Counted from the first letter of the stretch, positions 1 to 64,000 are shown. The stretch: DNA of 64,000 nucleotides from an uncultured bacterium (GCA_963695095.1 CAVOFT010000001.1:2368001-2432000); one strand, 5' to 3'. Numbers and translations: made by a program. The notes: generated by a model from the letters alone, not told the origin.

Positions 1-282
1 GAAGTGGCCGGCCTGCCGATCCTGCTCAGGCACGAGCCCTGGACGACGGCCGAGCTGGCCCTCGCCCCCGCCGCGCTCTTCCTCCACGGACACAGCCACC
101 GCCAGCGCCTGGAGCGCATCGGCCGGGCCTGGGTCTGCTGTCCGGGCGCCATCGAACGGCCCCGCGGCGGCGAGCCGGCCAGCTACGGGCTGCTCGAGGT
201 GGAGCCGGCGATCCTGCGCATCGCCATCTGCGCCCTGGCGGACGGGCGCCTCCTGCGCCGCGAGGCCTGGCCCCGGGCCTGA
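1..282 (+). CDS. Metallophosphoesterase (YfcE-like), C-terminal fragment, 5'-truncated
   Basis: LRHEP ... FLHGHSH ... CPGA resembles the GHTH ... NPGS motifs of YfcE-type phosphoesterases; the ORF runs off the window edge. Confidence 0.6.
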   Translation, partial: EVAGLPILLRHEPWTTAELALAPAALFLHGHSHRQRLERIGRAWVCCPGAIERPRGGEPASYGLLEVEPAILRIAICALADGRLLRREAWPRA

Positions 283-464
283 ACTTCCTTGCCGAGGGCC
301 GGGATTGCCTGGCGCCCTCGGCGCCGGAGCCGCGCTGGGGTAGTCCGGGGCACGATCGGGAAGCGGAGCGCGGCCCGGTCCTTGCTGCGCCCTTCCCGGA
401 TGGAATCGGGCCCGGGCGCACAGGAATGACCCTCCCGCGCCCCGGCTCCCCGAGGAGGCCGAGC

Positions 465-896
465 ATGAGCCAGCACGCCACCGTTCGCCAGCGCGGCAGC
501 GCCCAGGCAAGGGAGCTCCGCGACGCCTTGCTCGCCCTGCGCCGTGAGCAGGGGCTCCTGGTCACCGAATTGGTCTGGAACGAGATGCGCGCCCGGGAGA
601 TCCGCGAACAGCTCACGAGGCAGACGCCATCGCCCGCCGAGCGGCGGGCCCTGGAGCGGGATCTCCACCGCCGCCTCGAGTTGGTACGCGCCCTCGCGCG
701 CTGGGAGCAGGCGGCCGACCGCAGCTACGGTCGCCAGTGGGAGCTCCTGGCGAAGCTCCGCGCCGAGGACCCGGGCCTGACGGCCGCGCTGCCCGCTGTC
801 GACGAAGCGCTGGCCCAGCGGAGTCTGGAGGCGATCGCCCGCGCGGCGGCGCGGGAACTCGGCCTGTCCCTCGACGGCGGCGTCGATGGCTGCTGA
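465..896 (+). CDS. Hypothetical alpha-helical protein (143 aa)
   Basis: GAGGAGG at 452-458 before ATG 465; Leu/Arg/Glu-rich amphipathic sequence; followed by a hairpin. Confidence 0.65.
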   Translation: MSQHATVRQRGSAQARELRDALLALRREQGLLVTELVWNEMRAREIREQLTRQTPSPAERRALERDLHRRLELVRALARWEQAADRSYGRQWELLAKLRAEDPGLTAALPAVDEALAQRSLEAIARAAARELGLSLDGGVDGC

Positions 897-928
897 GCGA
901 GCCGCCGGCCGACCCGCCTGGAAACGCG

Positions 929-958
929 AAACCTCCGCGGCCGCAGGCCGGGAGGTTT
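929..958. terminator. Hairpin between convergent genes, probable terminator
   Basis: Inverted repeat AAACCTCC...GGAGGTTT between the 465-896 ORF and the tRNA 3' end. Confidence 0.55.
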
Positions 959-961
959 GGC

Positions 962-1047
962 GGTGCCCGGGGCGAGACTTGAACTCGCACGAACTTTCGT
1001 TCACTGCCCCCTCAAGACAGCGTGTCTACCAATTCCACCACCCGGGC
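962..1047 (-). tRNA. tRNA-Leu (anticodon GAG)
   Basis: Minus strand reads GCCCGGGTGGTGGAATTGGTAGACACGCTGTCTTGAGGGGGCAG...GCGAGTTCAAGTCTCGCCCCGGGCACC; long variable arm; conserved position after secG. Confidence 0.95.
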
Positions 1048-1052
1048 TTCTG

Positions 1053-1484
1053 CTAGTTGCCCGCCGGCGCCGGGGTCGCCTCGCTCCCAGCGGGAGCCGC
1101 GCCCTCCGTCGCCTGCCCATCGGCCGCGGTCGCGGGGGCCGGTTCCGTCTGAATCTGTTCCTGGAGGGAAGGCCCCTCCTCCACGTTGTAGACGTCCAGC
1201 GCGCCCGACTGCTGGCGCTTGGCGATGACGCTCCCCTCGCCCTCCGGCGTGCGGGAGCGCGACGAGAGCACCGCCAGCAGGAGCGCCAGGGCCATGAACG
1301 AAGCGGCCAGCCAGACGGTCAGCTTCCCCAGGAAGGTGGCTGCGCTGCGCCCGCCCATGACGGAGCTGTCACTGCCGCCGCCGAAGGCGCCGGCCAGGCC
1401 GCCGCCCTTGCTCGACTGGAGCAGGACCACCACGATGAGGATCAGGCAGACCAGGATGAAAAGGGTCAGGAAAACGGCGTACAT
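1053..1484 (-). CDS. secG: Preprotein translocase subunit SecG
   Basis: VLLQSSKGGGLAGAFGGG motif, two TM helices, tpiA-secG-tRNA-Leu synteny. Confidence 0.95.
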   Translation of the reverse strand: MYAVFLTLFILVCLILIVVVLLQSSKGGGLAGAFGGGSDSSVMGGRSAATFLGKLTVWLAASFMALALLLAVLSSRSRTPEGEGSVIAKRQQSGALDVYNVEEGPSLQEQIQTEPAPATAADGQATEGAAPAGSEATPAPAGN

Positions 1485-1533
1485 GGGCCCTCACCTCAAG
1501 GGGAGTCGCTCGACGATACAGCAGGGAAGCCCC

Positions 1534-1562
1534 AAATTATCAAGAAGCTAGGGCGCTGTCAA
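1534..1562 (-). promoter_or_regulatory. Sigma70-type promoter for secG
   Basis: TTGACA-17 nt-TAATTT; the -35 box overlaps the tpiA stop codon. Confidence 0.6.
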
Positions 1563-2329
1563 GGTGCGGCGAAGGGCGGCACGAGGGCCAGGAAGGAGGC
1601 CGCCTGGAGGCTGGCGCCGCCGACCAGCACCCCGTCCACGTCGGGCAGGGCCAGCAGCTCCCGGACATTGTCGGGCTTGACGCTGCCGCCATAGAGGATG
1701 CGCAGGCCCGCCGCCAGAGCCTCGCCGTGGCCGGCCCGCAGGTGCGCTCGGATGGCCCCGTGCACCGCCTGGGCCTGCGCTGCCGTTGCCACCCGCCCGG
1801 TGCCGATGGCCCAGACCGGTTCGTAGGCCAGGGTGACCAGGGCGATCGCGGCGGCGTCCAGGCCGGCCAAGGACCCGTCCAGCTGGCCCAGGACCACGTC
1901 TTCCGTGCGGCCGGCCTCGCGCTCGGCCAGGGTCTCCCCCACGCAGACGATGGGCAGCAGGCCCGCCGCCAGGGCCGCCTTCGCCTTGGCGGCCACCCCG
2001 GCGTCGGTCTCCCCGAAGAGCTGACGCCGCTCGGAGTGGCCGAGGATCACCCAGCCGGCGCCGGCGGCACGCAGCATCGGACCGCTGATCTCGCCGGTGA
2101 AGGCGCCGGCCGGCTCGGCGTGGAGATTCTGGCCGGCCACTCCGATCGGCGCATCGCCGAGGGCGGCCACCACGGCCGGCAGGGCCAGGGCCGTCGGCGC
2201 GAGCACCAGATCCGCCGCCGGCTCCCGCGCGGCCATCCCGGCGGCCACCGCGTGGGCCAGGGCCGCCGCCTCAGGCGGCGCCAGGTTCATCTTCCAGTTG
2301 CCCGCGATCAGCGGGCGGCGATCGCTCAT
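1559..2329 (-). CDS. tpiA: Triosephosphate isomerase
   Basis: AGNWKMN, GHSERR, AYEPVWAIGTG, YGGSV, LVGGASL; ATG overlaps the pgk stop (ATGA). Confidence 0.97.
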   Translation of the reverse strand: MSDRRPLIAGNWKMNLAPPEAAALAHAVAAGMAAREPAADLVLAPTALALPAVVAALGDAPIGVAGQNLHAEPAGAFTGEISGPMLRAAGAGWVILGHSERRQLFGETDAGVAAKAKAALAAGLLPIVCVGETLAEREAGRTEDVVLGQLDGSLAGLDAAAIALVTLAYEPVWAIGTGRVATAAQAQAVHGAIRAHLRAGHGEALAAGLRILYGGSVKPDNVRELLALPDVDGVLVGGASLQAASFLALVPPFAAP

Positions 2330-3540
2330 ACCATCGCTTCCTTGGCGTCGCTGAGGGCCTCCACGCCGGGCAGGGCCTTGCCCTCCATGAACTCGAGGCT
2401 GGCGCCGCCGCCGGTGGACACATGGGTGAAGCGCTTGGCGAGCTTGAGCTGGGTGACGGCCGCCACGGAATCGCCCCCGCCTACCACGGTGATCGCACCC
2501 TGGCTCGTGGCCTCGGCCAGCGCCTTGGCCAGGCTGAGGGTGCCGCGCGAGAACTTGGGCACCTCGAAGACGCCCATCGGTCCGTTCCAGAAGATGGACT
2601 TGGAGGCCTGCACGACCTGCGTGTAGAGGTCCACCGTCTTGGGTCCGATGTCCAGACCCATCCAACCCTCGGGGATGTCCGTGGGCAGCACGATCTGGGT
2701 ATCGGCGTCGTCGCTGATCTCGCGCGCGACGACGATGTCGACGGGCAGCAGGATCTCGCGCTTGCTCTCCTTGGCGCTGCGGATGGTCTTCAGGGCGGTC
2801 TCCAGCATGCTCGCATCGACGAGGCTCTTGCCCACCCCCAGGCCCAGGGCCTTGAAGAAGGTGAAGGCCATGCCGCCGCCGATCATCAGCGTGTCCAGAT
2901 GCTCCAGCAGATTGCGGATGACCGGGATCTTCGTGCCCAGCTTGGCGCCGCCCAGGAGCGCCGAGGCCGGCCGCTCGGGCTCGCTGAGCAGCTGGCCCAG
3001 GTAGCTCAACTCCCGTTCCATCAGCAGGCCGGCGGCCCGGAACTCGAAGTGGCGCGTCATGCCCTCCGTGGAGGCATGGGCGCGATGCGCCGTGCCGAAG
3101 GCGTCGTTGACGTAGAGGTCGGCCAGGGCCGCCAGCTCGGCGGCGAACTCCGCGCTGTTGGCTTCCTCGCCGGGGTGGAAGCGCAGGTTCTCGAGCATGA
3201 GCACGCTGCCCTTGCGCATCTGGGCAACGGTCTCCTGCACTTCGCGACCGACGCAGTCGCGCGCGAAGCGGACGGGCGCGTCGATCAGCTCGGCCAGTCG
3301 ATCGGCCACGGGCGAGAGGCTGTAGACAGGCGCTACCTTGCCATCCGGCCGGCCCAGGTGGCTGCCGAGGACGAGAATGGCTCCGCGCTCGAGCAGGAGG
3401 CGCAGCGTGTCCAAAGACGCGCGAATTCGCGTGTCGTCGGCAACTTCCTGGCGGTCGTTGAGGGGGACATTGAAGTCCACCCGCACGAACACCTTCTTCC
3501 CGGCTACATCCAGGTCGCGAACGGACAGCTTTGAGAGCAT
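2326..3540 (-). CDS. pgk: Phosphoglycerate kinase
   Basis: RVDFNVP, LENLRF, DAFGTAHRAHAS, HVSTGGGASLE; start at MLSKLSVRDL. Confidence 0.97.
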   Translation of the reverse strand: MLSKLSVRDLDVAGKKVFVRVDFNVPLNDRQEVADDTRIRASLDTLRLLLERGAILVLGSHLGRPDGKVAPVYSLSPVADRLAELIDAPVRFARDCVGREVQETVAQMRKGSVLMLENLRFHPGEEANSAEFAAELAALADLYVNDAFGTAHRAHASTEGMTRHFEFRAAGLLMERELSYLGQLLSEPERPASALLGGAKLGTKIPVIRNLLEHLDTLMIGGGMAFTFFKALGLGVGKSLVDASMLETALKTIRSAKESKREILLPVDIVVAREISDDADTQIVLPTDIPEGWMGLDIGPKTVDLYTQVVQASKSIFWNGPMGVFEVPKFSRGTLSLAKALAEATSQGAITVVGGGDSVAAVTQLKLAKRFTHVSTGGGASLEFMEGKALPGVEALSDAKEAMV

Positions 3541-3666
3541 GGGGCGCTTTCCTTCGCTGTGGACTGCGCCGCTCTGCCCAGGCGGGACGGCGGGCGCACT
3601 CCCGGTGCAGGATCGGGGCGCATCTCCGCACGGCGCGGCCGGGCCGCGCAGTGCGCAAGTGCGGAC

Positions 3667-3696
3667 AAGGTACTCAGGGCGGATTCGGCCTGTCAA
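3667..3696 (-). promoter_or_regulatory. Sigma70-type promoter for pgk-tpiA
   Basis: TTGACA-18 nt-TACCTT, overlapping the 3' end of comF. Confidence 0.55.
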
Positions 3697-4363
3697 GGGA
3701 GACCCCCGGCGCGAGAATCCTGGTCAATGCCATCGCGAGCAGTCGCCCCTGCGCGGTCTCGCCGAGCGCGGCCTGACAGGCGCAGAGCGTGGCGCCGGTC
3801 GTGGCCAGGTCATCGATGAGGATGAGACTGCCCGCGGCGGGCGGCTTGCCGCGGGTCCGAAATTCCGCCCCTGCGCGCGCCAGGCGCTCGCGCCGGCTCC
3901 GCCCCGCTTGCCGACCGGCGAAGGCGCGCCGGCCGAGCAGCCCGAGCACGCGCCCCTCGCCGAGCTGCCGCCTGAGCGCCACGGCGAGCAGTTCGCTCTG
4001 ATTGAAGCCGCGGCCCAGGCGCCGCGGCAGCGGCAGCGGCACCGGCAGGAAGGTCCAGGGCCGCGGCGGCGGGTCGAGGGCCAGTCGCCAGGCGAGGGCA
4101 TCGGCGAGCAGGGGCAGCGCGCCGTCGCGGCCGCCGTACTTGAGCCCCTTGATCAAACGGCGCACCACGAGATCCGGCGCCAGGGGCCAGAGCAAGGGCA
4201 GCGTCTCGTCGAGCAGGGTCCGCCCGCGCTCCCGCCGCAGGCCGGCCGCGCAGGCTCGGCACAGGGGCGCGAAGCGCCGCCAGTCGCCCGGCAGTTCGAC
4301 GGGTTCGCCGCAGGCCTGACAGAGGCTGGACAAGCAGGCGGCCAGCAGCGCCTTCCAGTGCAT
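3674..4363 (-). CDS. ComF family phosphoribosyltransferase-like protein
   Basis: N-terminal CxxC...CxxC, RGFNQSELLA, LIDDLATTGATL. Confidence 0.88.
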   Translation of the reverse strand: MHWKALLAACLSSLCQACGEPVELPGDWRRFAPLCRACAAGLRRERGRTLLDETLPLLWPLAPDLVVRRLIKGLKYGGRDGALPLLADALAWRLALDPPPRPWTFLPVPLPLPRRLGRGFNQSELLAVALRRQLGEGRVLGLLGRRAFAGRQAGRSRRERLARAGAEFRTRGKPPAAGSLILIDDLATTGATLCACQAALGETAQGRLLAMALTRILAPGVSLDRPNPP

Positions 4364-4398
4364 CGGGGACAGCTCCCGAATCGGGGAGGCAGGAGGAA

Positions 4399-5238
4399 TC
4401 AGGGGGATTCGGCCGCGTCGTTGAAGAGCGCGCTGCGCATGGCCGCCAGCGGCGCCGGCCGGCCCGTCCAGATCGCGAAGGAGGCCGCACCCTGGGCCAG
4501 GAGCATCTCGCGCCCGTCCGCGCCCCGCGCACCGGCCGCGCGACAGCGGGCGAGCCAGGGACTGGGGGTCGTGAGGAGATCCAGCACCGCGGGACGCTCG
4601 CCCTGCGCAGGCAAGGGCGGCAGGGGATCTGCCGGCGCGAGCCCCAGCGATGTGGCCTGGATGACGAGATCGTAGCCCGGCGGACAGCGGCCGTCGACGA
4701 GCGACGCCGCCTGCGCGCGCGGATCCGCGGGCGCCAGCTCCGCCAGCAGCCGGGCGCGGCGGGCCTCGTCCCGGTTCCAGATGCCCACGGTGGCCGCGCC
4801 CGCGGCCAGGCAGGCGGCCAGCGCGGCGCGGGCGGCTCCCCCCGCGCCGAGCAGGAAGACGCGAGCACCCGCCAGGCCGCCCGGCATGAGGGCCGCGGCG
4901 GCCTGCTGGCAGCCCGTGAAATCCGTGTTGTGGAGAGACCAGCCCCCGCCGGGCTCCCTGCGCAGGGTGTTCACCGCCCGCAGGGCGCGGGCCTCGGCGC
5001 TCGTCGCGGCGGCGCCGGCGGCCAGGAGCTGCCAAGCCACTTCCTTGAGCGGCAGCGTCAGGTTGAGTCCTCGGTAGCCGGCGGCGCCCAGCTGCGCCAG
5101 GCGCTCGCCCAGCGCCACGGCCGGACAGCGGATCGCCTCGTAGCTGCCCGCCAGGCCCAGCGCTGCCAGGGCCGCGTTCTGGAAGCGCGGCGAGAGCGAA
5201 TGGGCCACCGGATCGCCGAGGACGGCCAGTCGCAGCAT
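4399..5238 (-). CDS. aroE: Shikimate dehydrogenase
   Basis: GDPVAHSLSP, NLTLPLK, AVNT, NTD, GAGGAA, GREMLLAQG. Confidence 0.93.
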   Translation of the reverse strand: MLRLAVLGDPVAHSLSPRFQNAALAALGLAGSYEAIRCPAVALGERLAQLGAAGYRGLNLTLPLKEVAWQLLAAGAAATSAEARALRAVNTLRREPGGGWSLHNTDFTGCQQAAAALMPGGLAGARVFLLGAGGAARAALAACLAAGAATVGIWNRDEARRARLLAELAPADPRAQAASLVDGRCPPGYDLVIQATSLGLAPADPLPPLPAQGERPAVLDLLTTPSPWLARCRAAGARGADGREMLLAQGAASFAIWTGRPAPLAAMRSALFNDAAESP

Positions 5239-6035
5239 CAGTGCGCTCGCCGCCGCCGGCTGAGATGGAGCCAGAGCGCCGTCGCCACCAGTCCGATGCT
5301 GAGCCACTGGTTCACGCTGAGATTGGCGACCGTCATGGCATCCTCGTAGTAGCGGAACTGGTCCACGGTGAAGCGCTTGATCCCGTAGAGCAGCAGGAAG
5401 GCGGCGAAGGTGGCGCCCTCGTAGGGCCGCCGACGATCGAAGAGGAGGAGCAGGACGAGAATGACGAGGCCGCCGAAGGCCGAGTAGAGCTGGGCCGGGT
5501 GGATGGGCACGCAATCGCCGGCATGGACGTGGCCCGCGGCCAGCGACAGCGCCATGTGGGCCGCTTCGCTGTCGGCCGGGAAGCAGACGCCGAAGGGACC
5601 TGTCGTGGGCAGGCCGAAGCAGCAGCCGTTGAGGAAGCAGCCCAGGCGCGTGATCAGGAGGCCGAGGCCGAGGCTGGGCGCCATGACGTCGGCCATGCGC
5701 AGAAAGGGAACCCTGCGCTTGCGCAGGAAGAGCCCCGCGCTGAGGAAGCACAGCAGCAGGCCGCCGTAGAGGGTCAGACCGCCCTCCCACAGCGCGAAGA
5801 TGTGCCACCAGCGGCCGGCGTAGGCGTCCAGGTGGAAGATGACGAAGAAGAAGCGGGCGCCGACGATGGCGCTGATGATGAGCACCTGGAACAGGTCGAT
5901 CAGGTCGCGCTCGGCCACCCCGCGGGAGGCCGCACGCGCCCGGGCCAGGAGCAGGCCGAGGAAGAAGCTCAGGGCGAGCAGCGTGCCGTAGGCGTGCAGG
6001 GTTACCGGCCCCAGCTTGATCAGATCAGGATGCAC
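5238..6035 (-). CDS. lgt: Prolipoprotein diacylglyceryl transferase
   Basis: WEGGLTLYGG, RLGCFLNGCCFG, HPAQLY; GTG start with GAGGAG. Confidence 0.92.
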   Translation of the reverse strand: MHPDLIKLGPVTLHAYGTLLALSFFLGLLLARARAASRGVAERDLIDLFQVLIISAIVGARFFFVIFHLDAYAGRWWHIFALWEGGLTLYGGLLLCFLSAGLFLRKRRVPFLRMADVMAPSLGLGLLITRLGCFLNGCCFGLPTTGPFGVCFPADSEAAHMALSLAAGHVHAGDCVPIHPAQLYSAFGGLVILVLLLLFDRRRPYEGATFAAFLLLYGIKRFTVDQFRYYEDAMTVANLSVNQWLSIGLVATALWLHLSRRRRAH

Positions 6036-6101
6036 TTGACCTCCTCGCAGCGGAACTAGGCGCCAGCCTATCGCCGCGGCCGCGATGCCGCAAGCCCCGC
6101 T

Positions 6102-7403
6102 TCAATAGCGGTTCCAATTGCGGGCGATGTTCATCTGCAAGCCGAGCAGGAAGCTCGTCGACACGAGGACGCTGCCGCCGAAGCTCATGCCCGGCAAGGG
6201 AATGCCCGTCACGGGCGCGATGCCGATCGTCATCGCCACGTTGACGAAGACGTGGAAGAGCAGGTAGGCGCTCACCCCCACCGTGAGCAGTTGCGCAAAG
6301 GGACTGTGCGCCTTGCCGGCAAGGCGAAAGCCGCGCAGGATGATCCAGGCATAGAGGGACAGCAGCACCAGCGCGCCCAGGAAGCCGAACTCCTCGCCCA
6401 CGACCGAGAAGATGAAATCCGTGTGTCGAGCGGGCAGAAAGGCCAAGCCCTTCTGCGTGCCCTGGAGATAGCCCCTGCCGAGCAGCCCCCCCGAGCCGAT
6501 CGCCACCTTCGATTGGTAGATCTGGTAGCCGGCTCCCAGCGGATCCAGCTCCGTATCGAAGTAGACGAGGATGCGCTTCTGCTGGTAGGGCAGCAGGCCG
6601 TTCCAAACCTGGGGCACTGCCAGCCCGACCACGATGGCGGCAATGAGAAAGCCGCTGCGCTCGAGCAGGGACACCCGCGGCGACAGCAGCATCAACGCGA
6701 AGAGTCCAAGCATGAACAGCGCCCACAGCAGATGGACGAGCCCGAAGCCGTCGTGGCCCTGCGTCTCGCCGTAGAGCACGATGGCGCCGCTGATCATGGG
6801 TGCGGCCATGATGATCAGCCGGCGCAGGGACAGGCCTCGCCACAGGAGCATCGGAATCATCAGCCAGAGGAAGGTGATGGCCGTGCCCAGGTCAGGCTGC
6901 TTGAGCACGAGCAGGGTCGGCGGTAGCACGAGGGCAAGGACGATCAGTACCTGCGAGAGCCGGTCCGGATCGCCGCGGCGCCCCGCCAGGAAGGAGGCCA
7001 GCATCAGGATCATGCTCGCCTTGCAGAACTCCGAAGGCTGCACGCTGATCGGCCCCAGCACCAGCCAGCGCTGAGTGGCGCCCCGCATCGGCGGCAGCAC
7101 GAGCAAGAGCAGCAGCACCAGGATGCTGGCGCCGTAGAGCATCCAGCTGAAGTAGTCCTTGTAGACGCGGAAGGGCACCATGGCGCTGGCCAGCATGACC
7201 AGGCTGCCGAGCAGGGCCCAGAAGAACTGCCGCACGAAGAAGGCGCGGCTGATGCTGGCGGCGGGGCGCCCCGCGCCGAACTCGAAATCCCCACCTGGCG
7301 GCGAACTGACCGAGAAGAGCATGATCAGGCCGCAGCCCAGGATGAGCAGCCAGGGAATGAGGATGCTCGGTTCGATGCTCTGGCTGCTCAGCTTCAATCT
7401 CAT
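6102..7403 (-). CDS. rodA: Rod shape-determining protein RodA (SEDS family)
   Basis: QPSEFCK, QPDLGTA, GYQIYQSKVAIGSGG, HTDFIF, GIPLP; follows mrdA. Confidence 0.95.
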   Translation of the reverse strand: MRLKLSSQSIEPSILIPWLLILGCGLIMLFSVSSPPGGDFEFGAGRPAASISRAFFVRQFFWALLGSLVMLASAMVPFRVYKDYFSWMLYGASILVLLLLLVLPPMRGATQRWLVLGPISVQPSEFCKASMILMLASFLAGRRGDPDRLSQVLIVLALVLPPTLLVLKQPDLGTAITFLWLMIPMLLWRGLSLRRLIIMAAPMISGAIVLYGETQGHDGFGLVHLLWALFMLGLFALMLLSPRVSLLERSGFLIAAIVVGLAVPQVWNGLLPYQQKRILVYFDTELDPLGAGYQIYQSKVAIGSGGLLGRGYLQGTQKGLAFLPARHTDFIFSVVGEEFGFLGALVLLSLYAWIILRGFRLAGKAHSPFAQLLTVGVSAYLLFHVFVNVAMTIGIAPVTGIPLPGMSFGGSVLVSTSFLLGLQMNIARNWNRY

Positions 7404-9231
7404 GGCCGGGCCTCCACGGGCGCGCCTGGCCTGGTCCGGCGCAGCGGCGCCACATCGAGATGGAAGTGCGTCACGACCAGTTGCCTGAAGATGGGTGCGA
7501 TGCTGCTGCCGTGCTCACCGTGCTCGACGATCAGGGCGACGGCGATCTCCGGCTTGTCCGCCGGGGCATAGCCGCAGAAGAAGGCATGCTCCTTGCCGTG
7601 AGGGTTCTGGACCGTGCCCGTCTTGCCCGCGGTGGGGAAGTCGCGCAGGGCGCTGCCGGCGGCGGTGCCGCCGCCGCTGAGCACGTTCTCCATGCCTTGG
7701 CGCACGGTCGCCAGCGCCGCGAGGTCCAGGTGCAGGCGCTCGCCGCGGGCCGGCGAAAAGGGGATCACCGTGTTGCCGGCGACGTCTTCCACGTGGTGGC
7801 GCAGCCGGGGCACGGGCAGGAAGCCGCCGTTGGCCAGGGCGGCGTAGAGCCGCGCCATCTGGACGATGTTGACCAGGACCTCCCCCTGGCCAATGGCGAC
7901 ATTCCAGGAGGCCCCCGTCGACCAGCCGCGCTTGCCGTAGCGCTTGTCGTAGTAGGCCCGATCGGGGACGAGACCGCGAGCCTCGAGATCGAGATCCAGG
8001 CCGCTGGCCTGGCCCAGCCCGAAGCGGCGCGCCTCGTCGGCGATGCGATCCACCCCGAGGCGCTCGCCGAGCTGGTAGAAGTAGACATCGCAGCTGCGGG
8101 CGAGGGCCTCGACGGCGGCCAGGCTCCCGTGTCCGCGCTCCTCCCAGCAGCGGAAGACGCGGTTGCCCAGGCGCAGCCCCCCTGTGCAGCTGCGGAAGCG
8201 CGTCTCGCGGTCGATGATGCCCCGCTCCAGCCCGGCCAGGGTAACCAGGGGCTTGAAGGTGCTGCCCGGCGCGTAGGTGGCCTGCACCAGCCGATTGAAG
8301 AGCGGCTTGCCGGGGTCCTCGCTGAGTTCCCGCCAGAGGGCGGTGGGAATGCCTTCCACCAGTGCGTTCGGATCGTAGGCCGGCCGACTCGCGGCCGCCA
8401 GGATTTCGCCCGTGTGGACGTCCATGACGACGCCGGCGCCGGCGCCCCAGTAGGCCAGCGCGCTGTCCAGCTCGGCGCAGAGCGCGGCATCGAGGGTGAG
8501 CACCAGGGTCTGGCCCGGTTCCGGCGACAGGGACTGCACCGTCTCCAGCTCGGTGCCGCGGGCATCGACGAGGATCATCTCCTTGCCGTCGGTGCCACGC
8601 AGGAAGGGCTCGTAGATCTTCTCGAGGCCGGCGCGGCCGATCAGGTCGCCGGGGCGATAGGCACGGGCAGTGCGATCGTCCGGGATCAGCTCCTGCTCGC
8701 GCACCTCGCCGACGTAGCCCAGGATGTGAGCCAAGCCCGCCCCGGCCGGGTAGTAGCGGCACTGCCAATCGCGGAGAGCGAGGCCCGGCAGCTGCGGCAG
8801 CTCTTCCTCGAGACGGTGGATGGCCGCGCGGTCCAGGCTGGTCTCCAGCACCACCCGCGGCTGCTGGGTCGCCCCGGCCCAGCTCCACCGCGGCGGCGAG
8901 CTCGGCCTCGTCCCGGCCCATCAGCGCCGCCAGGCGGGTCAGCAGTCCCGGGTTGCGCTCCGGGCTGCGCGTCGCCACGCTGGCCTCGCAGGCGGCCTGA
9001 TTCCGGGCCAGGATGCGCGCCGTTGCGGTCGCGGATCAGGCCCCGCGGGGCGAGGATGCGCAGCTCGCGGAACTGGTTGTCCAGCGAGAGGCGCAGGTAG
9101 CCGCCCGCCGAGATGACCTGGATCTGGAAGAGGCGCAGCACGAGGATCGCGAACAGGATCGCCGCCAGCAGCATGATGCGCCGGGCGCGGTCCTGCTCGC
9201 GACCGTCGCTATACCCGCTGCGGCGGTTCAT
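7400..9231 (-). CDS. mrdA: Penicillin-binding protein 2 (two apparent frameshifts near 9015 and 8870)
   Basis: N-terminal TM plus APRGLIRDRNG in one frame; PGSTFK (SxxK), SCD and KTG in another; located in the mre cluster. Confidence 0.92.
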
Positions 9232-9718
9232 GGAGCAGGCGGGTTCCCTCCCGCAGCAGGTGGACGAGGAGGAGGAGGCCGGCATAGACAAGCGCCGTCA
9301 GCAGCGCGCCGAGCAGGGTGTAGCGACACCAGGCCCAGAAGGCGGCCGCAAGCGACCAGTCGCTGCGCGGCAGGAGGAAGATGGCCTGCCCACCGAGCAC
9401 GGCCACGGCCAGCAGGATGAGCCGCGTGCCCAGATCGTCGCGATTGACCTTCTCCCGCAGGTCGCCGACGGCATAGCCGACCACGGTGTAGGCGAGAGCG
9501 CTGCCACCGAGCACCGAGTAGTTGCCGAGATCCCGCAGGAGGCCGATCAGGAAGCCGTAGAGTGCGCCAGGGCTGCGCCCGCGGCGCAGCGCGATCCAGA
9601 ATACGACCAGGAAAGGGTAATCGACGCTGAGACCCCAGGGACGCAGCCAGCGCTCGGTGATCGGGTGGAAGAGGGCGAGCAGGATGAGGATCAGGAACTG
9701 GAAGCGGCTCTCGTTCAT
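9209..9718 (-). CDS. mreD: Rod shape-determining protein MreD
   Basis: Hydrophobic protein with GFLIGLLRD; between mreC and mrdA. Confidence 0.85.
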   Translation of the reverse strand: MNESRFQFLILILLALFHPITERWLRPWGLSVDYPFLVVFWIALRRGRSPGALYGFLIGLLRDLGNYSVLGGSALAYTVVGYAVGDLREKVNRDDLGTRLILLAVAVLGGQAIFLLPRSDWSLAAAFWAWCRYTLLGALLTALVYAGLLLLVHLLREGTRLLHEPPQRV

Positions 9719-10629
9719 GGCCGGCCCACCCGCCTGCCCGGCGCCGCCGCCTTGGCCAGGCTATCGGCGCGCGCGAGGCTGTCGGCCAGCGCCGTGCTGT
9801 CGACCGGCTCGACGAAAGGCACCGGGAAGCCCGGCGCATCGTAACTCACCGCCGTGACCACGAACACGTCCTCCAGCCGCTGCAGCGGCGCCGCCGGCGC
9901 GAGGCGGACGTCCTGGTGCAGGAGGCCCGGCGGGCTGCTCACGGCCGTGACGGTGCCCAGCAGGAAGCCTTCGTTGAAGCGGCTGCCCAGGCCGCTGGTC
10001 ATGAACAGGTCGCCGGCCTGGACGTCCTCGTTCAGCTCCACGCGGTCCACGGTGAAGCCGTGGCGGGGATCCCACTTGAGCACCCCGAGCACGCGGCTGC
10101 GGCGGTCGCGGCAACTCACCGCGCAGTCGGAACTGGCCAGCATCTGCACTTCCGCCGTGCCCTCGTGGACCGCGAAGACCGAGCCGATCAAGCCGGCCGG
10201 GCTGACCACCGGCATGCCCTCGCGCACGCCGTCGCGGCGGCCGCGGTCGATGCGCAGCAGGTTGCGCTCCCGGAAGTCCACCGGATAGCTCAGCAGCTCC
10301 GCCGGCAGGAAGCGGTAGGTCTGCTGCTCGCGGAACTCGAGCAGGCGGCGCAGGCGCACCGCTTCGCGGCGGTACTCCTCGCCGCGGCGCCACTCGTCGG
10401 CCAAGGTCATCAGGCGCTCGCGCAGGGCCTCGTTTTCGCCCTGCAGGCGGCGCAGGTGGTCGCCCAGCCAGAGGGCGCCGTTGGCCGGAGCGTAGATCAC
10501 TGCGCCCAGGCTGCGGGCGAGGGTGTGACGAAAGGCGCTGGGGAGTCCGAGCAACGCGACCGCGGCCACCACGCAGGCGGCGAACACCGCCCGATCTCGG
10601 TGCCGCGCCAGGATGCCGGGCAGGGCCAT
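9715..10629 (-). CDS. mreC: Rod shape-determining protein MreC
   Basis: TM, coiled coil (ENEALR), IDRGRRDGVREGMPV, TSGLG. Confidence 0.93.
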   Translation of the reverse strand: MALPGILARHRDRAVFAACVVAAVALLGLPSAFRHTLARSLGAVIYAPANGALWLGDHLRRLQGENEALRERLMTLADEWRRGEEYRREAVRLRRLLEFREQQTYRFLPAELLSYPVDFRERNLLRIDRGRRDGVREGMPVVSPAGLIGSVFAVHEGTAEVQMLASSDCAVSCRDRRSRVLGVLKWDPRHGFTVDRVELNEDVQAGDLFMTSGLGSRFNEGFLLGTVTAVSSPPGLLHQDVRLAPAAPLQRLEDVFVVTAVSYDAPGFPVPFVEPVDSTALADSLARADSLAKAAAPGRRVGRP

Positions 10630-10630
10630 C

Positions 10631-11665
<1,035 letters not shown>

Positions 11666-11684
11666 GGCTTCTCCCCCGTTCCGT

Positions 11685-12342
11685 CTAGGGCAAGAGCCCC
11701 CGCTCCCGGAGGCTGACATGGGCCGCAGCGCCCAGGATCACGTGATCGAGCAACTCGATCCCCATCAGGCGACAGGCCTCCGCGAAGCGAGTCGTGAGGC
11801 GCAGATCCTCTTCGCTCGGCTCCGGATCGCCCGACGGGTGATTATGCGCCATCACCATGGCCGCCGCCGCACTCAGGATCGCCGGCCGCAGAACCTCCCG
11901 CGGATGCACCACCGCTGCGTTGAGCCCGCCCATCGCCACCAGTACGTCGCGCTCCACGCGATGCTTGCTGTCCAGGAGCAGTACGCGGAACTGCTCCTGG
12001 CAGAGGCCGCCCATGCGCGGGCCGAGCAAAGCGACCACGTCCTCGGGGGCGTGGATCGCCGGGCGCTCGCCCAGCCCTGCCCGGACCGCCTGTCTGCCCA
12101 ACTCGAAGCAGGCCAGCAGGCGCAGGGTCGCTGCCGGTCCGAGTTCACCCCAGGCGAGCAGTTCCTGCGGCGCCGCCGCGCCCAGGGCCCGCAGCCCGCC
12201 GAAGCGGCGCAGCAAGCGCGCACTGATGCCGGTCGGTCGCGCTACGCCCCCCGGCGCCAGCAGCGCCGCCAGCAGCGCAGCTGGAGGCAGGTGCTCCGCC
12301 GACCCCGCCAGCAAGCGCGCGCTGGGCAGCGGCTGCGCTCAC
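11685..12342 (-). CDS. radC: RadC family JAB-domain protein (probable frameshift just after GTG 12342)
   Basis: VHPREV, HNHPSGDPEPSEED, LDHVILG; radC-mreBCD synteny. Confidence 0.9.
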
Positions 12343-12396
12343 CGCGACGCCGCCAACGGTGTTGACGGGCAGCCCCGGATGGCGACAACCGGCGGC

Positions 12397-12425
12397 AATT
12401 TACCAGCGAATAAAGGAGTTAGCAA
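12397..12425 (-). promoter_or_regulatory. Candidate promoter for the radC-mre operon
   Basis: TTGCTA-17 nt-TAAATT with extended TG, in an AT-rich intergenic patch. Confidence 0.5.
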
Positions 12426-12529
12426 CAAGTTTCGCAGTTCCCTGGGCTTGCGCCGTTTCCGGTCGGCCAGGCTGGCGGCCGGCGCTCGCGCCCTATCAAG
12501 GCTCGTGCCGCCGCCGCCGGCGGCGCCGC

Positions 12530-13758
12530 TCAAGCGCGGCCGAGCCCCTGCAGGGCCTTGCGGGCCAGGTTGCCGTAGGGCGAATCCGGGAAGCGGGCAA
12601 GCTGCTTCATCGTAGAGCTCCCGGGCGCGGTCGGGATCCGCGACCTCCTCCAGACGGGCCGCACGCAACAGCACGACGGGCAGGCGGGCGGAGCCGGCGT
12701 AGAGCCGGTGGAAGAGCTCGAGCGCGTGCAGTGCCGCCCGGGGCTGGCCCAGGCGATCCAGGGCGAGGGCGAGCCGGTAGAGCTGGGCCTCGGGGAAGGC
12801 GAGGTCGGGGAAGACGCGCAGGGCTTCCGCGTAGACTGCCGCCGCGCCCGCTTCATCCTCCAGGGCCAGGCTCGCGGCCACCGCGCGGCGATAGAGCCTG
12901 CGGCTCTCGCCGAACAGGGCGAGCAGGCGGCAGGCCCTGGCCGCCAGGCAGTAGTCTTCGGGTTCGCGCTGCCCGCTCTTGCCGTCCGGGTCGATCAGGG
13001 GATGGATGGCCTCGTAGGCGCCCATCCAGTCGCCGGCGGCCATGCGCCGCTCGGCGCGATGCCGGACGCTGAAGGCCCAGCCGTCCCGCGGCAGATGCAG
13101 GCCGAGCCCGAGCAGGAGACCCATCAGGAGGCCGCCGAAGTGGGCACCGTAGGCGGTGGCGTCGCGGCTGCCCAGGGCGGTGGCGCCCACCTGAACCAGC
13201 TGGAGCAGGACCCAGGCCCCGATGGCCAGCCCGGTCGGGATCGCCGCCACGCCGCTGCGCAGCTGCCCGTAGAGGGGGCTGAAGACCACCCAGGCTGTGC
13301 GGATGCGCGCATGGGGGAAGCGCAGGAGGAAGAGGCCAAGCAGCCCCGACAGCGCGCCCGAGGCGCCTACCACGCCAAAGCCCGCGCAGATGCCCCTGCC
13401 AGAGGTTGCCCGCGATCCCCTGGCAGAGATTCGAGGCGACGCCCAGGAAGAGGAAGTGCAGCAGAAAGCGCCAGCTGCCCAGAGCGCGCTCGAGGCTGGG
13501 AGCGAAGGTCCAGAGGTAGAAGAGATTGCCGGCCAGGTGCAGCCAGCCGGCGTGATTGAACACGCTGAGCAGGAGGCCGGGCCGCAGGGGCTCCCGGGGG
13601 AAGAAGACCCACCATTCCCAGTTGAGCAGGGCCGCGAGGGGGTGCAGGCGGAACCACAGGAAGACCGCCGTCATCACCGCGATCAGGGCCCAGCTTGCCC
13701 AGGGCCGCCCCTCCGGGTCGCGCTCGACGCCCAGCGGATAGTAGAAGAAGAAGTACAC
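12530..13758 (-). CDS. Rhomboid family intramembrane serine protease with C-terminal TPR-like domain (frameshifts near 13380 and 12605)
   Basis: HAGWLHLAGNLFYLW, VGASGA, AYGAHFGG; helical C-terminus ending FPDSPYGNLARKAL. Confidence 0.85.
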
Positions 13759-13852
13759 GCGCTCCCCGTTGTTGCCGATAGGGCAGCCCCAGCCTCAGGC
13801 CGAAGCCGCTGCCGCGGCGGCACGCAAGAAGCGGGCGCAGCCCTGGGGGGAC

Positions 13853-13885
13853 AAGAAAAAACCCCGCCCTGAGGGGCGGGGTTTC
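13853..13885 (-). terminator. Rho-independent terminator
   Basis: AAACCCCGCCC-ctca-GGGCGGGG followed by TTTTTTCTT, just after the 13906 stop. Confidence 0.88.
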
Positions 13886-13905
13886 GGAGTGCGCTGCGAA
13901 GGAAA

Positions 13906-15066
13906 CTAGAACCAGAGCTTGGCCTCGATCTGCGCAACCGGGGGCTGGCCGGAATCGTAGCCGTGGAACCAGTAGCCGGCGCTGTAGAGCCACTGCTGGT
14001 TGAGGGCCAGATCGATCACCCAGTCGCCCATGGCGATGCCCATGCCGAAGCTGAACTCCCAGGGATAGTCCTTGTACTCGTTCGTCGTCACATCGGTGCC
14101 GTCGTCCACTTCGCTCTTGGAATTCCACCAGTTCTTGCTGGCGCCCATGCGCATCGTGAACATGTCGGTCAGCTCGTGCTCCACCGCGACCCCGATGCCC
14201 GGCATGGCCGTATCGGTGTAGGTATCGGTCGTCGAGCCGTCACCCTCGCCGTAGGTGTACTCCCTCTTGTTCTGCTGGAAGTTGGCGAAGAGATAGAGGT
14301 CGTTGTCCTCGTTGATGGTGTAGTCGAAGCCGAGGCCGCCGGCGAACGCCGTGCCCTTCTCCTCGTAGTAGCTGGCGTCCACGCCTTCCTTGTCCGTGTA
14401 GCTGTTGAACATGAAGACGGGGATGATCGTCAGATCCTCGCGCATGGCCTTGAAGGCGCGAGCGCCGACGCCGAAGCCCGAGGTCTCCCAGTCGCCATCG
14501 GTATCGGGATCGCCATCGTCGATGCTGCCCGTCATGAACATGAACATACCGTCGATGACGGTCTCGTCGTCCATGTCATAGGTGATGCCGCCGCCGATGG
14601 TGTTGTAGGACTCGCTGGGCTCGGCGCGGGTCTCCGGATCCTCGAGATTCGCGCTGATACCCTGGCGGTTGTAGATGAGGCCAAGGTCGAAGCTGCCGAA
14701 GGGATAGCCGTAGCCCAGCGTGAAGTGGTTGTACTCTCCGCCGAACTGCCGATCGTAGTAGTCGTAGCCATCCTGGAGGTGCAGCATGTAGGCGCCGTAG
14801 CCCTCTTCGCTCTTGATGAAGCCGAGGCCCTGGGCCGAACTCTCGGGCCACCACGTCACGCGCACATGATCGGCGTTGCGGTAGATGCGGCCGAACCAGC
14901 TGTAGGCGTCATTGCTGTCCGTGATGAAGTTGTTGTTGAAGCTGTCATTGCCGGAAAGGGTCTGCACCCGCACCGGATTGGGAAAGAACTCATAAGCCAT
15001 CGCCGCGCTGCTGATGAGCATCAGCAGGGCACCAGCGGTGAGCAGGACACGATTCATGCGAGACAC
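13906..15066 (-). CDS. Outer-membrane beta-barrel protein, family unassigned
   Basis: Signal peptide (..SSAAMA), alternating beta strands, terminal IEAKLWF; AGGAGG 6 nt before GTG 15066; has its own promoter and terminator. Confidence 0.8.
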   Translation of the reverse strand: MSRMNRVLLTAGALLMLISSAAMAYEFFPNPVRVQTLSGNDSFNNNFITDSNDAYSWFGRIYRNADHVRVTWWPESSAQGLGFIKSEEGYGAYMLHLQDGYDYYDRQFGGEYNHFTLGYGYPFGSFDLGLIYNRQGISANLEDPETRAEPSESYNTIGGGITYDMDDETVIDGMFMFMTGSIDDGDPDTDGDWETSGFGVGARAFKAMREDLTIIPVFMFNSYTDKEGVDASYYEEKGTAFAGGLGFDYTINEDNDLYLFANFQQNKREYTYGEGDGSTTDTYTDTAMPGIGVAVEHELTDMFTMRMGASKNWWNSKSEVDDGTDVTTNEYKDYPWEFSFGMGIAMGDWVIDLALNQQWLYSAGYWFHGYDSGQPPVAQIEAKLWF

Positions 15067-15260
15067 GAGCAACCTCCTGATGGGGTTTGGCAGCCGAATC
15101 CCAAATGGACTCTCAGCCGGAACGAAAACAGCATTCCTTCGCAGTGTGTCTTGGCGCCTCCCGTTGCATCACGCGCCAGGGACCTGACGAACGATGGCGA
15201 GTGAGGTCGGGATCGCCCCGACTCCGCGTGCCACTGGCCCCTACTCTGAAAACCGGACGC

Positions 15261-15296
15261 AAGGTATCCCCGGTCCCCAGGTCTGTCAATAAAAAA
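15261..15296 (-). promoter_or_regulatory. Sigma70-type promoter with upstream T-tract
   Basis: TTTTTTA-TTGACA-17 nt-TACCTT. Confidence 0.75.
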
Positions 15297-15414
15297 CGCG
15301 CCCAACTTTGAGATATGCCGGAATTCCACCACCCCATTCCCCGACCCGCGACGCCCTCCGCCCTCGCCGCGAATTGCGCAACCCCGCATGGGGATTGGGC
15401 TGGAGCCATTGCAC

Positions 15415-16423
15415 CTAGAATGGGTTGCGCAGAGCCTGCGGCGCTCGCCCTCCGAGAAGACCGCCCGGCGCCAGCGTTTCCAGGCGTACTTCAGCGCTCG
15501 CATGCAGCAGCTTCCCGCTTGGCGCCAGGATCCCCACATGGTCGATCCGGGGCTCGCCGTAGAAGAGCAGATCCCCGGGTCGCCAGTCGGCGGGGGCGGC
15601 CAGCGGCCGCGGGCGGCCCCAGACAGCCTGCAAGTCCGCATCGCGGGGCGCGAGGCGACCCAGACTGCCCGAGCAGCACTTGCACCAGCCCGCTACAATC
15701 GAGGCCGGCGCTGCTCGCGCCCCCCCACTCGTAGGGCAGCCCGCAGAGGGCCAGGCCGCGCTCGAGGAGCGCGGCGCGGGCTGCGGTCTCCCCGCGCCGA
15801 TCCGGCCAGGGCGCCAGGTCGGCGACCGGTGTCCAGGCAGGGCGCCCGTCCGGTAGGCGCCAGGGCAGGTAGCCGGCGCGGGCGCGGCCCGACGGGGCCA
15901 GGCGGGTGCCGAAGGACAGATCCAGGAGCGTGTCGGCGCCGGGCGCCGGGGCCGACAGCGCGCGACTGCTCCGCGTGCGCACGACGCGCTGCGGCGGGGG
16001 CCCCTCGCCCAGCACCAGATGCCAGGCGCGGAGCCAGCCCGGATAGCCGTCCTCGCCCGCGCCCAGACACCAGGTCCGCTCCTCGTTCCAGTGCCAGACG
16101 AGGAAGGGATCTCCGAGGCGCAGCTGGGAGATCTGCTCGGCCGCGTGGGCGGGATGGCGGCGCAGCGAGCTGCGGCTGGCGGCGATCCGCCCCGTCGCTC
16201 CCCCGCGCAGGGCCAGCAGTTCCAGCGCGCCGGGCTCGGCGGCCGCCAGGCGCTGGGCGGCGACCAGCGCGCGGCCCGGGCGCAGGAGGAGCCGGCCCTG
16301 GGCGTCCCAGCACCAGGGATGGCGGCGCGGATCGAGGCCCTCCGCCTGGGCGAGGGCCTCCCAGCGGCGTCTCCCCGCAGCGCTCGTGCCTGGGGCTCCG
16401 GGCCCGCGCCTCTGCGCGCTCAT
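15415..16423 (-). CDS. NlpC/P60 (C40) peptidase with SH3-like domains, YkfC-like (frameshift near 15670)
   Basis: EQISQLRLGD, DGYPGW, GLPYEWGG..GLDCSGLVQ, then PRDADLQ, PGDLLFY and HVGI in the next frame. Confidence 0.85.
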
Positions 16424-17286
16424 GGCTTCACCTCCACGGTCTCGAGGACCGGTCGCCCGGCGGCCGCCGGATCCAGCAGATCGCGCAGGGCGTCGCCCAG
16501 CAGGTTGAAGCCGAGCACCGCCAGGGCCATGCACAGGCCCGGGATCAGGGTCAACCAGGGAGCGCGTGCGCAGGTAGCCGAAGCCGTCGCGGATCAGGGT
16601 GCCCCAGCTCGGCTGCGGCGGCTGGGCGCCCAGGCCGAGGAAGCTCAGACTGCCCTCGGCGATGATCGCGCCCGCCATCCCCATGCTGAAGAGCACCCAG
16701 AGCGTGGAGCTGCAGGCCGGCAGCACGTGGACGAGGAGGATGCGCCGGCGCCGGCAGCCCAGCGCACGCGCGGCGTCGATGTAGTCCAGCCGGCGCAGGC
16801 TGAGCACCTGGCTGCGCAGGACCCGCGCGACCGGCGCCCAGCCCAGCACCCCCAGGGCCAGGAAGAGGGTGAGCAGACTGGGCCCGAAGGCGGCGACGAC
16901 GGCGATGAGCAGCAGCAGCGCCGGGAAGGCGAGCGTCATGTCGGCCAGGCGCATGATGAGGCCATCAAGACGGCCGCCGAAGTAGCCGGCCACCAGGCCC
17001 GCCGCCGGTGCCGAGCGCAAGGGCGACGAGGCGCGAAAGCAGCCCGACGAGCAGGCTGAGCCGTGCCCCGGCGACCACCCGCGCGGCGAGGTCGCGGCCC
17101 ACGGCGATCGGTGCCGAAAGGATGCACCGCTGACGGCGGCAGCAGGGCCCGGGAGGGCGCCGTCGCCAGGGGATCGCCCAGGCCCAGCCACTGGCCGCCG
17201 GCGGCTACGGCCACGAAGGCCAGCACCAGCGCGCTCCCGACCAGGAAGCCGCCATGCCGCCAGCCTTCGCGCAGACCCCCGCCCAC
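16420..17286 (-). CDS. dppC: Peptide ABC transporter permease, DppC/OppC type (three apparent frameshifts)
   Basis: HPFGTD, LAFPALLL, DYIDAARALG, EGSLSFLGLG, GFNLLGDALRDLLDP, spread across frames. Confidence 0.88.
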
Positions 17287-18220
17287 TCAGGCCCCCTCTC
17301 GCCGCGTGCGCGGATCGATCCAGGCATAGCTGAGGTCGACGAGCAGGTTGACGAGCACGAAGGCCAGCGCCATCACGAGGATAGCGCCCTGGATGGCCGG
17401 CAGGTCGCGCTTGGCTACGGCATCGAGCGTGTAGCGGCCCAGGCCCGGCCAGGCGAAGATGCGTTCGGTGAGCACCGAGCCGCTGAGATAGCTGCCGAAG
17501 TCGTTGCCCACGACCGTCACCACGGGCAGCAGCGCATTGCGCAGCCCATGCACCAGGAGCACGCGGGCCGGGTGCAGGCCCTTGGCGCGCGCGGTGCGGA
17601 TGTAGTCCTGGCCCATCACGTCGAGCAGGGAGGCGCGGGTCATGCGGGCGATCAGGGCGGCCGAGGCGGTCCCCAGCGTCAGCGCGGGCAGGATCAGATG
17701 GCGCAGGCTGCCCTCGCCGTAGCCCGAGGGCGGCAGCCAGCGCAGCTGGAGCGAGAAGGCGATAGATGAGCACCATGCCCAGCCAGAAGACCGGCACCGA
17801 GATGCCCGCCGAGGCCAGCACCATGGCGCCGCGATCGAGGAGGGAGCCGGGCCGCAGCGCCGCCGCGACGCCCAGGCCCACGCCCAGCACGGTGGCGATC
17901 AGCATCGCCGCCAGGGCCAGGCGCAGGGTGTGGGGAAAGGTGGTCGCGATCGCCTCGCGCACCGGCTCGCGGGAGACATAGGAGACGCCCAGGTCGCCGC
18001 GGACGAGATCGGCCAGAAAGCGACCGTAGCGCAGGGGCAGCGGGTCGTCCAGGTGCAGCTCGGCCCGCAGCTCGTCGAGCACGGCCTCGTCGTAGCGCTC
18101 GCCGGCGACGGCCTGCACGGGGTCGCCGGGCACCACGTAGAGCAGCAGGAAGCTGAGGAAGGTCACCCCCAGCAGCACGGGCACCAGGGCCAGCAGTCTA
18201 CGAATCAGGAAGCGCCGCAT
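17287..18220 (-). CDS. dppB: Peptide ABC transporter permease, DppB/OppB type (frameshift near 17762)
   Basis: VPGDP, GDLGVS, SVPVFWLG, DYIRTARAKGL, DLSYAWIDPR. Confidence 0.9.
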
Positions 18221-19781
18221 CGCGTCGCAGCTCCAGGTAGTCCTGACCGTTGAAAATGAGGGGCGGCTGGTAGCCGGACAGGCCCGGCCCGAGCACCTCG
18301 AGCGAGACGGGGTGCCAGAGCCAGATCCAAGGCGCTTCGCGGTAGATCGTCTCGTTGAGGCGGTTCACCAGGCGCGCCCGCCCGGGGCCGGGCGGACTGG
18401 TCTGCAGCTCGTCGAGCAGAAGGTCCACGAAGGGCTCGGCGAAGGCGGCCCGGTTGCCGCCGCCGCCCAGGTTGCGCGAATGAAAGAGCGGCACCAGGAA
18501 GTTCTCCGCATCGGGATAGTCGGCCAGCCAATCGAGGAAGAAGGCATCGGCGCTGCCCTGGTTCACGGCGTCCTTGAAGGCGCCCCAGTCGCGCACGACG
18601 ATGCGCGCGGTGATGCCGACCTCGGCCAGGTAGGCCTGCACCGCTTCCAGCAGGCGGCTCACTTCCGGATTCTCCTTCTGCCAGATCTCCATGCTGAAGC
18701 CCTCCGCGTAGCCGGCTGCCGCCAGCAGCTCGCGGGCGCGCTCCGGCCGGTAGCGGAACTGCTCACCGGGATCCTCGCTGCGCAGCGCCGGCGGCACCGG
18801 CCCCAGGGAGCGCTGGGCGGCCTGGGCGCGCAGCGTGCGGATCAGCGCCTCGACATCGATCGCGTGATTGAGGGCCTGGCGCACGCGCAGATCGTCGAAA
18901 GGCGGCCGGCGCTGGTTGAGGCCGATGTAGGAGACGACCAGCTCCTCCTGCCGCAGCACCCGACCGCGCCGCTCGCCCGTCAGCCAGTAGTCGGCTTCGG
19001 CCAGGGGCACGCGGAGCAGGTCGAGATTGCCCACCTCGAATTCGGCAACCGCGGTGAAAGGCTGGGGGATGATGCGCAGCTCGAGCCGCTGCATGCTCCC
19101 GGGCGGCGCGGGCTCCCGGCGCTCGAGCAGGAAGCGATCGCCCTGATCCCAGCGCAGGAGCCGCCAGGGTCCGCCGGCGACCGGCAGCCCCCCCACGCGC
19201 AGGGGCCGGCCCGCCTCATCCTGCGGGTAGACACGCGTGGCCGGCATGGCCAGCAGGCCGAGGAAGGGACTGAAAGGGGCGGCCAGCTCGAGCACGAGCG
19301 TGCTGTCGTCGGGCGCCGTGAGGCCGGCCACATCGGTGGACAGGCCGTCGCGGAAGGCCCCCGCCCCGCGCAATCGCTCCAGCACCCAGCGCCGCGGCGA
19401 GGGCGACGCGGGATCGAGCAGGCGGCGGAAGCAGCCCCGCACGCGCCCGGCCGTGATCGGCGTGCCGTCGTCGAAGTGGCGGCCGGTCACGAGATGCAGG
19501 CGGTAGCGGCGGCCACCGGATTCCAGCTCCCAGCGCGCGACGAGGTCGGGCTGGGGCTGGCCCGCCGGATCGAAGCGGAAGAGCCCCGGATAGATGAGGG
19601 AAACCAGGGTGCCTGCGGTCTGATCGACGGCGAAGGCGGGATCCAGGCTCTGCGGCTCCTCCCCGAGATAGGCGCGGAAGCAGGCCGGGTCCGGCGGCTC
19701 GCCGCGGCCGCAACCGGCCGGTCCCGCGGCAAGCAGGGCGAGGAACACGGTGGCGGCGAGCGGCCGGGCGCGGCGTGGCAT
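18198..19781 (-). CDS. dppA: Peptide ABC transporter substrate-binding lipoprotein (family 5)
   Basis: Lipobox-like PAG-C, SLDPA, FDDGTPITA, PFDDLRVRQALNHAID, WLADYPDAENF. Confidence 0.9.
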   Translation of the reverse strand: MPRRARPLAATVFLALLAAGPAGCGRGEPPDPACFRAYLGEEPQSLDPAFAVDQTAGTLVSLIYPGLFRFDPAGQPQPDLVARWELESGGRRYRLHLVTGRHFDDGTPITAGRVRGCFRRLLDPASPSPRRWVLERLRGAGAFRDGLSTDVAGLTAPDDSTLVLELAAPFSPFLGLLAMPATRVYPQDEAGRPLRVGGLPVAGGPWRLLRWDQGDRFLLERREPAPPGSMQRLELRIIPQPFTAVAEFEVGNLDLLRVPLAEADYWLTGERRGRVLRQEELVVSYIGLNQRRPPFDDLRVRQALNHAIDVEALIRTLRAQAAQRSLGPVPPALRSEDPGEQFRYRPERARELLAAAGYAEGFSMEIWQKENPEVSRLLEAVQAYLAEVGITARIVVRDWGAFKDAVNQGSADAFFLDWLADYPDAENFLVPLFHSRNLGGGGNRAAFAEPFVDLLLDELQTSPPGPGRARLVNRLNETIYREAPWIWLWHPVSLEVLGPGLSGYQPPLIFNGQDYLELRRDAALPDS

Positions 19782-21049
19782 CAGCCGTTCATCACGCGCA
19801 GGAGGACGAAATCGCCAGCGCCGTGGCGGTCCTCGAAGACGTAGACCAGCCCGGCGCCCAGGTAGTACCAGTACTCGAGCTGGCGGAAGTTGCGGTCGTC
19901 CTCCACGAGCTCCGTGCGATCCGGAGCGCCGCGCTCCAGGTAGACCTGGCCCCGATCGCTGAGGTAGCCGTCGCGCTGGCCGGCCTCGAAGCGGGCGTTC
20001 GCCTCGCTCACGCGCTCGCAGAAATCTGCCAGGGCGCTGTTCTCGCCCCGGTCGCCGGCCGCCAGTCCTCGCCGGTCCCAGAAGGCCTGCCAGCGAGCCG
20101 CGCGTTCGGCGGCAGGGGCGGCCGCCAGCTCATCGCGCTCATCGGCGCTGGCCAGGGGCCGCAGGAGGCCCAGCGTGCGCTCCCACTCGCGGCCGAAGGC
20201 AGCCGGCGTCAGCCCCACGTCCAAGCGTCCGCGCAACTGGCGGCGCTCCTCGCCGGTCACCAGCTCGCAGTCGAGGCGGTAGACGCCCATCGCAAGTCTG
20301 GCCTGCGGGAGTTCCCAGGCCAGGCTGTGTCGGCCCGGCGGCAGCAGCAGCTCGCGCCGCGCATAGTAGAGCAGCTCGCCCCGCCGGTCCTCGAGGCTGA
20401 GCAGGAGTTCGCCCCGCAGTTCGCCCTCGCCCCAGTTGTGCACGTCGCAGGCGAGACCGATGGTCGCCGCGTCGCCGTCGGTGAAGCAGCTCACGGCGGC
20501 GGGGAGCCGCCAGGGGTCGTGAAAGAAAAAGGGCGGCGTCCGCTGCCCGCTGCCGCGGCCCGGAGCCCAGCGCGGGCCCTGGAGGAAGAGCGCACTGCTC
20601 GCCAGATCGGGCACCTCGAGCTCGAAGCGCTCGCGCCAGGGCTTGGCCTCGCCGCGGCTGTAGATGAGCGCCTCCACCCGCCACGCGCCGGGCCCCAGCG
20701 CCAGGCCGAAGCTGCGCCTGTAGTGCTCCTCGCGCCGGCGGCTGGCCGCGAAGTCGGGCACCGTGACCTCATCGTGCAGGAGCAGGTTGGCCTCCTCGCG
20801 GTCGCTGCGGCGCTCGGCGCGGCAGGCGATGCGCAGCCGGGCCGCGAAGCCCGCCCCGCTGCGCTCGAAGACGAGCTGCTCGTACGGAATCCGCAGCTCG
20901 AAGTCGAGGCGGGCGCCCCCGGAGTCGGGCAGGGAGAGGCTGTGATCGAGGCGGACGTCGCGTGGCAATTCCTCGCGCGCCCCGGCGAGCGCGAGCCCGG
21001 ACGAGACGACCAGCAGCATCAGGCCGGTGAGCGCGGTGCGCGATTGCAT
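19781..21049 (-). CDS. GWxTD-domain protein (exported)
   Basis: Signal peptide; C-terminal FWDRR...ERVSEANARF...GYLSDRGQVYLERGAPD...EYWYY. Confidence 0.82.
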   Translation of the reverse strand: MQSRTALTGLMLLVVSSGLALAGAREELPRDVRLDHSLSLPDSGGARLDFELRIPYEQLVFERSGAGFAARLRIACRAERRSDREEANLLLHDEVTVPDFAASRRREEHYRRSFGLALGPGAWRVEALIYSRGEAKPWRERFELEVPDLASSALFLQGPRWAPGRGSGQRTPPFFFHDPWRLPAAVSCFTDGDAATIGLACDVHNWGEGELRGELLLSLEDRRGELLYYARRELLLPPGRHSLAWELPQARLAMGVYRLDCELVTGEERRQLRGRLDVGLTPAAFGREWERTLGLLRPLASADERDELAAAPAAERAARWQAFWDRRGLAAGDRGENSALADFCERVSEANARFEAGQRDGYLSDRGQVYLERGAPDRTELVEDDRNFRQLEYWYYLGAGLVYVFEDRHGAGDFVLLRVMNG

Positions 21050-21159
21050 GCCCTGTCCATGGCGGCTGGAGCCGGCGGCACGCCGGCCCCGCTGTGAACA
21101 TTCAGCAAAGGGCGGCGGCTGTCCAGGGCAAAGTGGCGGTGCGCCTCGGCGCCGCTGGC

Positions 21160-21834
21160 CTAGCGGCGCTCGTCGCTCTCGATGCGGCCGTCGCGCAGGC
21201 GCAGGGAGCGGTGGGCATGAGCGGCGATCTCCGCCTCGTGCGTGACGAGGATCACCGTCTGTCCGCTCGCGTGCAGATGATCGAAGATGGACATGATCTC
21301 GTCACCCGTGCGCGTGTCGAGATTGCCCGTCGGCTCGTCGGCGAGCAGGATGGCCGGCTCGTTGACCAAGGCCCGCGCAATGGCAACGCGCTGGCGCTGG
21401 CCGCCGGACAGCTCGTTGGGCTTGTGGTGGGCGCGATCCTGCAGGGAGACCGCTGCGACGGCGGCCTCGACGCGGCGCCGCCGCTCGCCGGCGGGCAGGC
21501 CGGCGTAGACGAGCGGCAGCTCCACATTGTGATAGACGTCCGCCCGCGGCAGGAGATTGAAGGTCTGGAAAACGAAGCCGATCTGCCGATTGCGGATGCG
21601 CGCCAGCTCGTCGTCGCCCATTGCCGACACCCGCTCGCCGTCCAGCAGGTAGCTGCCGCTGCTCGGAGAGTCGAGGCAGCCGATGATGTTCATCAGCGTC
21701 GACTTGCCGGAGCCGGAGGGACCCATGATCGCCATGTACTCGTTGCGGGCGATGTCGAGGTCCACGCCGTCCAGGGCCCGCACTTCGCTCTGTCCGACGC
21801 GGTAGACCTTGGCCAGGGCGCGGATTTCGATCAT
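21160..21834 (-). CDS. ABC ATP-binding protein, MacB/LolD type
   Basis: [44 protein letters not shown]. Confidence 0.93.
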
Positions 21835-21845
21835 GGCGCAGCCCC

Positions 21846-23201
21846 CTAGTGCGCCAGGGTCCAGCCGGTGCTGCGCTCCAGCTCGGCCAGGGCCGTCAGG
21901 TAGCCGGCCACGCCTTCGATCTCGCTGGCGCGGCCCTGGACCAGGGATACCTCGGCTTCCGTCACCTCGAGCAGGGTCGCCGCGCCGACGCGGTAGCGCT
22001 CGCGCGCCAGGCGGAGGTCCTCCTCGGCAAGCGTAATCGTCGCTCTGGCGAGTTCGATGCGCTTGCGATTGTTCTCGAGGGTGACGAGGGTATTCTCGAG
22101 GCCCTGCGCAACGCCGCGCGCCTGCTGATCGATCGCGTACTCCCGCTGCCGGTAGCTGGCGCGCGCCTGTTGCACGCTGCGCTTGGTCTGGAAGCGGTCG
22201 AAGAGATCCCAGCTCAGCCCGACCGAGAGCGCGTAGCTGTAATCCTCGCTGAAGACGTCAAAGGCCCGATCCGGCGGGCTGAGATCGTACCAGCTGAAGC
22301 GGTAGCTGGCCCCCACGCTTGGCCAGAGGCCCGCTTGCGCCACGCGCAGGTTCTGGCCGGCTGCGGCGCTGCGCAGGCCGGCGGCGCGCAGGGTCGGGTC
22401 GTTGGCCAGGGCGGCCGCGAGCGCGGCATCGCGATCGACGGCGGCGAAGCTGGCGATCAGCGGGCCCTGGACACTGAGCGGCCCCTGCGTCTCCCGGCCG
22501 ATGAGAGTGGCCAGGGCGACCCGAGCCAGCGCCCAGCCGTTCTCCGCCTCGAGCAGTCCCAGGCGCGCTTCCGCCAGGCGCACGCCTGAGCGCAGCGTAT
22601 CGGAGCGTGCCACCGCGCCCATGGCGAAGGAGCGCCGGGTCTGCTCGTGCTGCTCGCTGCTCGCCTGCAGGCTGCTCTGCTTGAGCTCTACCAGCAGTTG
22701 CGCCTTGGCCAGCTCGTAATAGGCCCGGATGACCGCCGTCTCCACCTCATTGCGGGTGCGATCGAGATCGGCGGTGTCGGCGGCCAGCGAGTAGCGCTGC
22801 CCCCGCAGGGAGGCCCAGCGCGAAAAGCCGGCGAAGAGCGTGAGGTCGCCCGAGAGACTGAAGTTGTAGGTCTCGTAGTCGCGGCTCTGGATCGGATCCT
22901 GAACGAAGAACTGCTGTGTGATGGTGTTGTACTGCTGGCTGGCCGGCTTCGGACCGACGAACTGATGGCTGTAGGACAGGGAGGTCGCCAGGCTGGGCAG
23001 GAAACTGCCGTAGGCGCCGAGCAGGCCCGCGCGCGTGGAAATGAGCTGCTGCCGGGCCGTGGCCAGCTCCGGCGAATGGCGATAGGCCAGCTCCAGGCAC
23101 TGCTCCAGGTCCAATGTCTGCGCCGTGGCTCCCGGCGGCGCGAGCAAACAGGCAAGCAGCAAGACGAGGCAGCAGCACTGGCGCGCAAGGCGGCGAGACA
23201 T
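21846..23201 (-). CDS. TolC family outer-membrane protein
   Basis: Signal peptide, two outer-membrane-efflux repeats, [14 protein letters not shown]. Confidence 0.9.
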
Positions 23202-23306
23202 AGAGGGCACTCTCCCTTGGCTGGCGACCCCGGGCCTACGCGACAGCCCCTGCCGGGTTTCCCGGGGCCAGTCCCATCATGACACCCGAGCGGCGAGCCC
23301 GCGACG

Positions 23307-23335
23307 AAAAAAACGGGGGGCCGGGCGGCCCCCCG
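23307..23335 (-). terminator. Rho-independent terminator after tonB
   Basis: CGGGGGGCC-gccc-GGCCCCCCG followed by TTTTTTT. Confidence 0.85.
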
Positions 23336-23352
23336 CGCGGTCCTGGGTCCGC

Positions 23353-23982
23353 CTAGCGGCCACGGACCCGGAATTCGAAGGGGACGCTGATGGTGGTCTT
23401 CACGGGGACGTTCCGCTGCTTGCCCGGCTTGAATCGCCATTTCCAGGCCGCAGCGATGGCCTCGTCGACCAGGATCTGCGGCACGGAGCTGCTGAGCATC
23501 TGCACGTTGAAGACGTTGCCGCGCTCGTCGACGAAGATGAGCACCAGCACCACGCCCTCCATCTCGGCTTCGCGCGCCATTTCGGGATAGCGGGGCGCCT
23601 GGCGGTAAGTGGGCGCCGGCGCTTCATCGAAGGCATAGAACTGCTTGGGACCGCCGCCAAAAGCGGCCGAAACAGGCGGCGGGATGGCATCGATGTCCTC
23701 GAAGCTGGTGTCCTCGATCGTCTCCTCGTCGGATACCTCATCCGAGATCTCGATCTGCACCGGCACCTTCGGCATCTCGACTTCCTGCGGCGGCGGCGGG
23801 ATTTCGATGTCCGCGGGGATCTCGATGACTTCCAGGATCTCCTCTTCCAGCCTGTAGGGACTGCTCACGTACTGTGGCCAGAAAAGGAACATGGCCACCA
23901 CGAGGGCGAAGGTGGCCACGAGCGCATAGCGCACCTGCTTGGCGTAGCCCTGCTTGATGAACTGCTGAACGGTGATGACCAT
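23353..23982 (-). CDS. tonB: Energy transducer TonB
   Basis: N-terminal TM, Pro/Glu-rich linker, PRYPEMAREAEMEGVV, WRFKPG. Confidence 0.92.
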   Translation of the reverse strand: MVITVQQFIKQGYAKQVRYALVATFALVVAMFLFWPQYVSSPYRLEEEILEVIEIPADIEIPPPPQEVEMPKVPVQIEISDEVSDEETIEDTSFEDIDAIPPPVSAAFGGGPKQFYAFDEAPAPTYRQAPRYPEMAREAEMEGVVLVLIFVDERGNVFNVQMLSSSVPQILVDEAIAAAWKWRFKPGKQRNVPVKTTISVPFEFRVRGR

Positions 23983-23997
23983 GGCCGTTCTCCTGGG

Positions 23998-24411
23998 CTA
24001 CCGGGTTGCCGATTCGACGTCGCTGGAGAAGACGACGCGCACCGCATTGATGGCCTTCAGCTCTTCCATGATCGAGTTCATGACCTCGTAGCGAACGCGG
24101 CTATCCGCCTTGAAGGCCACCACGAGCAAGGGGTTCGACTCCATGCGGCGCTTCATCACCGCCTGGATATCCGGTAGATAAACCAGCTTGTCGTTGATGG
24201 ACACCCGCCCCTTCTGGTCCACCCAGATGTTGGCCAGCTGCTCGCTGCTCTGCTTCTTCGAAGCCTCGGCGCGGGGCAGCGTGACATCGAGGCCGTTCTC
24301 CTGCTTGAAGATGGTGGTTGCCATGAAGAAGATGAGCAGCAGGAAGACGATATCCCCCATCGTTGCGGTGGGGATACCCGGCGCCCGCTTCTTGGCCTTT
24401 TCGATGTTCAC
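23998..24411 (-). CDS. exbD: ExbD/TolR family protein
   Basis: MGDIVFLLLIFFM, FKAD. Confidence 0.92.
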   Translation of the reverse strand: MNIEKAKKRAPGIPTATMGDIVFLLLIFFMATTIFKQENGLDVTLPRAEASKKQSSEQLANIWVDQKGRVSINDKLVYLPDIQAVMKRRMESNPLLVVAFKADSRVRYEVMNSIMEELKAINAVRVVFSSDVESATR

Positions 24412-24419
24412 GGATCCCC

Positions 24420-24833
24420 CTAGCTGTCCGTCATCTTGATCGAGATCTTCTTGATCTGGGCCAACTTCAGCTCATCGAGGATGTCGATCATCACGCCGTA
24501 CTGGGCCTGGGGCGCGGTCTGGATGACGACGATGAGCTTGGGGTTGATGTCCTGGGCTTCCCTCGCGATGCGGCGCACTTCGCCGATCTTGGTCGGCAGC
24601 CCCTTCACCGTGATCGAGTTGTCCGCGTTCGCTTTGATCTCGAGGATGTTCTTGCGGCTGACCTGAGCCGCCTGGCCCGACTCGCCGCTGGGCAGCACCA
24701 GCGGCAGGCCCATGTCCTCGTTGAAGACCGTGCTCACGATGAAGAAGATCAGGAGCAGGAAGGAGATGTCGGCGACGGTCGCGTTGCCGATCTCGGGAGT
24801 CCCGCGCTTCTTCTTCCTGGCCAGCATGCCCAT
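24420..24833 (-). CDS. exbD: ExbD/TolR family protein (second copy)
   Basis: VADISFLLLIFFIV, YGVMIDILDELK. Confidence 0.92.
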   Translation of the reverse strand: MGMLARKKKRGTPEIGNATVADISFLLLIFFIVSTVFNEDMGLPLVLPSGESGQAAQVSRKNILEIKANADNSITVKGLPTKIGEVRRIAREAQDINPKLIVVIQTAPQAQYGVMIDILDELKLAQIKKISIKMTDS

Positions 24834-24857
24834 GGGGTCAACCTCCGCCTCGCTGGC

Positions 24858-25706
24858 CTAGAGCCCCAGCTCGGTCAGCTCGTTGATCAGCTCCGCACTG
24901 GTCTCTTCCATCTCCACGACGAAGCGGTCCACCTGAGCAGTGAAGTACGAGTGAAAGAGACTTGTGGGGATGGCGATGATCAGGCCGGCGGCCGTGGTGA
25001 TCAGCGCCTCGGCGATGCCCGAGGCCACGAGCTTGGCGCTGACCTGGTCAGCGGAGGCGATGGCCTCGAAAGCGTGGATCATGCCCGACACCGTGCCGAG
25101 GAAGCCGAGCATCGGCGCCACGACGACGACGGCCGCGATCGCCGCCAGGCCCCGCTCGAGGAAGGCCATCTCGATGGCACCTGCCGTGTCGATGGCCTTC
25201 TCCACGGCCTGCGGGCCGCGGGCCGTCTTGAGCAGGCCGGCGTGCAGGATGGCCGCGATGGGTCCTCGCGTGCGCTCGCAGGTGCGGATGGCCGCGTCCA
25301 CCCCCTCGCTGCGCAGGGACTTCTGGATGCCGTACATCAGCTTGCGCGTGTTGACGCGGGCGCGCGAGAGCGTCCACAGCCGCTCGAGCACGAAGACGAG
25401 CCCGACGATCAGGGAGATGAGCAAGGGCCACATGAAGGCGCCACCGTCGATGAACATCTGCCCCGAGCCCGAGCGGCCCAGGCGCGTGCCTCTGAACCAG
25501 GCCTCGAAGCCGCCTTCGGAGTAGTAGGCGGCGAAGGCCTCGGCAAGCCCGGTGGTGTCCGAGTCGGCCACGGCACCCGGGGCGATGCGATAAGCGGCCC
25601 CACTCGCTGCTGCACCGCTCTCCTGAGCCAGTGCCGGCAGGGCGATCAGCAGGGTGAGCATGCCGACGGCCAGGAGAGCCCACGAGAGACGCTTCCAGAT
25701 GTTCAT
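24858..25706 (-). CDS. exbB: MotA/TolQ/ExbB proton channel protein
   Basis: APMLGFLGTVSGMI, GIAEALITTAAGL; N-terminal signal peptide plus extension. Confidence 0.93.
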   Translation of the reverse strand: MNIWKRLSWALLAVGMLTLLIALPALAQESGAAASGAAYRIAPGAVADSDTTGLAEAFAAYYSEGGFEAWFRGTRLGRSGSGQMFIDGGAFMWPLLISLIVGLVFVLERLWTLSRARVNTRKLMYGIQKSLRSEGVDAAIRTCERTRGPIAAILHAGLLKTARGPQAVEKAIDTAGAIEMAFLERGLAAIAAVVVVAPMLGFLGTVSGMIHAFEAIASADQVSAKLVASGIAEALITTAAGLIIAIPTSLFHSYFTAQVDRFVVEMEETSAELINELTELGL

Positions 25707-25837
25707 CGATCCCTACTCCTTAATCAGCGTGAATGCCGTCCGGACCGAACCCGACCTGCGGGCAACCGTGGTACGGACTCCCTCATCGACTGCAAGTGCT
25801 TTGGCATGGCGGGTTTCAACGGACTCAAGGGCGTTTC

Positions 25838-25867
25838 ACTATAGTGACCGCCTCCAGGGCCTGTCAA
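25838..25867 (-). promoter_or_regulatory. Sigma70-type promoter for exbB-exbD-exbD-tonB
   Basis: TTGACA-18 nt-TATAGT. Confidence 0.7.
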
Positions 25868-25900
25868 CCCGAAAAGCGCCCGGCCAATGGCACCAACTCC

Positions 25901-27415
25901 TTAGAAATCAAAGTCCTCCGAGCGGTAACCGAGCGTGTAGTCGCCCGTGCCGCTGCGGTCCACAAAGATCAATTGCAGGCTCGGCCGGCGCAGATGCAGC
26001 CGCTGCTCAGGCAGCAGTGGACTGCCGCCGAACTCGTAGGTCCACACCTCGTAGGGCTCGCTGTCGTCGCCGAAGTTGATGGCGCTGCCCGTACCGATGG
26101 TGCCCAGGTCCCTGCCCAGCTCACTGCTGCGCTCGACGCCGGCATCCTGGGTGAAGTCCACGCCATAGGGTGAGATGCCCGGCTCGATCGCCGCTTCCCC
26201 GTGCAGGCCGCGCACGGCGTCGCTCAAGCCCGTGCGATTGAGCGGCATCGCCTCGCCCTCGATGCTGACCGGTTCCCCCAGCCGGATCAAGATGCGGCCG
26301 CGATCGCTGAGCGCTCCCGGGCGAAAGCCCGCGTAGCGCACCTGGGCCGCCACGAAGCGCTTCAGGAATTCGTCGTACACGGCGTTCTCCTCGGTGGCGG
26401 GATCCGGATCATGGCGCTTCCAGAAGGCCGCCATGACGGCCTCGCGCTCGGGCGCCGGCAGCCCCTGCCAGCGCTGGAACTCGTCACCCTTGAGGAAAAG
26501 CTGTGCTGCAATCGCCTGCTGCGCAAGCGCGGAAGGCGCTTCGGTCGACTCGCCAAGGATGCGCAGGCTGCAGTCGACACCGGTGCTGTCGATCTCGGGA
26601 CCGCGGGCCTCCAAATGCAGACGGTAGCCGCCGGGCGGCAGCTCGGTCAGCGGTAGGCGATAGCGCAGCGGCAAGGGCGCGCCGGCCTCGTACTTCCAGC
26701 CGCCCTGCTTCTCGAGGCGCAGAACGCCGCCGGCGTCGTGCAGGGTCAGCCGCAGGCCGATGTAAGCGCCTTGGGCCGAGTCCGGCGGCAGGAAGGCCGT
26801 CTCCAGCTCCATCGCCGGGGTGCCGCCGGCGAAGACGCCGCTGGGACTCAGGGCGCCGCGCTCGCCGGCGATCGGAGCCCAATAGAGGAGTGGGTCGCCC
26901 AGGCCGCCCGCGCTGAAGTCCCGAGCGGTGAGGGTCGTGCTGAGAGCGGCCTCCGGCTGGCGTCCGAAGAGACCGGCGACGCCGCCGATCCGGCGCCCCG
27001 CGTCGCGGCACTCCAGCTCGAGCCGGTACTCGCCGGGCGGCACCGCCACCGATCGCAGGTAGAGCATGGTGGTCAGGGGAGTCCGCACGTCGCGCGAGAA
27101 GTCCAGACGCTCCTCCACGGCCGCCGCTTGGTGGCCCAGCGCATGCAGCGACCAGCGGCAGGCCAGGTGGGCCACGAGGCTATCGCCCTGCTGGCTCCAG
27201 GCCAGCTCCGCGGCGGGGAATTCCACGACGAGCAGGAGCCGGGTCAGGCCGGCCGGTGCAGGCTCGCTGTAGCTCTGGGCGGAGAACTCGAAATCCCCGC
27301 GCCCCGGGGGCAGCGGCCGCCCCAGCGCCGGCATCACCGATGCAAGCAGCAGGGCCGCCAGCAAAGCCGACCGCCGGCTCTCCCTTCCTCTCGCTGCCCT
27401 GGGCGCTCCGCTCAC
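25901..27415 (-). CDS. GWxTD-domain protein (exported), second paralogue
   Basis: Signal peptide; FWKRHDPDPATEEN...RFVAA...GALSDRGRILIRLGEP...YEVWTY...FVDRSGTGDY. Confidence 0.82.
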   Translation of the reverse strand: MSGAPRAARGRESRRSALLAALLLASVMPALGRPLPPGRGDFEFSAQSYSEPAPAGLTRLLLVVEFPAAELAWSQQGDSLVAHLACRWSLHALGHQAAAVEERLDFSRDVRTPLTTMLYLRSVAVPPGEYRLELECRDAGRRIGGVAGLFGRQPEAALSTTLTARDFSAGGLGDPLLYWAPIAGERGALSPSGVFAGGTPAMELETAFLPPDSAQGAYIGLRLTLHDAGGVLRLEKQGGWKYEAGAPLPLRYRLPLTELPPGGYRLHLEARGPEIDSTGVDCSLRILGESTEAPSALAQQAIAAQLFLKGDEFQRWQGLPAPEREAVMAAFWKRHDPDPATEENAVYDEFLKRFVAAQVRYAGFRPGALSDRGRILIRLGEPVSIEGEAMPLNRTGLSDAVRGLHGEAAIEPGISPYGVDFTQDAGVERSSELGRDLGTIGTGSAINFGDDSEPYEVWTYEFGGSPLLPEQRLHLRRPSLQLIFVDRSGTGDYTLGYRSEDFDF

Positions 27416-27473
27416 CGGTCACTCCCTCGCGGGTCCGCCGCGCCTGCACAGCGGCTGCTCAGGACCGCCCCGC

Positions 27474-28406
27474 CTAGTAGGCGAAGCTCACGCTGAAACG
27501 GTGCGCCCCGCCAAGGTAGGACAGGTCCTCGAAGGCATAATCGACGAAGAGCCGCGAGCGCTCGCTCGTGCTCACCGCGACGCCGAAGCCGGCGGCGACG
27601 CCGCTGGCGTCATAGCCGGCGTTGTAGCCGCCACGCAGGAAGAGGAAGCGGTTGAAGCTGTACTCGGCACCGAGATTCGCCCGCTCCTTGTTGTCCGGCG
27701 GATGGCTGAACTCCACGCTGCTGATCATGTGATGCGGCCCGCTGTCGAAGGCATCCGCAGACAGCCCCACCTTGAACATGATCGGCATCTTGGCGCCCTG
27801 CGAGTCGAAGTCCACCTCGCCACCGGCATTCTGCACCACCATGCCCAGACGCATCCCCTGGATGCCGATCCGGTAGACGAGACCGAAATCGAAGGCCGAT
27901 GTGTTGACGGCCTTGTCGGCCAGCCCCATGTGGATGAAGTGCACGGTCACGCCGGTGGAGAAGCGCTCGGTGAAGTACTGCGCATAGGTCAGGCCGAAGC
28001 TCATGTCCCCCGCGTCGAACTCGCGGCCCGTGCCGTCGGGCAGGTAGATCGTGCGCTCGACCTGGGGGTCCATCGTCAGCGCGCGGGCGGTGATGCCGAG
28101 CACGCCGGGCAGATAGGGCGTCCGGAAGGCATAGGAGACGAAGTCGAGCTTGATGTCCGCCGGCCATTCGACGTGGTTCAGGTGCAAGGCCGTGCGCGGC
28201 ACATCGACCAGCCCTCCCGGATTCCAGTAGGTGGCGCTGGCGTCATCGGCGACGGCGACGAAACCGTTGCCCATGCCCGCCGCGCGAGCGGTGGGCCCGA
28301 TCTTGAGGAACTGAGCGCTGAAGGTGCCGACCTTTTCGAAGATCTGCGCCTGCGCGACCCCAGCGATCAGGATGAGGGCCATGGTCAGCAGCGCTGTGCG
28401 TTTCAC
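27474..28406 (-). CDS. PorV/PorQ family (FadL-like) outer-membrane barrel
   Basis: Signal peptide, QFLKIGPTARAAGMG..VAVADDASATYWNPGGL, LRGGY, DYAF, terminal HRFSVSFAY. Confidence 0.85.
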   Translation of the reverse strand: MKRTALLTMALILIAGVAQAQIFEKVGTFSAQFLKIGPTARAAGMGNGFVAVADDASATYWNPGGLVDVPRTALHLNHVEWPADIKLDFVSYAFRTPYLPGVLGITARALTMDPQVERTIYLPDGTGREFDAGDMSFGLTYAQYFTERFSTGVTVHFIHMGLADKAVNTSAFDFGLVYRIGIQGMRLGMVVQNAGGEVDFDSQGAKMPIMFKVGLSADAFDSGPHHMISSVEFSHPPDNKERANLGAEYSFNRFLFLRGGYNAGYDASGVAAGFGVAVSTSERSRLFVDYAFEDLSYLGGAHRFSVSFAY

Positions 28407-28457
28407 GTTCTACCTCCCGCAAGATCCCTTGCTCGAGTCCGGCTCCGTCGGGGCCGA

Positions 28458-30983
28458 CTAGCGAATGACGATGAACTTGCCGACCTTCCGGTCGAAACCG
28501 TCGGCCTCCACGGAGAAGATGTACACGCCGCTGGCCACGTCCTGGCCGTTGCGGCTCACCAGATCCCAGGCGGCGGTGCCCGTCGATGCGTAGTTGCCCG
28601 TGGCGATGGCCGCCACATTGTCGTGGACGATCTCCTTCACCAGATCGCCCGCCAGCGTGTAGATGCGGATCTTGCAGCGGGCCGCCGGCAAATGGCGGAA
28701 TTCGACCTTGAGCCCCGTCGGATCGTCGTTGTTCGGATTCAGCGCCCAGGGCGCCATCGAGGTCGGCGTCGCCGGATTCGGCACCACGTAGACCTCGTCC
28801 GCATTGTAGGACCAGACCGGCTGGCTCTCGCTCTGCGGCACCGTGTAGACGAAGCCGCTGGATGGGTCCCCCGACAAGCCCGTCGCGTAGCCGATGAGGA
28901 CGCCGTTCTGGAAGACCCGGATGTGGTCCATCGCCGTGACCGAATAGAAGTAGTGCATGCCCGTGTGGACGCGATCGTCCTCGTAGCGATAGTAGACCTT
29001 GCCGCCAGGCAGGCCGAGCTGGGTCTTGGCCAAGGCGATCGCCGTATCGCCTGCGGCCAGCGTGTAACCCGTGGGCGGCAGCAGCTCCCGCGCCGACTGG
29101 ATGCTCGGGTTCTCCATCAGCGCATCGGCATAGAAGGCGAGCAGCGAAGCGTCGACGTTGGGCTGGTAGCGCAGGCTCTCGAGGCCGGTGTCGGCGCCCA
29201 GCTCATTCTGGAGATCGAACTCGGCCAGCAGCATCCACAGGTCGGTGCTGGGCCCGTTGGCGATCGAGGAACCGAAGGGGCGGTCCCAGTTGTCGGCGCG
29301 CCAGACGCGATAGCCCTCGAAGTCGTAGATGAGCTCGCTGACATCGGGGATCGTCTCGCTGAAGTTGTCCCAGAAGAGCACGTTCTTGCCCTCGGTGGGC
29401 CAGATGCGCAGGTTGGGCGGTGGCGGCGGCGAGCCGTAAAGCCAGTTGATCTGCCGCTCCAGGCCGTCATTGCCCGTGCACCACCAGGCGTCGGTGCCGG
29501 GTACGGCGCCGGGCTGGCAGAGGGCATTGGCCTCGTTCTCGAAGATGCAGTCGTCGTTGACCCAGACGCGCGTGCCCTTGGTGACGAGGATGGGCGGCGA
29601 CAGCGTATCGCAGGGGCTCGCCCACTCGATGTCGTTGAAGGGATCGTAGAGCAGGGTCTCGGCGCAGTAGGCGGTGGGATCCGGCGTATTGATGTCCCCG
29701 TCGAGGTTGAACCAGTTGCCGTCGTAGGTGAGCTTGGCCTGGGCGGCGTTGTCGAGCAGTCCCTCCCGGCCGAGGCCGACGACAAAGGCCACCTGGAATT
29801 TCAGGCTGTCACCCGACTCGACGAGGAAGGGTCCCGCCGACAGCAGCATGCGGAAGTCGCGCGGCACGTTGGGCTTCTTGTCGCTGGTCTCGGCGCTCAT
29901 CAGGGCGTAGCGCTGCTCGTCATTGGTGGGATCGCCGCCGTCCTCGAAGGAGGCGCTGCCGCTGAAGGCCTGCCAGGAGCGCAGGGTGACGCGGGGCGGC
30001 GCCTTGACCCCGGCCGGGTCGATCGTGTGGCCCATGAACATGATGCCGATCTGGCCCAGGGCCGGCGAATCGCCGTCGAGATCGCCGTCCTGGTCGAAGG
30101 CGACGCCCATCGCGTACTTGACCGGGATCTCGAAGGCGCCCTTGGTGACGCAGGCCGTGGCGTCGACGACGTCGACCAGGTCGTCATCGAAGTTGTTGGG
30201 CCGGCTGCGCGCGCCGACGTCGGGATCGGCGAAGAAGCCCAGGTAGAAGTCCTCCAAGGTCGCCTCGCCGATGTTGTAGATGGTGAATTCGACACCGACG
30301 AAGTCGTCCACGCGGTCGTTCTCCCACTGGTAGCTCTCCTGGACGACGAAGAGGTTCAGGGGCTGGTGGTCCGCGGACTGGGCGTAGCTCTCGGGCAGGT
30401 CGTCCCGGTAGGTGCAGTGGAACATCTGGTTGGAGATGGCCGCGTAGTCCTCGTCGATCGCGCCATCGCCGTCGTCGTCGAAGCCGTTGAGGGGATCCTC
30501 GTCGATCTTGCCGTCGTTGTCGTCGTCAGCGGCCGGCGAGGGCAGCCGGTTGCCGTTGCGTGTCCCCTCGAAGCTGCGGTAGAGCGTGTAGATGGGCTCG
30601 ATGCCGGGACGGAACTCCCAGAGGCCCCAGTCGCTGGTGGAGACGCGCGGGATGCCCGAGACCCGAGCGCCGCACCACAGGCCCGCGCCCCAGAGGTACT
30701 CGACGCCGCTGCCGGCCGGCCACTGGGCAGAAGGCGACTCGGCCATCGCGAAGCCGGAGTTCGGATAGGAGCCGAAGACACCGAAGTTGGTGATGTTCAT
30801 CTGCAGCTCGCCCACGTTGTGGACGAAGGTGCCGTCGATCATGAGGGTACCGTTTCCATTCAGCGGGGCCTGCGCGGCTCCGGCTGGCAGCGCCTGGCGG
30901 GCGGCCGCAGGCAGCGCGAAGACGAGCAGGCAAAGGCCGGCCCCGAGCAAGCGCGCTGAGGTCCCCTTGATCAGTGCGGACAT
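28458..30983 (-). CDS. Secreted 841-aa protein with DxDxDG repeats, an FN3-like domain and a T9SS-CTD-like (FlgD-Ig type) C-terminus
   Basis: Signal peptide; C-terminal VYVVPNP...IRIYTLAGDLVKEI...WDLVSRNGQDVASGVYIFSV...GKFIVIR. Confidence 0.8.
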   Translation of the reverse strand: MSALIKGTSARLLGAGLCLLVFALPAAARQALPAGAAQAPLNGNGTLMIDGTFVHNVGELQMNITNFGVFGSYPNSGFAMAESPSAQWPAGSGVEYLWGAGLWCGARVSGIPRVSTSDWGLWEFRPGIEPIYTLYRSFEGTRNGNRLPSPAADDDNDGKIDEDPLNGFDDDGDGAIDEDYAAISNQMFHCTYRDDLPESYAQSADHQPLNLFVVQESYQWENDRVDDFVGVEFTIYNIGEATLEDFYLGFFADPDVGARSRPNNFDDDLVDVVDATACVTKGAFEIPVKYAMGVAFDQDGDLDGDSPALGQIGIMFMGHTIDPAGVKAPPRVTLRSWQAFSGSASFEDGGDPTNDEQRYALMSAETSDKKPNVPRDFRMLLSAGPFLVESGDSLKFQVAFVVGLGREGLLDNAAQAKLTYDGNWFNLDGDINTPDPTAYCAETLLYDPFNDIEWASPCDTLSPPILVTKGTRVWVNDDCIFENEANALCQPGAVPGTDAWWCTGNDGLERQINWLYGSPPPPPNLRIWPTEGKNVLFWDNFSETIPDVSELIYDFEGYRVWRADNWDRPFGSSIANGPSTDLWMLLAEFDLQNELGADTGLESLRYQPNVDASLLAFYADALMENPSIQSARELLPPTGYTLAAGDTAIALAKTQLGLPGGKVYYRYEDDRVHTGMHYFYSVTAMDHIRVFQNGVLIGYATGLSGDPSSGFVYTVPQSESQPVWSYNADEVYVVPNPATPTSMAPWALNPNNDDPTGLKVEFRHLPAARCKIRIYTLAGDLVKEIVHDNVAAIATGNYASTGTAAWDLVSRNGQDVASGVYIFSVEADGFDRKVGKFIVIR

Positions 30984-31016
30984 GATGCGTCCTTTCTCGC
31001 AGCCTGGCGCCGGGCG

Positions 31017-34000
31017 CTAGAACTCGAAGCCAAAGCCGATGCGGAAGATCCGCCGCGGTTCGAAGACCCGCGGGTCGTCCACCGGGTGGAATTCGTCCTC
31101 GCCGTCGCCATCGAGGTCGGTCAGATAGGCGCCGCCGTACTGGCCGGTCTCCGTCAGATAGTAGGTGTAGGCGTTCTGCGCGTAGCGGAGGCCGGGGAAG
31201 ATGCCTGGGTCGTGGGCGTTGATCTGATCCTGGTCCAGCAGGTTGCGGCCGTCGAAGAACAGCGTCAGATCCTGGCCCCAGACGTTGAAGTACTTCTCCG
31301 CCTGCAGCGAAAGGCTGTGCGTGGCCGGGTAGCGGCGGCTGTTCTCGAGCTCGGGATCCTGGCGCCGGATGTAGCGGAAGGCCGGCGTGTAGGGGAAGCC
31401 CGAGCCGAAGCTATAGATCACCGAGCCGCCCCAGCTGCCCGGATCGGCCAGCCGCAGCGTCGCCGAGAGCGAGTGGCGCTCGTCCCAGCCCAGGGGCAGT
31501 TCCTTGGTGGGCAGGTGGGTCAGGCCCGCGGCGCTCGTGGCGCCGAAGGTCGCATCGGAGGCGACGCCGTCGGCATAGCTCAGCGTGTAGGCGACCTGGC
31601 CGCCGTAGTTGTCGGCGAACTGCCGGCTCAGCGTGATCTCCACGCCGCGCGCCGAGGCGTAGGCCTTGTTGATGTAGCGGCCGAACTGGTTGCCGCTGAT
31701 GGTGTCGATGGCGGTCGCCGAGGAGATGAGGTCGAAGATGTCCTTGTAGAAGATGGCGAAGTCGCCCACCACGTGCTCCGTGAACTGGTGCTTGACGCCG
31801 GCCTGGTAGGAGATCGTGATCTCGGGATCGAGATCCGGGTTGCCGAGCAGGCCCACGCCCGCATTCGGGTCCTGGGTCTGGAAGAGGTAGTTGTTGGCCG
31901 GAGCCTGGATGAAGCGTCCGTAGTGGAAGTGGAACACGTCCCGGTCGGTGATCGGGAAGGCCAGGCCCAGGCGCGGGCTCAGCGACTGCTTGAAGCGCCG
32001 GATCGTCGGGTCGACACCCTGGGCGCGCAGCAGCACCTCGACGCCGGAGCCCGGGCTGAAGAGGTCGTAGCGCAGGCCGCCGTTGACGACCATGCCCCGG
32101 TACTCCCAGCGATCCTGGATGTAGAAGGCGGTCTGCGGCGCGTAATTGTGGAAGATGTTCGCGCTGGTGCCCTGGCCCGTGCCCAGCACCCGCCCCGTCT
32201 GGTCGTCGATGAGGATGCGCGTGCGCCCCGGCGATGTCAGCTGCTCGTTGTACATGTCGTTGTACTGGGCGAGGTAGCCGGTCTTGATCTTGTGGCCCGC
32301 GGCCTGGCTGGTGAGGTCGAACTTGAGGATCCAGCTCACGGACTGGCGATCGAAGTAGGTCGGATAGTCATAGGCCGAAGCCAGGAAGGGATTCTCGGGG
32401 TCCGTGTAGTAGATCTCCCCGGCCACCGAGCGCACCGTGGCGCCGTTGTGCAGGGTGGCGGGCTGCCCCGCGGTCTCGTACTCCGTGGGCGACTTGTCGC
32501 CGACGGCGCTATGGCGCTTGAAGTCCAGCCGCGTCAGGGCGAACTTGTAATAGACCTTTTCGCTGATGTTGTGGATGGCCACGAACTTCACGCTGTTCGT
32601 GAAGTTGTCGCTCGAGGTCGTGTGCTCGGCGGAGTTGTAGTAGGCCTGCGAGGAGTCGTCCTGGACGTAGCTCCAGCGGCTGAGCGTGTCGATGAAGCCG
32701 TCGAACAGCTCGTCCGTGAGCACGAGGAATTCGGTGCCCGAATAGGCGCTCCTGACGCGCATCGCATCCGCGACCTCGTAGACATTCGCGCCGGCCCCCG
32801 AGGGCTTGTACTTGATGAGCACCTTCTCGAAGCTGGTGGGCAACCCCTGGCGCTGCTTCTCCTTGTTGGCCAGATAGGTGTCGTACCAGGGGCCATGCAG
32901 CACGGGCATGGTGCCGCGGACGACGTAGAAGTAGTGGTCGCCCTGCGTGTCGGACTCGCCGCTCAGCTCGATGCGCTCGAACATGTGCAGGCGATTGACG
33001 TAGCCCTCCTGGTTCCAGTTGTGGATGTAGGGATCGTTCTTGTCCCAGGCGGCGCTGCTCTCGAGGTTCAGCTTGAGATCCTGATTGAGCTTCCAGGTCA
33101 GCTTGTTCTGCAGGTTCAAGCCGGCGTCGGCGCGGTCCTTGAACTTGAAGAGCCCGTTCATCGCCGTCCACTGCTCGCGGCGATCGCGCGTGAGATCCTC
33201 GCCGTCGCTGCCTTCGGCTTCCGCCGAGAGGAACCAGCGGAAGTCCTCGCTGAGGAGTGGCCCGCCGATGCCCACGGCCAGGCGATCGTAGTTCGTGTAG
33301 GTCTTATCCTGGCGGCCGTAGTCGTCCGTCCAGTAGCGCAGGGAGCCTTCGAACTGGCTGCCGCCCTCGCGGGTGACGATGTTGAAGACCGCCGACTGGG
33401 CATTGCCGAATTCGGCGTCCATGCCGCCGATAACGGCCTCGGCCTCGGCAACCGCGACATTGGAGACCTGCACCGCGCCGCCCAGGGGGTCATTCACGGG
33501 CACGCCGTCGATCATCATCGAGACTTCGCCGGAGCGGCCGCCGCGCACGTAGAGGTCGCCGCCCTTCATCGTGATGCCGGCTTCGAGGGCCATCGCCTCC
33601 TGCACGTTGTCCACGGCGAAGGCGTTGAGGTCTTCCTGATCCTTCGATTTCTTCGACTCGGAGGTCTTCACGTCGACGAGGGGCGCCTCCCCCTCGACGA
33701 TGAAGGTCTTCTCGGCGAGGGCCACGCCCTGCTTGAGCTCGAAGTCGATGTTGACGGTCTTCTCGCTGCTCACCGCCACGCCCTCGCGGCGGCTCGACTC
33801 GTAGCCGAGGTAGGTGGCCACGATGGTATAGGTGCCGGCGGGCAGCACGAACTGGAAGCTGCCGTCCTCCAGGGTCATGGCGCCAAAATTGGTGCCCTCG
33901 ACGACCACATTGGCCGCAAGCAAGGGCTCGCCCGTCTGCTGGTTGACGACCTGGCCGCGGACGGTGCCCGGAGATTGGGCCGCGGCGAGCGCAGGAACAA

Positions 34001-34067
34001 GGAGCAGGCTCAGGAGTAGGCTGGCGGCGAACCAGCGACGACCGTTCATGAGGGTCCCCCTAGGCAT
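31017..34067 (-). CDS. TonB-dependent receptor with N-terminal carboxypeptidase-regulatory-like domain
   Basis: GTVRGQVVNQQTGEPL, plug YVRGGRSGE..IDGVPV, GGMDAEFGNAQSAVFNIVT, NGGLRYD, GNPDLDPE, terminal GFGFEF. Confidence 0.92.
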   Translation of the reverse strand: MPRGTLMNGRRWFAASLLLSLLLVPALAAAQSPGTVRGQVVNQQTGEPLLAANVVVEGTNFGAMTLEDGSFQFVLPAGTYTIVATYLGYESSRREGVAVSSEKTVNIDFELKQGVALAEKTFIVEGEAPLVDVKTSESKKSKDQEDLNAFAVDNVQEAMALEAGITMKGGDLYVRGGRSGEVSMMIDGVPVNDPLGGAVQVSNVAVAEAEAVIGGMDAEFGNAQSAVFNIVTREGGSQFEGSLRYWTDDYGRQDKTYTNYDRLAVGIGGPLLSEDFRWFLSAEAEGSDGEDLTRDRREQWTAMNGLFKFKDRADAGLNLQNKLTWKLNQDLKLNLESSAAWDKNDPYIHNWNQEGYVNRLHMFERIELSGESDTQGDHYFYVVRGTMPVLHGPWYDTYLANKEKQRQGLPTSFEKVLIKYKPSGAGANVYEVADAMRVRSAYSGTEFLVLTDELFDGFIDTLSRWSYVQDDSSQAYYNSAEHTTSSDNFTNSVKFVAIHNISEKVYYKFALTRLDFKRHSAVGDKSPTEYETAGQPATLHNGATVRSVAGEIYYTDPENPFLASAYDYPTYFDRQSVSWILKFDLTSQAAGHKIKTGYLAQYNDMYNEQLTSPGRTRILIDDQTGRVLGTGQGTSANIFHNYAPQTAFYIQDRWEYRGMVVNGGLRYDLFSPGSGVEVLLRAQGVDPTIRRFKQSLSPRLGLAFPITDRDVFHFHYGRFIQAPANNYLFQTQDPNAGVGLLGNPDLDPEITISYQAGVKHQFTEHVVGDFAIFYKDIFDLISSATAIDTISGNQFGRYINKAYASARGVEITLSRQFADNYGGQVAYTLSYADGVASDATFGATSAAGLTHLPTKELPLGWDERHSLSATLRLADPGSWGGSVIYSFGSGFPYTPAFRYIRRQDPELENSRRYPATHSLSLQAEKYFNVWGQDLTLFFDGRNLLDQDQINAHDPGIFPGLRYAQNAYTYYLTETGQYGGAYLTDLDGDGEDEFHPVDDPRVFEPRRIFRIGFGFEF

Positions 34068-34205
34068 GGCGCTGCGCTCCCTTCAGTCTTCGGCGCTCCT
34101 CAGCAGCAGGCCGGGCCAGCCAAGAGCCGGGCGGGGCTGGCTGCGGCAAAAGCCTTGGCGCTGCGAATCACCGATCGATGGGGGGAATTCAGCCTGGTCG
34201 TGGTT

Positions 34206-34231
34206 AATGTAGGGATTGGCAAGGGCTTGAG

Positions 34232-34235
<4 letters not shown>
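34206..34235 (-). promoter_or_regulatory. Candidate promoter for the TBDR operon
   Basis: TTGACT-18 nt-TACATT; the -35 box overlaps the dppF stop. Confidence 0.55.
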
Positions 34236-35223
<988 letters not shown>

Positions 35224-35227
<4 letters not shown>

Positions 35228-36225
35228 GCGCCGGCCTCCCCCGCCAGCCAGCAGCGCACGGCGTGGTCGGCCGCCAGGGGCCGCAGCGCCTGCGGCTCGG
35301 CGCAGCCCGCCCGCGCCTGCGGGCAGCGATCCCGGAAGCGGCAACCCCGCGGCGCCCGGCCGGGCGGGGGCACGCTGCCGGGAATGCCGGCGAGCGGCGA
35401 GCGGCGGTCGATGCGCGGCAGGCTGGCGAGCAGGGCCTGCGTGTAGGGGTGAGCCGGGGTCGCGAAGAGCGCCGGGGCCGGCGCCGACTCCACGATCTGG
35501 CCCGCGTACATGACGAGTACCTCGCCGCCGAGCTCGGCCACCACCGCCAGGTCATGGGTGATGAAGAGCAGGGCCAGGCCCCGGCGCTCCCGCAGCGCCG
35601 CCAGCAGCGCCAGCACCTGCGCCTGCAGGCTGACGTCCAGGGCCGTCGTCGGTTCATCGGCGATCAGCAGGGCCGGATCGCAGGCCAGGGCCATGGCGAT
35701 CAGGGCCCGCTGCCGCAGGCCGCCGCTCAGCTCGTGCGGATAGGCCCGCAGGCGCTGGACGGGCGCGGGCACGCCGACCTCTGCCAGCAGCTCGGCGGCG
35801 CGCGCGCGCGCGGCCGCTCGCGAGAGGCCCCGCTGCGCCCGCAGGCCCTCGCCGATCTGCGTGCCGATCGTGAGCACCGGGTTCAGGCTGGTCATCGGTT
35901 CCTGGAAGACGAAGGCCATCTCCGCGCCCCGCAAGCGGCGCTGCTCGCGCTCGCCGAGCCCGCCGATCTCCCGGCCCCGCCAGAGGAAACGCTCGCTGCG
36001 GCGAACGAGCTCGGGGGGTAGCAGACCGGGGAGCGCGAGCGCGCTCAGGCTCTTGCCGCAGCCCGACTCCCCCACCAGGCAGAGCGTCTGACCCGCGTGG
36101 AGCTCGAGGTCGATACCGTCGACGAGAGCCAGCGGCGGTCGGACGCCGCGCAGCTCCACCCGGAGACCGCCCAGGGACAGCAGCGGCTCGGGGGCGGGGA
36201 GGGCTTGCGCGCTGATGGCGTCCAC
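35224..36225 (-). CDS. dppD: Peptide ABC transporter ATP-binding protein, DppD/OppD type
   Basis: [42 protein letters not shown]. Confidence 0.92.
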
Positions 36226-36260
36226 GCGACTCGCTCCAGACCCGCGCGCGCGGCGCGGAC

Positions 36261-37014
36261 TCAGACCCAGACGACGGCGAATTCCTCGGCGAAGGCCGCG
36301 GCGAGGGCGGCCTCGAGCACCGCCCGCGCGGGCAGCGCGGGCAGCAGCTCGCCCAGGGACACCGACTGCTGGGCCAGAGCTTCTTGGTAACGCAGGCGGC
36401 GCGGCGGGTCCAGCGGAAGCAGCTGGGCCAGCTCGAGGTGGGCCCGGCCGAGCGGCAGGGAGCCGTGCTGGAGAAAGGCGCGGCGGCCGCGCCGCTGGGC
36501 AGAGCCGGCCAGCTTGCGCCCGCCCAGCTCGAGCTCGGCCAGACCCGGCGCGGCGAAGCAGGGCGCCGGACTGCGGGGGTCCAGGTCCGCCGCGGGGGCC
36601 GGCCGCGTCAGGACCACGTCCAGGCCGAGTCCGCGGTAGAAGCGCAGCAGGGCGCCGGCAACGGCGCGGTGGGTGGCGGCCAGGCCGGCGGCGAAGGGCC
36701 CGGCCAGCGGTGCCGCCAGGCAGTAGGTGATCTCATCGGCGTGGAGGACGGCCCGGCCGCCCGTCGGCCGCCGCACCCAGTCGTAGCCTCGCGCGGCGAG
36801 GGCACTCAGGTCCAGCGCGCGCTCCGGATCCTGATGGCTGCCCAGCGAGACCGCCCAGGGCTGCCAGGCATAGAGGCGCAGCGCCGGCAGGGCGCCGGCC
36901 GCCTCGCTCTCCAGCGCGCTGAAGAGCGTCCGTGTCCCGGCGCATGTTGGTGGCGGCGTCGGCGGCGCCATCGCGAAGCAGGCGCCAGGTGCCCGGCAGG
37001 GAGGGCGCGCTCAG
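36261..37014 (-). CDS. Lipoate-protein ligase / octanoyltransferase family, LipM-like (frameshift near 36932; start uncertain)
   Basis: WRLLRDG..AATNMRRD, LRLYAW, RRPTGGRAVLH, KLAGSAQ, QHGS; follows gcvPB. Confidence 0.85.
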
Positions 37015-38555
37015 GAGCCGGACCTGGTTTCGGCCGCGGGCAGGCCCGCCGGGGTGGCCGCGGAGCGGTCCCGGGGATCGGGGGCGCCGCCCGCCTCGGC
37101 CAGGGGCTGGACCACCTCGAGCAGCTTGGCAGCGCGCGCCTCGTCCAGCCTGCCGACCGGCGTCAGGTGCGGCGCCCCGGTGAGCAGGCTGGGTTCGCGC
37201 TTGGCCTCCCCCACGATGCGCTCGATGAGGCCGACGAAGGTGTCCAGGGTCTCCATGGACTCGGTCTCCGTGGGCTCGATCATCAGGGCCTCGGGCACGA
37301 TGAGCGGGAAGTAGACCGTGGGCGCGTGGACGCCGAAGTCGAGCAGGCGCTTGGCGATGTCCGTCGTGCGCACGCCGTACTTGCGCAGGCCGCTGCCGCT
37401 GGCGACGAACTCGTGCATGCAGGGGCCCGAGTGCGGAATCTCGAGCACACCCTTGAGACGAGCCTGGAGGTAGTTCGCGTTCAGCACGGCTCCGGCGCTG
37501 ATGTCCGCCAGGCCGTCGCCCCCGTAGCGCAGGATGTAGGCGTAGGCGCGCAGCAGCATGCCGAAATTGCCGTGACGGCCATGGACGTCCCCCACGCTCT
37601 TCGTGGCGCGCTCCGCGCGCAGGACCGCGCGCTGCGCGCTCGGCTCCTCACCGGCGCCATCCTGGACGATGCGCAGGCCGGGCAAGTAGTCGGCGAGCCC
37701 GGTGCGCACGCCGACGGGACCGGCGCCGGGACCGCCGCCGCCGTGCGGCGTGGAGAAGGTCTTGTGCAGGTTCAGGTGCATCATGTCGAAGCCGATGTCG
37801 CCCGGCCGCACGCGGCCGACGAGGGCGTTCATGTTGGCGCCGTCCATGTAGAGCAGGGCGCCGGCGGCGTGCGTCTGCGCCGCGATGGCCTCGATCTCGG
37901 CCTCGAAGAGGCCCAGCGTGTTCGGATTGGTCAGCATCACCGCGGCGACCTTGTCGTCGAGGGCCGCCGCCAGGGCATCCATGTGCAGCAGGCCGTCCTC
38001 GCCGGACTTGACCGTGAGCGAGCGCAGGCCGGCCATCGCCACGCTGGCCGGATTGGTGCCGTGGGCGCTGTCGGGAATGATGACGACCTCGCGCGCCTCG
38101 CCGCGATCCTCGTGATAGCGGCGGGCGATCTTCATCGCCACGTACTCGCCCTGGGCCCCGGCCGCCGGCTGCAGCGTGAAGGCCGCCAGCCCCGTGATCG
38201 CGACCAGCGCCTGCTCGAGCGCCTGCATCAAGGCGAGGCAGCCCTGGACCGTCTCGGTCGGCTGGGCCGGATGGCAGCCGGCGAAGCCGGGGAGGGCGGC
38301 CAGCTGCTCGTTCTGCACGGGGTTGTACTTCATCGTGCAGGACCCCAGGGGATAGAAGCCCCGGGCGATCGAGTGGTTGAGCAGGGATAGCCCCACGTAG
38401 TGGCGCAGGACGTCCAGCTCGCTGAGGGCGGGCAGACCCAGAGGCGCGCGGCGCCGCTTCGCCGCGGCCAGGCGGGCGCTGCCGGCGGGCAGGCCGGCGG
38501 GCAGGCGGAAGCCGGGGCGACCCGGGCGGCTCTTGTCGAAGATCGTCTGGCTCAT
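37011..38555 (-). CDS. gcvPB: Glycine dehydrogenase subunit 2
   Basis: YPLGSCTMKYNP, SAHGTNPAS, HLNLHKTFSTPHGGGGPG, MIEPTETES. Confidence 0.95.
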   Translation of the reverse strand: MSQTIFDKSRPGRPGFRLPAGLPAGSARLAAAKRRRAPLGLPALSELDVLRHYVGLSLLNHSIARGFYPLGSCTMKYNPVQNEQLAALPGFAGCHPAQPTETVQGCLALMQALEQALVAITGLAAFTLQPAAGAQGEYVAMKIARRYHEDRGEAREVVIIPDSAHGTNPASVAMAGLRSLTVKSGEDGLLHMDALAAALDDKVAAVMLTNPNTLGLFEAEIEAIAAQTHAAGALLYMDGANMNALVGRVRPGDIGFDMMHLNLHKTFSTPHGGGGPGAGPVGVRTGLADYLPGLRIVQDGAGEEPSAQRAVLRAERATKSVGDVHGRHGNFGMLLRAYAYILRYGGDGLADISAGAVLNANYLQARLKGVLEIPHSGPCMHEFVASGSGLRKYGVRTTDIAKRLLDFGVHAPTVYFPLIVPEALMIEPTETESMETLDTFVGLIERIVGEAKREPSLLTGAPHLTPVGRLDEARAAKLLEVVQPLAEAGGAPDPRDRSAATPAGLPAAETRSGS

Positions 38556-39905
38556 GCGGCCGCCTCCGCGAGGAAGGCCACGAGGCGATCGAGCTCGGCC
38601 GGGCCGTGCTTCTCCGATACCGTCACGAGCAGGCTGCTGGGCCCCAGGGCGGGGAAGTCCTCGCCCAGGGCCAGGCCGGCGGCGATGCCGTGGGCGCGGC
38701 CGCGGCGAAGGAGCTCGACGGCCGCGATCGGTCCCTGGACGACGAATTCCTGGTAGATGTCGCCGGCGAAGGGCAGGCGGTAGCCGGGCAGAGCCTCGAT
38801 GCGCGCGGCCAGGTGACCGGCGCGCTCGGCCAGGCCCGCGGCCAGTTCGCGGAGGCCGGATTCGCCAAGGGTCGCCAGGTAGACGGTGGCCGCCAGGGCC
38901 ATCAAGCCCTGGTTCGTGCAGATGTTGCTCGTCGCCTTCTCCCGGCGGATGTGCTGCTCGCGCGTCTGCAGGGTGAGCACGAAGCCCGGCCGGCCCTGGG
39001 CGTCCACCGTGCGGCCGACGAGGCGCCCCGGCAGGCGGCGCACCAGCTCGCGGCTGACGCCCATGATGCCGAGATAGGGCCCGCCGAAGCTGAGGGGCAG
39101 CCCCAGGCTCTGGCCCTCCCCGGTGACGACGTCGGCGCCGAAGGCGCCCGGCGGCTCGAGCAGCCCCAGGCTGCTGGGCTCGACGTGCACGAGCAGCAGC
39201 GCGCCGGCGGCCTTGACCACAGGCGCCAGCAGGGCCAGGTCCTCGACGATGCCGAAGTGATTGGGCGACTGGACGACCACGGCGGCCGTGTCGCCGTCCA
39301 GCGCGGCGGCCAGTGCCTGCGGATCGAGCCCGCCCGTGGCGTCCCAGGGCAGCTCGCGGATCCTCAGGCCCAGGCCGTCGGCGTAGGTGGCCGCCACGCG
39401 GCGGCAGCCGGGCTCCAGGCTGGCCGGCAGGAGCAGGGTGCTGCGCCCCGTCGCGGCGCCGGCGAGGAGCAGAGCCTCGGCGAGGGCGCTGGCGCCGTCG
39501 TAGAGGGAGGCGTTGGCCACGGCCATGCCGGTCAGTCGGGCCATCAGTGTCTGGAATTCGAAGATGACCTGCAGGGTGCCCTGGGCCACCTCGGGCTGGT
39601 AGGGCGTGTAGGCCGAGTAGAACTCGGGCCGCGAGAGGATCTGACTCATCAGCGCCGGCTGGATGCGGTCGTAGGCGCCGCCGCCGGTGAAGTTGAGCAG
39701 GGCGCCGGCCGGCGCGTTCTGCGCGGCCAGTTCGCCGAGATCGGCGGCCGACGCTGTGCTCGTCCAGCCCCGGGGCGAGGGCGAGATCGCCTCGCCACCG
39801 GCTCGCCGCCGGCACGCTCGCGAAGAGCTCCTCGATGTCGGCGACGCCGATCGCGTCCAGCATCGCCCGGATCTCGCCGTCGGTATGGGGCAGGAAGCCG
39901 CGCAT
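38552..39905 (-). CDS. gcvPA: Glycine dehydrogenase subunit 1 (frameshift near 39748)
   Basis: FLPHT..EIRAML, YTPYQPEVAQG, NASLYDG, REQHIRREKATSNIC. Confidence 0.93.
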
Positions 39906-40289
39906 CTACTCCCCTACCTGCTCGCGGTAGGCCTCGCTGTCCATGAGCTGCTCGAGCTCGGAGGGATCGCTCATCTTGATGCGCACCAGCCAGCCGTCGT
40001 GATAGGGCGACTGATTCACCAGCTCGGGGCGATCCGACAGCCCGCTGTTGATCTCGAGGATCTCGCCCGTCACCGGCGCATAGATCTCCTCGACGGTCTT
40101 GACCGCTTCGACGGTGCCGAAGGGATCGCCCTTGCCGACATGGGTGCCCGGCTCGGGCAGCTCGAGGTAGATGATGTCCCCCAGCTCGCCCTGGGCGTAG
40201 TCCGTGATGCCGATGGTGGCGACAGCGCCCTCCCCGCTCACCCACTCGTGATCCTTGGTGTAGTGCAACTCCGCCGGGATGTCGCTCAC
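39906..40289 (-). CDS. gcvH: Glycine cleavage system H protein
   Basis: YTKDHEW, GITDYAQ, VEAVK (lipoyl lysine), PYHDGWL. Confidence 0.97.
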   Translation of the reverse strand: MSDIPAELHYTKDHEWVSGEGAVATIGITDYAQGELGDIIYLELPEPGTHVGKGDPFGTVEAVKTVEEIYAPVTGEILEINSGLSDRPELVNQSPYHDGWLVRIKMSDPSELEQLMDSEAYREQVGE

Positions 40290-40359
40290 GACCTCTCCTT
40301 TTTTTCGCCCCCGGTTCCGCCGGAGGCCTGAGCCTCATGCGCGCGGCGCCGATAGCGAG

Positions 40360-40436
40360 CCTAGGCGCGTAGCGCCGGTTGCGACCCTAGGCGCGTAGCG
40401 CCGGTTGCGACCCTAGGCGCGTAGCGCCGTTTGCGA
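40360..40436. repeat. Tandem repeat, 26 bp x ~3 (plus a degenerate copy at ~40334-40359)
   Basis: CCTAGGCGCGTAGCGCCGGTTGCGAC at 40360 and 40386; near-identical copy at 40412 that includes the gcvT stop. Confidence 0.92.
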
Positions 40437-41534
40437 ATAGAACGGCAGCTTCACCGTGGCCGCCGCCACGCGTGCGCCCCGAATGTCCACCGTCAGTGGC
40501 GGCGCTCCCGCGCCGGTCATGCGCCGCGCCACCAGCGCCATCGCCACGCTGCGCTCGAGGCTGGGCGCGAAGCTGCCGCTGCTGACGGCGCCCACGGCCA
40601 GGTCCTGGGCGTAGATACCGAAGCCCTGGCGAGCGATCTTGCGACCCGGCAGCGCGAGCCCCACGAGGCGCCGCGCCTCGGGATCGTCCTTGCGGACCCG
40701 CAGGGCATCGCGGCCAATGAAGTCGCCCTTGTCCACTTTCACAAGCCAGAAAAGTCCGGCCTCGAAGGGGTCCGTCGCCTCGTCCAGCTCGTGGCCGTAG
40801 AGGCAGTAGGACGCCTCGAAGCGCAGGGTGTCGCGCGCGCCGAGGCCGGCGGGCTTGAGGCCCTGCGCTTGCCCAGCCGCCATCAGCGCCTCGGCCACCG
40901 GCGTCGCCAGGGCGGGCGGCAGGTAGAGCTCGTAGCCCAGCTCGCCCGTGTAGCCCGTGCGGCTGAGGATCACCGGCGCGCCCTCCAGGGCGAACTCGAC
41001 GAAGTGATAGAAGGCGAGCCCGGCCAGCGCCGGCCGGACGGCGGCCAGGAGCGGACAGCTCGCCAGGATCGCCCGGCTGGCCGGGCCCTGCAGGGCGAGC
41101 TGGGCGAAGTCCGCCGAGGCGTCCCGCGCCTCGGGGCCGCGCGGCAGGCGCGCCCGCACCCAGGCCGCCATCTTGTCGCTGTTGGCCGCATTGACGACGA
41201 GCAGGAAGCGCTCCGGTCCGCGGCGATAGACCAGCAGGTCGTCGAGCACGCCGCCGTCCTCGCGACAGGCCACGGTGTAGAGCACCTGGCCGTCGGCGAG
41301 CTTCGCGCAGTCGTTGGTGACGAGCAGCTGCACGGCGGCAAGCGCGCCCGGTCCCTCGACGGTGATCTCGCCCATGTGGCTGACGTCGAAGAGCCCCGCC
41401 GCACTGCGCACGGCGCGGTGCTCGTCGAGCAGGCCGCTGTACTGCACCGGCAGCTCCCAGCCGGAGAAGTCGACCAGCTTGCCGCCCTGGCTGCGGTGCC
41501 AGGCGTTGAGGGCGGTCTTGCGCGGGCTGTCCGT
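40413..41534 (-). CDS. gcvT: Aminomethyltransferase, glycine cleavage T protein (start codon atypical)
   Basis: KTALNAWH..GGKLVDFSGWELPVQY, GLFDVSHMG, RTGYTGELGYE, GLGARDTLRFEA. Confidence 0.95.
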   Translation of the reverse strand, partial: TDSPRKTALNAWHRSQGGKLVDFSGWELPVQYSGLLDEHRAVRSAAGLFDVSHMGEITVEGPGALAAVQLLVTNDCAKLADGQVLYTVACREDGGVLDDLLVYRRGPERFLLVVNAANSDKMAAWVRARLPRGPEARDASADFAQLALQGPASRAILASCPLLAAVRPALAGLAFYHFVEFALEGAPVILSRTGYTGELGYELYLPPALATPVAEALMAAGQAQGLKPAGLGARDTLRFEASYCLYGHELDEATDPFEAGLFWLVKVDKGDFIGRDALRVRKDDPEARRLVGLALPGRKIARQGFGIYAQDLAVGAVSSGSFAPSLERSVAMALVARRMTGAGAPPLTVDIRGARVAAATVKLPFYSQTALRA

Positions 41535-41557
41535 GATCGACCTCCTGCAGGCGGGAC

Positions 41558-44422
41558 TCAGCGGTCCGCGTCAGCGCGCGCCAGGCCGCGCAGAATGGCT
41601 CCGGTATGACTGCGAGGACAGGACAGGATCTCGGCGGGCGGACCGGCGAAGAGCAACTCGCCGCCCTCGGGGCCGCCCTCGGGGCCGAGGTCGACGAGCC
41701 AGTCCGCCTCCCGGATGATGTCGGGGTTGTGCTCGATTATAATGACCGTGTGCCCCTTGTCAACCAGGCGCTGGAGGATGCCCATCAGCGTCGCCACGTC
41801 CTGGAAATGCAGGCCCGTGCTGGGCTCATCGAGGATGTAGACGGCGCGGCCGCGGGTGCGCTTGGCCAGCTCCTTGGCCAACTTCAGCCGCTGCGCCTCG
41901 CCGCCCGAGAGGCTCTGCGCACTCTGGCCCAGGCGCAGGTAGCCCAGTCCCACCTCGGCGAGCACGCCCAGGCCGCGGGCGAGGCTGGGGATCTCGCTGA
42001 AGTGCCGCTGCGCCTGGGCCACGGTCATCGCCAGCGCTTCGGCGATGCTGCGCCCGCGGTAGTGGATCTCCAGGGTTTCGCGGTTGAAGCGCCGGCCGCG
42101 GCAGACCTCGCAGGGCACGGCGGCCGGCGGCAGGAAGTGCAGGGCCACCTTGCGCTCGCCGTCGCCCTGGCAGTGCTCGCAGCGGCCGCCTCTCACGTTG
42201 AAGCTGAAGCGGCCCGGCCCGTAACCGCGCAGCCGGCTCTCGGGCAGGGCGGCATAGAGGCGCCGCACCTCGTTCCACAGGCCGGCGTAGGTGGCCGGGT
42301 TGCTGCGGGGCGAGCGGCCGATGGGCGCCTGGTCCACATTGACGACGTCCTCGACGAGCGCGGCTCCCCGCAGGGCGCGGCAGGGACCGGGCTCGCCCGC
42401 CGCTCGGCCCAGTCCGCGCGCGAGCTGGCGATAGAGCGTGTCGCGCACGAGGCTGCTCTTGCCGCTGCCCGACACTCCGGTCACGCAGGTGAGCCGGCCC
42501 AGCGGGATCGCGACGTCGATGGCCTTCAGGTTGTTGCGCGTGGCGCCCTCGATGCGCAGCCAGTCGGCGCCCGGCGGCCGCGCCGGGCGCCAGCTGCTCG
42601 CCGCGCGCAGGCTGCGCCCGGTGGGGCTCTCCGCATGGGCGCGGATCGCCGCCGGCGTGCCCTGGGCGACCACCCGCCCGCCGAGTTCGCCGGCGCCGGG
42701 GCCGAGATCGATCACCCAGTCCGCGCGCTCGATCGTCTCGCGATCGTGCTCGACGACGAGCACCGTATTGCCCCGATCGCGCAGCGTGATCAGCGTGTCG
42801 AGCAGGGCCTGCTGATCGCGCGGGTGCAGGCCGATCGAGGGCTCGTCGAGGATGTAGAGCACGCCGGTCATCGCGGCCCCCACCTGCTCGGCGAGGGCGA
42901 GGCGCTGCCGCTCGCCGCCGGAGAGGGTAGCCGCCGGCCGATCGAGGCTGAGATAGCCCAGGCCCACGCGGCCGAGGAAATCCAGGCGCAGCTGGATCTC
43001 GGGCAGGAGCTGGGCCGCGACGGCCTGGCGCGGGCCGTGGAAGCGCAGGTCGGCGAGGGTGACCGCCAGGCCCGAGATCGGCAGCGCCGACAGCTCGGCG
43101 ATGTTCCGCCCGCCGAGGGTGACGCGCAGGGCATCGGGCGAGAGCCGGCGGCCCGCGCAGGCGGGACAGGCTTCGTCCCCCATCAGGGCCTCGATGCCGC
43201 GGCGCAGGGCGGCGCTGTGGGTCTCCGCGTGGCGGCGCTCGAGGTAGGGGATCAAGCCGGGAAAGGTCTTGCGCACGCGCCCGCGCGGGCTCCGGAGCTG
43301 GATGTCCAGCTCGCCGCGCTGGCTGCCGCCGAGCAGCGTGGCGCGGGCCGCGGCCGGGATCTCCCGCCAGGGCGTCTGCAGCGTGAAGCCGAGCTGCGTG
43401 CCCAGGGCCTCGATCTGGGCGAGCAGCCAGGCGCCTCTCGCCCCGGCGAGAATGGGGATGGCCCCCGCCGCCAGACTGCGCGCGGGATCGGCGACGAGCA
43501 GCGTCTCGCGCACGCGGCGGTTCTTGCCCAGCCCCTGGCACTCCGGGCAGGCGCCGCGGCGGCTGTTGAAGGAGAAGAGGCTGGGCGAGACCTCGGGCAG
43601 GGCGCGCTGGCCGTCCTTGGCCAGGGCGAGATCCCACACCTCGACCTGGCTTGGGCGCTCGCGCCGGGCGCGACTCGCCCCGGCGGCGCGGCCGGCGGCC
43701 GGCACGTCGACGAGCGCGCGCAGGCGACCGCCGCCGAGGGCCAGCGTTCGCTCCAGGCTCGCAGCGAGACGCCGCCGGCTCTTCTCCCCCGTCACGAGTC
43801 GATCCACGACCGCCTCGACGCTGTTGCGCCGGCCCGGCTCCAGGCGCAGATCCTCATCCAGGTCGAGCAGCTCGCCGTTCACGCGCAGCTTGACCAGGCC
43901 CTCGCGCCGGAGCTGGTCGAGCAGGCGCTTCTGGACGCCCTTGCGCTCGTCGAGCACCGGCGCGAGCAGGCTGAGCTTCGTTCCCGCCGGCAGGCTCTCC
44001 AGCCGGACGCGGATCGCCTCGGCGTCCATCATGAAGCCGCCGCCGCCCAGCTCACCGACGCGAGCGAAGAGCAGGCGCAGGAAGTTGCCGATCTCGCTGA
44101 GCGTGCCCACGGTGGAGCGCGGTCCCGCGCTCGTGCTGTGCTGGTTCACCGCCACGGCAGGGCTGAGGCCGTCGACGAAATCGACGTCCGGCTTGCGCAG
44201 CTCGCCGAAGAGCTGTCTCGCCTGGCTCGACAGGCTCTCGACATAGCGGCGCCGGCCCTCGGCGAAGAGCGTGTCGAAGGCGAGGCTGCTCTTGCCCGAG
44301 CCGCTGGGTCCGGTCAGGACCGTGAGGCTGTAGCGCGGGATGTCGACGTCCACATCGCGCAGGTTGTTCTCGCGGGCCCCATGGACCCGGATCGGCGGGG
44401 CCGTGCGCGCGCCCTCGCTCAC
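41558..44422 (-). CDS. uvrA: Excinuclease ABC subunit A
   Basis: [26 protein letters not shown], two ABC cassettes, LSGGEAQRLKL. Confidence 0.95.
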   Translation of the reverse strand: MSEGARTAPPIRVHGARENNLRDVDVDIPRYSLTVLTGPSGSGKSSLAFDTLFAEGRRRYVESLSSQARQLFGELRKPDVDFVDGLSPAVAVNQHSTSAGPRSTVGTLSEIGNFLRLLFARVGELGGGGFMMDAEAIRVRLESLPAGTKLSLLAPVLDERKGVQKRLLDQLRREGLVKLRVNGELLDLDEDLRLEPGRRNSVEAVVDRLVTGEKSRRRLAASLERTLALGGGRLRALVDVPAAGRAAGASRARRERPSQVEVWDLALAKDGQRALPEVSPSLFSFNSRRGACPECQGLGKNRRVRETLLVADPARSLAAGAIPILAGARGAWLLAQIEALGTQLGFTLQTPWREIPAAARATLLGGSQRGELDIQLRSPRGRVRKTFPGLIPYLERRHAETHSAALRRGIEALMGDEACPACAGRRLSPDALRVTLGGRNIAELSALPISGLAVTLADLRFHGPRQAVAAQLLPEIQLRLDFLGRVGLGYLSLDRPAATLSGGERQRLALAEQVGAAMTGVLYILDEPSIGLHPRDQQALLDTLITLRDRGNTVLVVEHDRETIERADWVIDLGPGAGELGGRVVAQGTPAAIRAHAESPTGRSLRAASSWRPARPPGADWLRIEGATRNNLKAIDVAIPLGRLTCVTGVSGSGKSSLVRDTLYRQLARGLGRAAGEPGPCRALRGAALVEDVVNVDQAPIGRSPRSNPATYAGLWNEVRRLYAALPESRLRGYGPGRFSFNVRGGRCEHCQGDGERKVALHFLPPAAVPCEVCRGRRFNRETLEIHYRGRSIAEALAMTVAQAQRHFSEIPSLARGLGVLAEVGLGYLRLGQSAQSLSGGEAQRLKLAKELAKRTRGRAVYILDEPSTGLHFQDVATLMGILQRLVDKGHTVIIIEHNPDIIREADWLVDLGPEGGPEGGELLFAGPPAEILSCPRSHTGAILRGLARADADR

Positions 44423-47400
44423 GGCTCCTCCTCGCGCCGGTCCAGCCGCGCGAGCCCGGCGGCAGCGCTCTGGGCGATCTCGGGCGTGGCCCGCTTGGCC
44501 GACTGCACCTGGCCGTAGAGGCGGCGAGCCTCGGCGAGCGCTCCCGCCTGCTCGTGGAGGGCCGCCGCGCGCAGGAGGGCCGTCACTCCCCAGAGGCCCT
44601 GGGCGCCATAGCGCGTGCCCACGCGCAGGAAGGCGCCGACGGCGGCCTCCCGCTCGCCCAGCGTCTCCAGGCAGTCCCCCACCCAGAAGCCCAGGCGGGC
44701 CCGGCTCTCCGCATCGCCGAGCAGGAAGAGCTCGGCCTCGCGATAGGCGAGGATGGCGCCCTCGGCATCGCCCAGCTCCTGGAGCAGGCGGCCGCGCTTG
44801 AGCCTGGCTTCGGGCGCGCGCGGGTCCCCGGGCCAGCCCGCGAGAAAGCGCTCGACGCAGGCCAGGGCCTCCTCGACCCGTCCCGCCCGCTCGAGCGCCT
44901 GAGCGGCGTCCTGGAGCAGTTCGGGACCGGGCTCGGCGCTCAGGGCCAGGCACTGGCTGAACTGCGCGGCGGCGGCGGTCCAGTCGCCCTGCCCGGCCAG
45001 CCGCACGGCCACCTGCTCGGCGAGCCGCAGCGTGGTGGCGCTCGCCGCGCAGCAGAGCTGCAGCTCGGCGAGCGCGGACTGGGCGGTGCCCAGCTCGCCC
45101 CGTCGCAGCGCGAGCAGGGCGCCTTCGCCCTGCGCCTCGCCGGCAGCCGGCGTGCCCGGGTAGCTCTCGCGACAGCGGGCGAAGTGGCGCTCCGCGCCCG
45201 CGACGTCGCCGGCAACCAGCCGCTCGCGCCCGAAGGCGAGCCAGACGGCGGCCGCGGTGGCCGGCTCCAGCCCCTGGCCATCGGAGAGCGCAGCCCAGGC
45301 GCCGGCCGCCGCCTGCCCGCGACCGGCGAGCAGCAGGGCCTGGACGCTCTCCGCCTCGGCCTGCCGGCGCGCGTCGCCGAGCTCCACCGCGGCCAGCAGC
45401 GCCGCGTAGTGCGCGACGGCCGCTTCGCCTTGGCGCTCCGCCAGCAGCAGACGGCCGCGCAGCAAGCCGCCCTCCACTGCCCGGGCACCCGGGCCGGCCA
45501 GGCCGGCAAGCAGCGCGATGGCCTCCTCCTCCCGCCCGTCCGCGCCGGCCGCCGCGCCGAGCCGCCAGGCGGCCTCGCGGCGCAGGCGGGCGTCGCCGCC
45601 GGCCAGCACCTGCTCCAGCAGGGCGATCGATGCTGCGCGCTCGCCTTGGCGCTCGGCGCAGAGAGCCAGGCGATAGCGCCCGGCATCGGCCAGGGCGCCT
45701 TCTCCACCGGGCAGGCCGGCAAGCAGACGACGATAGCTGGCGGCGGCCTGGGCCCAGTCGCCCTGCCGGAACTGGCAGTCGCCCCGCCAGAGGAGGCCCA
45801 GCAGCCGCCGGCCGCTGGCCGGCGCCAGCTCGAGGAAGGCCTCGAAATGTCGCTGAGCCCGCCGGGGGTGGCGCGCAACGGATTCCAGGCGGCCCAGCTC
45901 GAAGTGCGCCTCCCCCGCCTCGGGGCTGCGGGGGGCTGCGGCCAGGAGCGTCGCGAGGCGCTGCCGGGCCTGGGCGGAATCCCCTGCCGCCAGCGCGAGG
46001 CGGCCCGCGCAGAGGCCGGCCCGCGCAGCCCAGGGCGAGTCGGCGGGGGCGAGGGCCAGGGCCCGCTCGGCGTCGGCGATCGCAAGCCCGGCCTCCGCCT
46101 GCTCGGGCCGCACTCGCCGCAGCTCTGCCCGCTCATAATAGTAGGGGGCGAGATCGGGGCCCGGCGGGCTCCCGGCGAGCAGGGCATCGAGCGCCGGCAG
46201 GCGATCGGCGCCGGCTGGCGTTTCCCCGAGGGCGATGAGCGCGAGCTCGGTTCGGGCCGCCTGCAGCGTTGTCGGATCCGCGGCGGCCATGGCCAGGCAG
46301 GCCTCGAGATCCCGCCTCGCCTGCTCGCGCCAGGGCCCGGCTGCCGTCCCCTGGGGCGCGACCAGCGCCAGGCGCTCCGCCTCCAGGCGGGCGGCCCGGC
46401 CGGCCGCCAGGAGGCACTCGGCTCGCTGCACGGCTGCCGGCTCCCGCGTGGCCAGCTCGCCGAAGTGCCGGGCCGCCGTCGGGAAATCCTTGAAGTCCTC
46501 GAGCAGCAGCGCGCCCACGCGCCAGGCCTGGGCGCGGCCGGCCTCCCCCGCCGCCTCGTCCTGCGCGCGCATGGCGGCCAGCAGGCGCGCAAGGGCTCCT
46601 TCTCGATCCGCGGGATAGTAGCGCTCGAGCAGCTCCTGGCGACGAGCGGCTTCCCCGGTGAAGGCGCTGCCGCCGTGCTCCGCGAGCAGGCGGCCATGGA
46701 GGGCAAGGGCGCGCGGACCGTCGCCGGCGCGCTCGGCCCCGCGGGCCAGCCGGGCCAGCGCCGCGGCAGCGGGATCCTCGTCACCGGCCTCCAGGGCAGC
46801 CTGTTCCCAGGCGCGCCGGGCCGCCTCCCCCTGCCCCAGCCGCGCCTCGGCATCGCCCAGGGACACGAGCAAGCGGGCGCGAGCGGTCGGTTCGCCGAGT
46901 CGCAGCAGCAGCTCCCGCGCCGCCGACTCCAGGGCGGCCGCAGTAGAATCGGCAGCAGCGCCCATCCGCCCGGCGAACAGAGCGAAGCGGCGCTCCAGAG
47001 CGCTCTGCCCAAGGCTACCCGTGGGATCCAGAGCTGCCGCCCGGCTCAGCGCCGCCAGAGCAGTGGCCTCGTCTCCGGCCGCCGTGGCCGCGGCCGCGAC
47101 GCGGAGCAGTCCCTCCGGGCTGGGGCCGCGGGCCTCCTGCTCGAGCCGGGCCACGGCCAGCGCTTCGGTCCCCTGGCCCGCCGCGAGGAGCAGGGCAATC
47201 TCCCGCGCGAACAGGGCTGGCCGCGCGGCATCGCGCCGGCGCAGGGCGGCCAGGTCGGCGGCGGCCGCCGCCGGGCGGCCGGCGGCCTCGTGTAGCTCGG
47301 CGCGCAGCGATAGCGCGCGGGCGGCGAGTTCGGCTTCCGGGAACTGGGCGAGCACCCAGGCCAGCTCGGCCAAGGCCCCGGCCTCGTCGCCGGCAACGTG

Positions 47401-48057
47401 GGACTGCCCGGCCAGGGCCAGGGCGGCAAAGCCCGCCAGGGGATGCCGGGGCTGGCGCCGGCGCAGCGCGATCAGATCCGCGCGCGCGGCGGCCGGGTCC
47501 CGGTCGGCGCGCAGCTGGGCTCGCTCGTAGAGGGCGCGGCCAGCCAGTTCGCCCGCCTCGCCGGCCGCCAGCAGCTGGTCGAGCAGGGTCAGGGCCAGCG
47601 CAGCCTCCCCCCGCCCGGCCGCGTTGCGGGCGCAGAGCAACAGCGCCTCGCCGCGGGCGGCGAAGTCCGGGTAGTCCAGGAGTAGGCGGCGCAACAGCGG
47701 CTCGCTCTCGGCGAGCAGGCCGGCCTCGGTGCCGGCGCTGGCCGCGCTGAGCAGGGCGGGCGCGGCGCGGGCATCGCCGGGGGCCAGCTCCGCAAAGGCA
47801 GCGAAGGCGGCCAGCGCCCCCGCCGGCCGGCCGAGCGCGAGGCAGGTTTCGCCCAGCAGATGAGCCACCTCGGCGCGCTCCGGATGCGCGGGCTGGGCGG
47901 CGAGCCAGGCCTCCATCTGGGCCGCCGCCGGCTCCGCGAGCCCAGTGGCCACGAGGCGGCGGAAGAAGTGCAGGTCCTCCGTCTCGCCGGCGGCCGGCCG
48001 GGGCAGGGGGCCGAGCAGCAGGGCCGCGAGGAGCAGGGCGCGCAGAGGGGCGGGCAT
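44419..48057 (-). CDS. Large exported TPR-repeat protein (~1210 aa)
   Basis: Signal-peptide-like N-terminus; repeated TPR-like units (YPD..A..ALL, A.F.LG); stop overlaps the uvrA GTG. Confidence 0.8.
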   Translation of the reverse strand: MPAPLRALLLAALLLGPLPRPAAGETEDLHFFRRLVATGLAEPAAAQMEAWLAAQPAHPERAEVAHLLGETCLALGRPAGALAAFAAFAELAPGDARAAPALLSAASAGTEAGLLAESEPLLRRLLLDYPDFAARGEALLLCARNAAGRGEAALALTLLDQLLAAGEAGELAGRALYERAQLRADRDPAAARADLIALRRRQPRHPLAGFAALALAGQSHVAGDEAGALAELAWVLAQFPEAELAARALSLRAELHEAAGRPAAAAADLAALRRRDAARPALFAREIALLLAAGQGTEALAVARLEQEARGPSPEGLLRVAAAATAAGDEATALAALSRAAALDPTGSLGQSALERRFALFAGRMGAAADSTAAALESAARELLLRLGEPTARARLLVSLGDAEARLGQGEAARRAWEQAALEAGDEDPAAAALARLARGAERAGDGPRALALHGRLLAEHGGSAFTGEAARRQELLERYYPADREGALARLLAAMRAQDEAAGEAGRAQAWRVGALLLEDFKDFPTAARHFGELATREPAAVQRAECLLAAGRAARLEAERLALVAPQGTAAGPWREQARRDLEACLAMAAADPTTLQAARTELALIALGETPAGADRLPALDALLAGSPPGPDLAPYYYERAELRRVRPEQAEAGLAIADAERALALAPADSPWAARAGLCAGRLALAAGDSAQARQRLATLLAAAPRSPEAGEAHFELGRLESVARHPRRAQRHFEAFLELAPASGRRLLGLLWRGDCQFRQGDWAQAAASYRRLLAGLPGGEGALADAGRYRLALCAERQGERAASIALLEQVLAGGDARLRREAAWRLGAAAGADGREEEAIALLAGLAGPGARAVEGGLLRGRLLLAERQGEAAVAHYAALLAAVELGDARRQAEAESVQALLLAGRGQAAAGAWAALSDGQGLEPATAAAVWLAFGRERLVAGDVAGAERHFARCRESYPGTPAAGEAQGEGALLALRRGELGTAQSALAELQLCCAASATTLRLAEQVAVRLAGQGDWTAAAAQFSQCLALSAEPGPELLQDAAQALERAGRVEEALACVERFLAGWPGDPRAPEARLKRGRLLQELGDAEGAILAYREAELFLLGDAESRARLGFWVGDCLETLGEREAAVGAFLRVGTRYGAQGLWGVTALLRAAALHEQAGALAEARRLYGQVQSAKRATPEIAQSAAAGLARLDRREEEP

Positions 48058-48065
48058 GGCGATTC

Positions 48066-49361
48066 CTAGGGGCTGATCCGGGTCATCATGCGCGGGAAGG
48101 GAATGCACTCCCGGATATGGCGGCGCCCGGCCAGCCAGGCCAGGGTGCGCTCGATGCCGATGCCGAAACCGCTGTGCGGGAAGCTGCCGTAACGGCGCAG
48201 GTCGAGATACCACTCGTAAGGCTCGCGCGGGAGTCCGTGTTCGGCGATGCGCCGCTCGAGAAAGGCGAGCTCGTCCGCGCGCTGGCCGCCGCCGACGATC
48301 TCGCCGTAACCCTCCGGGGCCAGGCAGTCCACCGAGAGCGAGTACTTGTCGTCCGTGGGATCGGGCGCCATGTAGAAGGCCTTGATGGCGCTGGGAAAGT
48401 GATGGACGAAGACCGGCCGGTCGTAGGCGTTCGAGATCAGCGTCTCGTCCTCGGCGCCGAAGTCGCCGCCCCAGGCGAAGTCCACCCCCTGCGCGCGCAG
48501 GAAGGCCACCGCCTCGTCGTAGTGCAGGCGCGGGAAAGGCGCGCGCACCCGTTCCAGGGCGGCGACGTCGCGCTCGAGCACCTCGCTGAGCAGCGCGCGG
48601 TGCGCCTCGAGCACGCGCTGCGCCACGTACTCGAGCAGGCGCTCGCTGACGTCCATCACGTCGGCGAGGTCGGCAAAGGCCATCTCCGGCTCCATCATCC
48701 AGAACTCGGTGAGGTGCCGGCGGGTCTTGCTCTTCTCGGCGCGGAAGGTGGGGCCGTAGCAGTAGACCTTGCCGAAGGCGGCGGCCGCCGCCTCCATGTA
48801 GAGCTGGCCGCTCTGGGTGAGGAAGGCCTTGTCGCCGTAGTAGTCCACGCTGAAGAGCGTCGAGGTGCCCTCCACGGAGCTGGGCGTGAAGATCGGCGCG
48901 TCCACGTGCAGGAAGCCGTCCGCCCGCATGAACTCGTGGATGGCGGCAATCAGCGTGCCGCGCACCGTGAGCAGGGCATGCTGCTGGCGGCTGCGCAGCC
49001 AGAGGTGGCGGCGCTCGAGCAGGAAGTCGACTCCGTGCTCCTTGGGCGAGATCGGGTAATCGATGCTGGGCGCCACGACCGCGTAGTCCGTCAACACCAG
49101 CTCGTAGCCGCCCGGCGCCCGCGCGTCGGCGCGCACGAGGCCCGTCACCGTGAGGCTGGTCTCCTGGGTCAGCGCTTCCACGGCCGCGAAGCGATCCGCC
49201 CCCAGCGACTCCGCCGAGGCCACGGCCTGGATGATGCCCGAGCCGTCCCGCACGAGCAGGAACTGCACCTTCTTGCTGCCGCGCTTGTTGTAGAGCCAGC
49301 CGGCGAGGGTCACCTCGCGGCCGGCGTGCTCGCCGATGGCGGCGATCCTCACCGATTGCAT
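48066..49361 (-). CDS. asnS: Asparagine-tRNA ligase
   Basis: RHLWLRS, FLTQSGQLY, FRAEKSKTRRHLTEFWMMEPE, GEIVGGGQR, PHSGFGIGIER. Confidence 0.95.
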   Translation of the reverse strand: MQSVRIAAIGEHAGREVTLAGWLYNKRGSKKVQFLLVRDGSGIIQAVASAESLGADRFAAVEALTQETSLTVTGLVRADARAPGGYELVLTDYAVVAPSIDYPISPKEHGVDFLLERRHLWLRSRQQHALLTVRGTLIAAIHEFMRADGFLHVDAPIFTPSSVEGTSTLFSVDYYGDKAFLTQSGQLYMEAAAAAFGKVYCYGPTFRAEKSKTRRHLTEFWMMEPEMAFADLADVMDVSERLLEYVAQRVLEAHRALLSEVLERDVAALERVRAPFPRLHYDEAVAFLRAQGVDFAWGGDFGAEDETLISNAYDRPVFVHHFPSAIKAFYMAPDPTDDKYSLSVDCLAPEGYGEIVGGGQRADELAFLERRIAEHGLPREPYEWYLDLRRYGSFPHSGFGIGIERTLAWLAGRRHIRECIPFPRMMTRISP

Positions 49362-49389
49362 GCGCGCTCCTTCCGGCGGAGGGCCGGTC

Positions 49390-50073
49390 TCAGGGCTCCA
49401 GCCGGCCAAAGTCCTCGTTGCGGGCGATCACGGACAGGCGATCCCCGGGCGCGAAGCGGAAGTCCCCGTCCGGGACGGGATAGACGCGGCGCTCGCTGCG
49501 CCCCTCCGCCAGGCTGATACGGCGGATGGCCAGCACGGCCAGGCCGTGCTGGCGGCGAAGCTGCAGCTCGCCGATCGTCTTGCCGACGAAGGCCGCGGGC
49601 ACTTCGATCTCACGCAGCGAGTGGCCCTCGGGCAGGTCCACGAACTCGATGACGTCGCCGCGCACGAGGTTCTGGGCCAGGCGCTGGCCCATCTCCTGCT
49701 CGGCGAAGATCACGCGGGTGGCCCCCACGCGTTCCAGGATGCGCCGGCGCATCGGCGTTTCGGTGCGCGTGATGATCTGCGGAATGCCCGCCTCGGCCGC
49801 CCAGGACGTGATCAGCACGTTCACCTCGAACAGCGAGCCCACGCCGATGACCAGCAGGTCGACGCGCGCGATGTCCAGTTCCTCGAGCGCGCCATCCTGG
49901 GTGGCGTCCACGCAGACCGCGAGGGCGACCTCGTCCTTGATCCGTTCCACGAAGCGCAGCTCGCGATCGACGGCCAGCACCTCGACGCCCAATTCGCTCA
50001 GCGTGCGCGCGACGGCCCGGCCGAACCGGCCGAGCCCGATGACGGCGGCGCGCTTGATCATTCGATCAGCCAT
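49390..50073 (-). CDS. trkA: TrkA/KtrA family K+ uptake regulatory subunit
   Basis: VIGLGRFG Rossmann motif plus RCK-C domain. Confidence 0.9.
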   Translation of the reverse strand: MADRMIKRAAVIGLGRFGRAVARTLSELGVEVLAVDRELRFVERIKDEVALAVCVDATQDGALEELDIARVDLLVIGVGSLFEVNVLITSWAAEAGIPQIITRTETPMRRRILERVGATRVIFAEQEMGQRLAQNLVRGDVIEFVDLPEGHSLREIEVPAAFVGKTIGELQLRRQHGLAVLAIRRISLAEGRSERRVYPVPDGDFRFAPGDRLSVIARNEDFGRLEP

Positions 50074-50117
50074 GGCGGGGTCCCTTCAGCCCGGCGCGCC
50101 GGGCAGATAGATCGGCC

Positions 50118-50145
50118 AGTCTAGCACAGGGTGGGGCCTTTGCAA
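50118..50145 (-). promoter_or_regulatory. Candidate promoter for trkA-asnS
   Basis: TTGCAA-16 nt-TAGACT with extended TG. Confidence 0.45.
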
Positions 50146-50163
50146 CGGCGAAGGGGGCCCGGC

Positions 50164-51504
50164 TCAGCCCACCATCAGCGCCTCTTCGGGCAGCCGGTAG
50201 TGTCGCTCGCGCCAGCCGCCGGCGACGCCCAGGGCCACCGTGAGCAGGCCCACCCGGCCACAGAACATGACCAGCACGAGCAGTAGCTTCGCGGCCGCGC
50301 CGAGCTCGCCGGAGAGCCCTGTCGAGAGGCCGACGGTGCCGAAGGCCGAGACCACCTCGAAGGCGGCGACGGACACGGTGACCGGCTCGAGCAGCAGGAT
50401 GCCCAGGGTTCCGCCCAGGACGAGGACGAGGCCGGCGCTGAGAACGGCCAGCGCCTCGCGGAGGACGCCTTCGGGCACGCTGCGGCCGGCCAGGTCCACG
50501 CGGCTCCGGCCGCGGAAGTAGCCCCAGAGCAGCAGGACGACGAGAATCATCGTGGAGACCTTGACGCCGCCGCCCGTGGAGCCCGGCGCGGCGCCGACGA
50601 ACATGAGCAGGATGCTGGTGAAGGTCCCCGCGGGCGAAAGCGAACTCTGCGGAAAGACGTCGAAGCCGGCCGTGCGGCAGGTGACGGACTGGAAGAAGGC
50701 GACCAGGAGCCGTTCGCCCGACCCGCGCCCGGCCAGTGCGCCCGTTCGCTCCGTCCACAGGAAGAGCAGCGTGCCGCCCAGCCACAGCAGCAGCGAGCCC
50801 GCGATGACCACGCGGGCCTGTAGAGAGAAACGGCGGCCGCCGCCACGCAGGCGGCCGAGCAGCTCGAAGCTGAGCAGGAAGCCGATGCCCCCGACCATGA
50901 TCAGCGCCGCGATGACGAGCAGCGGCGCCGGCGCGCCGTGGAAGCGGGCAAGGCTGTCGGGATAGAGCGAGAAGCCCGCGTTGCAGAAGGCGCTGATGGC
51001 GTGGAAGACCGCGGCGAAGAGGCGGTGGTAGCCGGCGCCCAGCGCCGCGCCGCCCAGGAGATGCAGCAGCAGGGCCCCCACCGCCTCCACCGCCAGCGCG
51101 AAGCCGACGACGCCCAGCACCAGGCCGCGCAGTCCGCGAATGCCGCCCGTGCGCAAGTCCTCGCGGAGCGCAAAGCGCTGGCCCAGGCCCAGGTCGCGCC
51201 GGGCCATGAGGGCGAACAGGCTGGTCACGCTGAGGATGCCCAGCCCACCGGCCTGGAAGAGGAGCAGGATGACGGTCTTGCCCAGCGGCGTGAAGTGGCT
51301 GCCCGTGTCCACCACGGTGAGCCCCGTCACGCAGGCCGCGCTGGTAGCCGTGAAGAGGGCGTCCACGAGGCCGAGGCGAGGACCGTGGGAACAGGCGGGC
51401 AGCGCCAGCAGCAGGGCGCCGGTGAGAATGAGCAGGCAGAAGCCGAGCCCGATGAGGGCCGCGGGGGGTAGGCGACGGCGCGCTGGGAAGATGAAGGAGC
51501 TCAC
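50164..51504 (-). CDS. trkH: TrkH/KtrB family K+ uptake membrane protein
   Basis: ATSAACVTGL, SAFCNAGF, CRTAGF, PGSTGGGVK, SAFGTVGLSTG. Confidence 0.93.
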   Translation of the reverse strand: MSSFIFPARRRLPPAALIGLGFCLLILTGALLLALPACSHGPRLGLVDALFTATSAACVTGLTVVDTGSHFTPLGKTVILLLFQAGGLGILSVTSLFALMARRDLGLGQRFALREDLRTGGIRGLRGLVLGVVGFALAVEAVGALLLHLLGGAALGAGYHRLFAAVFHAISAFCNAGFSLYPDSLARFHGAPAPLLVIAALIMVGGIGFLLSFELLGRLRGGGRRFSLQARVVIAGSLLLWLGGTLLFLWTERTGALAGRGSGERLLVAFFQSVTCRTAGFDVFPQSSLSPAGTFTSILLMFVGAAPGSTGGGVKVSTMILVVLLLWGYFRGRSRVDLAGRSVPEGVLREALAVLSAGLVLVLGGTLGILLLEPVTVSVAAFEVVSAFGTVGLSTGLSGELGAAAKLLLVLVMFCGRVGLLTVALGVAGGWRERHYRLPEEALMVG

Positions 51505-51561
51505 GAGCCCGGCATGATAGGAGGCAAGTGCGGTGGCTTGTCAAGCGCCGCTCCCCGCAAT

Positions 51562-51590
51562 GAAACGGGGAGGGGGCAGGCCCCCTCCCC
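51562..51590 (-). terminator. Rho-independent terminator after the histone-like gene
   Basis: GGGGAGGGGG-cctg-CCCCCTCCCC followed by GTTTC. Confidence 0.7.
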
Positions 51591-51614
51591 TTCAGATGCG
51601 GAGCTGTCGGCCAG

Positions 51615-51947
51615 CTACATCGCAGCGGTCTTCTTCCGGGCCGGCTTCTTGGCGGCCTTCCTGACCGTCTTCTTGGCGGCCTTCTTCTTGGCGACCTTCT
51701 TCTTGGCGACCTTCTTCTTGGCGGTCTTCTTGACAGCCTTCTTGGCGGCCTTCTTGACCGTCTTCTTGGCGGCCTTCTTCTTGGCAACCTTCTTCTTGAC
51801 GACCTTCTTCTTGGCAGCCTTCTTGACGGCCTTCTTGGCGGCGGTCTTCCGGACAGCCTTCTTCACGGTCTTCTTGGCGGCCTTTCTGACCGTCTTCTTG
51901 GCGGCCTTCTTAGGGGCGGCCTTCTTGGCGACTCTCTTCACAGCCAT
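51615..51947 (-). CDS. Histone H1-like Lys/Ala-rich nucleoid protein
   Basis: 110 aa almost entirely KKAA/KKTV/KKVA units; AGGAGG before ATG; followed by a terminator. Confidence 0.88.
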   Translation of the reverse strand: MAVKRVAKKAAPKKAAKKTVRKAAKKTVKKAVRKTAAKKAVKKAAKKKVVKKKVAKKKAAKKTVKKAAKKAVKKTAKKKVAKKKVAKKKAAKKTVRKAAKKPARKKTAAM

Positions 51948-52103
51948 TGTACCCTCCTAGGCAGGGAAAGCGGATTGCTCAATGGAGCCGATTGCCTAGC
52001 GACTCCGTTGCCAGAGATATCGGATGCTCGCGAAAATTGTAAAGGGAAAATTCTGCCTTGGGACGATTTTCGACAGCATGCGGGTCTCGGCGAGACCGCG
52101 CTG

Positions 52104-53180
52104 CTACTCCTCGCCGCCGCCTCGCTGCGCGGCGAGTGCGCCTTCGATGTTCGCCTCTTCGATGCGCGGCGCCCCGGTGTTGAGTCCGCGCAGCACGAGG
52201 TGCGCGCGCTTCCAGGGCGTCTCCTGCTTGAGGTAGAGCGATTGCGCCGCCAGCTCGCGGCGCTGGAATTCCTGCTGTCGCCTCTCGCGCGCCTTGCCCG
52301 TCAGGCCCGCCAGGGCGAGCTCGAGGGCGTGCTCGAAGTCGCTCACCAGGTAGATGCGGAAATCGTAGAGGCCGAAGTAATCGGCCTGGAAGAGGAAGGG
52401 ACCTTCCAGGATGACGATCGCTCCGCGCTCGAGCTGCAAGCGGCGCTTGCCGGCGCTGCGATCGCGGACGGGGTCGAAGACCTCGTACTGCAGTTCGCAG
52501 GGCAGCTCGCGCGCCTGCCGCAGCGGCAGGAGCAGTTGCGTCTGCAGGCGGTCCAGCGCGTAGTGCCGGCGGTAGAGGCCCTCCGCTTCCGGATAGCCCT
52601 TCGCCCGGCGCTCCTTCTTCTCCGCGGTGAATTCCGCCAGCGGCACCTGCTCGACGTGGAGGCCGAAGCCGGCGAGGCGCTCCCCCAGCGCGGCGGCGAA
52701 GCTGGTCTTGCCCGACTTGTCGATGCCGTTGATGCCGACCAGGAAGGGCCGGCCCTCGCGCTGCCGCCGCACTTGGAGCAGCGCGGTCACGGTGTCGCGC
52801 AGGACCAGCGCGCGCTTCGAGAGCTGCTCGGCGACCGGCAGGCCCGGCACGGTCGCGAAAGCGGGCAGGCCGACGCGGCGGGCCCAGGCCAGGACGCGCT
52901 CGCGATCGCTGAGCACGAGGGTGGCGGCCAGCCGACCCGCTTCCCGCGCCCGCTCGAGCTCGCCGAGGCCGCCGTCACCGTCGCCGCCGGCCAGGGCCTC
53001 GGTGCCCGCGGCCGCGGCCGCCGCATCGGGCGGCGTCTCGAAGAGCAAGAGCCGGCAGTCCGGCCGCGCGGCGCGCAAGGAGGCCAGCAGGGCGTCAAGG
53101 GCGGCGGGGTCCGCGGCGAGCTGGGCGTCGACGAGGATCTGGCTGCACTCGCTGCCCATCAGCACCGGCGACTGGCTCAT
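52104..53180 (-). CDS. Uridine-kinase-like P-loop protein with unassigned N-terminal domain
   Basis: LVGINGIDKSGKTSFA, VILEGPFL, YDFRIYL, PWKRAHLVL; ATG overlaps the upstream stop. Confidence 0.7.
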   Translation of the reverse strand: MSQSPVLMGSECSQILVDAQLAADPAALDALLASLRAARPDCRLLLFETPPDAAAAAAGTEALAGGDGDGGLGELERAREAGRLAATLVLSDRERVLAWARRVGLPAFATVPGLPVAEQLSKRALVLRDTVTALLQVRRQREGRPFLVGINGIDKSGKTSFAAALGERLAGFGLHVEQVPLAEFTAEKKERRAKGYPEAEGLYRRHYALDRLQTQLLLPLRQARELPCELQYEVFDPVRDRSAGKRRLQLERGAIVILEGPFLFQADYFGLYDFRIYLVSDFEHALELALAGLTGKARERRQQEFQRRELAAQSLYLKQETPWKRAHLVLRGLNTGAPRIEEANIEGALAAQRGGGEE

Positions 53181-54451
53181 CAGAAAGGTCCTGTCGTCGG
53201 GTTGGGGCCGAGGCTGACCAGGGTCAGGGTCTCGGGCGCCAGGTAGGCGGCGGCCAGGCGCTGGATGTCCTCGCGGGTGACGGCGTCCACGCGCGCCACC
53301 AGCTCCTCGACGCCGATGAAGCGGCCCTCGTTCAGCTCGTTGCGGGCCAGGCGGCTCATGCGCGCGGTGACGCTCTCCATGGCCAGCAGCAGGTTGCCCT
53401 TGAGCTGCATCGTCGTGTCCTGCAGCTCCGCGGCCGTGCAGCCCTCGGCAATGAGCCGCACGTACTCGTCCAGCGTGAGCCGGATGGCCTCTCCGCTCTT
53501 CGCGGGCGAGACGGCCATGTAGCTGCCCAGCAGCCCGGTATCCGTGGCGAAGTCGGCGAAGCTGTAGATGTTGTAGGCCAGGCCCGCGCGCTCGCGGATG
53601 GACTGGAAGAGGCGGCTGCTCATGCTGCCGCCGAGCAAGGTGCTGAGAACGAGCAACCCGTAGCGGTCGGGGTCGCTGCTGCTGACCGCCTGGCGCCCCA
53701 GCCACAGGTGCTGCTGCTGCAGGTCCTTCGTCACCACGCGCAGGCCCCGGCGCGCGGGCGGCGGGGGGCTGCCGTTGCGGCTCGGGGCCGCTCCCGGCGG
53801 CACCGCGAACCAGCGCTCGACGCGCGCTCGCATTTCGTCGTGCGCCAGCGGCCCCACCACAGCCACGATCAGATTGCCGGCCCGAAAGCGCTCGGCGACG
53901 AAGGCCGTCAGGTCCTCGCGCCGGAAGGCCTGCACGGAGCTCTCGCTGCCCAGGATGGCCCGCGCGAGCGGGTGCTCGCCGAAGACCTCCTCGGCGGCCA
54001 GTTCGTGGATGAGATCGTCCGGGTCGTCGAGAACGTTGCGGATCTCCTCGATCACCACCTGCTTCTCGATCTCGATCAGCTCGGATTGCAGGGAGGCGTT
54101 GCCGAGCATGTCGCCGAGCACGTCCAGGGCCGTGTCCAGGTAGTCGGCCAGCACCCGGGCCGAGAAGCAGGTGAGTTCCTTGGTCGTGAAGGCGTCGAGC
54201 TGCCCGCCCAGGCGGTCCATGTCCAGGGCGATGTCCAGCGCGCTGCGCCGGCCGGTGCCCTTGAAGACCATGTGCTCGAGGAAGTGCGTGATGCCGTGGC
54301 GACCGGCGCCCTCGTCGCGGCTGCCCGTGTGCACCCAGGCGCCCACGGAGACCGAGAGAGCGTCCGGCACGCATTGCGTAAGCAAGGTGACCCCGTTGTC
54401 CAGGGTCACCTTGCGGATGTCCTCACGGCGCGAGTAGTCGCTGGTGTTCAT
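53180..54451 (-). CDS. M16 (pitrilysin) family zinc peptidase
   Basis: GSRDE..GITHFLEHMVFKGT (HxxEH), SSRLFQSIRERAGLAY; typical position after pnp. Confidence 0.93.
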   Translation of the reverse strand: MNTSDYSRREDIRKVTLDNGVTLLTQCVPDALSVSVGAWVHTGSRDEGAGRHGITHFLEHMVFKGTGRRSALDIALDMDRLGGQLDAFTTKELTCFSARVLADYLDTALDVLGDMLGNASLQSELIEIEKQVVIEEIRNVLDDPDDLIHELAAEEVFGEHPLARAILGSESSVQAFRREDLTAFVAERFRAGNLIVAVVGPLAHDEMRARVERWFAVPPGAAPSRNGSPPPPARRGLRVVTKDLQQQHLWLGRQAVSSSDPDRYGLLVLSTLLGGSMSSRLFQSIRERAGLAYNIYSFADFATDTGLLGSYMAVSPAKSGEAIRLTLDEYVRLIAEGCTAAELQDTTMQLKGNLLLAMESVTARMSRLARNELNEGRFIGVEELVARVDAVTREDIQRLAAAYLAPETLTLVSLGPNPTTGPF

Positions 54452-54456
54452 GGGGC

Positions 54457-56538
54457 CTAGCGGGCGGCCGCCTCCAGGAGCACCTTGCGGCTCAAGCGGA
54501 TCTTGCCGGCCGTGTCGATGTCGACCACCTTCACCTGCACGCTGTCGCCCACCTGGAAGACGTCCTCCACGCGCTCGATGCGCTTGTGGTCGATCTCGGA
54601 GATGTGCAGCAGGCCGTCGGTGCCCGGCAGGATCTCGACGAAGGCGCCGAACTTGGTGATCGTCTTCACCTTGCCGTCGTAGACCTTGCCCACCTCGGCC
54701 TCGGCCGTCAGGTAGTGGATCCACTCCACCGCCGCATCGCTGCTCTCGCCGTTCACGGCGGCGATGCGCACGGTGCCGTCGTCCTCCACCTCGATCGTGG
54801 CGCCGGTCTCCTCCTGGATGCGGCGAATGGTGGCGCCGCCCTTGCCGATCACGTCGCGGATGCGCTCGGTGCTGATCTTGATGCTGGTGATCTTGGGCGC
54901 GTGGCGGCTGACCTCCGGCCGCGCCTCGGGCAGGGCGGCATCCATCACGTCGAGGATGTGCAGGCGCGCCGTGCGCGCCTGGGCCAGGGCGTCCTTCATC
55001 ACCTGCTCGGGCAGGCCCTCGATCTTGGTGTCCAGCTGGAAGGCGGTGATGCCCGCCCGCGTGCCGGCCACCTTGAAGTCCATGTCGCCGAGGTGGTCCT
55101 CGAGGCCCTGGATGTCCGTGAGCACGCGGAAGCGCTCGCCGTCGGTGACCAGGCCCATCGCCACGCCGGCCACGTGGGCCTTGAGCGGCACGCCGGCATC
55201 CATGAGGGCGAGGCTGCCGCCGCAGACCGTGGCCATCGAGCTGGAGCCGTTGGACTCCAGGATGTCGCTGACGACGCGGATCGTGTAGGGGAACTCGTCC
55301 TCGCCCGGAATCAGCGGCCGGAGGGCCCGCTCGGCGAGGTTGCCGTGGCCGATCTCGCGGCGACCGGTGAAGAAGCGCCCCACTTCGCCCACGCTGAAGC
55401 CGGGGAAGTTGTAGTGCAGCATGAAGCGCTTGAAGTACTCGCCCTCGAGGTTGTCGATGCGCTGCTCGTCGCGGCTGGTGCCCAGGGTGGTGGCTACCAG
55501 GGCCTGCGTCTCGCCGCGGGTGAAGAGCGAGGAGCCGTGCGCACGCGGCAGGAAGCCGGACACCGTGCTGATCGCCCGCACCTCGTCGAGGCGGCGGCCG
55601 TCGGCCCGCAGGGATTCCTCGAGGATGAGCCGGCGCATGGCCTTCTTCTCCACCTCGCCGAGGAAGTGCTTGATCCAGCGCTCGGCGCCCGGATAGGCCT
55701 CCGCCAGCGCGGCGAGGGCCTTGTCCTGGATGGCGTCCAGGCTCTGCTGCCGCTCCTGCTTGCGGGGGTTGCGACCGAGGCGATCGATCTCGGCGCCGTA
55801 GTCGGCCGCGATACGCTCGGCCAGGCCCGCGGGCGGCGTCGGCAGCACCAGCGGGCGCTTGGCCGGTTCGCCGGCCTTGGCGAAGAGCTCGCGCTGGAGG
55901 GCGTTGAGCCGGCGGATGTGCTCGTGGGCGAAGGCAATCGCGGCGAGCATCTCCGCCTCCTCGATCTCCATCGCCTCGCCTTCCACCATCATGATGGCGG
56001 TGTCGCTGCCGGCGACGACGACGTTGAGGGGGCTGGCCTCGGTCTCTTCGAGGCTGGGATTGACCTTGAACTGCCCGTCCACCTTGACCACGCGCACGCC
56101 GCTGACGACGCCGCCGAAGGGGATGTCGGACAGGCCCAGGGCGGCGCTGGCCGCCGTGATGGCGAGCACGTCGGCCTCGTTCTCCTGATCGTAGCTGAGA
56201 ACGGTGGCCACCACCTGCGTCTCGGCCATGTAGCCGTCGGGGAAGAGCGGCCTGAGCGGCCGATCCACCAGCCGCGCGGCCAGGGTCTCCTTCTCCGAGG
56301 GTCGCGCTTCGCGCTTGAAGTAGCCGCCGGGGATCATGCCCGCGGCGTACTTCTTCTCGCGGTACTCGACGAAGAGGGGGAAGAAGGACTTGTCGGGATC
56401 GTTGTCCTTGGCGGCGACGACGGTGACCAGCACCAGCGTCTCACCGAGGCGCGCGAGCACGGAGTTCGCCTGCTTGGCGATCTGACCCGTTTCCAGGGCA
56501 AACTCCTGCCCCGACAGTTCTAGACTGACTTTCTGCAT
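54457..56538 (-). CDS. pnp: Polyribonucleotide nucleotidyltransferase
   Basis: FFPLFVEYREK, HGSSLFTRGETQ, LESNGSSSMA, DHLGDMDFKVAGT, KH and S1 domains. Confidence 0.97.
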   Translation of the reverse strand: MQKVSLELSGQEFALETGQIAKQANSVLARLGETLVLVTVVAAKDNDPDKSFFPLFVEYREKKYAAGMIPGGYFKREARPSEKETLAARLVDRPLRPLFPDGYMAETQVVATVLSYDQENEADVLAITAASAALGLSDIPFGGVVSGVRVVKVDGQFKVNPSLEETEASPLNVVVAGSDTAIMMVEGEAMEIEEAEMLAAIAFAHEHIRRLNALQRELFAKAGEPAKRPLVLPTPPAGLAERIAADYGAEIDRLGRNPRKQERQQSLDAIQDKALAALAEAYPGAERWIKHFLGEVEKKAMRRLILEESLRADGRRLDEVRAISTVSGFLPRAHGSSLFTRGETQALVATTLGTSRDEQRIDNLEGEYFKRFMLHYNFPGFSVGEVGRFFTGRREIGHGNLAERALRPLIPGEDEFPYTIRVVSDILESNGSSSMATVCGGSLALMDAGVPLKAHVAGVAMGLVTDGERFRVLTDIQGLEDHLGDMDFKVAGTRAGITAFQLDTKIEGLPEQVMKDALAQARTARLHILDVMDAALPEARPEVSRHAPKITSIKISTERIRDVIGKGGATIRRIQEETGATIEVEDDGTVRIAAVNGESSDAAVEWIHYLTAEAEVGKVYDGKVKTITKFGAFVEILPGTDGLLHISEIDHKRIERVEDVFQVGDSVQVKVVDIDTAGKIRLSRKVLLEAAAR

Positions 56539-56659
56539 TGTACCTCCGAGGTCCTGGATAGGGACCATGATGGATAGAGGGGGACCTTCCCCCTTCCCCG
56601 CTGCAAGCAGCAGGGTCGGGCGCCGACCCTCGGCGCCCCTTGCGCTCGCCCTCCGACGT

Positions 56660-56929
56660 CTAGCGCCGCAGGCCCAGCGACTTGACCAGCTCGCGGTAAG
56701 TGTCCAGCTTGTTCTGCTTCAGGTAGTCGAGCAGACGGCGCCGGCGGCCCACCAGCTTCATGAGGCCGCGCCGCGAGTGGTGATCCTTGGTGTGGATCTT
56801 GAAGTGACCGGTCAGCTGGTTGATGCGCTCCGTCAGCAGGGCTATCTGCACTTCCGCGGAGCCGGAGTCCCCCTCATGCAAGCGGAACTTCTCGATGATG
56901 CTCTTCTTGGCATCGGACTCAAGTGCCAT
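56660..56929 (-). CDS. rpsO: 30S ribosomal protein S15
   Basis: [27 protein letters not shown]; 89 aa. Confidence 0.97.
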
Positions 56930-57001
56930 CGTCAGTATACCTCCGGGTATCTTCGAGCAGACGCGATGGCGGCAGGCGCAACGCACCCACCTAATGGCGG
57001 C

Positions 57002-57030
57002 AAACTAGCACAGTGCCTATCGGCTGTAAA
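57002..57030 (-). promoter_or_regulatory. Promoter for rpsO-pnp
   Basis: TTTACA-17 nt-TAGTTT with extended TG. Confidence 0.6.
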
Positions 57031-57039
57031 TAGGCGGAC

Positions 57040-57984
57040 CTAGAGCGGGAAAAGCCCGGCGGCCAGGCGCCGGCGCGCCTCGGCCACGTCGGCAGCGATG
57101 GCCGCCTTCAGGGCGTCCAGGCCCGGGAAGCGTTCCTCGGCTCTAAGCCATTCCAATATCTCCACTTGCAGCTCCAGACCTCTCAGCTCGCCAGGCGGCT
57201 GGAGCAGGTGCAGCTCCGGCACGAAGCGCCCGCGCAGGGTGGGCGCGAGGCCCAGGTTCAAGAGGGCCGGCAGCCAGGAGTCCTGAGCCGGCCAGCGACA
57301 GCGGGCCAGATAAACGCCGAGCGGCGGCAGCAGCTTCTCGGGCGGCGGCGGCGCGAGGTTGGCCGTCGGGAAGCCCAGTGGCGCCCCCCGCCCGGCGCCC
57401 GCCTCGACCCGGCCGGTCAGCGGGAAGGGCCGGCCCAGCGCGGCGCGCACGGCGTCCAGGCGACCCGCAGCCAGGTCGGCGCGGATGTGACTGCTGCTGA
57501 CGATGCGGCCGTCGCTGTAGCAGGGCGTCACGACCTCGACGCGATAGCCCAGGTGCTCGCCGAGCGCGGCCAGGGCCTCGGCCGAGCCGCCGCGCCCGCG
57601 GCCGAGGTGGAAGTCGTAGCCCACGACGAGCTGCTGCATGCCGAGAGCCCCCACCAGGCGCTCGCGGGCGAAATCGGCGTAGTCCGTGGCGGCAAGCTCG
57701 GCATCGAACTCGAGCACGAGGAGCTCATCCAGGCCCGTGGCCGCCAGGGCCGCGACGCGCTCCTCGAGAGTGAGCAGGAGGCCCGGCGCCCGCTCCGGGC
57801 GCAGGAGGGCCAGCGGATGCGGCCAGAAGGTCAGCGCGAGGGCGGCGTCCAGCCGGCGGCGGCGCGCCGCGGCCGTGAGCGCGGCGAGGATGCGGCGATG
57901 GCCGGCGTGCACGCCGTCGAAGACGCCGAGGGTGATGGCGCGCCGCGCGGCGGGCAGGCCGGCCAGGCCGCGATAGACCTGCAT
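57040..57984 (-). CDS. ribF: Riboflavin kinase / FAD synthetase
   Basis: GVFDGVHAGH, VVGYDF, VSSSHIR, GFPTAN. Confidence 0.95.
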   Translation of the reverse strand: MQVYRGLAGLPAARRAITLGVFDGVHAGHRRILAALTAAARRRRLDAALALTFWPHPLALLRPERAPGLLLTLEERVAALAATGLDELLVLEFDAELAATDYADFARERLVGALGMQQLVVGYDFHLGRGRGGSAEALAALGEHLGYRVEVVTPCYSDGRIVSSSHIRADLAAGRLDAVRAALGRPFPLTGRVEAGAGRGAPLGFPTANLAPPPPEKLLPPLGVYLARCRWPAQDSWLPALLNLGLAPTLRGRFVPELHLLQPPGELRGLELQVEILEWLRAEERFPGLDALKAAIAADVAEARRRLAAGLFPL

Positions 57985-57987
57985 CGC

Positions 57988-58894
57988 CTAGCCCCCCAGT
58001 TGCCGGCGCAGGGAGAGGCGCGGGGCATCGTCCCCCGCCTCCGTCCTGGCCAGCGCGAGCAATTCAGCCGCCGGAGAGAGCACGCGCAGCCAGGCGCCGG
58101 GCGCCGGCAGGGGCTCCTCCCAGGAGAGGTCGCCGGGCGCGGGCTGGGCGCCGAAGCGCAGGCGACGGGCATAGTCCTCGGTGGCCACGGCGGCCGGCAG
58201 GGAGGCCAGCGCCTCGTCGAGCGGCAGGCCGGGCGCCTCGGGCGCGTCGCCCTGCGTCAGGGCCGCGAGGCTCTGCGGCCTGCTCGATGCGGAAGGGTCC
58301 GGAGGCCAGGCGGCGCAGGGCGGCCAGATGGGCGGGCACCCCGAGGAGCTCGCCCAGATCTCGCGCCAATGCACGGACATAGGTGCCGGTACTGCAAGCG
58401 ATTTCGAGATCGAGATCGCGGCCGTCGAAGGCGAGCTGCTCCAGGCGCTCGATGCGCACCGGGCGCTCGGGCAGGCTGGCGGCGTCGAGCCGACCGCTGC
58501 GCGCCAGCTTGTAGAGGGGAACGCCGCCCTGCTTGATGGCGGAAAAACCGGGCGGGCGCTGGCTGCGGCGGGCGGCCAGTTCGGCCAGGGCGGCCGCGAG
58601 GGCGGCAGGGGCGATGGCGAAGGCATCGAGGCTGGCGATCGCCTGCCCCTGGGCGTCGTCGGTGTCGGTGGCGCTGCCGAAGCGAACGCAGCCGCGATAG
58701 AGCTTCCCATGGCCCACGAAGACCTCGGCCAGGCGGGTGGCCTCGCCGGTGAGCACGAGCAGGAGGCCGCTGGCGGCCGGGTCGAGGGTGCCGCAGTGGC
58801 CGGCCCGCTTCTCGCCCAGCGCGCGGCGGAGGCCGGCGACGACGTCGTGGCTGGTCGGCCCGACCGGCTTGTCGACGAGCAGCAAGCGGCCCAC
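57988..58894 (-). CDS. truB: tRNA pseudouridine(55) synthase (frameshift near 58277)
   Basis: DKPVGPTSHD, GHCGTLDPAASG, CSTGTYVRALARD. Confidence 0.93.
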
Positions 58895-58896
58895 GC

Positions 58897-59334
58897 TCAG
58901 CGCTCCGCGTCCGCGGCATCTCCCGCCGTCTGCTCGCCCGCGGCCTCGTCGGCGGCAGGCGCCGGCTCCTCGCCCGGCTCCACGTCGATCAGGGCCTCGA
59001 CCCGGTTGTACTGATCCAGGCTGTGGTCCTCGCGGAAGCGCAGCTCGGGCGCCGTCTTCGTCTTGAGGGTGCGCCCCAGGCCGCCGCGCAGGAAGCCGGC
59101 CGCCTGGCGCAGTCCGCGCAGGGCGTTGGGCCCGCCCCCCATCGTGTAGACCTTGGCCACCGAGAAGTCGTCGTTCAGCTCCACGGCGGTGACCACCAGG
59201 TCCTCGACACGGGGGTCGCGCACCTCGCGCAGGAGCAGGTCCGAGAGCACTTCCATGATGTGGTTCTCCAGGCGGCGCTTGACGAGGCCGCTGCCGCCCT
59301 GGCCGCTAGGGCCGCTGTCCTGGCTCGTGCTCAT
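58897..59334 (-). CDS. rbfA: Ribosome-binding factor A
   Basis: EVRDPRV, DFSVAKVY, PELRFRED; synteny. Confidence 0.92.
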   Translation of the reverse strand: MSTSQDSGPSGQGGSGLVKRRLENHIMEVLSDLLLREVRDPRVEDLVVTAVELNDDFSVAKVYTMGGGPNALRGLRQAAGFLRGGLGRTLKTKTAPELRFREDHSLDQYNRVEALIDVEPGEEPAPAADEAAGEQTAGDAADAER

Positions 59335-59337
59335 GGG

Positions 59338-59619
59338 CTACCAGTACTCCTTCTCCTCGGCAATGAGCGTCACGCGCGGCTCGCGGGCGAGGATGGCGTG
59401 GATTCTCTCGTACTGCGCATCGCCCTGGGCGCGGTTGTCGACCACGGCCGCCACGCCCAGCCGGGCCCGGTCGTGGATGTCCCGCGGCGCCACCTCGCTC
59501 ACCGACAGATTCAGATCCCGGCGCAGGCTCGCCTTGAGGCGCTCGAGCACCGAGCGCCGGGCCTTGAGGCTCCGGCAGCCCGGGATGCCGAGGTCCAGCG
59601 TCAGCACCAGCACGCGCAC
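59338..59619 (-). CDS. DUF503 (YlxP-like) protein
   Basis: SLKARRSVL..NLSVSEV; between infB and rbfA. Confidence 0.85.
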   Translation of the reverse strand: MRVLVLTLDLGIPGCRSLKARRSVLERLKASLRRDLNLSVSEVAPRDIHDRARLGVAAVVDNRAQGDAQYERIHAILAREPRVTLIAEEKEYW

Positions 59620-59643
59620 GCGACATCGCCTCCCGGGCGGCGC

Positions 59644-62382
59644 CTAGAGGCTGCGGGCGATCTCCTCGGTCACGTAGGCCTCGAGGGTGTCGCCCTCCTT
59701 GATGTCCTGGAAGTCGACGAGGCTGAGTCCGCACTCGAAGCCGGCCTCCACCTTGCCGACATCGTCCTTGAAGCGCTTGAGGCTGGCCAGGCGCCGCGTG
59801 CTGAGAATGACGCCGTCGCGCAGCACGCGGATCGTCGAATTGCGCTCGATGACGCCGTCCTGCACGTAGCAGCCGGCCACCGCGCCGAACTTCGGTACCC
59901 GGAACACCTGGCGCACCTCGGCGGTGCCGGTGACGGTCTCCTTGATCTCGGGTCGCAGCAGGCCGCCCATGGCCTGCTTGATCTCCTCCACGGCCTCGTA
60001 GATGATGTCGTAGGTGCGGATCTCCACGTGCTCGCGCTTGGCCAGCTCCCGCACGGACACCTGCGGCCGCACGTTGAAGCCGATGATGATGGCGCTCGAA
60101 GCGGCGGCGAGCAGGACGTCGCTTTCCGTCACCGTGCCCACCGACTTGTGGATGATGGTCACCTTCACTTCGCCCGTGGACAGCTTCTGGAAGTTGTCGC
60201 TCATCGCCTCGACGGAGCCCGACACGTCGCCCTTGAGCACGAGGTTCAGCTCCTGGACCTCGCCCTTGCTGATCTGCCCGTAGAGCTCGTCCAGGGTCAG
60301 GCGGCGCTGGTAGCGGATCTCCTGCTCGCGGCGCAGCTGCTGCCGCTTCACGGAGATCTCGCGGGCCTTCACTTCGGACTCGGCCTCGTTGAAGATGTCG
60401 CCGGCCTCGGGCACGTCGCTGGCGCCGAGGATCTCCACCGGCATCGCCGGCCCGGCCTCCTCGATGCGCTCGCCCCACTCGTTGATCATCGCGCGCACGG
60501 TGCCGTAGTGCATGCCGACGGCGAAGGGGGCGCCGACGCGCAGCGTGCCCTGCTGCACGAGCACCGTGAAGACGACGCCGCGGCCGGGGTCCTTGCGCGC
60601 CTCGACGACCGTGCCCTTGACGGGCAGGCGGGGCGCACCCTTGAGTTCGAGGAGATCCGCCTGCAGCAGCACGATCTCCAGCAGCTTGTCCACGCCCTGG
60701 CCGAACTTGGCCGAGATGGGCACGGTCACCGTCTCGCCGCCGAAGTCCTCCACGGTCACGCTGTGCTTGAGCAGCTCCTGCTTGACGCGGTCCGGATTGG
60801 CCGCCGGCAGGTCCATCTTGTTGATGGCGACGATGATGGGCACCTTGCCCGCCTTGGCGTGGTCGATGGCCTCCACCGTCTGCGGCATCACGCCGTCATC
60901 GGCGGCGACGACCAGGATGACGAGGTCGGTGACCAGGGTGCCGCGCGCGCGCATGGCCGTGAAGGCGGCGTGGCCCGGCGTGTCGAGGAAGGTGATGCGG
61001 CCGCCCGGCAGCTGCACCGAGTAGGCGCCGATGTGCTGCGTGATGGCGCCCGCTTCGCCCTCGGCCACCTTGGCCTGGCGGATGTAGTCGAGCAGCTTCG
61101 TCTTGCCGTGATCGACGTGGCCCATCACGGTCACGACCGGCGCCCGCGGCTCCAGATCCTCGGGCGCGATCTCCACGGGGACTTCGTCGCCGATCTCGCT
61201 GAACTCGCTGATGAACTCCACTTCGACTTCATACTGGTTGGCGATCAGCTCGATGTCCTCGCGCTCGAGGCGCTGGTTGATCGTCACCATCAGCCCGTTG
61301 CGCAGACAGGTGGCGATCACCTCGTTCTGGGGCACCTGCATGGCGTTGGCCAGCTCGGAGAGGGTGGACAAGGGCAGAATGCGCAGGCGGTCTGCTTGCA
61401 CGGTGGTGCGCTCCTCGCCGGTGAGCACAGGCGCGCCGCCGGTGCCGCGCCGGCGCTGCTTGCGCCCGCCGCGGCCATCCATGGTGGCCATCGCCTGGCG
61501 GACGCTCTTGCGGATCTCCTGCTCGTCGCGGTCGCCCTTCTTCTTCACGCGCTTCTTGCCGCGACCGGCGGCTGCATCGGGAGCCGGCGGCGGCGGGCCG
61601 CCCATGCCGCGGCCGGGACCCGGGCCGGGGCGCATGGCCCCGCCGCGCGGGGCGCCAGGACGGCGCAGGCCCGGCGAGGTGAACTCGCCCGAGGGCCGCA
61701 TGCCGCGATTCTTGAGCAGCTCGTCGCGGTCGGGGGCGCCCGGCTCCATGCCCGGGGCGTAGCGGATGACGCGCGGCTTGTCCTCCGGCGCGGGCTCAGG
61801 CTCCGGCGGCGGCAGGGCAGCCTTCGCCTCGGCGGCCCGGGCCGCGGCGGCCTCCTGTTCGGCGCGCTTGACGACCTGAACGCCCTTGCGATCGCCGCTG
61901 GGCCGCGGGGCCGGCGACGAGGGCGACTCGACGATCGGGTCGCTGGGCAGCGGCACCTGCGGGGGCGCGGGCGGCGCTGCCGCCTTCGCCGGCGCGGCGG
62001 GCGCCTCGACCGGGGTGGCGGCGGGCGCCTGCTTGACGGCCTTCTTCGTCGCCTTCTTCGTCGCCTTCTTGACGGTCTTCTTCGCTGCCGGTGCGGCGGG
62101 GGACTCCGCCGTGTCGGCGCCAGGCGCTGTCTTGACCGCTTTCTTGGTGGCCTTCTTGACGGCCTTCTTGACGACCTTCTTGGCCGCCGGCGAACCGGCC
62201 GGCGCCGCGCCCTCGGCGGCTGCCGCGGGCGCAGCGAAGCGGCGGTCGATGGCCTCCTGCATCTCGGGGCTGACCGGCGACATGTGGCTCTTGACGTCGA
62301 AACCCTGATCGCGCAGGTAGTGCACGACGTCGACGCCCTTGACCCCCAGCGCCTGCGCGACCTGATAGACTCGCTTCGCCAA
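59644..62382 (-). CDS. infB: Translation initiation factor IF-2
   Basis: GHVDHGKT, DTPGHAAF, NKMD, SLKRFKDDV; TTG start after GGAGG. Confidence 0.97.
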   Translation of the reverse strand: MAKRVYQVAQALGVKGVDVVHYLRDQGFDVKSHMSPVSPEMQEAIDRRFAAPAAAAEGAAPAGSPAAKKVVKKAVKKATKKAVKTAPGADTAESPAAPAAKKTVKKATKKATKKAVKQAPAATPVEAPAAPAKAAAPPAPPQVPLPSDPIVESPSSPAPRPSGDRKGVQVVKRAEQEAAAARAAEAKAALPPPEPEPAPEDKPRVIRYAPGMEPGAPDRDELLKNRGMRPSGEFTSPGLRRPGAPRGGAMRPGPGPGRGMGGPPPPAPDAAAGRGKKRVKKKGDRDEQEIRKSVRQAMATMDGRGGRKQRRRGTGGAPVLTGEERTTVQADRLRILPLSTLSELANAMQVPQNEVIATCLRNGLMVTINQRLEREDIELIANQYEVEVEFISEFSEIGDEVPVEIAPEDLEPRAPVVTVMGHVDHGKTKLLDYIRQAKVAEGEAGAITQHIGAYSVQLPGGRITFLDTPGHAAFTAMRARGTLVTDLVILVVAADDGVMPQTVEAIDHAKAGKVPIIVAINKMDLPAANPDRVKQELLKHSVTVEDFGGETVTVPISAKFGQGVDKLLEIVLLQADLLELKGAPRLPVKGTVVEARKDPGRGVVFTVLVQQGTLRVGAPFAVGMHYGTVRAMINEWGERIEEAGPAMPVEILGASDVPEAGDIFNEAESEVKAREISVKRQQLRREQEIRYQRRLTLDELYGQISKGEVQELNLVLKGDVSGSVEAMSDNFQKLSTGEVKVTIIHKSVGTVTESDVLLAAASSAIIIGFNVRPQVSVRELAKREHVEIRTYDIIYEAVEEIKQAMGGLLRPEIKETVTGTAEVRQVFRVPKFGAVAGCYVQDGVIERNSTIRVLRDGVILSTRRLASLKRFKDDVGKVEAGFECGLSLVDFQDIKEGDTLEAYVTEEIARSL

Positions 62383-62384
62383 CT

Positions 62385-62726
62385 TTACCTCCGTTCAAGC
62401 CCTGACGGCCCCTGGTGCGCAGCAGCGCGCGCCAGGATGCCAGCGGCCAGCGCAGGGTCCGTCACCCCGAGGATGGCCAACTCGCTGCGACCGGCCCAGG
62501 CGCCGAGCGCGATGCGATCGCTCAGCTCCAAGAGCGGCCTGCCGTTCAGGGGCAGTCGCCGCAGCGAGGCGCCCGCATCCCTGGCCAGGAGCACGAGCGC
62601 GCAACGACCGGCGCTCAGGCTCTGCTTCACGGCGCGGTAGCCGATCGCGAGCTGCCCGGCCCGGCGGGCCTGGTGCAGGTAAGGCGCGAGCGCCTTGAGC
62701 AGGTCCGCATCGACATCGTCCGCCAT
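62385..62726 (-). CDS. L7Ae/YlxQ family RNA-binding protein
   Basis: ARRAGQLAIG..V..LVLLARDAG..LGAWAGR; between nusA and infB. Confidence 0.8.
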   Translation of the reverse strand: MADDVDADLLKALAPYLHQARRAGQLAIGYRAVKQSLSAGRCALVLLARDAGASLRRLPLNGRPLLELSDRIALGAWAGRSELAILGVTDPALAAGILARAAAHQGPSGLERR

Positions 62727-62727
62727 C

Positions 62728-64000
62728 TCAGCCCGCGCTCTCCGGCTCCTCGTCCAGGGGCGCCGGCACGGCCTCGGTCTCCTCGCTGACCGGAGCTGGC
62801 GCCCAGGGGTCCACCGCCGGCCCAGAGGCCACTCGGGCAGCCCCCGCGGCGGGTGCCTCGGCCTCAGCTTCGCCCTCAGCCTCGGCTTCCGCCTCGGCAT
62901 CGGCCAGCTTCTCCTCGTTGAAGAGCGGCGTGGCTTGCCGCCGCTCGGCTTCCAGGTCCCGGCGCCGTTTCTCGATGTAGTCCGCGCGCGCCTCGGCGAG
63001 GGCGGCCAGGGCCACCTGCACGCGGCCCTGCAGCTTCTCGGCGGTCTTGGCGCCGATGCCCTCGATCTTCTCCAGATCGGCCTGACTCGCGGCTCCCAGC
63101 TCCTGCACCGTCGCGTAGCCGGCGCCGGCGAGGGCCTCGGCCAGGCGGGGCGTGACGCCTTCGAGCTCGGCCACCTCCATGCGCACCTGCTCGCTGGCCT
63201 CCTCGCGCAGCTTGATGAGTTCGCTGGTGACGAGGTCGATCTTCCAGCCCGTCAGCTTGGCGGCGAGGCGGACGTTCTGGCCCTCCTTGCCGATTGCCAG
63301 CGAGAGCTGATCCTCGGCCACGATCACCTCGAGCGCGCGCTCGTCCCAGTCGGCGACGCGCAGCATGGAGACCATGGCCGGCGCCAGCGCCCGGGATACG
63401 AAAGTGTGGATGTCGTTGTCCCAGGGCACGATGTCGATGCGCTCGCCGCTCAAGGCCTTGACGATGGTCATCACGCGGGCGCCCTTCATGCCGACGCAGG
63501 CACCGACGGCGTCGATGCGGTCGTCCTTGGAGTAGACGGCCACCTTCGAGCGCCAGCCCGGCTCGCGGGCGATGGCCCGGATCTCGACCAGGCCCTCGTA
63601 GACCTCCGGGATCTCCTGCTCGAAGAGGCGCAGCAGCATGTCCGGGTGCGTCCGGCTGAGGATGACCTGCGGCCCGCGCGACTCGCGCTGGACTTCGAGC
63701 ACCAGGCCCTGCACGGTGTCGCCCTGATGCCACTTCTCGCGGCGGATCTGCTCGCGGTAGGGCAGCAGCGCCTCGGCGCGGCCGAGGTTGACCAGCACGT
63801 TGCCCCGGTCCACCTGCTGCACGGTGCCGCTGACGATCTCGCCCACGCGCTTGCTGTATTCGTTGAAGATGCGCTCGCGCTCGGCCTCGCGCACGCCCTG
63901 GACGAGCACCTGCTTGGCGGTGAGGATGGCGTTGCGGCCGAATTCCTTGACGTCCAGGGGGATGCGGATGATGTCCCCCACCTCGGGATCGTCGATGTAC
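62728..64000 (-). CDS. nusA: Transcription factor NusA (5'-truncated by the window edge)
   Basis: S1 domain, AREPGWRSKVAV, GACVGMKG, LAIGKEGQNVRLAAKLTGWKID, C-terminal HhH. Confidence 0.96.
   Translation of the reverse strand, partial: YIDDPEVGDIIRIPLDVKEFGRNAILTAKQVLVQGVREAERERIFNEYSKRVGEIVSGTVQQVDRGNVLVNLGRAEALLPYREQIRREKWHQGDTVQGLVLEVQRESRGPQVILSRTHPDMLLRLFEQEIPEVYEGLVEIRAIAREPGWRSKVAVYSKDDRIDAVGACVGMKGARVMTIVKALSGERIDIVPWDNDIHTFVSRALAPAMVSMLRVADWDERALEVIVAEDQLSLAIGKEGQNVRLAAKLTGWKIDLVTSELIKLREEASEQVRMEVAELEGVTPRLAEALAGAGYATVQELGAASQADLEKIEGIGAKTAEKLQGRVQVALAALAEARADYIEKRRRDLEAERRQATPLFNEEKLADAEAEAEAEGEAEAEAPAAGAARVASGPAVDPWAPAPVSEETEAVPAPLDEEPESAG

Follow-up and report, generated by a model that had tools for sequence, protein, structure and literature searches.

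For what purpose would a bacterium keep the gene for a TBDR directly beside those for a protein with a T9SS-type tail and a barrel of the PorV/PorQ family? The question is raised by 11 genes, all on the minus strand, within a stretch of 64,000 nt from an uncultured bacterium (hereafter the window). The original prediction saw here one candidate undescribed envelope system, in which either the barrel tethers the tailed protein beside the TBDR, or the TBDR itself exports it.

The array reads: TBDR, an 841-aa tailed protein (hereafter the partner), PorV/PorQ-family barrel, GWxTD protein, ExbB-ExbD-ExbD-TonB, TolC-family channel, ABC ATPase and a second GWxTD protein (Table 1). This is the order noted originally. 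The first four genes, originally described as some 30-60 nt apart, are separated by 33, 51 and 58 nt as calculated from the coordinates; 194 nt then precede exbB, the gaps within the Ton genes are 24, 8 and 15 nt, 142 nt separate tonB from tolC, and the gaps further downstream are 11 and 110 nt. Third-position GC of the array genes is high (0.86-0.96), as in the neighbouring genes, and the surroundings form a housekeeping region (mreBCD, the glycine cleavage system, PNPase, infB, rimP). Because a strong promoter-like site precedes exbB and a strong terminator-like hairpin follows tonB, the Ton genes appear separate from the rest; these consensus matches suggest three transcription units rather than one, and we regard as the core the four-gene operon of TBDR, partner, barrel and GWxTD protein. 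A single eleven-gene system was thus too wide a claim: the Ton genes are set apart by these signals, and TolC and the ABC ATPase are parts of the MacAB-TolC pump type, which other families of the phylum possess in complete form.

Table 1. Genes and putative transcription signals of the array, in window coordinates
Feature	Position	Strand	Evidence or remarks
TBDR, 1016 aa	31017..34067	-	signal peptide, CarboxypepD_reg N-terminal domain, plug, barrel
Partner protein, 841 aa	28458..30983	-	signal peptide, supersandwich fold model, long-type C-terminal domain of T9SS-like kind
PorV/PorQ-family outer-membrane barrel, 310 aa	27474..28406	-	NF033709
GWxTD protein 1, 504 aa	25901..27415	-	TIGR04514
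ExbB, 282 aa	24858..25706	-	PF01618, 110.6 bits
ExbD, first copy	24420..24833	-	PF02472, 74.4 bits
ExbD, second copy	23998..24411	-	PF02472, 78.6 bits
TonB, 209 aa	23353..23982	-	PF03544, 74 bits
TolC-family channel	21846..23210	-	PF02321, 203.3 bits
MacB/LolD-type ABC ATPase	21160..21834	-	NF007826, ATPase part, 247.5 bits
GWxTD protein 2, 422 aa	19781..21049	-	TIGR04514, 60.5 bits
Promoter-like site, weak, 9/12	34206..34235	-	upstream of TBDR gene; consensus match only
Promoter-like site TTGACA-18-TATAGT, 11/12	25838..25867	-	194-nt gap before exbB; consensus match only
Terminator-like hairpin, 10 pairs (9 G-C) then T run	23313..23336	-	directly after tonB; consensus match only

The arrangement is conserved. 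Among 41 copies of the partner family judged on both sides, 15 are flanked by both a TBDR and a barrel, 26 by neither and none by only one; the partner family therefore does not need these genes nearby. The full order is kept in 12 of the 13 related loci with enough downstream DNA, the exception (L096) having an extra partner copy inserted while still carrying TolC and the ABC gene. Such a gene order is far beyond chance. Moreover, of 201 phylum genomes, 200 have a barrel orthologue (48-91% identity among the matches listed), and since the module occurs in nearly every one of them, it is likely to be central to the envelope biology of this uncultured phylum.

The host genome contains three TBDR-partner-barrel triads, paralogous in all three parts. 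Indeed, the best paralogues of the window's TBDR, barrel and partner lie at the same two loci and in the same rank, L022 then L021: 152+148 and 125+124 bits for the TBDR (next TBDR, 48.5), 141 and 127 bits for the barrel (PorU-linked PorV, 62.8), and 77.8+62.0 and 66.6 bits for the partner, leaving aside a stand-alone partner copy at 801 bits. Triad L021 is flanked by a CBM9-like protein and a glucoamylase-like T9SS cargo, that is, it resides in a sugar-utilisation context. Judged by profile, the partner tail appears to resemble the ordinary T9SS tails of the genome, weakly but consistently, as it picks up about 30 C-terminal domains of other host proteins at 14-26 bits; the other two triad partners cover the full tail profile at 53.6 and 49.3 bits, and the three have a long tail subtype in common.

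Does the host possess a secretion system that could export such a protein? It was stated originally that no sprA, porU, porKLMN or susD gene is present in the window. This is true, and misleading for sprA, which lies 0.9 to 7.4 kb beyond the window's last base (G000:C1:2432871-2439425; 423.7 bits, 532.5 with neighbours in frame, cut-off 200). PorU is encoded at C1:2160338-2163721 (438.4 bits, cut-off 420) with a PorV-family gene adjoining, and the host genome thus has the SprA, PorU and PorV by which we recognized a T9SS. The PorU model gives 51 matches in this genome, mostly at tail positions, which corresponds to dozens of tailed proteins. All 61 phylum genomes searched contain SprA, and in many genomes of several families it shares a contig with the barrel, at a distance of 35-75 kb. 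Of the motor and ring components, GldL, GldM and GldN had no match in the host genome, using models that exceed the cut-off in no control genome (TIGR03517, PF12081, TIGR03513, TIGR03523), and none of 41 phylum genomes gave a GldM match, with a model that likewise passes in none of the controls. The best GldK match reaches 84.1 bits (cut-off 350) over the FGE-sulfatase part only, and the neighbours of that gene are unrelated. SusD_RagB had no match in the host genome, in a search that was positive in the B. thetaiotaomicron control.

The TBDR has a plug and a large barrel and ends in an aromatic residue (...GFGFEF), with Pfam scores of 62.8-64.2 bits for CarboxypepD_reg (PF13620/PF13715), 31.4 for Plug PF07715 and 88.2 for barrel PF00593. 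It falls outside the SusC/RagA family TIGR04056, scoring 47.4 bits (cut-off 368.25) and over the N-terminal 125 residues only. Its sole solved sequence relative is 9gbc_A (E 3.4e-10, residues 29-260), an entry listed under the Bacteroides iron-piracy paper.

The partner matches no Pfam family, has no lipoprotein signal at its N-terminus, and has at least 709 relatives. Its structure model (pLDDT 73.2) consists of a galactose-mutarotase-like beta-supersandwich that contains an acidic D-rich insert (about 130-180), more beta domains and the tail (about 722-841); the D-rich motif is invariant in a 34-sequence alignment of the family. The modelled fold is closest to sandwich domains of sugar enzymes (9ju0, VIA Z 19.4, rmsd 3.5, 265 residues aligned; 1lf6, Z 18.7), none of the structural matches listed reaching into an enzyme catalytic domain, and Foldseek gave a TM of about 0.2 only. 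A predicted supersandwich does not by itself show the ligand. Tail residues 727-841 match the tail of the PorZ model NF052228 at 33 bits (cut-off 260), in the tail only, which places the partner outside that family; the type A tail models PF18962 and TIGR04183 are not listed for it at E 0.01 or better, and PF13860 is present in some homologues.

The barrel belongs to the PorV/PorQ family (NF033709, 185.6 bits, cut-off 90, model positions 3-325 of 326), and its profile matches the solved F. johnsoniae PorV 6h3i_F (E 1.9e-25). It stays below the cut-offs of both equivalogs, with 80.9 bits for PorQ (NF033711, cut-off 220) and 63.9 for PorV (NF033710, cut-off 250). The host has about ten PorV-family paralogues, mostly directly 3' of a gene for a large secreted protein, and most adjoin such proteins without any TBDR. 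The PorU-linked paralogue alone scores higher for PorV than for PorQ (120 versus 54.2 bits), the others favoring PorQ wherever either equivalog matched; since all paralogues but that one share the preference, it is not specific to this module. A complex prediction, suggested at the outset as a check, gave an interface between the barrel and partner residues 722-841, scoring 0.93 in three runs against 0.00 for the best of three controls (contacts agreeing to at least 97% between runs, partner pLDDT at least 81). Of 157 solved complexes, 116 attain the mark applied, as do 2 of 215 mismatched pairs. The subtype-specific tail stretch 732-746 falls within this predicted interface, although the score may stem from resemblance to solved PorV-substrate structures rather than from binding by this pair.

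The reading that we favor, and to which we give about an even chance, is that the T9SS exports the partner, the PorQ-like barrel holds it by the TBDR, and the whole serves to import a glycan-like ligand with no SusD involved. The signal peptide would take the partner across the inner membrane, and the long-type C-terminal domain would direct it out through SprA, the ordinary T9SS translocon of the genome. PorZ keeps its C-terminal domain, and the partner may similarly not be released, its tail staying on the dedicated barrel as PorZ does on PorQ. It would then reside on the cell surface, presumably in contact with the TBDR, where the supersandwich, with acidic and probably calcium-binding loops, could capture the ligand; the TBDR would import it, powered by the adjacent and apparently separately transcribed ExbB-ExbD-ExbD-TonB. 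Such a device would be a SusD-less counterpart of SusC/SusD, with the GWxTD protein as an accessory. The tethering variant of the original prediction accords with the predicted tail-barrel binding, the 15/0/26 pairing, the three paralogous triads and the lack of SusD in the genome. Nevertheless, a near-universal barrel in a housekeeping region is no less in keeping with a core role in the envelope than with a nutrient system.

The main competitor, though unlikely, is that the trio is the phylum's counterpart of PorF, PorZ and PorQ, that is, a late-stage part of the secretion machine and not a nutrient importer: the partner would supply the PorU sortase with an anchor, either glycan or glycolipid, a step in which the TBDR would assist. 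In P. gingivalis, one report has the TBDR-like PG0534/PorF as needed for T9SS function (PMC5445135), and another describes a porF mutant similar to those in porQ and porZ, which loses about 90% of gingipain activity and forms beige colonies, its authors proposing a role for PorF in glycan import for A-LPS or for A-LPS linkage (PMC12704123). In our data, the higher PorQ than PorV score of the barrel, the PorZ-like tail of the partner and the near-universal presence of the module alongside SprA in a housekeeping region point the same way, as does a host genome without a canonical PorZ (best match 47.5 bits, cut-off 260, tails only). However, the body of PorZ is a beta-propeller, whereas that of the partner is predicted to be a supersandwich closest to domains of sugar enzymes, and the PorQ preference is common to all but the PorU-linked paralogue. 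Moreover, three paralogous triads, one of them in a sugar-utilisation context, are more than one would expect of a lone machine part.

We consider it distinctly unlikely that these genes are neighbours without joint function, the partner being an ordinary surface adhesin or enzyme on its own barrel and the other genes sharing an old, stable stretch of core genome. The housekeeping surroundings, the large-scale order kept between sprA and the barrel, the signals for at least three transcription units, and the many PorV-family paralogues beside large secreted proteins without a TBDR would all fit this. Against it stand the gaps of only 33-58 nt in the core, the all-or-none pairing of TBDR and barrel, and the co-duplication of TBDR, partner and barrel. 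The module might also act as the energy-coupling or completion unit that seems to be missing from the phylum's T9SS, with a Ton-type motor replacing the GldLM motor; the grounds for this improbable reading are that SprA, PorU and PorV are present, that no PorKLMN was detected, and that a near-universal module brings its own Ton motor and links a PorF-like TBDR with a PorZ/PorQ-like pair. Least probable by far is export of the tailed protein by the Ton-energised TBDR to the PorV-like barrel: secretion of PopC by Myxococcus requires the TBDR Oar according to one report (PMC6434023), Ton motor genes adjoin, and GldL, GldM and GldN were not found with the control-negative models, but with SprA, PorU and the PorU-linked PorV present alongside dozens of other tailed proteins and SprA in all 61 genomes, export by the TBDR is unnecessary, 26 of the 41 family copies have the same kind of tail without an adjacent TBDR, and the partner tail itself has a weak but consistent likeness to ordinary T9SS tails in this genome. 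As the T9SS found is incomplete (no match for GldL/M/N), this variant is not strictly refuted on the terms of the original prediction, which asked for a complete canonical system.

To date, no description of the module has emerged from the literature searched, in line with the original statement, although its parts have precedents in PorQ-PorZ, in PorP and its type B cargo, and in PorF. In the T9SS attachment complex of P. gingivalis, PorQ-PorZ and PorV-PorU likewise pair a T9SS-exported surface protein with a PorV/PorQ-family barrel (PMC10947112); here, in contrast to PorQ-PorZ, the partner has a predicted supersandwich body and matches the PorZ model in the tail only, and its gene and that of the barrel stand side by side, linked to those of a TBDR and a GWxTD protein. 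TBDRs whose partner is a surface lipoprotein (SusC/SusD-type pairs, RagAB, BtuB-BtuG, XusA-XusB) also place a CarboxypepD_reg-type TBDR beside a gene for a surface protein of binding fold, but here there is no SusD, the TBDR lies outside the SusC model, and the partner lacks a lipoprotein signal and would be held on a barrel by its T9SS-type tail. PorF, compared by description, is a TBDR-like barrel as well, and is tied to late T9SS steps with PorQ and PorZ; its gene is not reported to lie beside porZ or porQ, unlike the adjacent genes here. In the PorP/SprF family, a cargo gene is followed by that of its own anchoring barrel, and PorP binds type B tails and keeps cargo on the surface without A-LPS (PMC12704123); our barrel is of the PorV/PorQ family, the tail is of another type, and a TBDR is added, which PorP systems lack. 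Oar-PopC of Myxococcus xanthus also links a TBDR and Ton motor to a secreted protein, whereas here all genomes searched have the SprA translocon and the secreted protein ends in a T9SS-type tail.

If our favored reading is true, bacteria outside Bacteroidota make SusCD-like capture-import devices from another kit, in which a T9SS-exported partner on its own PorQ-like barrel replaces the lipoprotein. This would widen the view of what the T9SS is for and of how TonB-dependent transporters acquire surface partners. It would also provide a genomic handle on PorF, as TBDR, tail-bearing surface protein (predicted to remain on its barrel) and PorQ-like barrel are linked genes here.

GWxTD proteins 1 and 2 both belong to TIGR04514 (59.9 and 60.5 bits, cut-off 28), and a literature search returned no paper with the word GWxTD. 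Protein 1 has a signal peptide, two Ig-like beta sandwiches and a C-terminal helical/GWxTD domain (model pLDDT 79.7), and its sandwich 169-288 is similar to the carbohydrate-binding domain of Wzt (Z 12.7, rmsd 2.1, 107 aligned). Its gene comes next after the barrel in every locus with a complete barrel match, three others breaking off inside or at the barrel, and is absent from the other two host triads. The four adjacent Ton genes (MotA_ExbB, two ExbD, TonB_C; Table 1) constitute an ExbB-ExbD-TonB motor, with ExbB identity of 53-80% across full-length arrays and lower only in two loci ending inside the gene. As the host genome holds 8 MotA/ExbB loci and 9 TonB_C matches, this motor need not be dedicated. 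TolC follows tonB in related loci, and TolC and the ABC ATPase are probably an adjacent MacAB-type efflux unit, separate from the device; a full pump is not encoded at this locus, which has TolC and the ATPase and no permease. In other families, the ATPase gene is followed by a MacA-like adaptor at all 7 loci found, and also by a MacB_PCD+FtsX permease at the single locus examined for it; the best host homologue of the adaptor is at C1:995874-997101. GWxTD protein 2, which among the related loci only those nearer to the window (L036-L043) possess, occupies the position of this adaptor.

The minus strand of the window carries eleven genes between positions 19781 and 34067 (see the table), in a genome of 3.64 Mb that consists of two contigs and is 93.5% complete. 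Coordinates and family matches confirm the order read by the original prediction: a TonB-dependent receptor (TBDR), a secreted protein with a C-terminal tail (hereafter the partner), a PorV-family barrel and a GWxTD protein, then the Ton genes, tolC, an ABC gene and a second GWxTD gene. The first four genes are separated by 33, 51 and 58 nt; a signal peptide is present on every secreted member of the array, and the last residue of both barrels is aromatic. A dip in GC content (0.64-0.67 versus 0.72-0.74) hinted at a foreign origin of the array, but this was rejected because GC at the third position is high, like that of the neighbours (0.86-0.96 in all eleven genes), and because the module is nearly universal in the phylum. 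For window positions 25800-34300, no RNA run was among those listed, which included nine DNA runs with 0.05-0.11 of the sampled words. Oligopeptide-transporter genes flank the array: those upstream encode ATPases, those downstream a binding protein and permeases. Several genes are probably covered by a nearby 909-aa frame, which combines two permease matches with matches to SH3 and NlpC/P60; in another family, V-type ATPase genes take the upstream position.

A consensus scan, the hits of which are pattern matches only, identified three signals: within the 194 nt 5' of exbB, a promoter-like site that is almost perfect (TTGACA-18-TATAGT); directly 3' of tonB, a strong hairpin followed by a T run; and 5' of the TBDR gene, a weaker promoter-like site. 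These signals suggest that the array is split into three putative transcription units, of which the first is the four-gene core, the second the Ton motor and the third TolC-ABC-GWxTD2. Seven loci were found in other families of the phylum, and in all 7 a gene for a MacA-like adaptor comes after the ABC ATPase gene; in the one locus examined, a MacB-type permease comes next. The TolC protein and the ATPase are therefore parts of a MacAB-TolC-type pump, which in the family of the window no longer has its adaptor and permease at the array locus; the best homologue of the adaptor in the genome lies elsewhere on the same contig.

Positions of the array genes (numbered in transcription order) and of other loci in the source genome; C1 is the contig that holds the window (C1:2368001-2432000)
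Feature	Position	Strand	Remarks
Gene 1, TBDR		minus	CarboxypepD_reg N-terminal domain, plug and barrel
Gene 2, 841-aa partner	window 28458-30983	minus	no Pfam family; C-terminal 115 residues match the PorZ model tail
Gene 3, 310-aa PorV/PorQ-family barrel	window 27474-28406	minus	NF033709, 185.6 bits (cut-off 90)
Gene 4, GWxTD protein 1		minus	504 aa
Genes 5-8, ExbB, two ExbD, TonB		minus	
Gene 9, TolC-family channel		minus	
Gene 10, ABC ATPase		minus	MacB/LolD type
Gene 11, GWxTD2		minus	second GWxTD protein
Oligopeptide-transporter genes	window 15491-18220 and 34232-36225		flank the array
TPR protein, 1264 aa	window 44419-48213	minus	between module and SprA
SprA	C1:2432871-2439425		L028:871-7425
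PorU	C1:2.16 Mb		adjoins a PorV-family gene
MacA-like adaptor homologue	C1:995874-997101		
L021, triad locus	C1:286500-306400		genes at 1422-11980 of the locus
L024, barrel-motor locus	C1:1813300-1833200	minus	genes at ~2416-17453 of the locus
Third GWxTD-like frame	C1:1668212-1669849	minus	
L102, stand-alone partner paralogue	C1:3110478-3112850		

The structure model of the partner (pLDDT 73.2) contains a galactose-mutarotase-like beta-supersandwich (approximately residues 41-580) similar to the N-terminal, non-catalytic domains found in glucoamylases and sugar phosphorylases. By VIA search, it matched 9ju0 (Z 19.4, rmsd 3.5, 265 residues aligned) and 1lf6 (Z 18.7), and none of the structural matches listed reached the catalytic domain of an enzyme. 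Foldseek searches of the PDB returned low-TM matches only (TMq about 0.2 or less), the supersandwich being visible by VIA search. A D-rich insert, invariant in the partner alignment, looks like a candidate calcium site. In the model of GWxTD protein 1 (pLDDT 79.7), there are two Ig-like sandwiches, and the C-terminal domain is unplaced; a structural search, in which this domain was barely covered, gave only generic Ig-like sandwich matches.

Binding of the partner by the PorV-family barrel, as originally proposed, is also what complex prediction points to: when the barrel was combined with partner residues 722-841, the score was 0.93 in three runs, whereas the best of three controls reached 0.00; contact agreement was at least 97% and partner pLDDT at least 81. 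Of solved complexes, 116 of 157 reach the mark applied, as do 2 of 215 mismatched pairs; these counts are rough here because our own alignments were used. Partner residues 732-746, which are characteristic of the long tail subtype described below, lie in the predicted interface. Since solved PorV-substrate complexes exist, likeness to them may be the source of this pass.

Three of the nine Plug matches in the genome are adjoined by a PorV-family barrel: that of the window and those of L021 and L022, each of which holds one further triad of TBDR, tailed partner and barrel. In a tblastn ranking run without a limit on HSPs per contig, L021 and L022 were the best paralogues of the window TBDR, barrel and partner alike, in the same rank order, and all remaining TBDRs and barrels scored far lower. 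A profile of the partner tail gave 170.9 bits on the stand-alone paralogue L102, and 53.6 and 49.3 bits over the full tail length on the two other triad partners, whereas about 30 ordinary tails reached only 14-26 bits. Judging from this ranking and these tail scores, the triads arose by duplication of the whole unit and have a long tail subtype in common. The gene order at L021 is a CBM9-like protein, the TBDR, a 1089-aa partner, the barrel and a glucoamylase-like protein (PF10091) that ends in a T9SS tail, a sugar-utilisation-like setting. A 1980-aa frame at this locus, considered as a TBDR-cargo fusion, is in fact two genes, the TBDR and the separate 1089-aa tailed protein, which opens with a signal peptide at residue 892. 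GWxTD proteins are absent from the L021 and L022 triads; the genome encodes three, two of them in the window array, and in the third GWxTD-like frame parts of the profile are matched in a different order.

Most likely, the partner would be exported via the ordinary translocon and would stay, held by its tail, on its own PorQ-like barrel, in contact with the TBDR beside it. There it would capture a glycan-like ligand, which the TBDR would import with energy from the adjoining Ton motor. It is a speculation that the stand-alone paralogues, with nearly the same tail, share one barrel as exchangeable heads. The nearest known systems are PorQ-PorZ (PMC10947112), PorP with type B cargo, PorF, and SusC/SusD-type pairs, and the sole solved sequence relative of the window TBDR is 9gbc_A, listed under a study of Bacteroides iron piracy. 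In agreement with the claim that such a module lacked an experimental description, no published one was found in the literature searched; a 'PorV2' in PMC10994853 proved to be a citation mark only. Our analysis adds the suggested transcription-unit split, the MacAB-type TolC-ABC part, near-universality in the whole phylum, co-duplicated triads with a common tail subtype, a tail-barrel contact predicted against controls, the precedent of PorF, and an apparent lack of PorKLMN.

Alternatively, the module could be a late-stage T9SS unit, akin to the PorF/PorQ/PorZ step rather than a nutrient importer. In Porphyromonas gingivalis, the TBDR-like PorF is required for T9SS function (PMC5445135); a porF mutant is similar to mutants of porQ and porZ, and the proposal of the authors is a role in glycan import for A-LPS or in its linkage (PMC12704123). 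A near-universal module in a housekeeping neighbourhood also suits this possibility, whereas the multiplication of the triads and the setting of L021 among sugar-utilisation genes sit less easily with it.

Among the T9SS components that the original prediction had named for a genome search, SprA and PorU were found, as was PorV, whereas GldL, GldM and GldN were unmatched and GldK stayed below cut-off. The SprA gene lies 0.9-7.4 kb past the end of the window, adjoining rimP, and SprA is present in 61 of 61 phylum genomes at least 90% complete. SprA and the barrel are 35-75 kb apart on the same contig in many genomes of several families, a proximity that is probably due to gene order conserved in the core genome and not to an operon link. 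The PorU sortase scored 438.4 bits (cut-off 420); its model gave 51 matches, most at model positions near 1000-1080, dozens of them being C-terminal tails. Ten PorV-family loci were detected, seven of which exceed the family cut-off. Eight are directly downstream of a large secreted protein, on which a Pfam tail domain is reported in three cases. Of the remaining two, one lies behind a sigma-54 activator and the other is linked to PorU; this PorU-linked copy is the only paralogue that the PorV model scores higher than the PorQ model does. Searches of the genome for canonical PorZ and for SusD found neither. The GldL, GldM and GldN models had no match in this genome, the GldM model had none in 41 phylum genomes, and the GldK model matched FGE-sulfatase domains alone, far below cut-off; as none of the four passed its cut-off in any control genome, their sensitivity is unproven. 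The best GldK-like FGE-sulfatase gene was rejected as part of a gldLMN-like operon, since it lies beside citrate synthase and a frame resembling ribosomal protein L3.

That the Ton-energised barrel itself exports the tailed protein, as the original prediction also envisaged, has a precedent in the secretion of PopC, which requires the TBDR Oar (PMC6434023). With SprA everywhere, such a route is unnecessary, although the failure to find the secretion motor (GldLMN) leaves it a small probability. At L024, a second PorV-family barrel is joined to a Ton-type motor without a TBDR, in the order 2336-aa tailed protein, PorQ-like barrel, 998-aa TPR protein, ExbB, ExbD and 446-aa TonB_C protein; the cluster may be Tol-Pal-like or may have to do with the T9SS. 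The genome has eight MotA/ExbB loci and nine TonB_C matches against nine Plug matches, a motor-to-receptor ratio that seems, as an impression, high.

The partner has at least 709 relatives, none with a name, and a search of the species-genome collection gave 481. Sixty-six loci were kept, with 76 partner-family copies; among the 41 copies judged on both sides, 15 have a TBDR upstream and a barrel downstream, 26 have neither, and none has one only. Because of this all-or-none pairing and the co-duplication of the triads, mere neighbourhood of the array genes is unlikely. GWxTD, ExbB, two ExbD, TonB, TolC and the ABC gene follow in conserved order at 12 of the 13 loci with at least 6.6 kb past the barrel, the 13th having an inserted second partner copy. 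Outside the family of the window, the best-kept part is the barrel, with complete matches at 54-65% identity versus about 42-47% for the TBDR. A barrel match at E 1e-20 or better was obtained in 200 of 201 sampled phylum genomes, and at 1e-90 or better in 187 (hand count of the table of matches). Related loci are most often labelled Krumholzibacteriota, and an Atlas listing gives look-alike clusters in Eiseniibacteriota; an apparent spread to Latescibacteria, Chitinivibrionia and Patescibacteria was discarded, the MAGs so labelled being genomes already in the phylum sample. In a quick tree of partner copies, with SH-aLRT support only, module-linked copies cluster together, along with a few duplicates of recent origin, and a separate clade holds 28 copies that stand alone or were unjudged. 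The stand-alone paralogue L102 has no TBDR or barrel nearby, and such paralogues are often arranged as tandem pairs.
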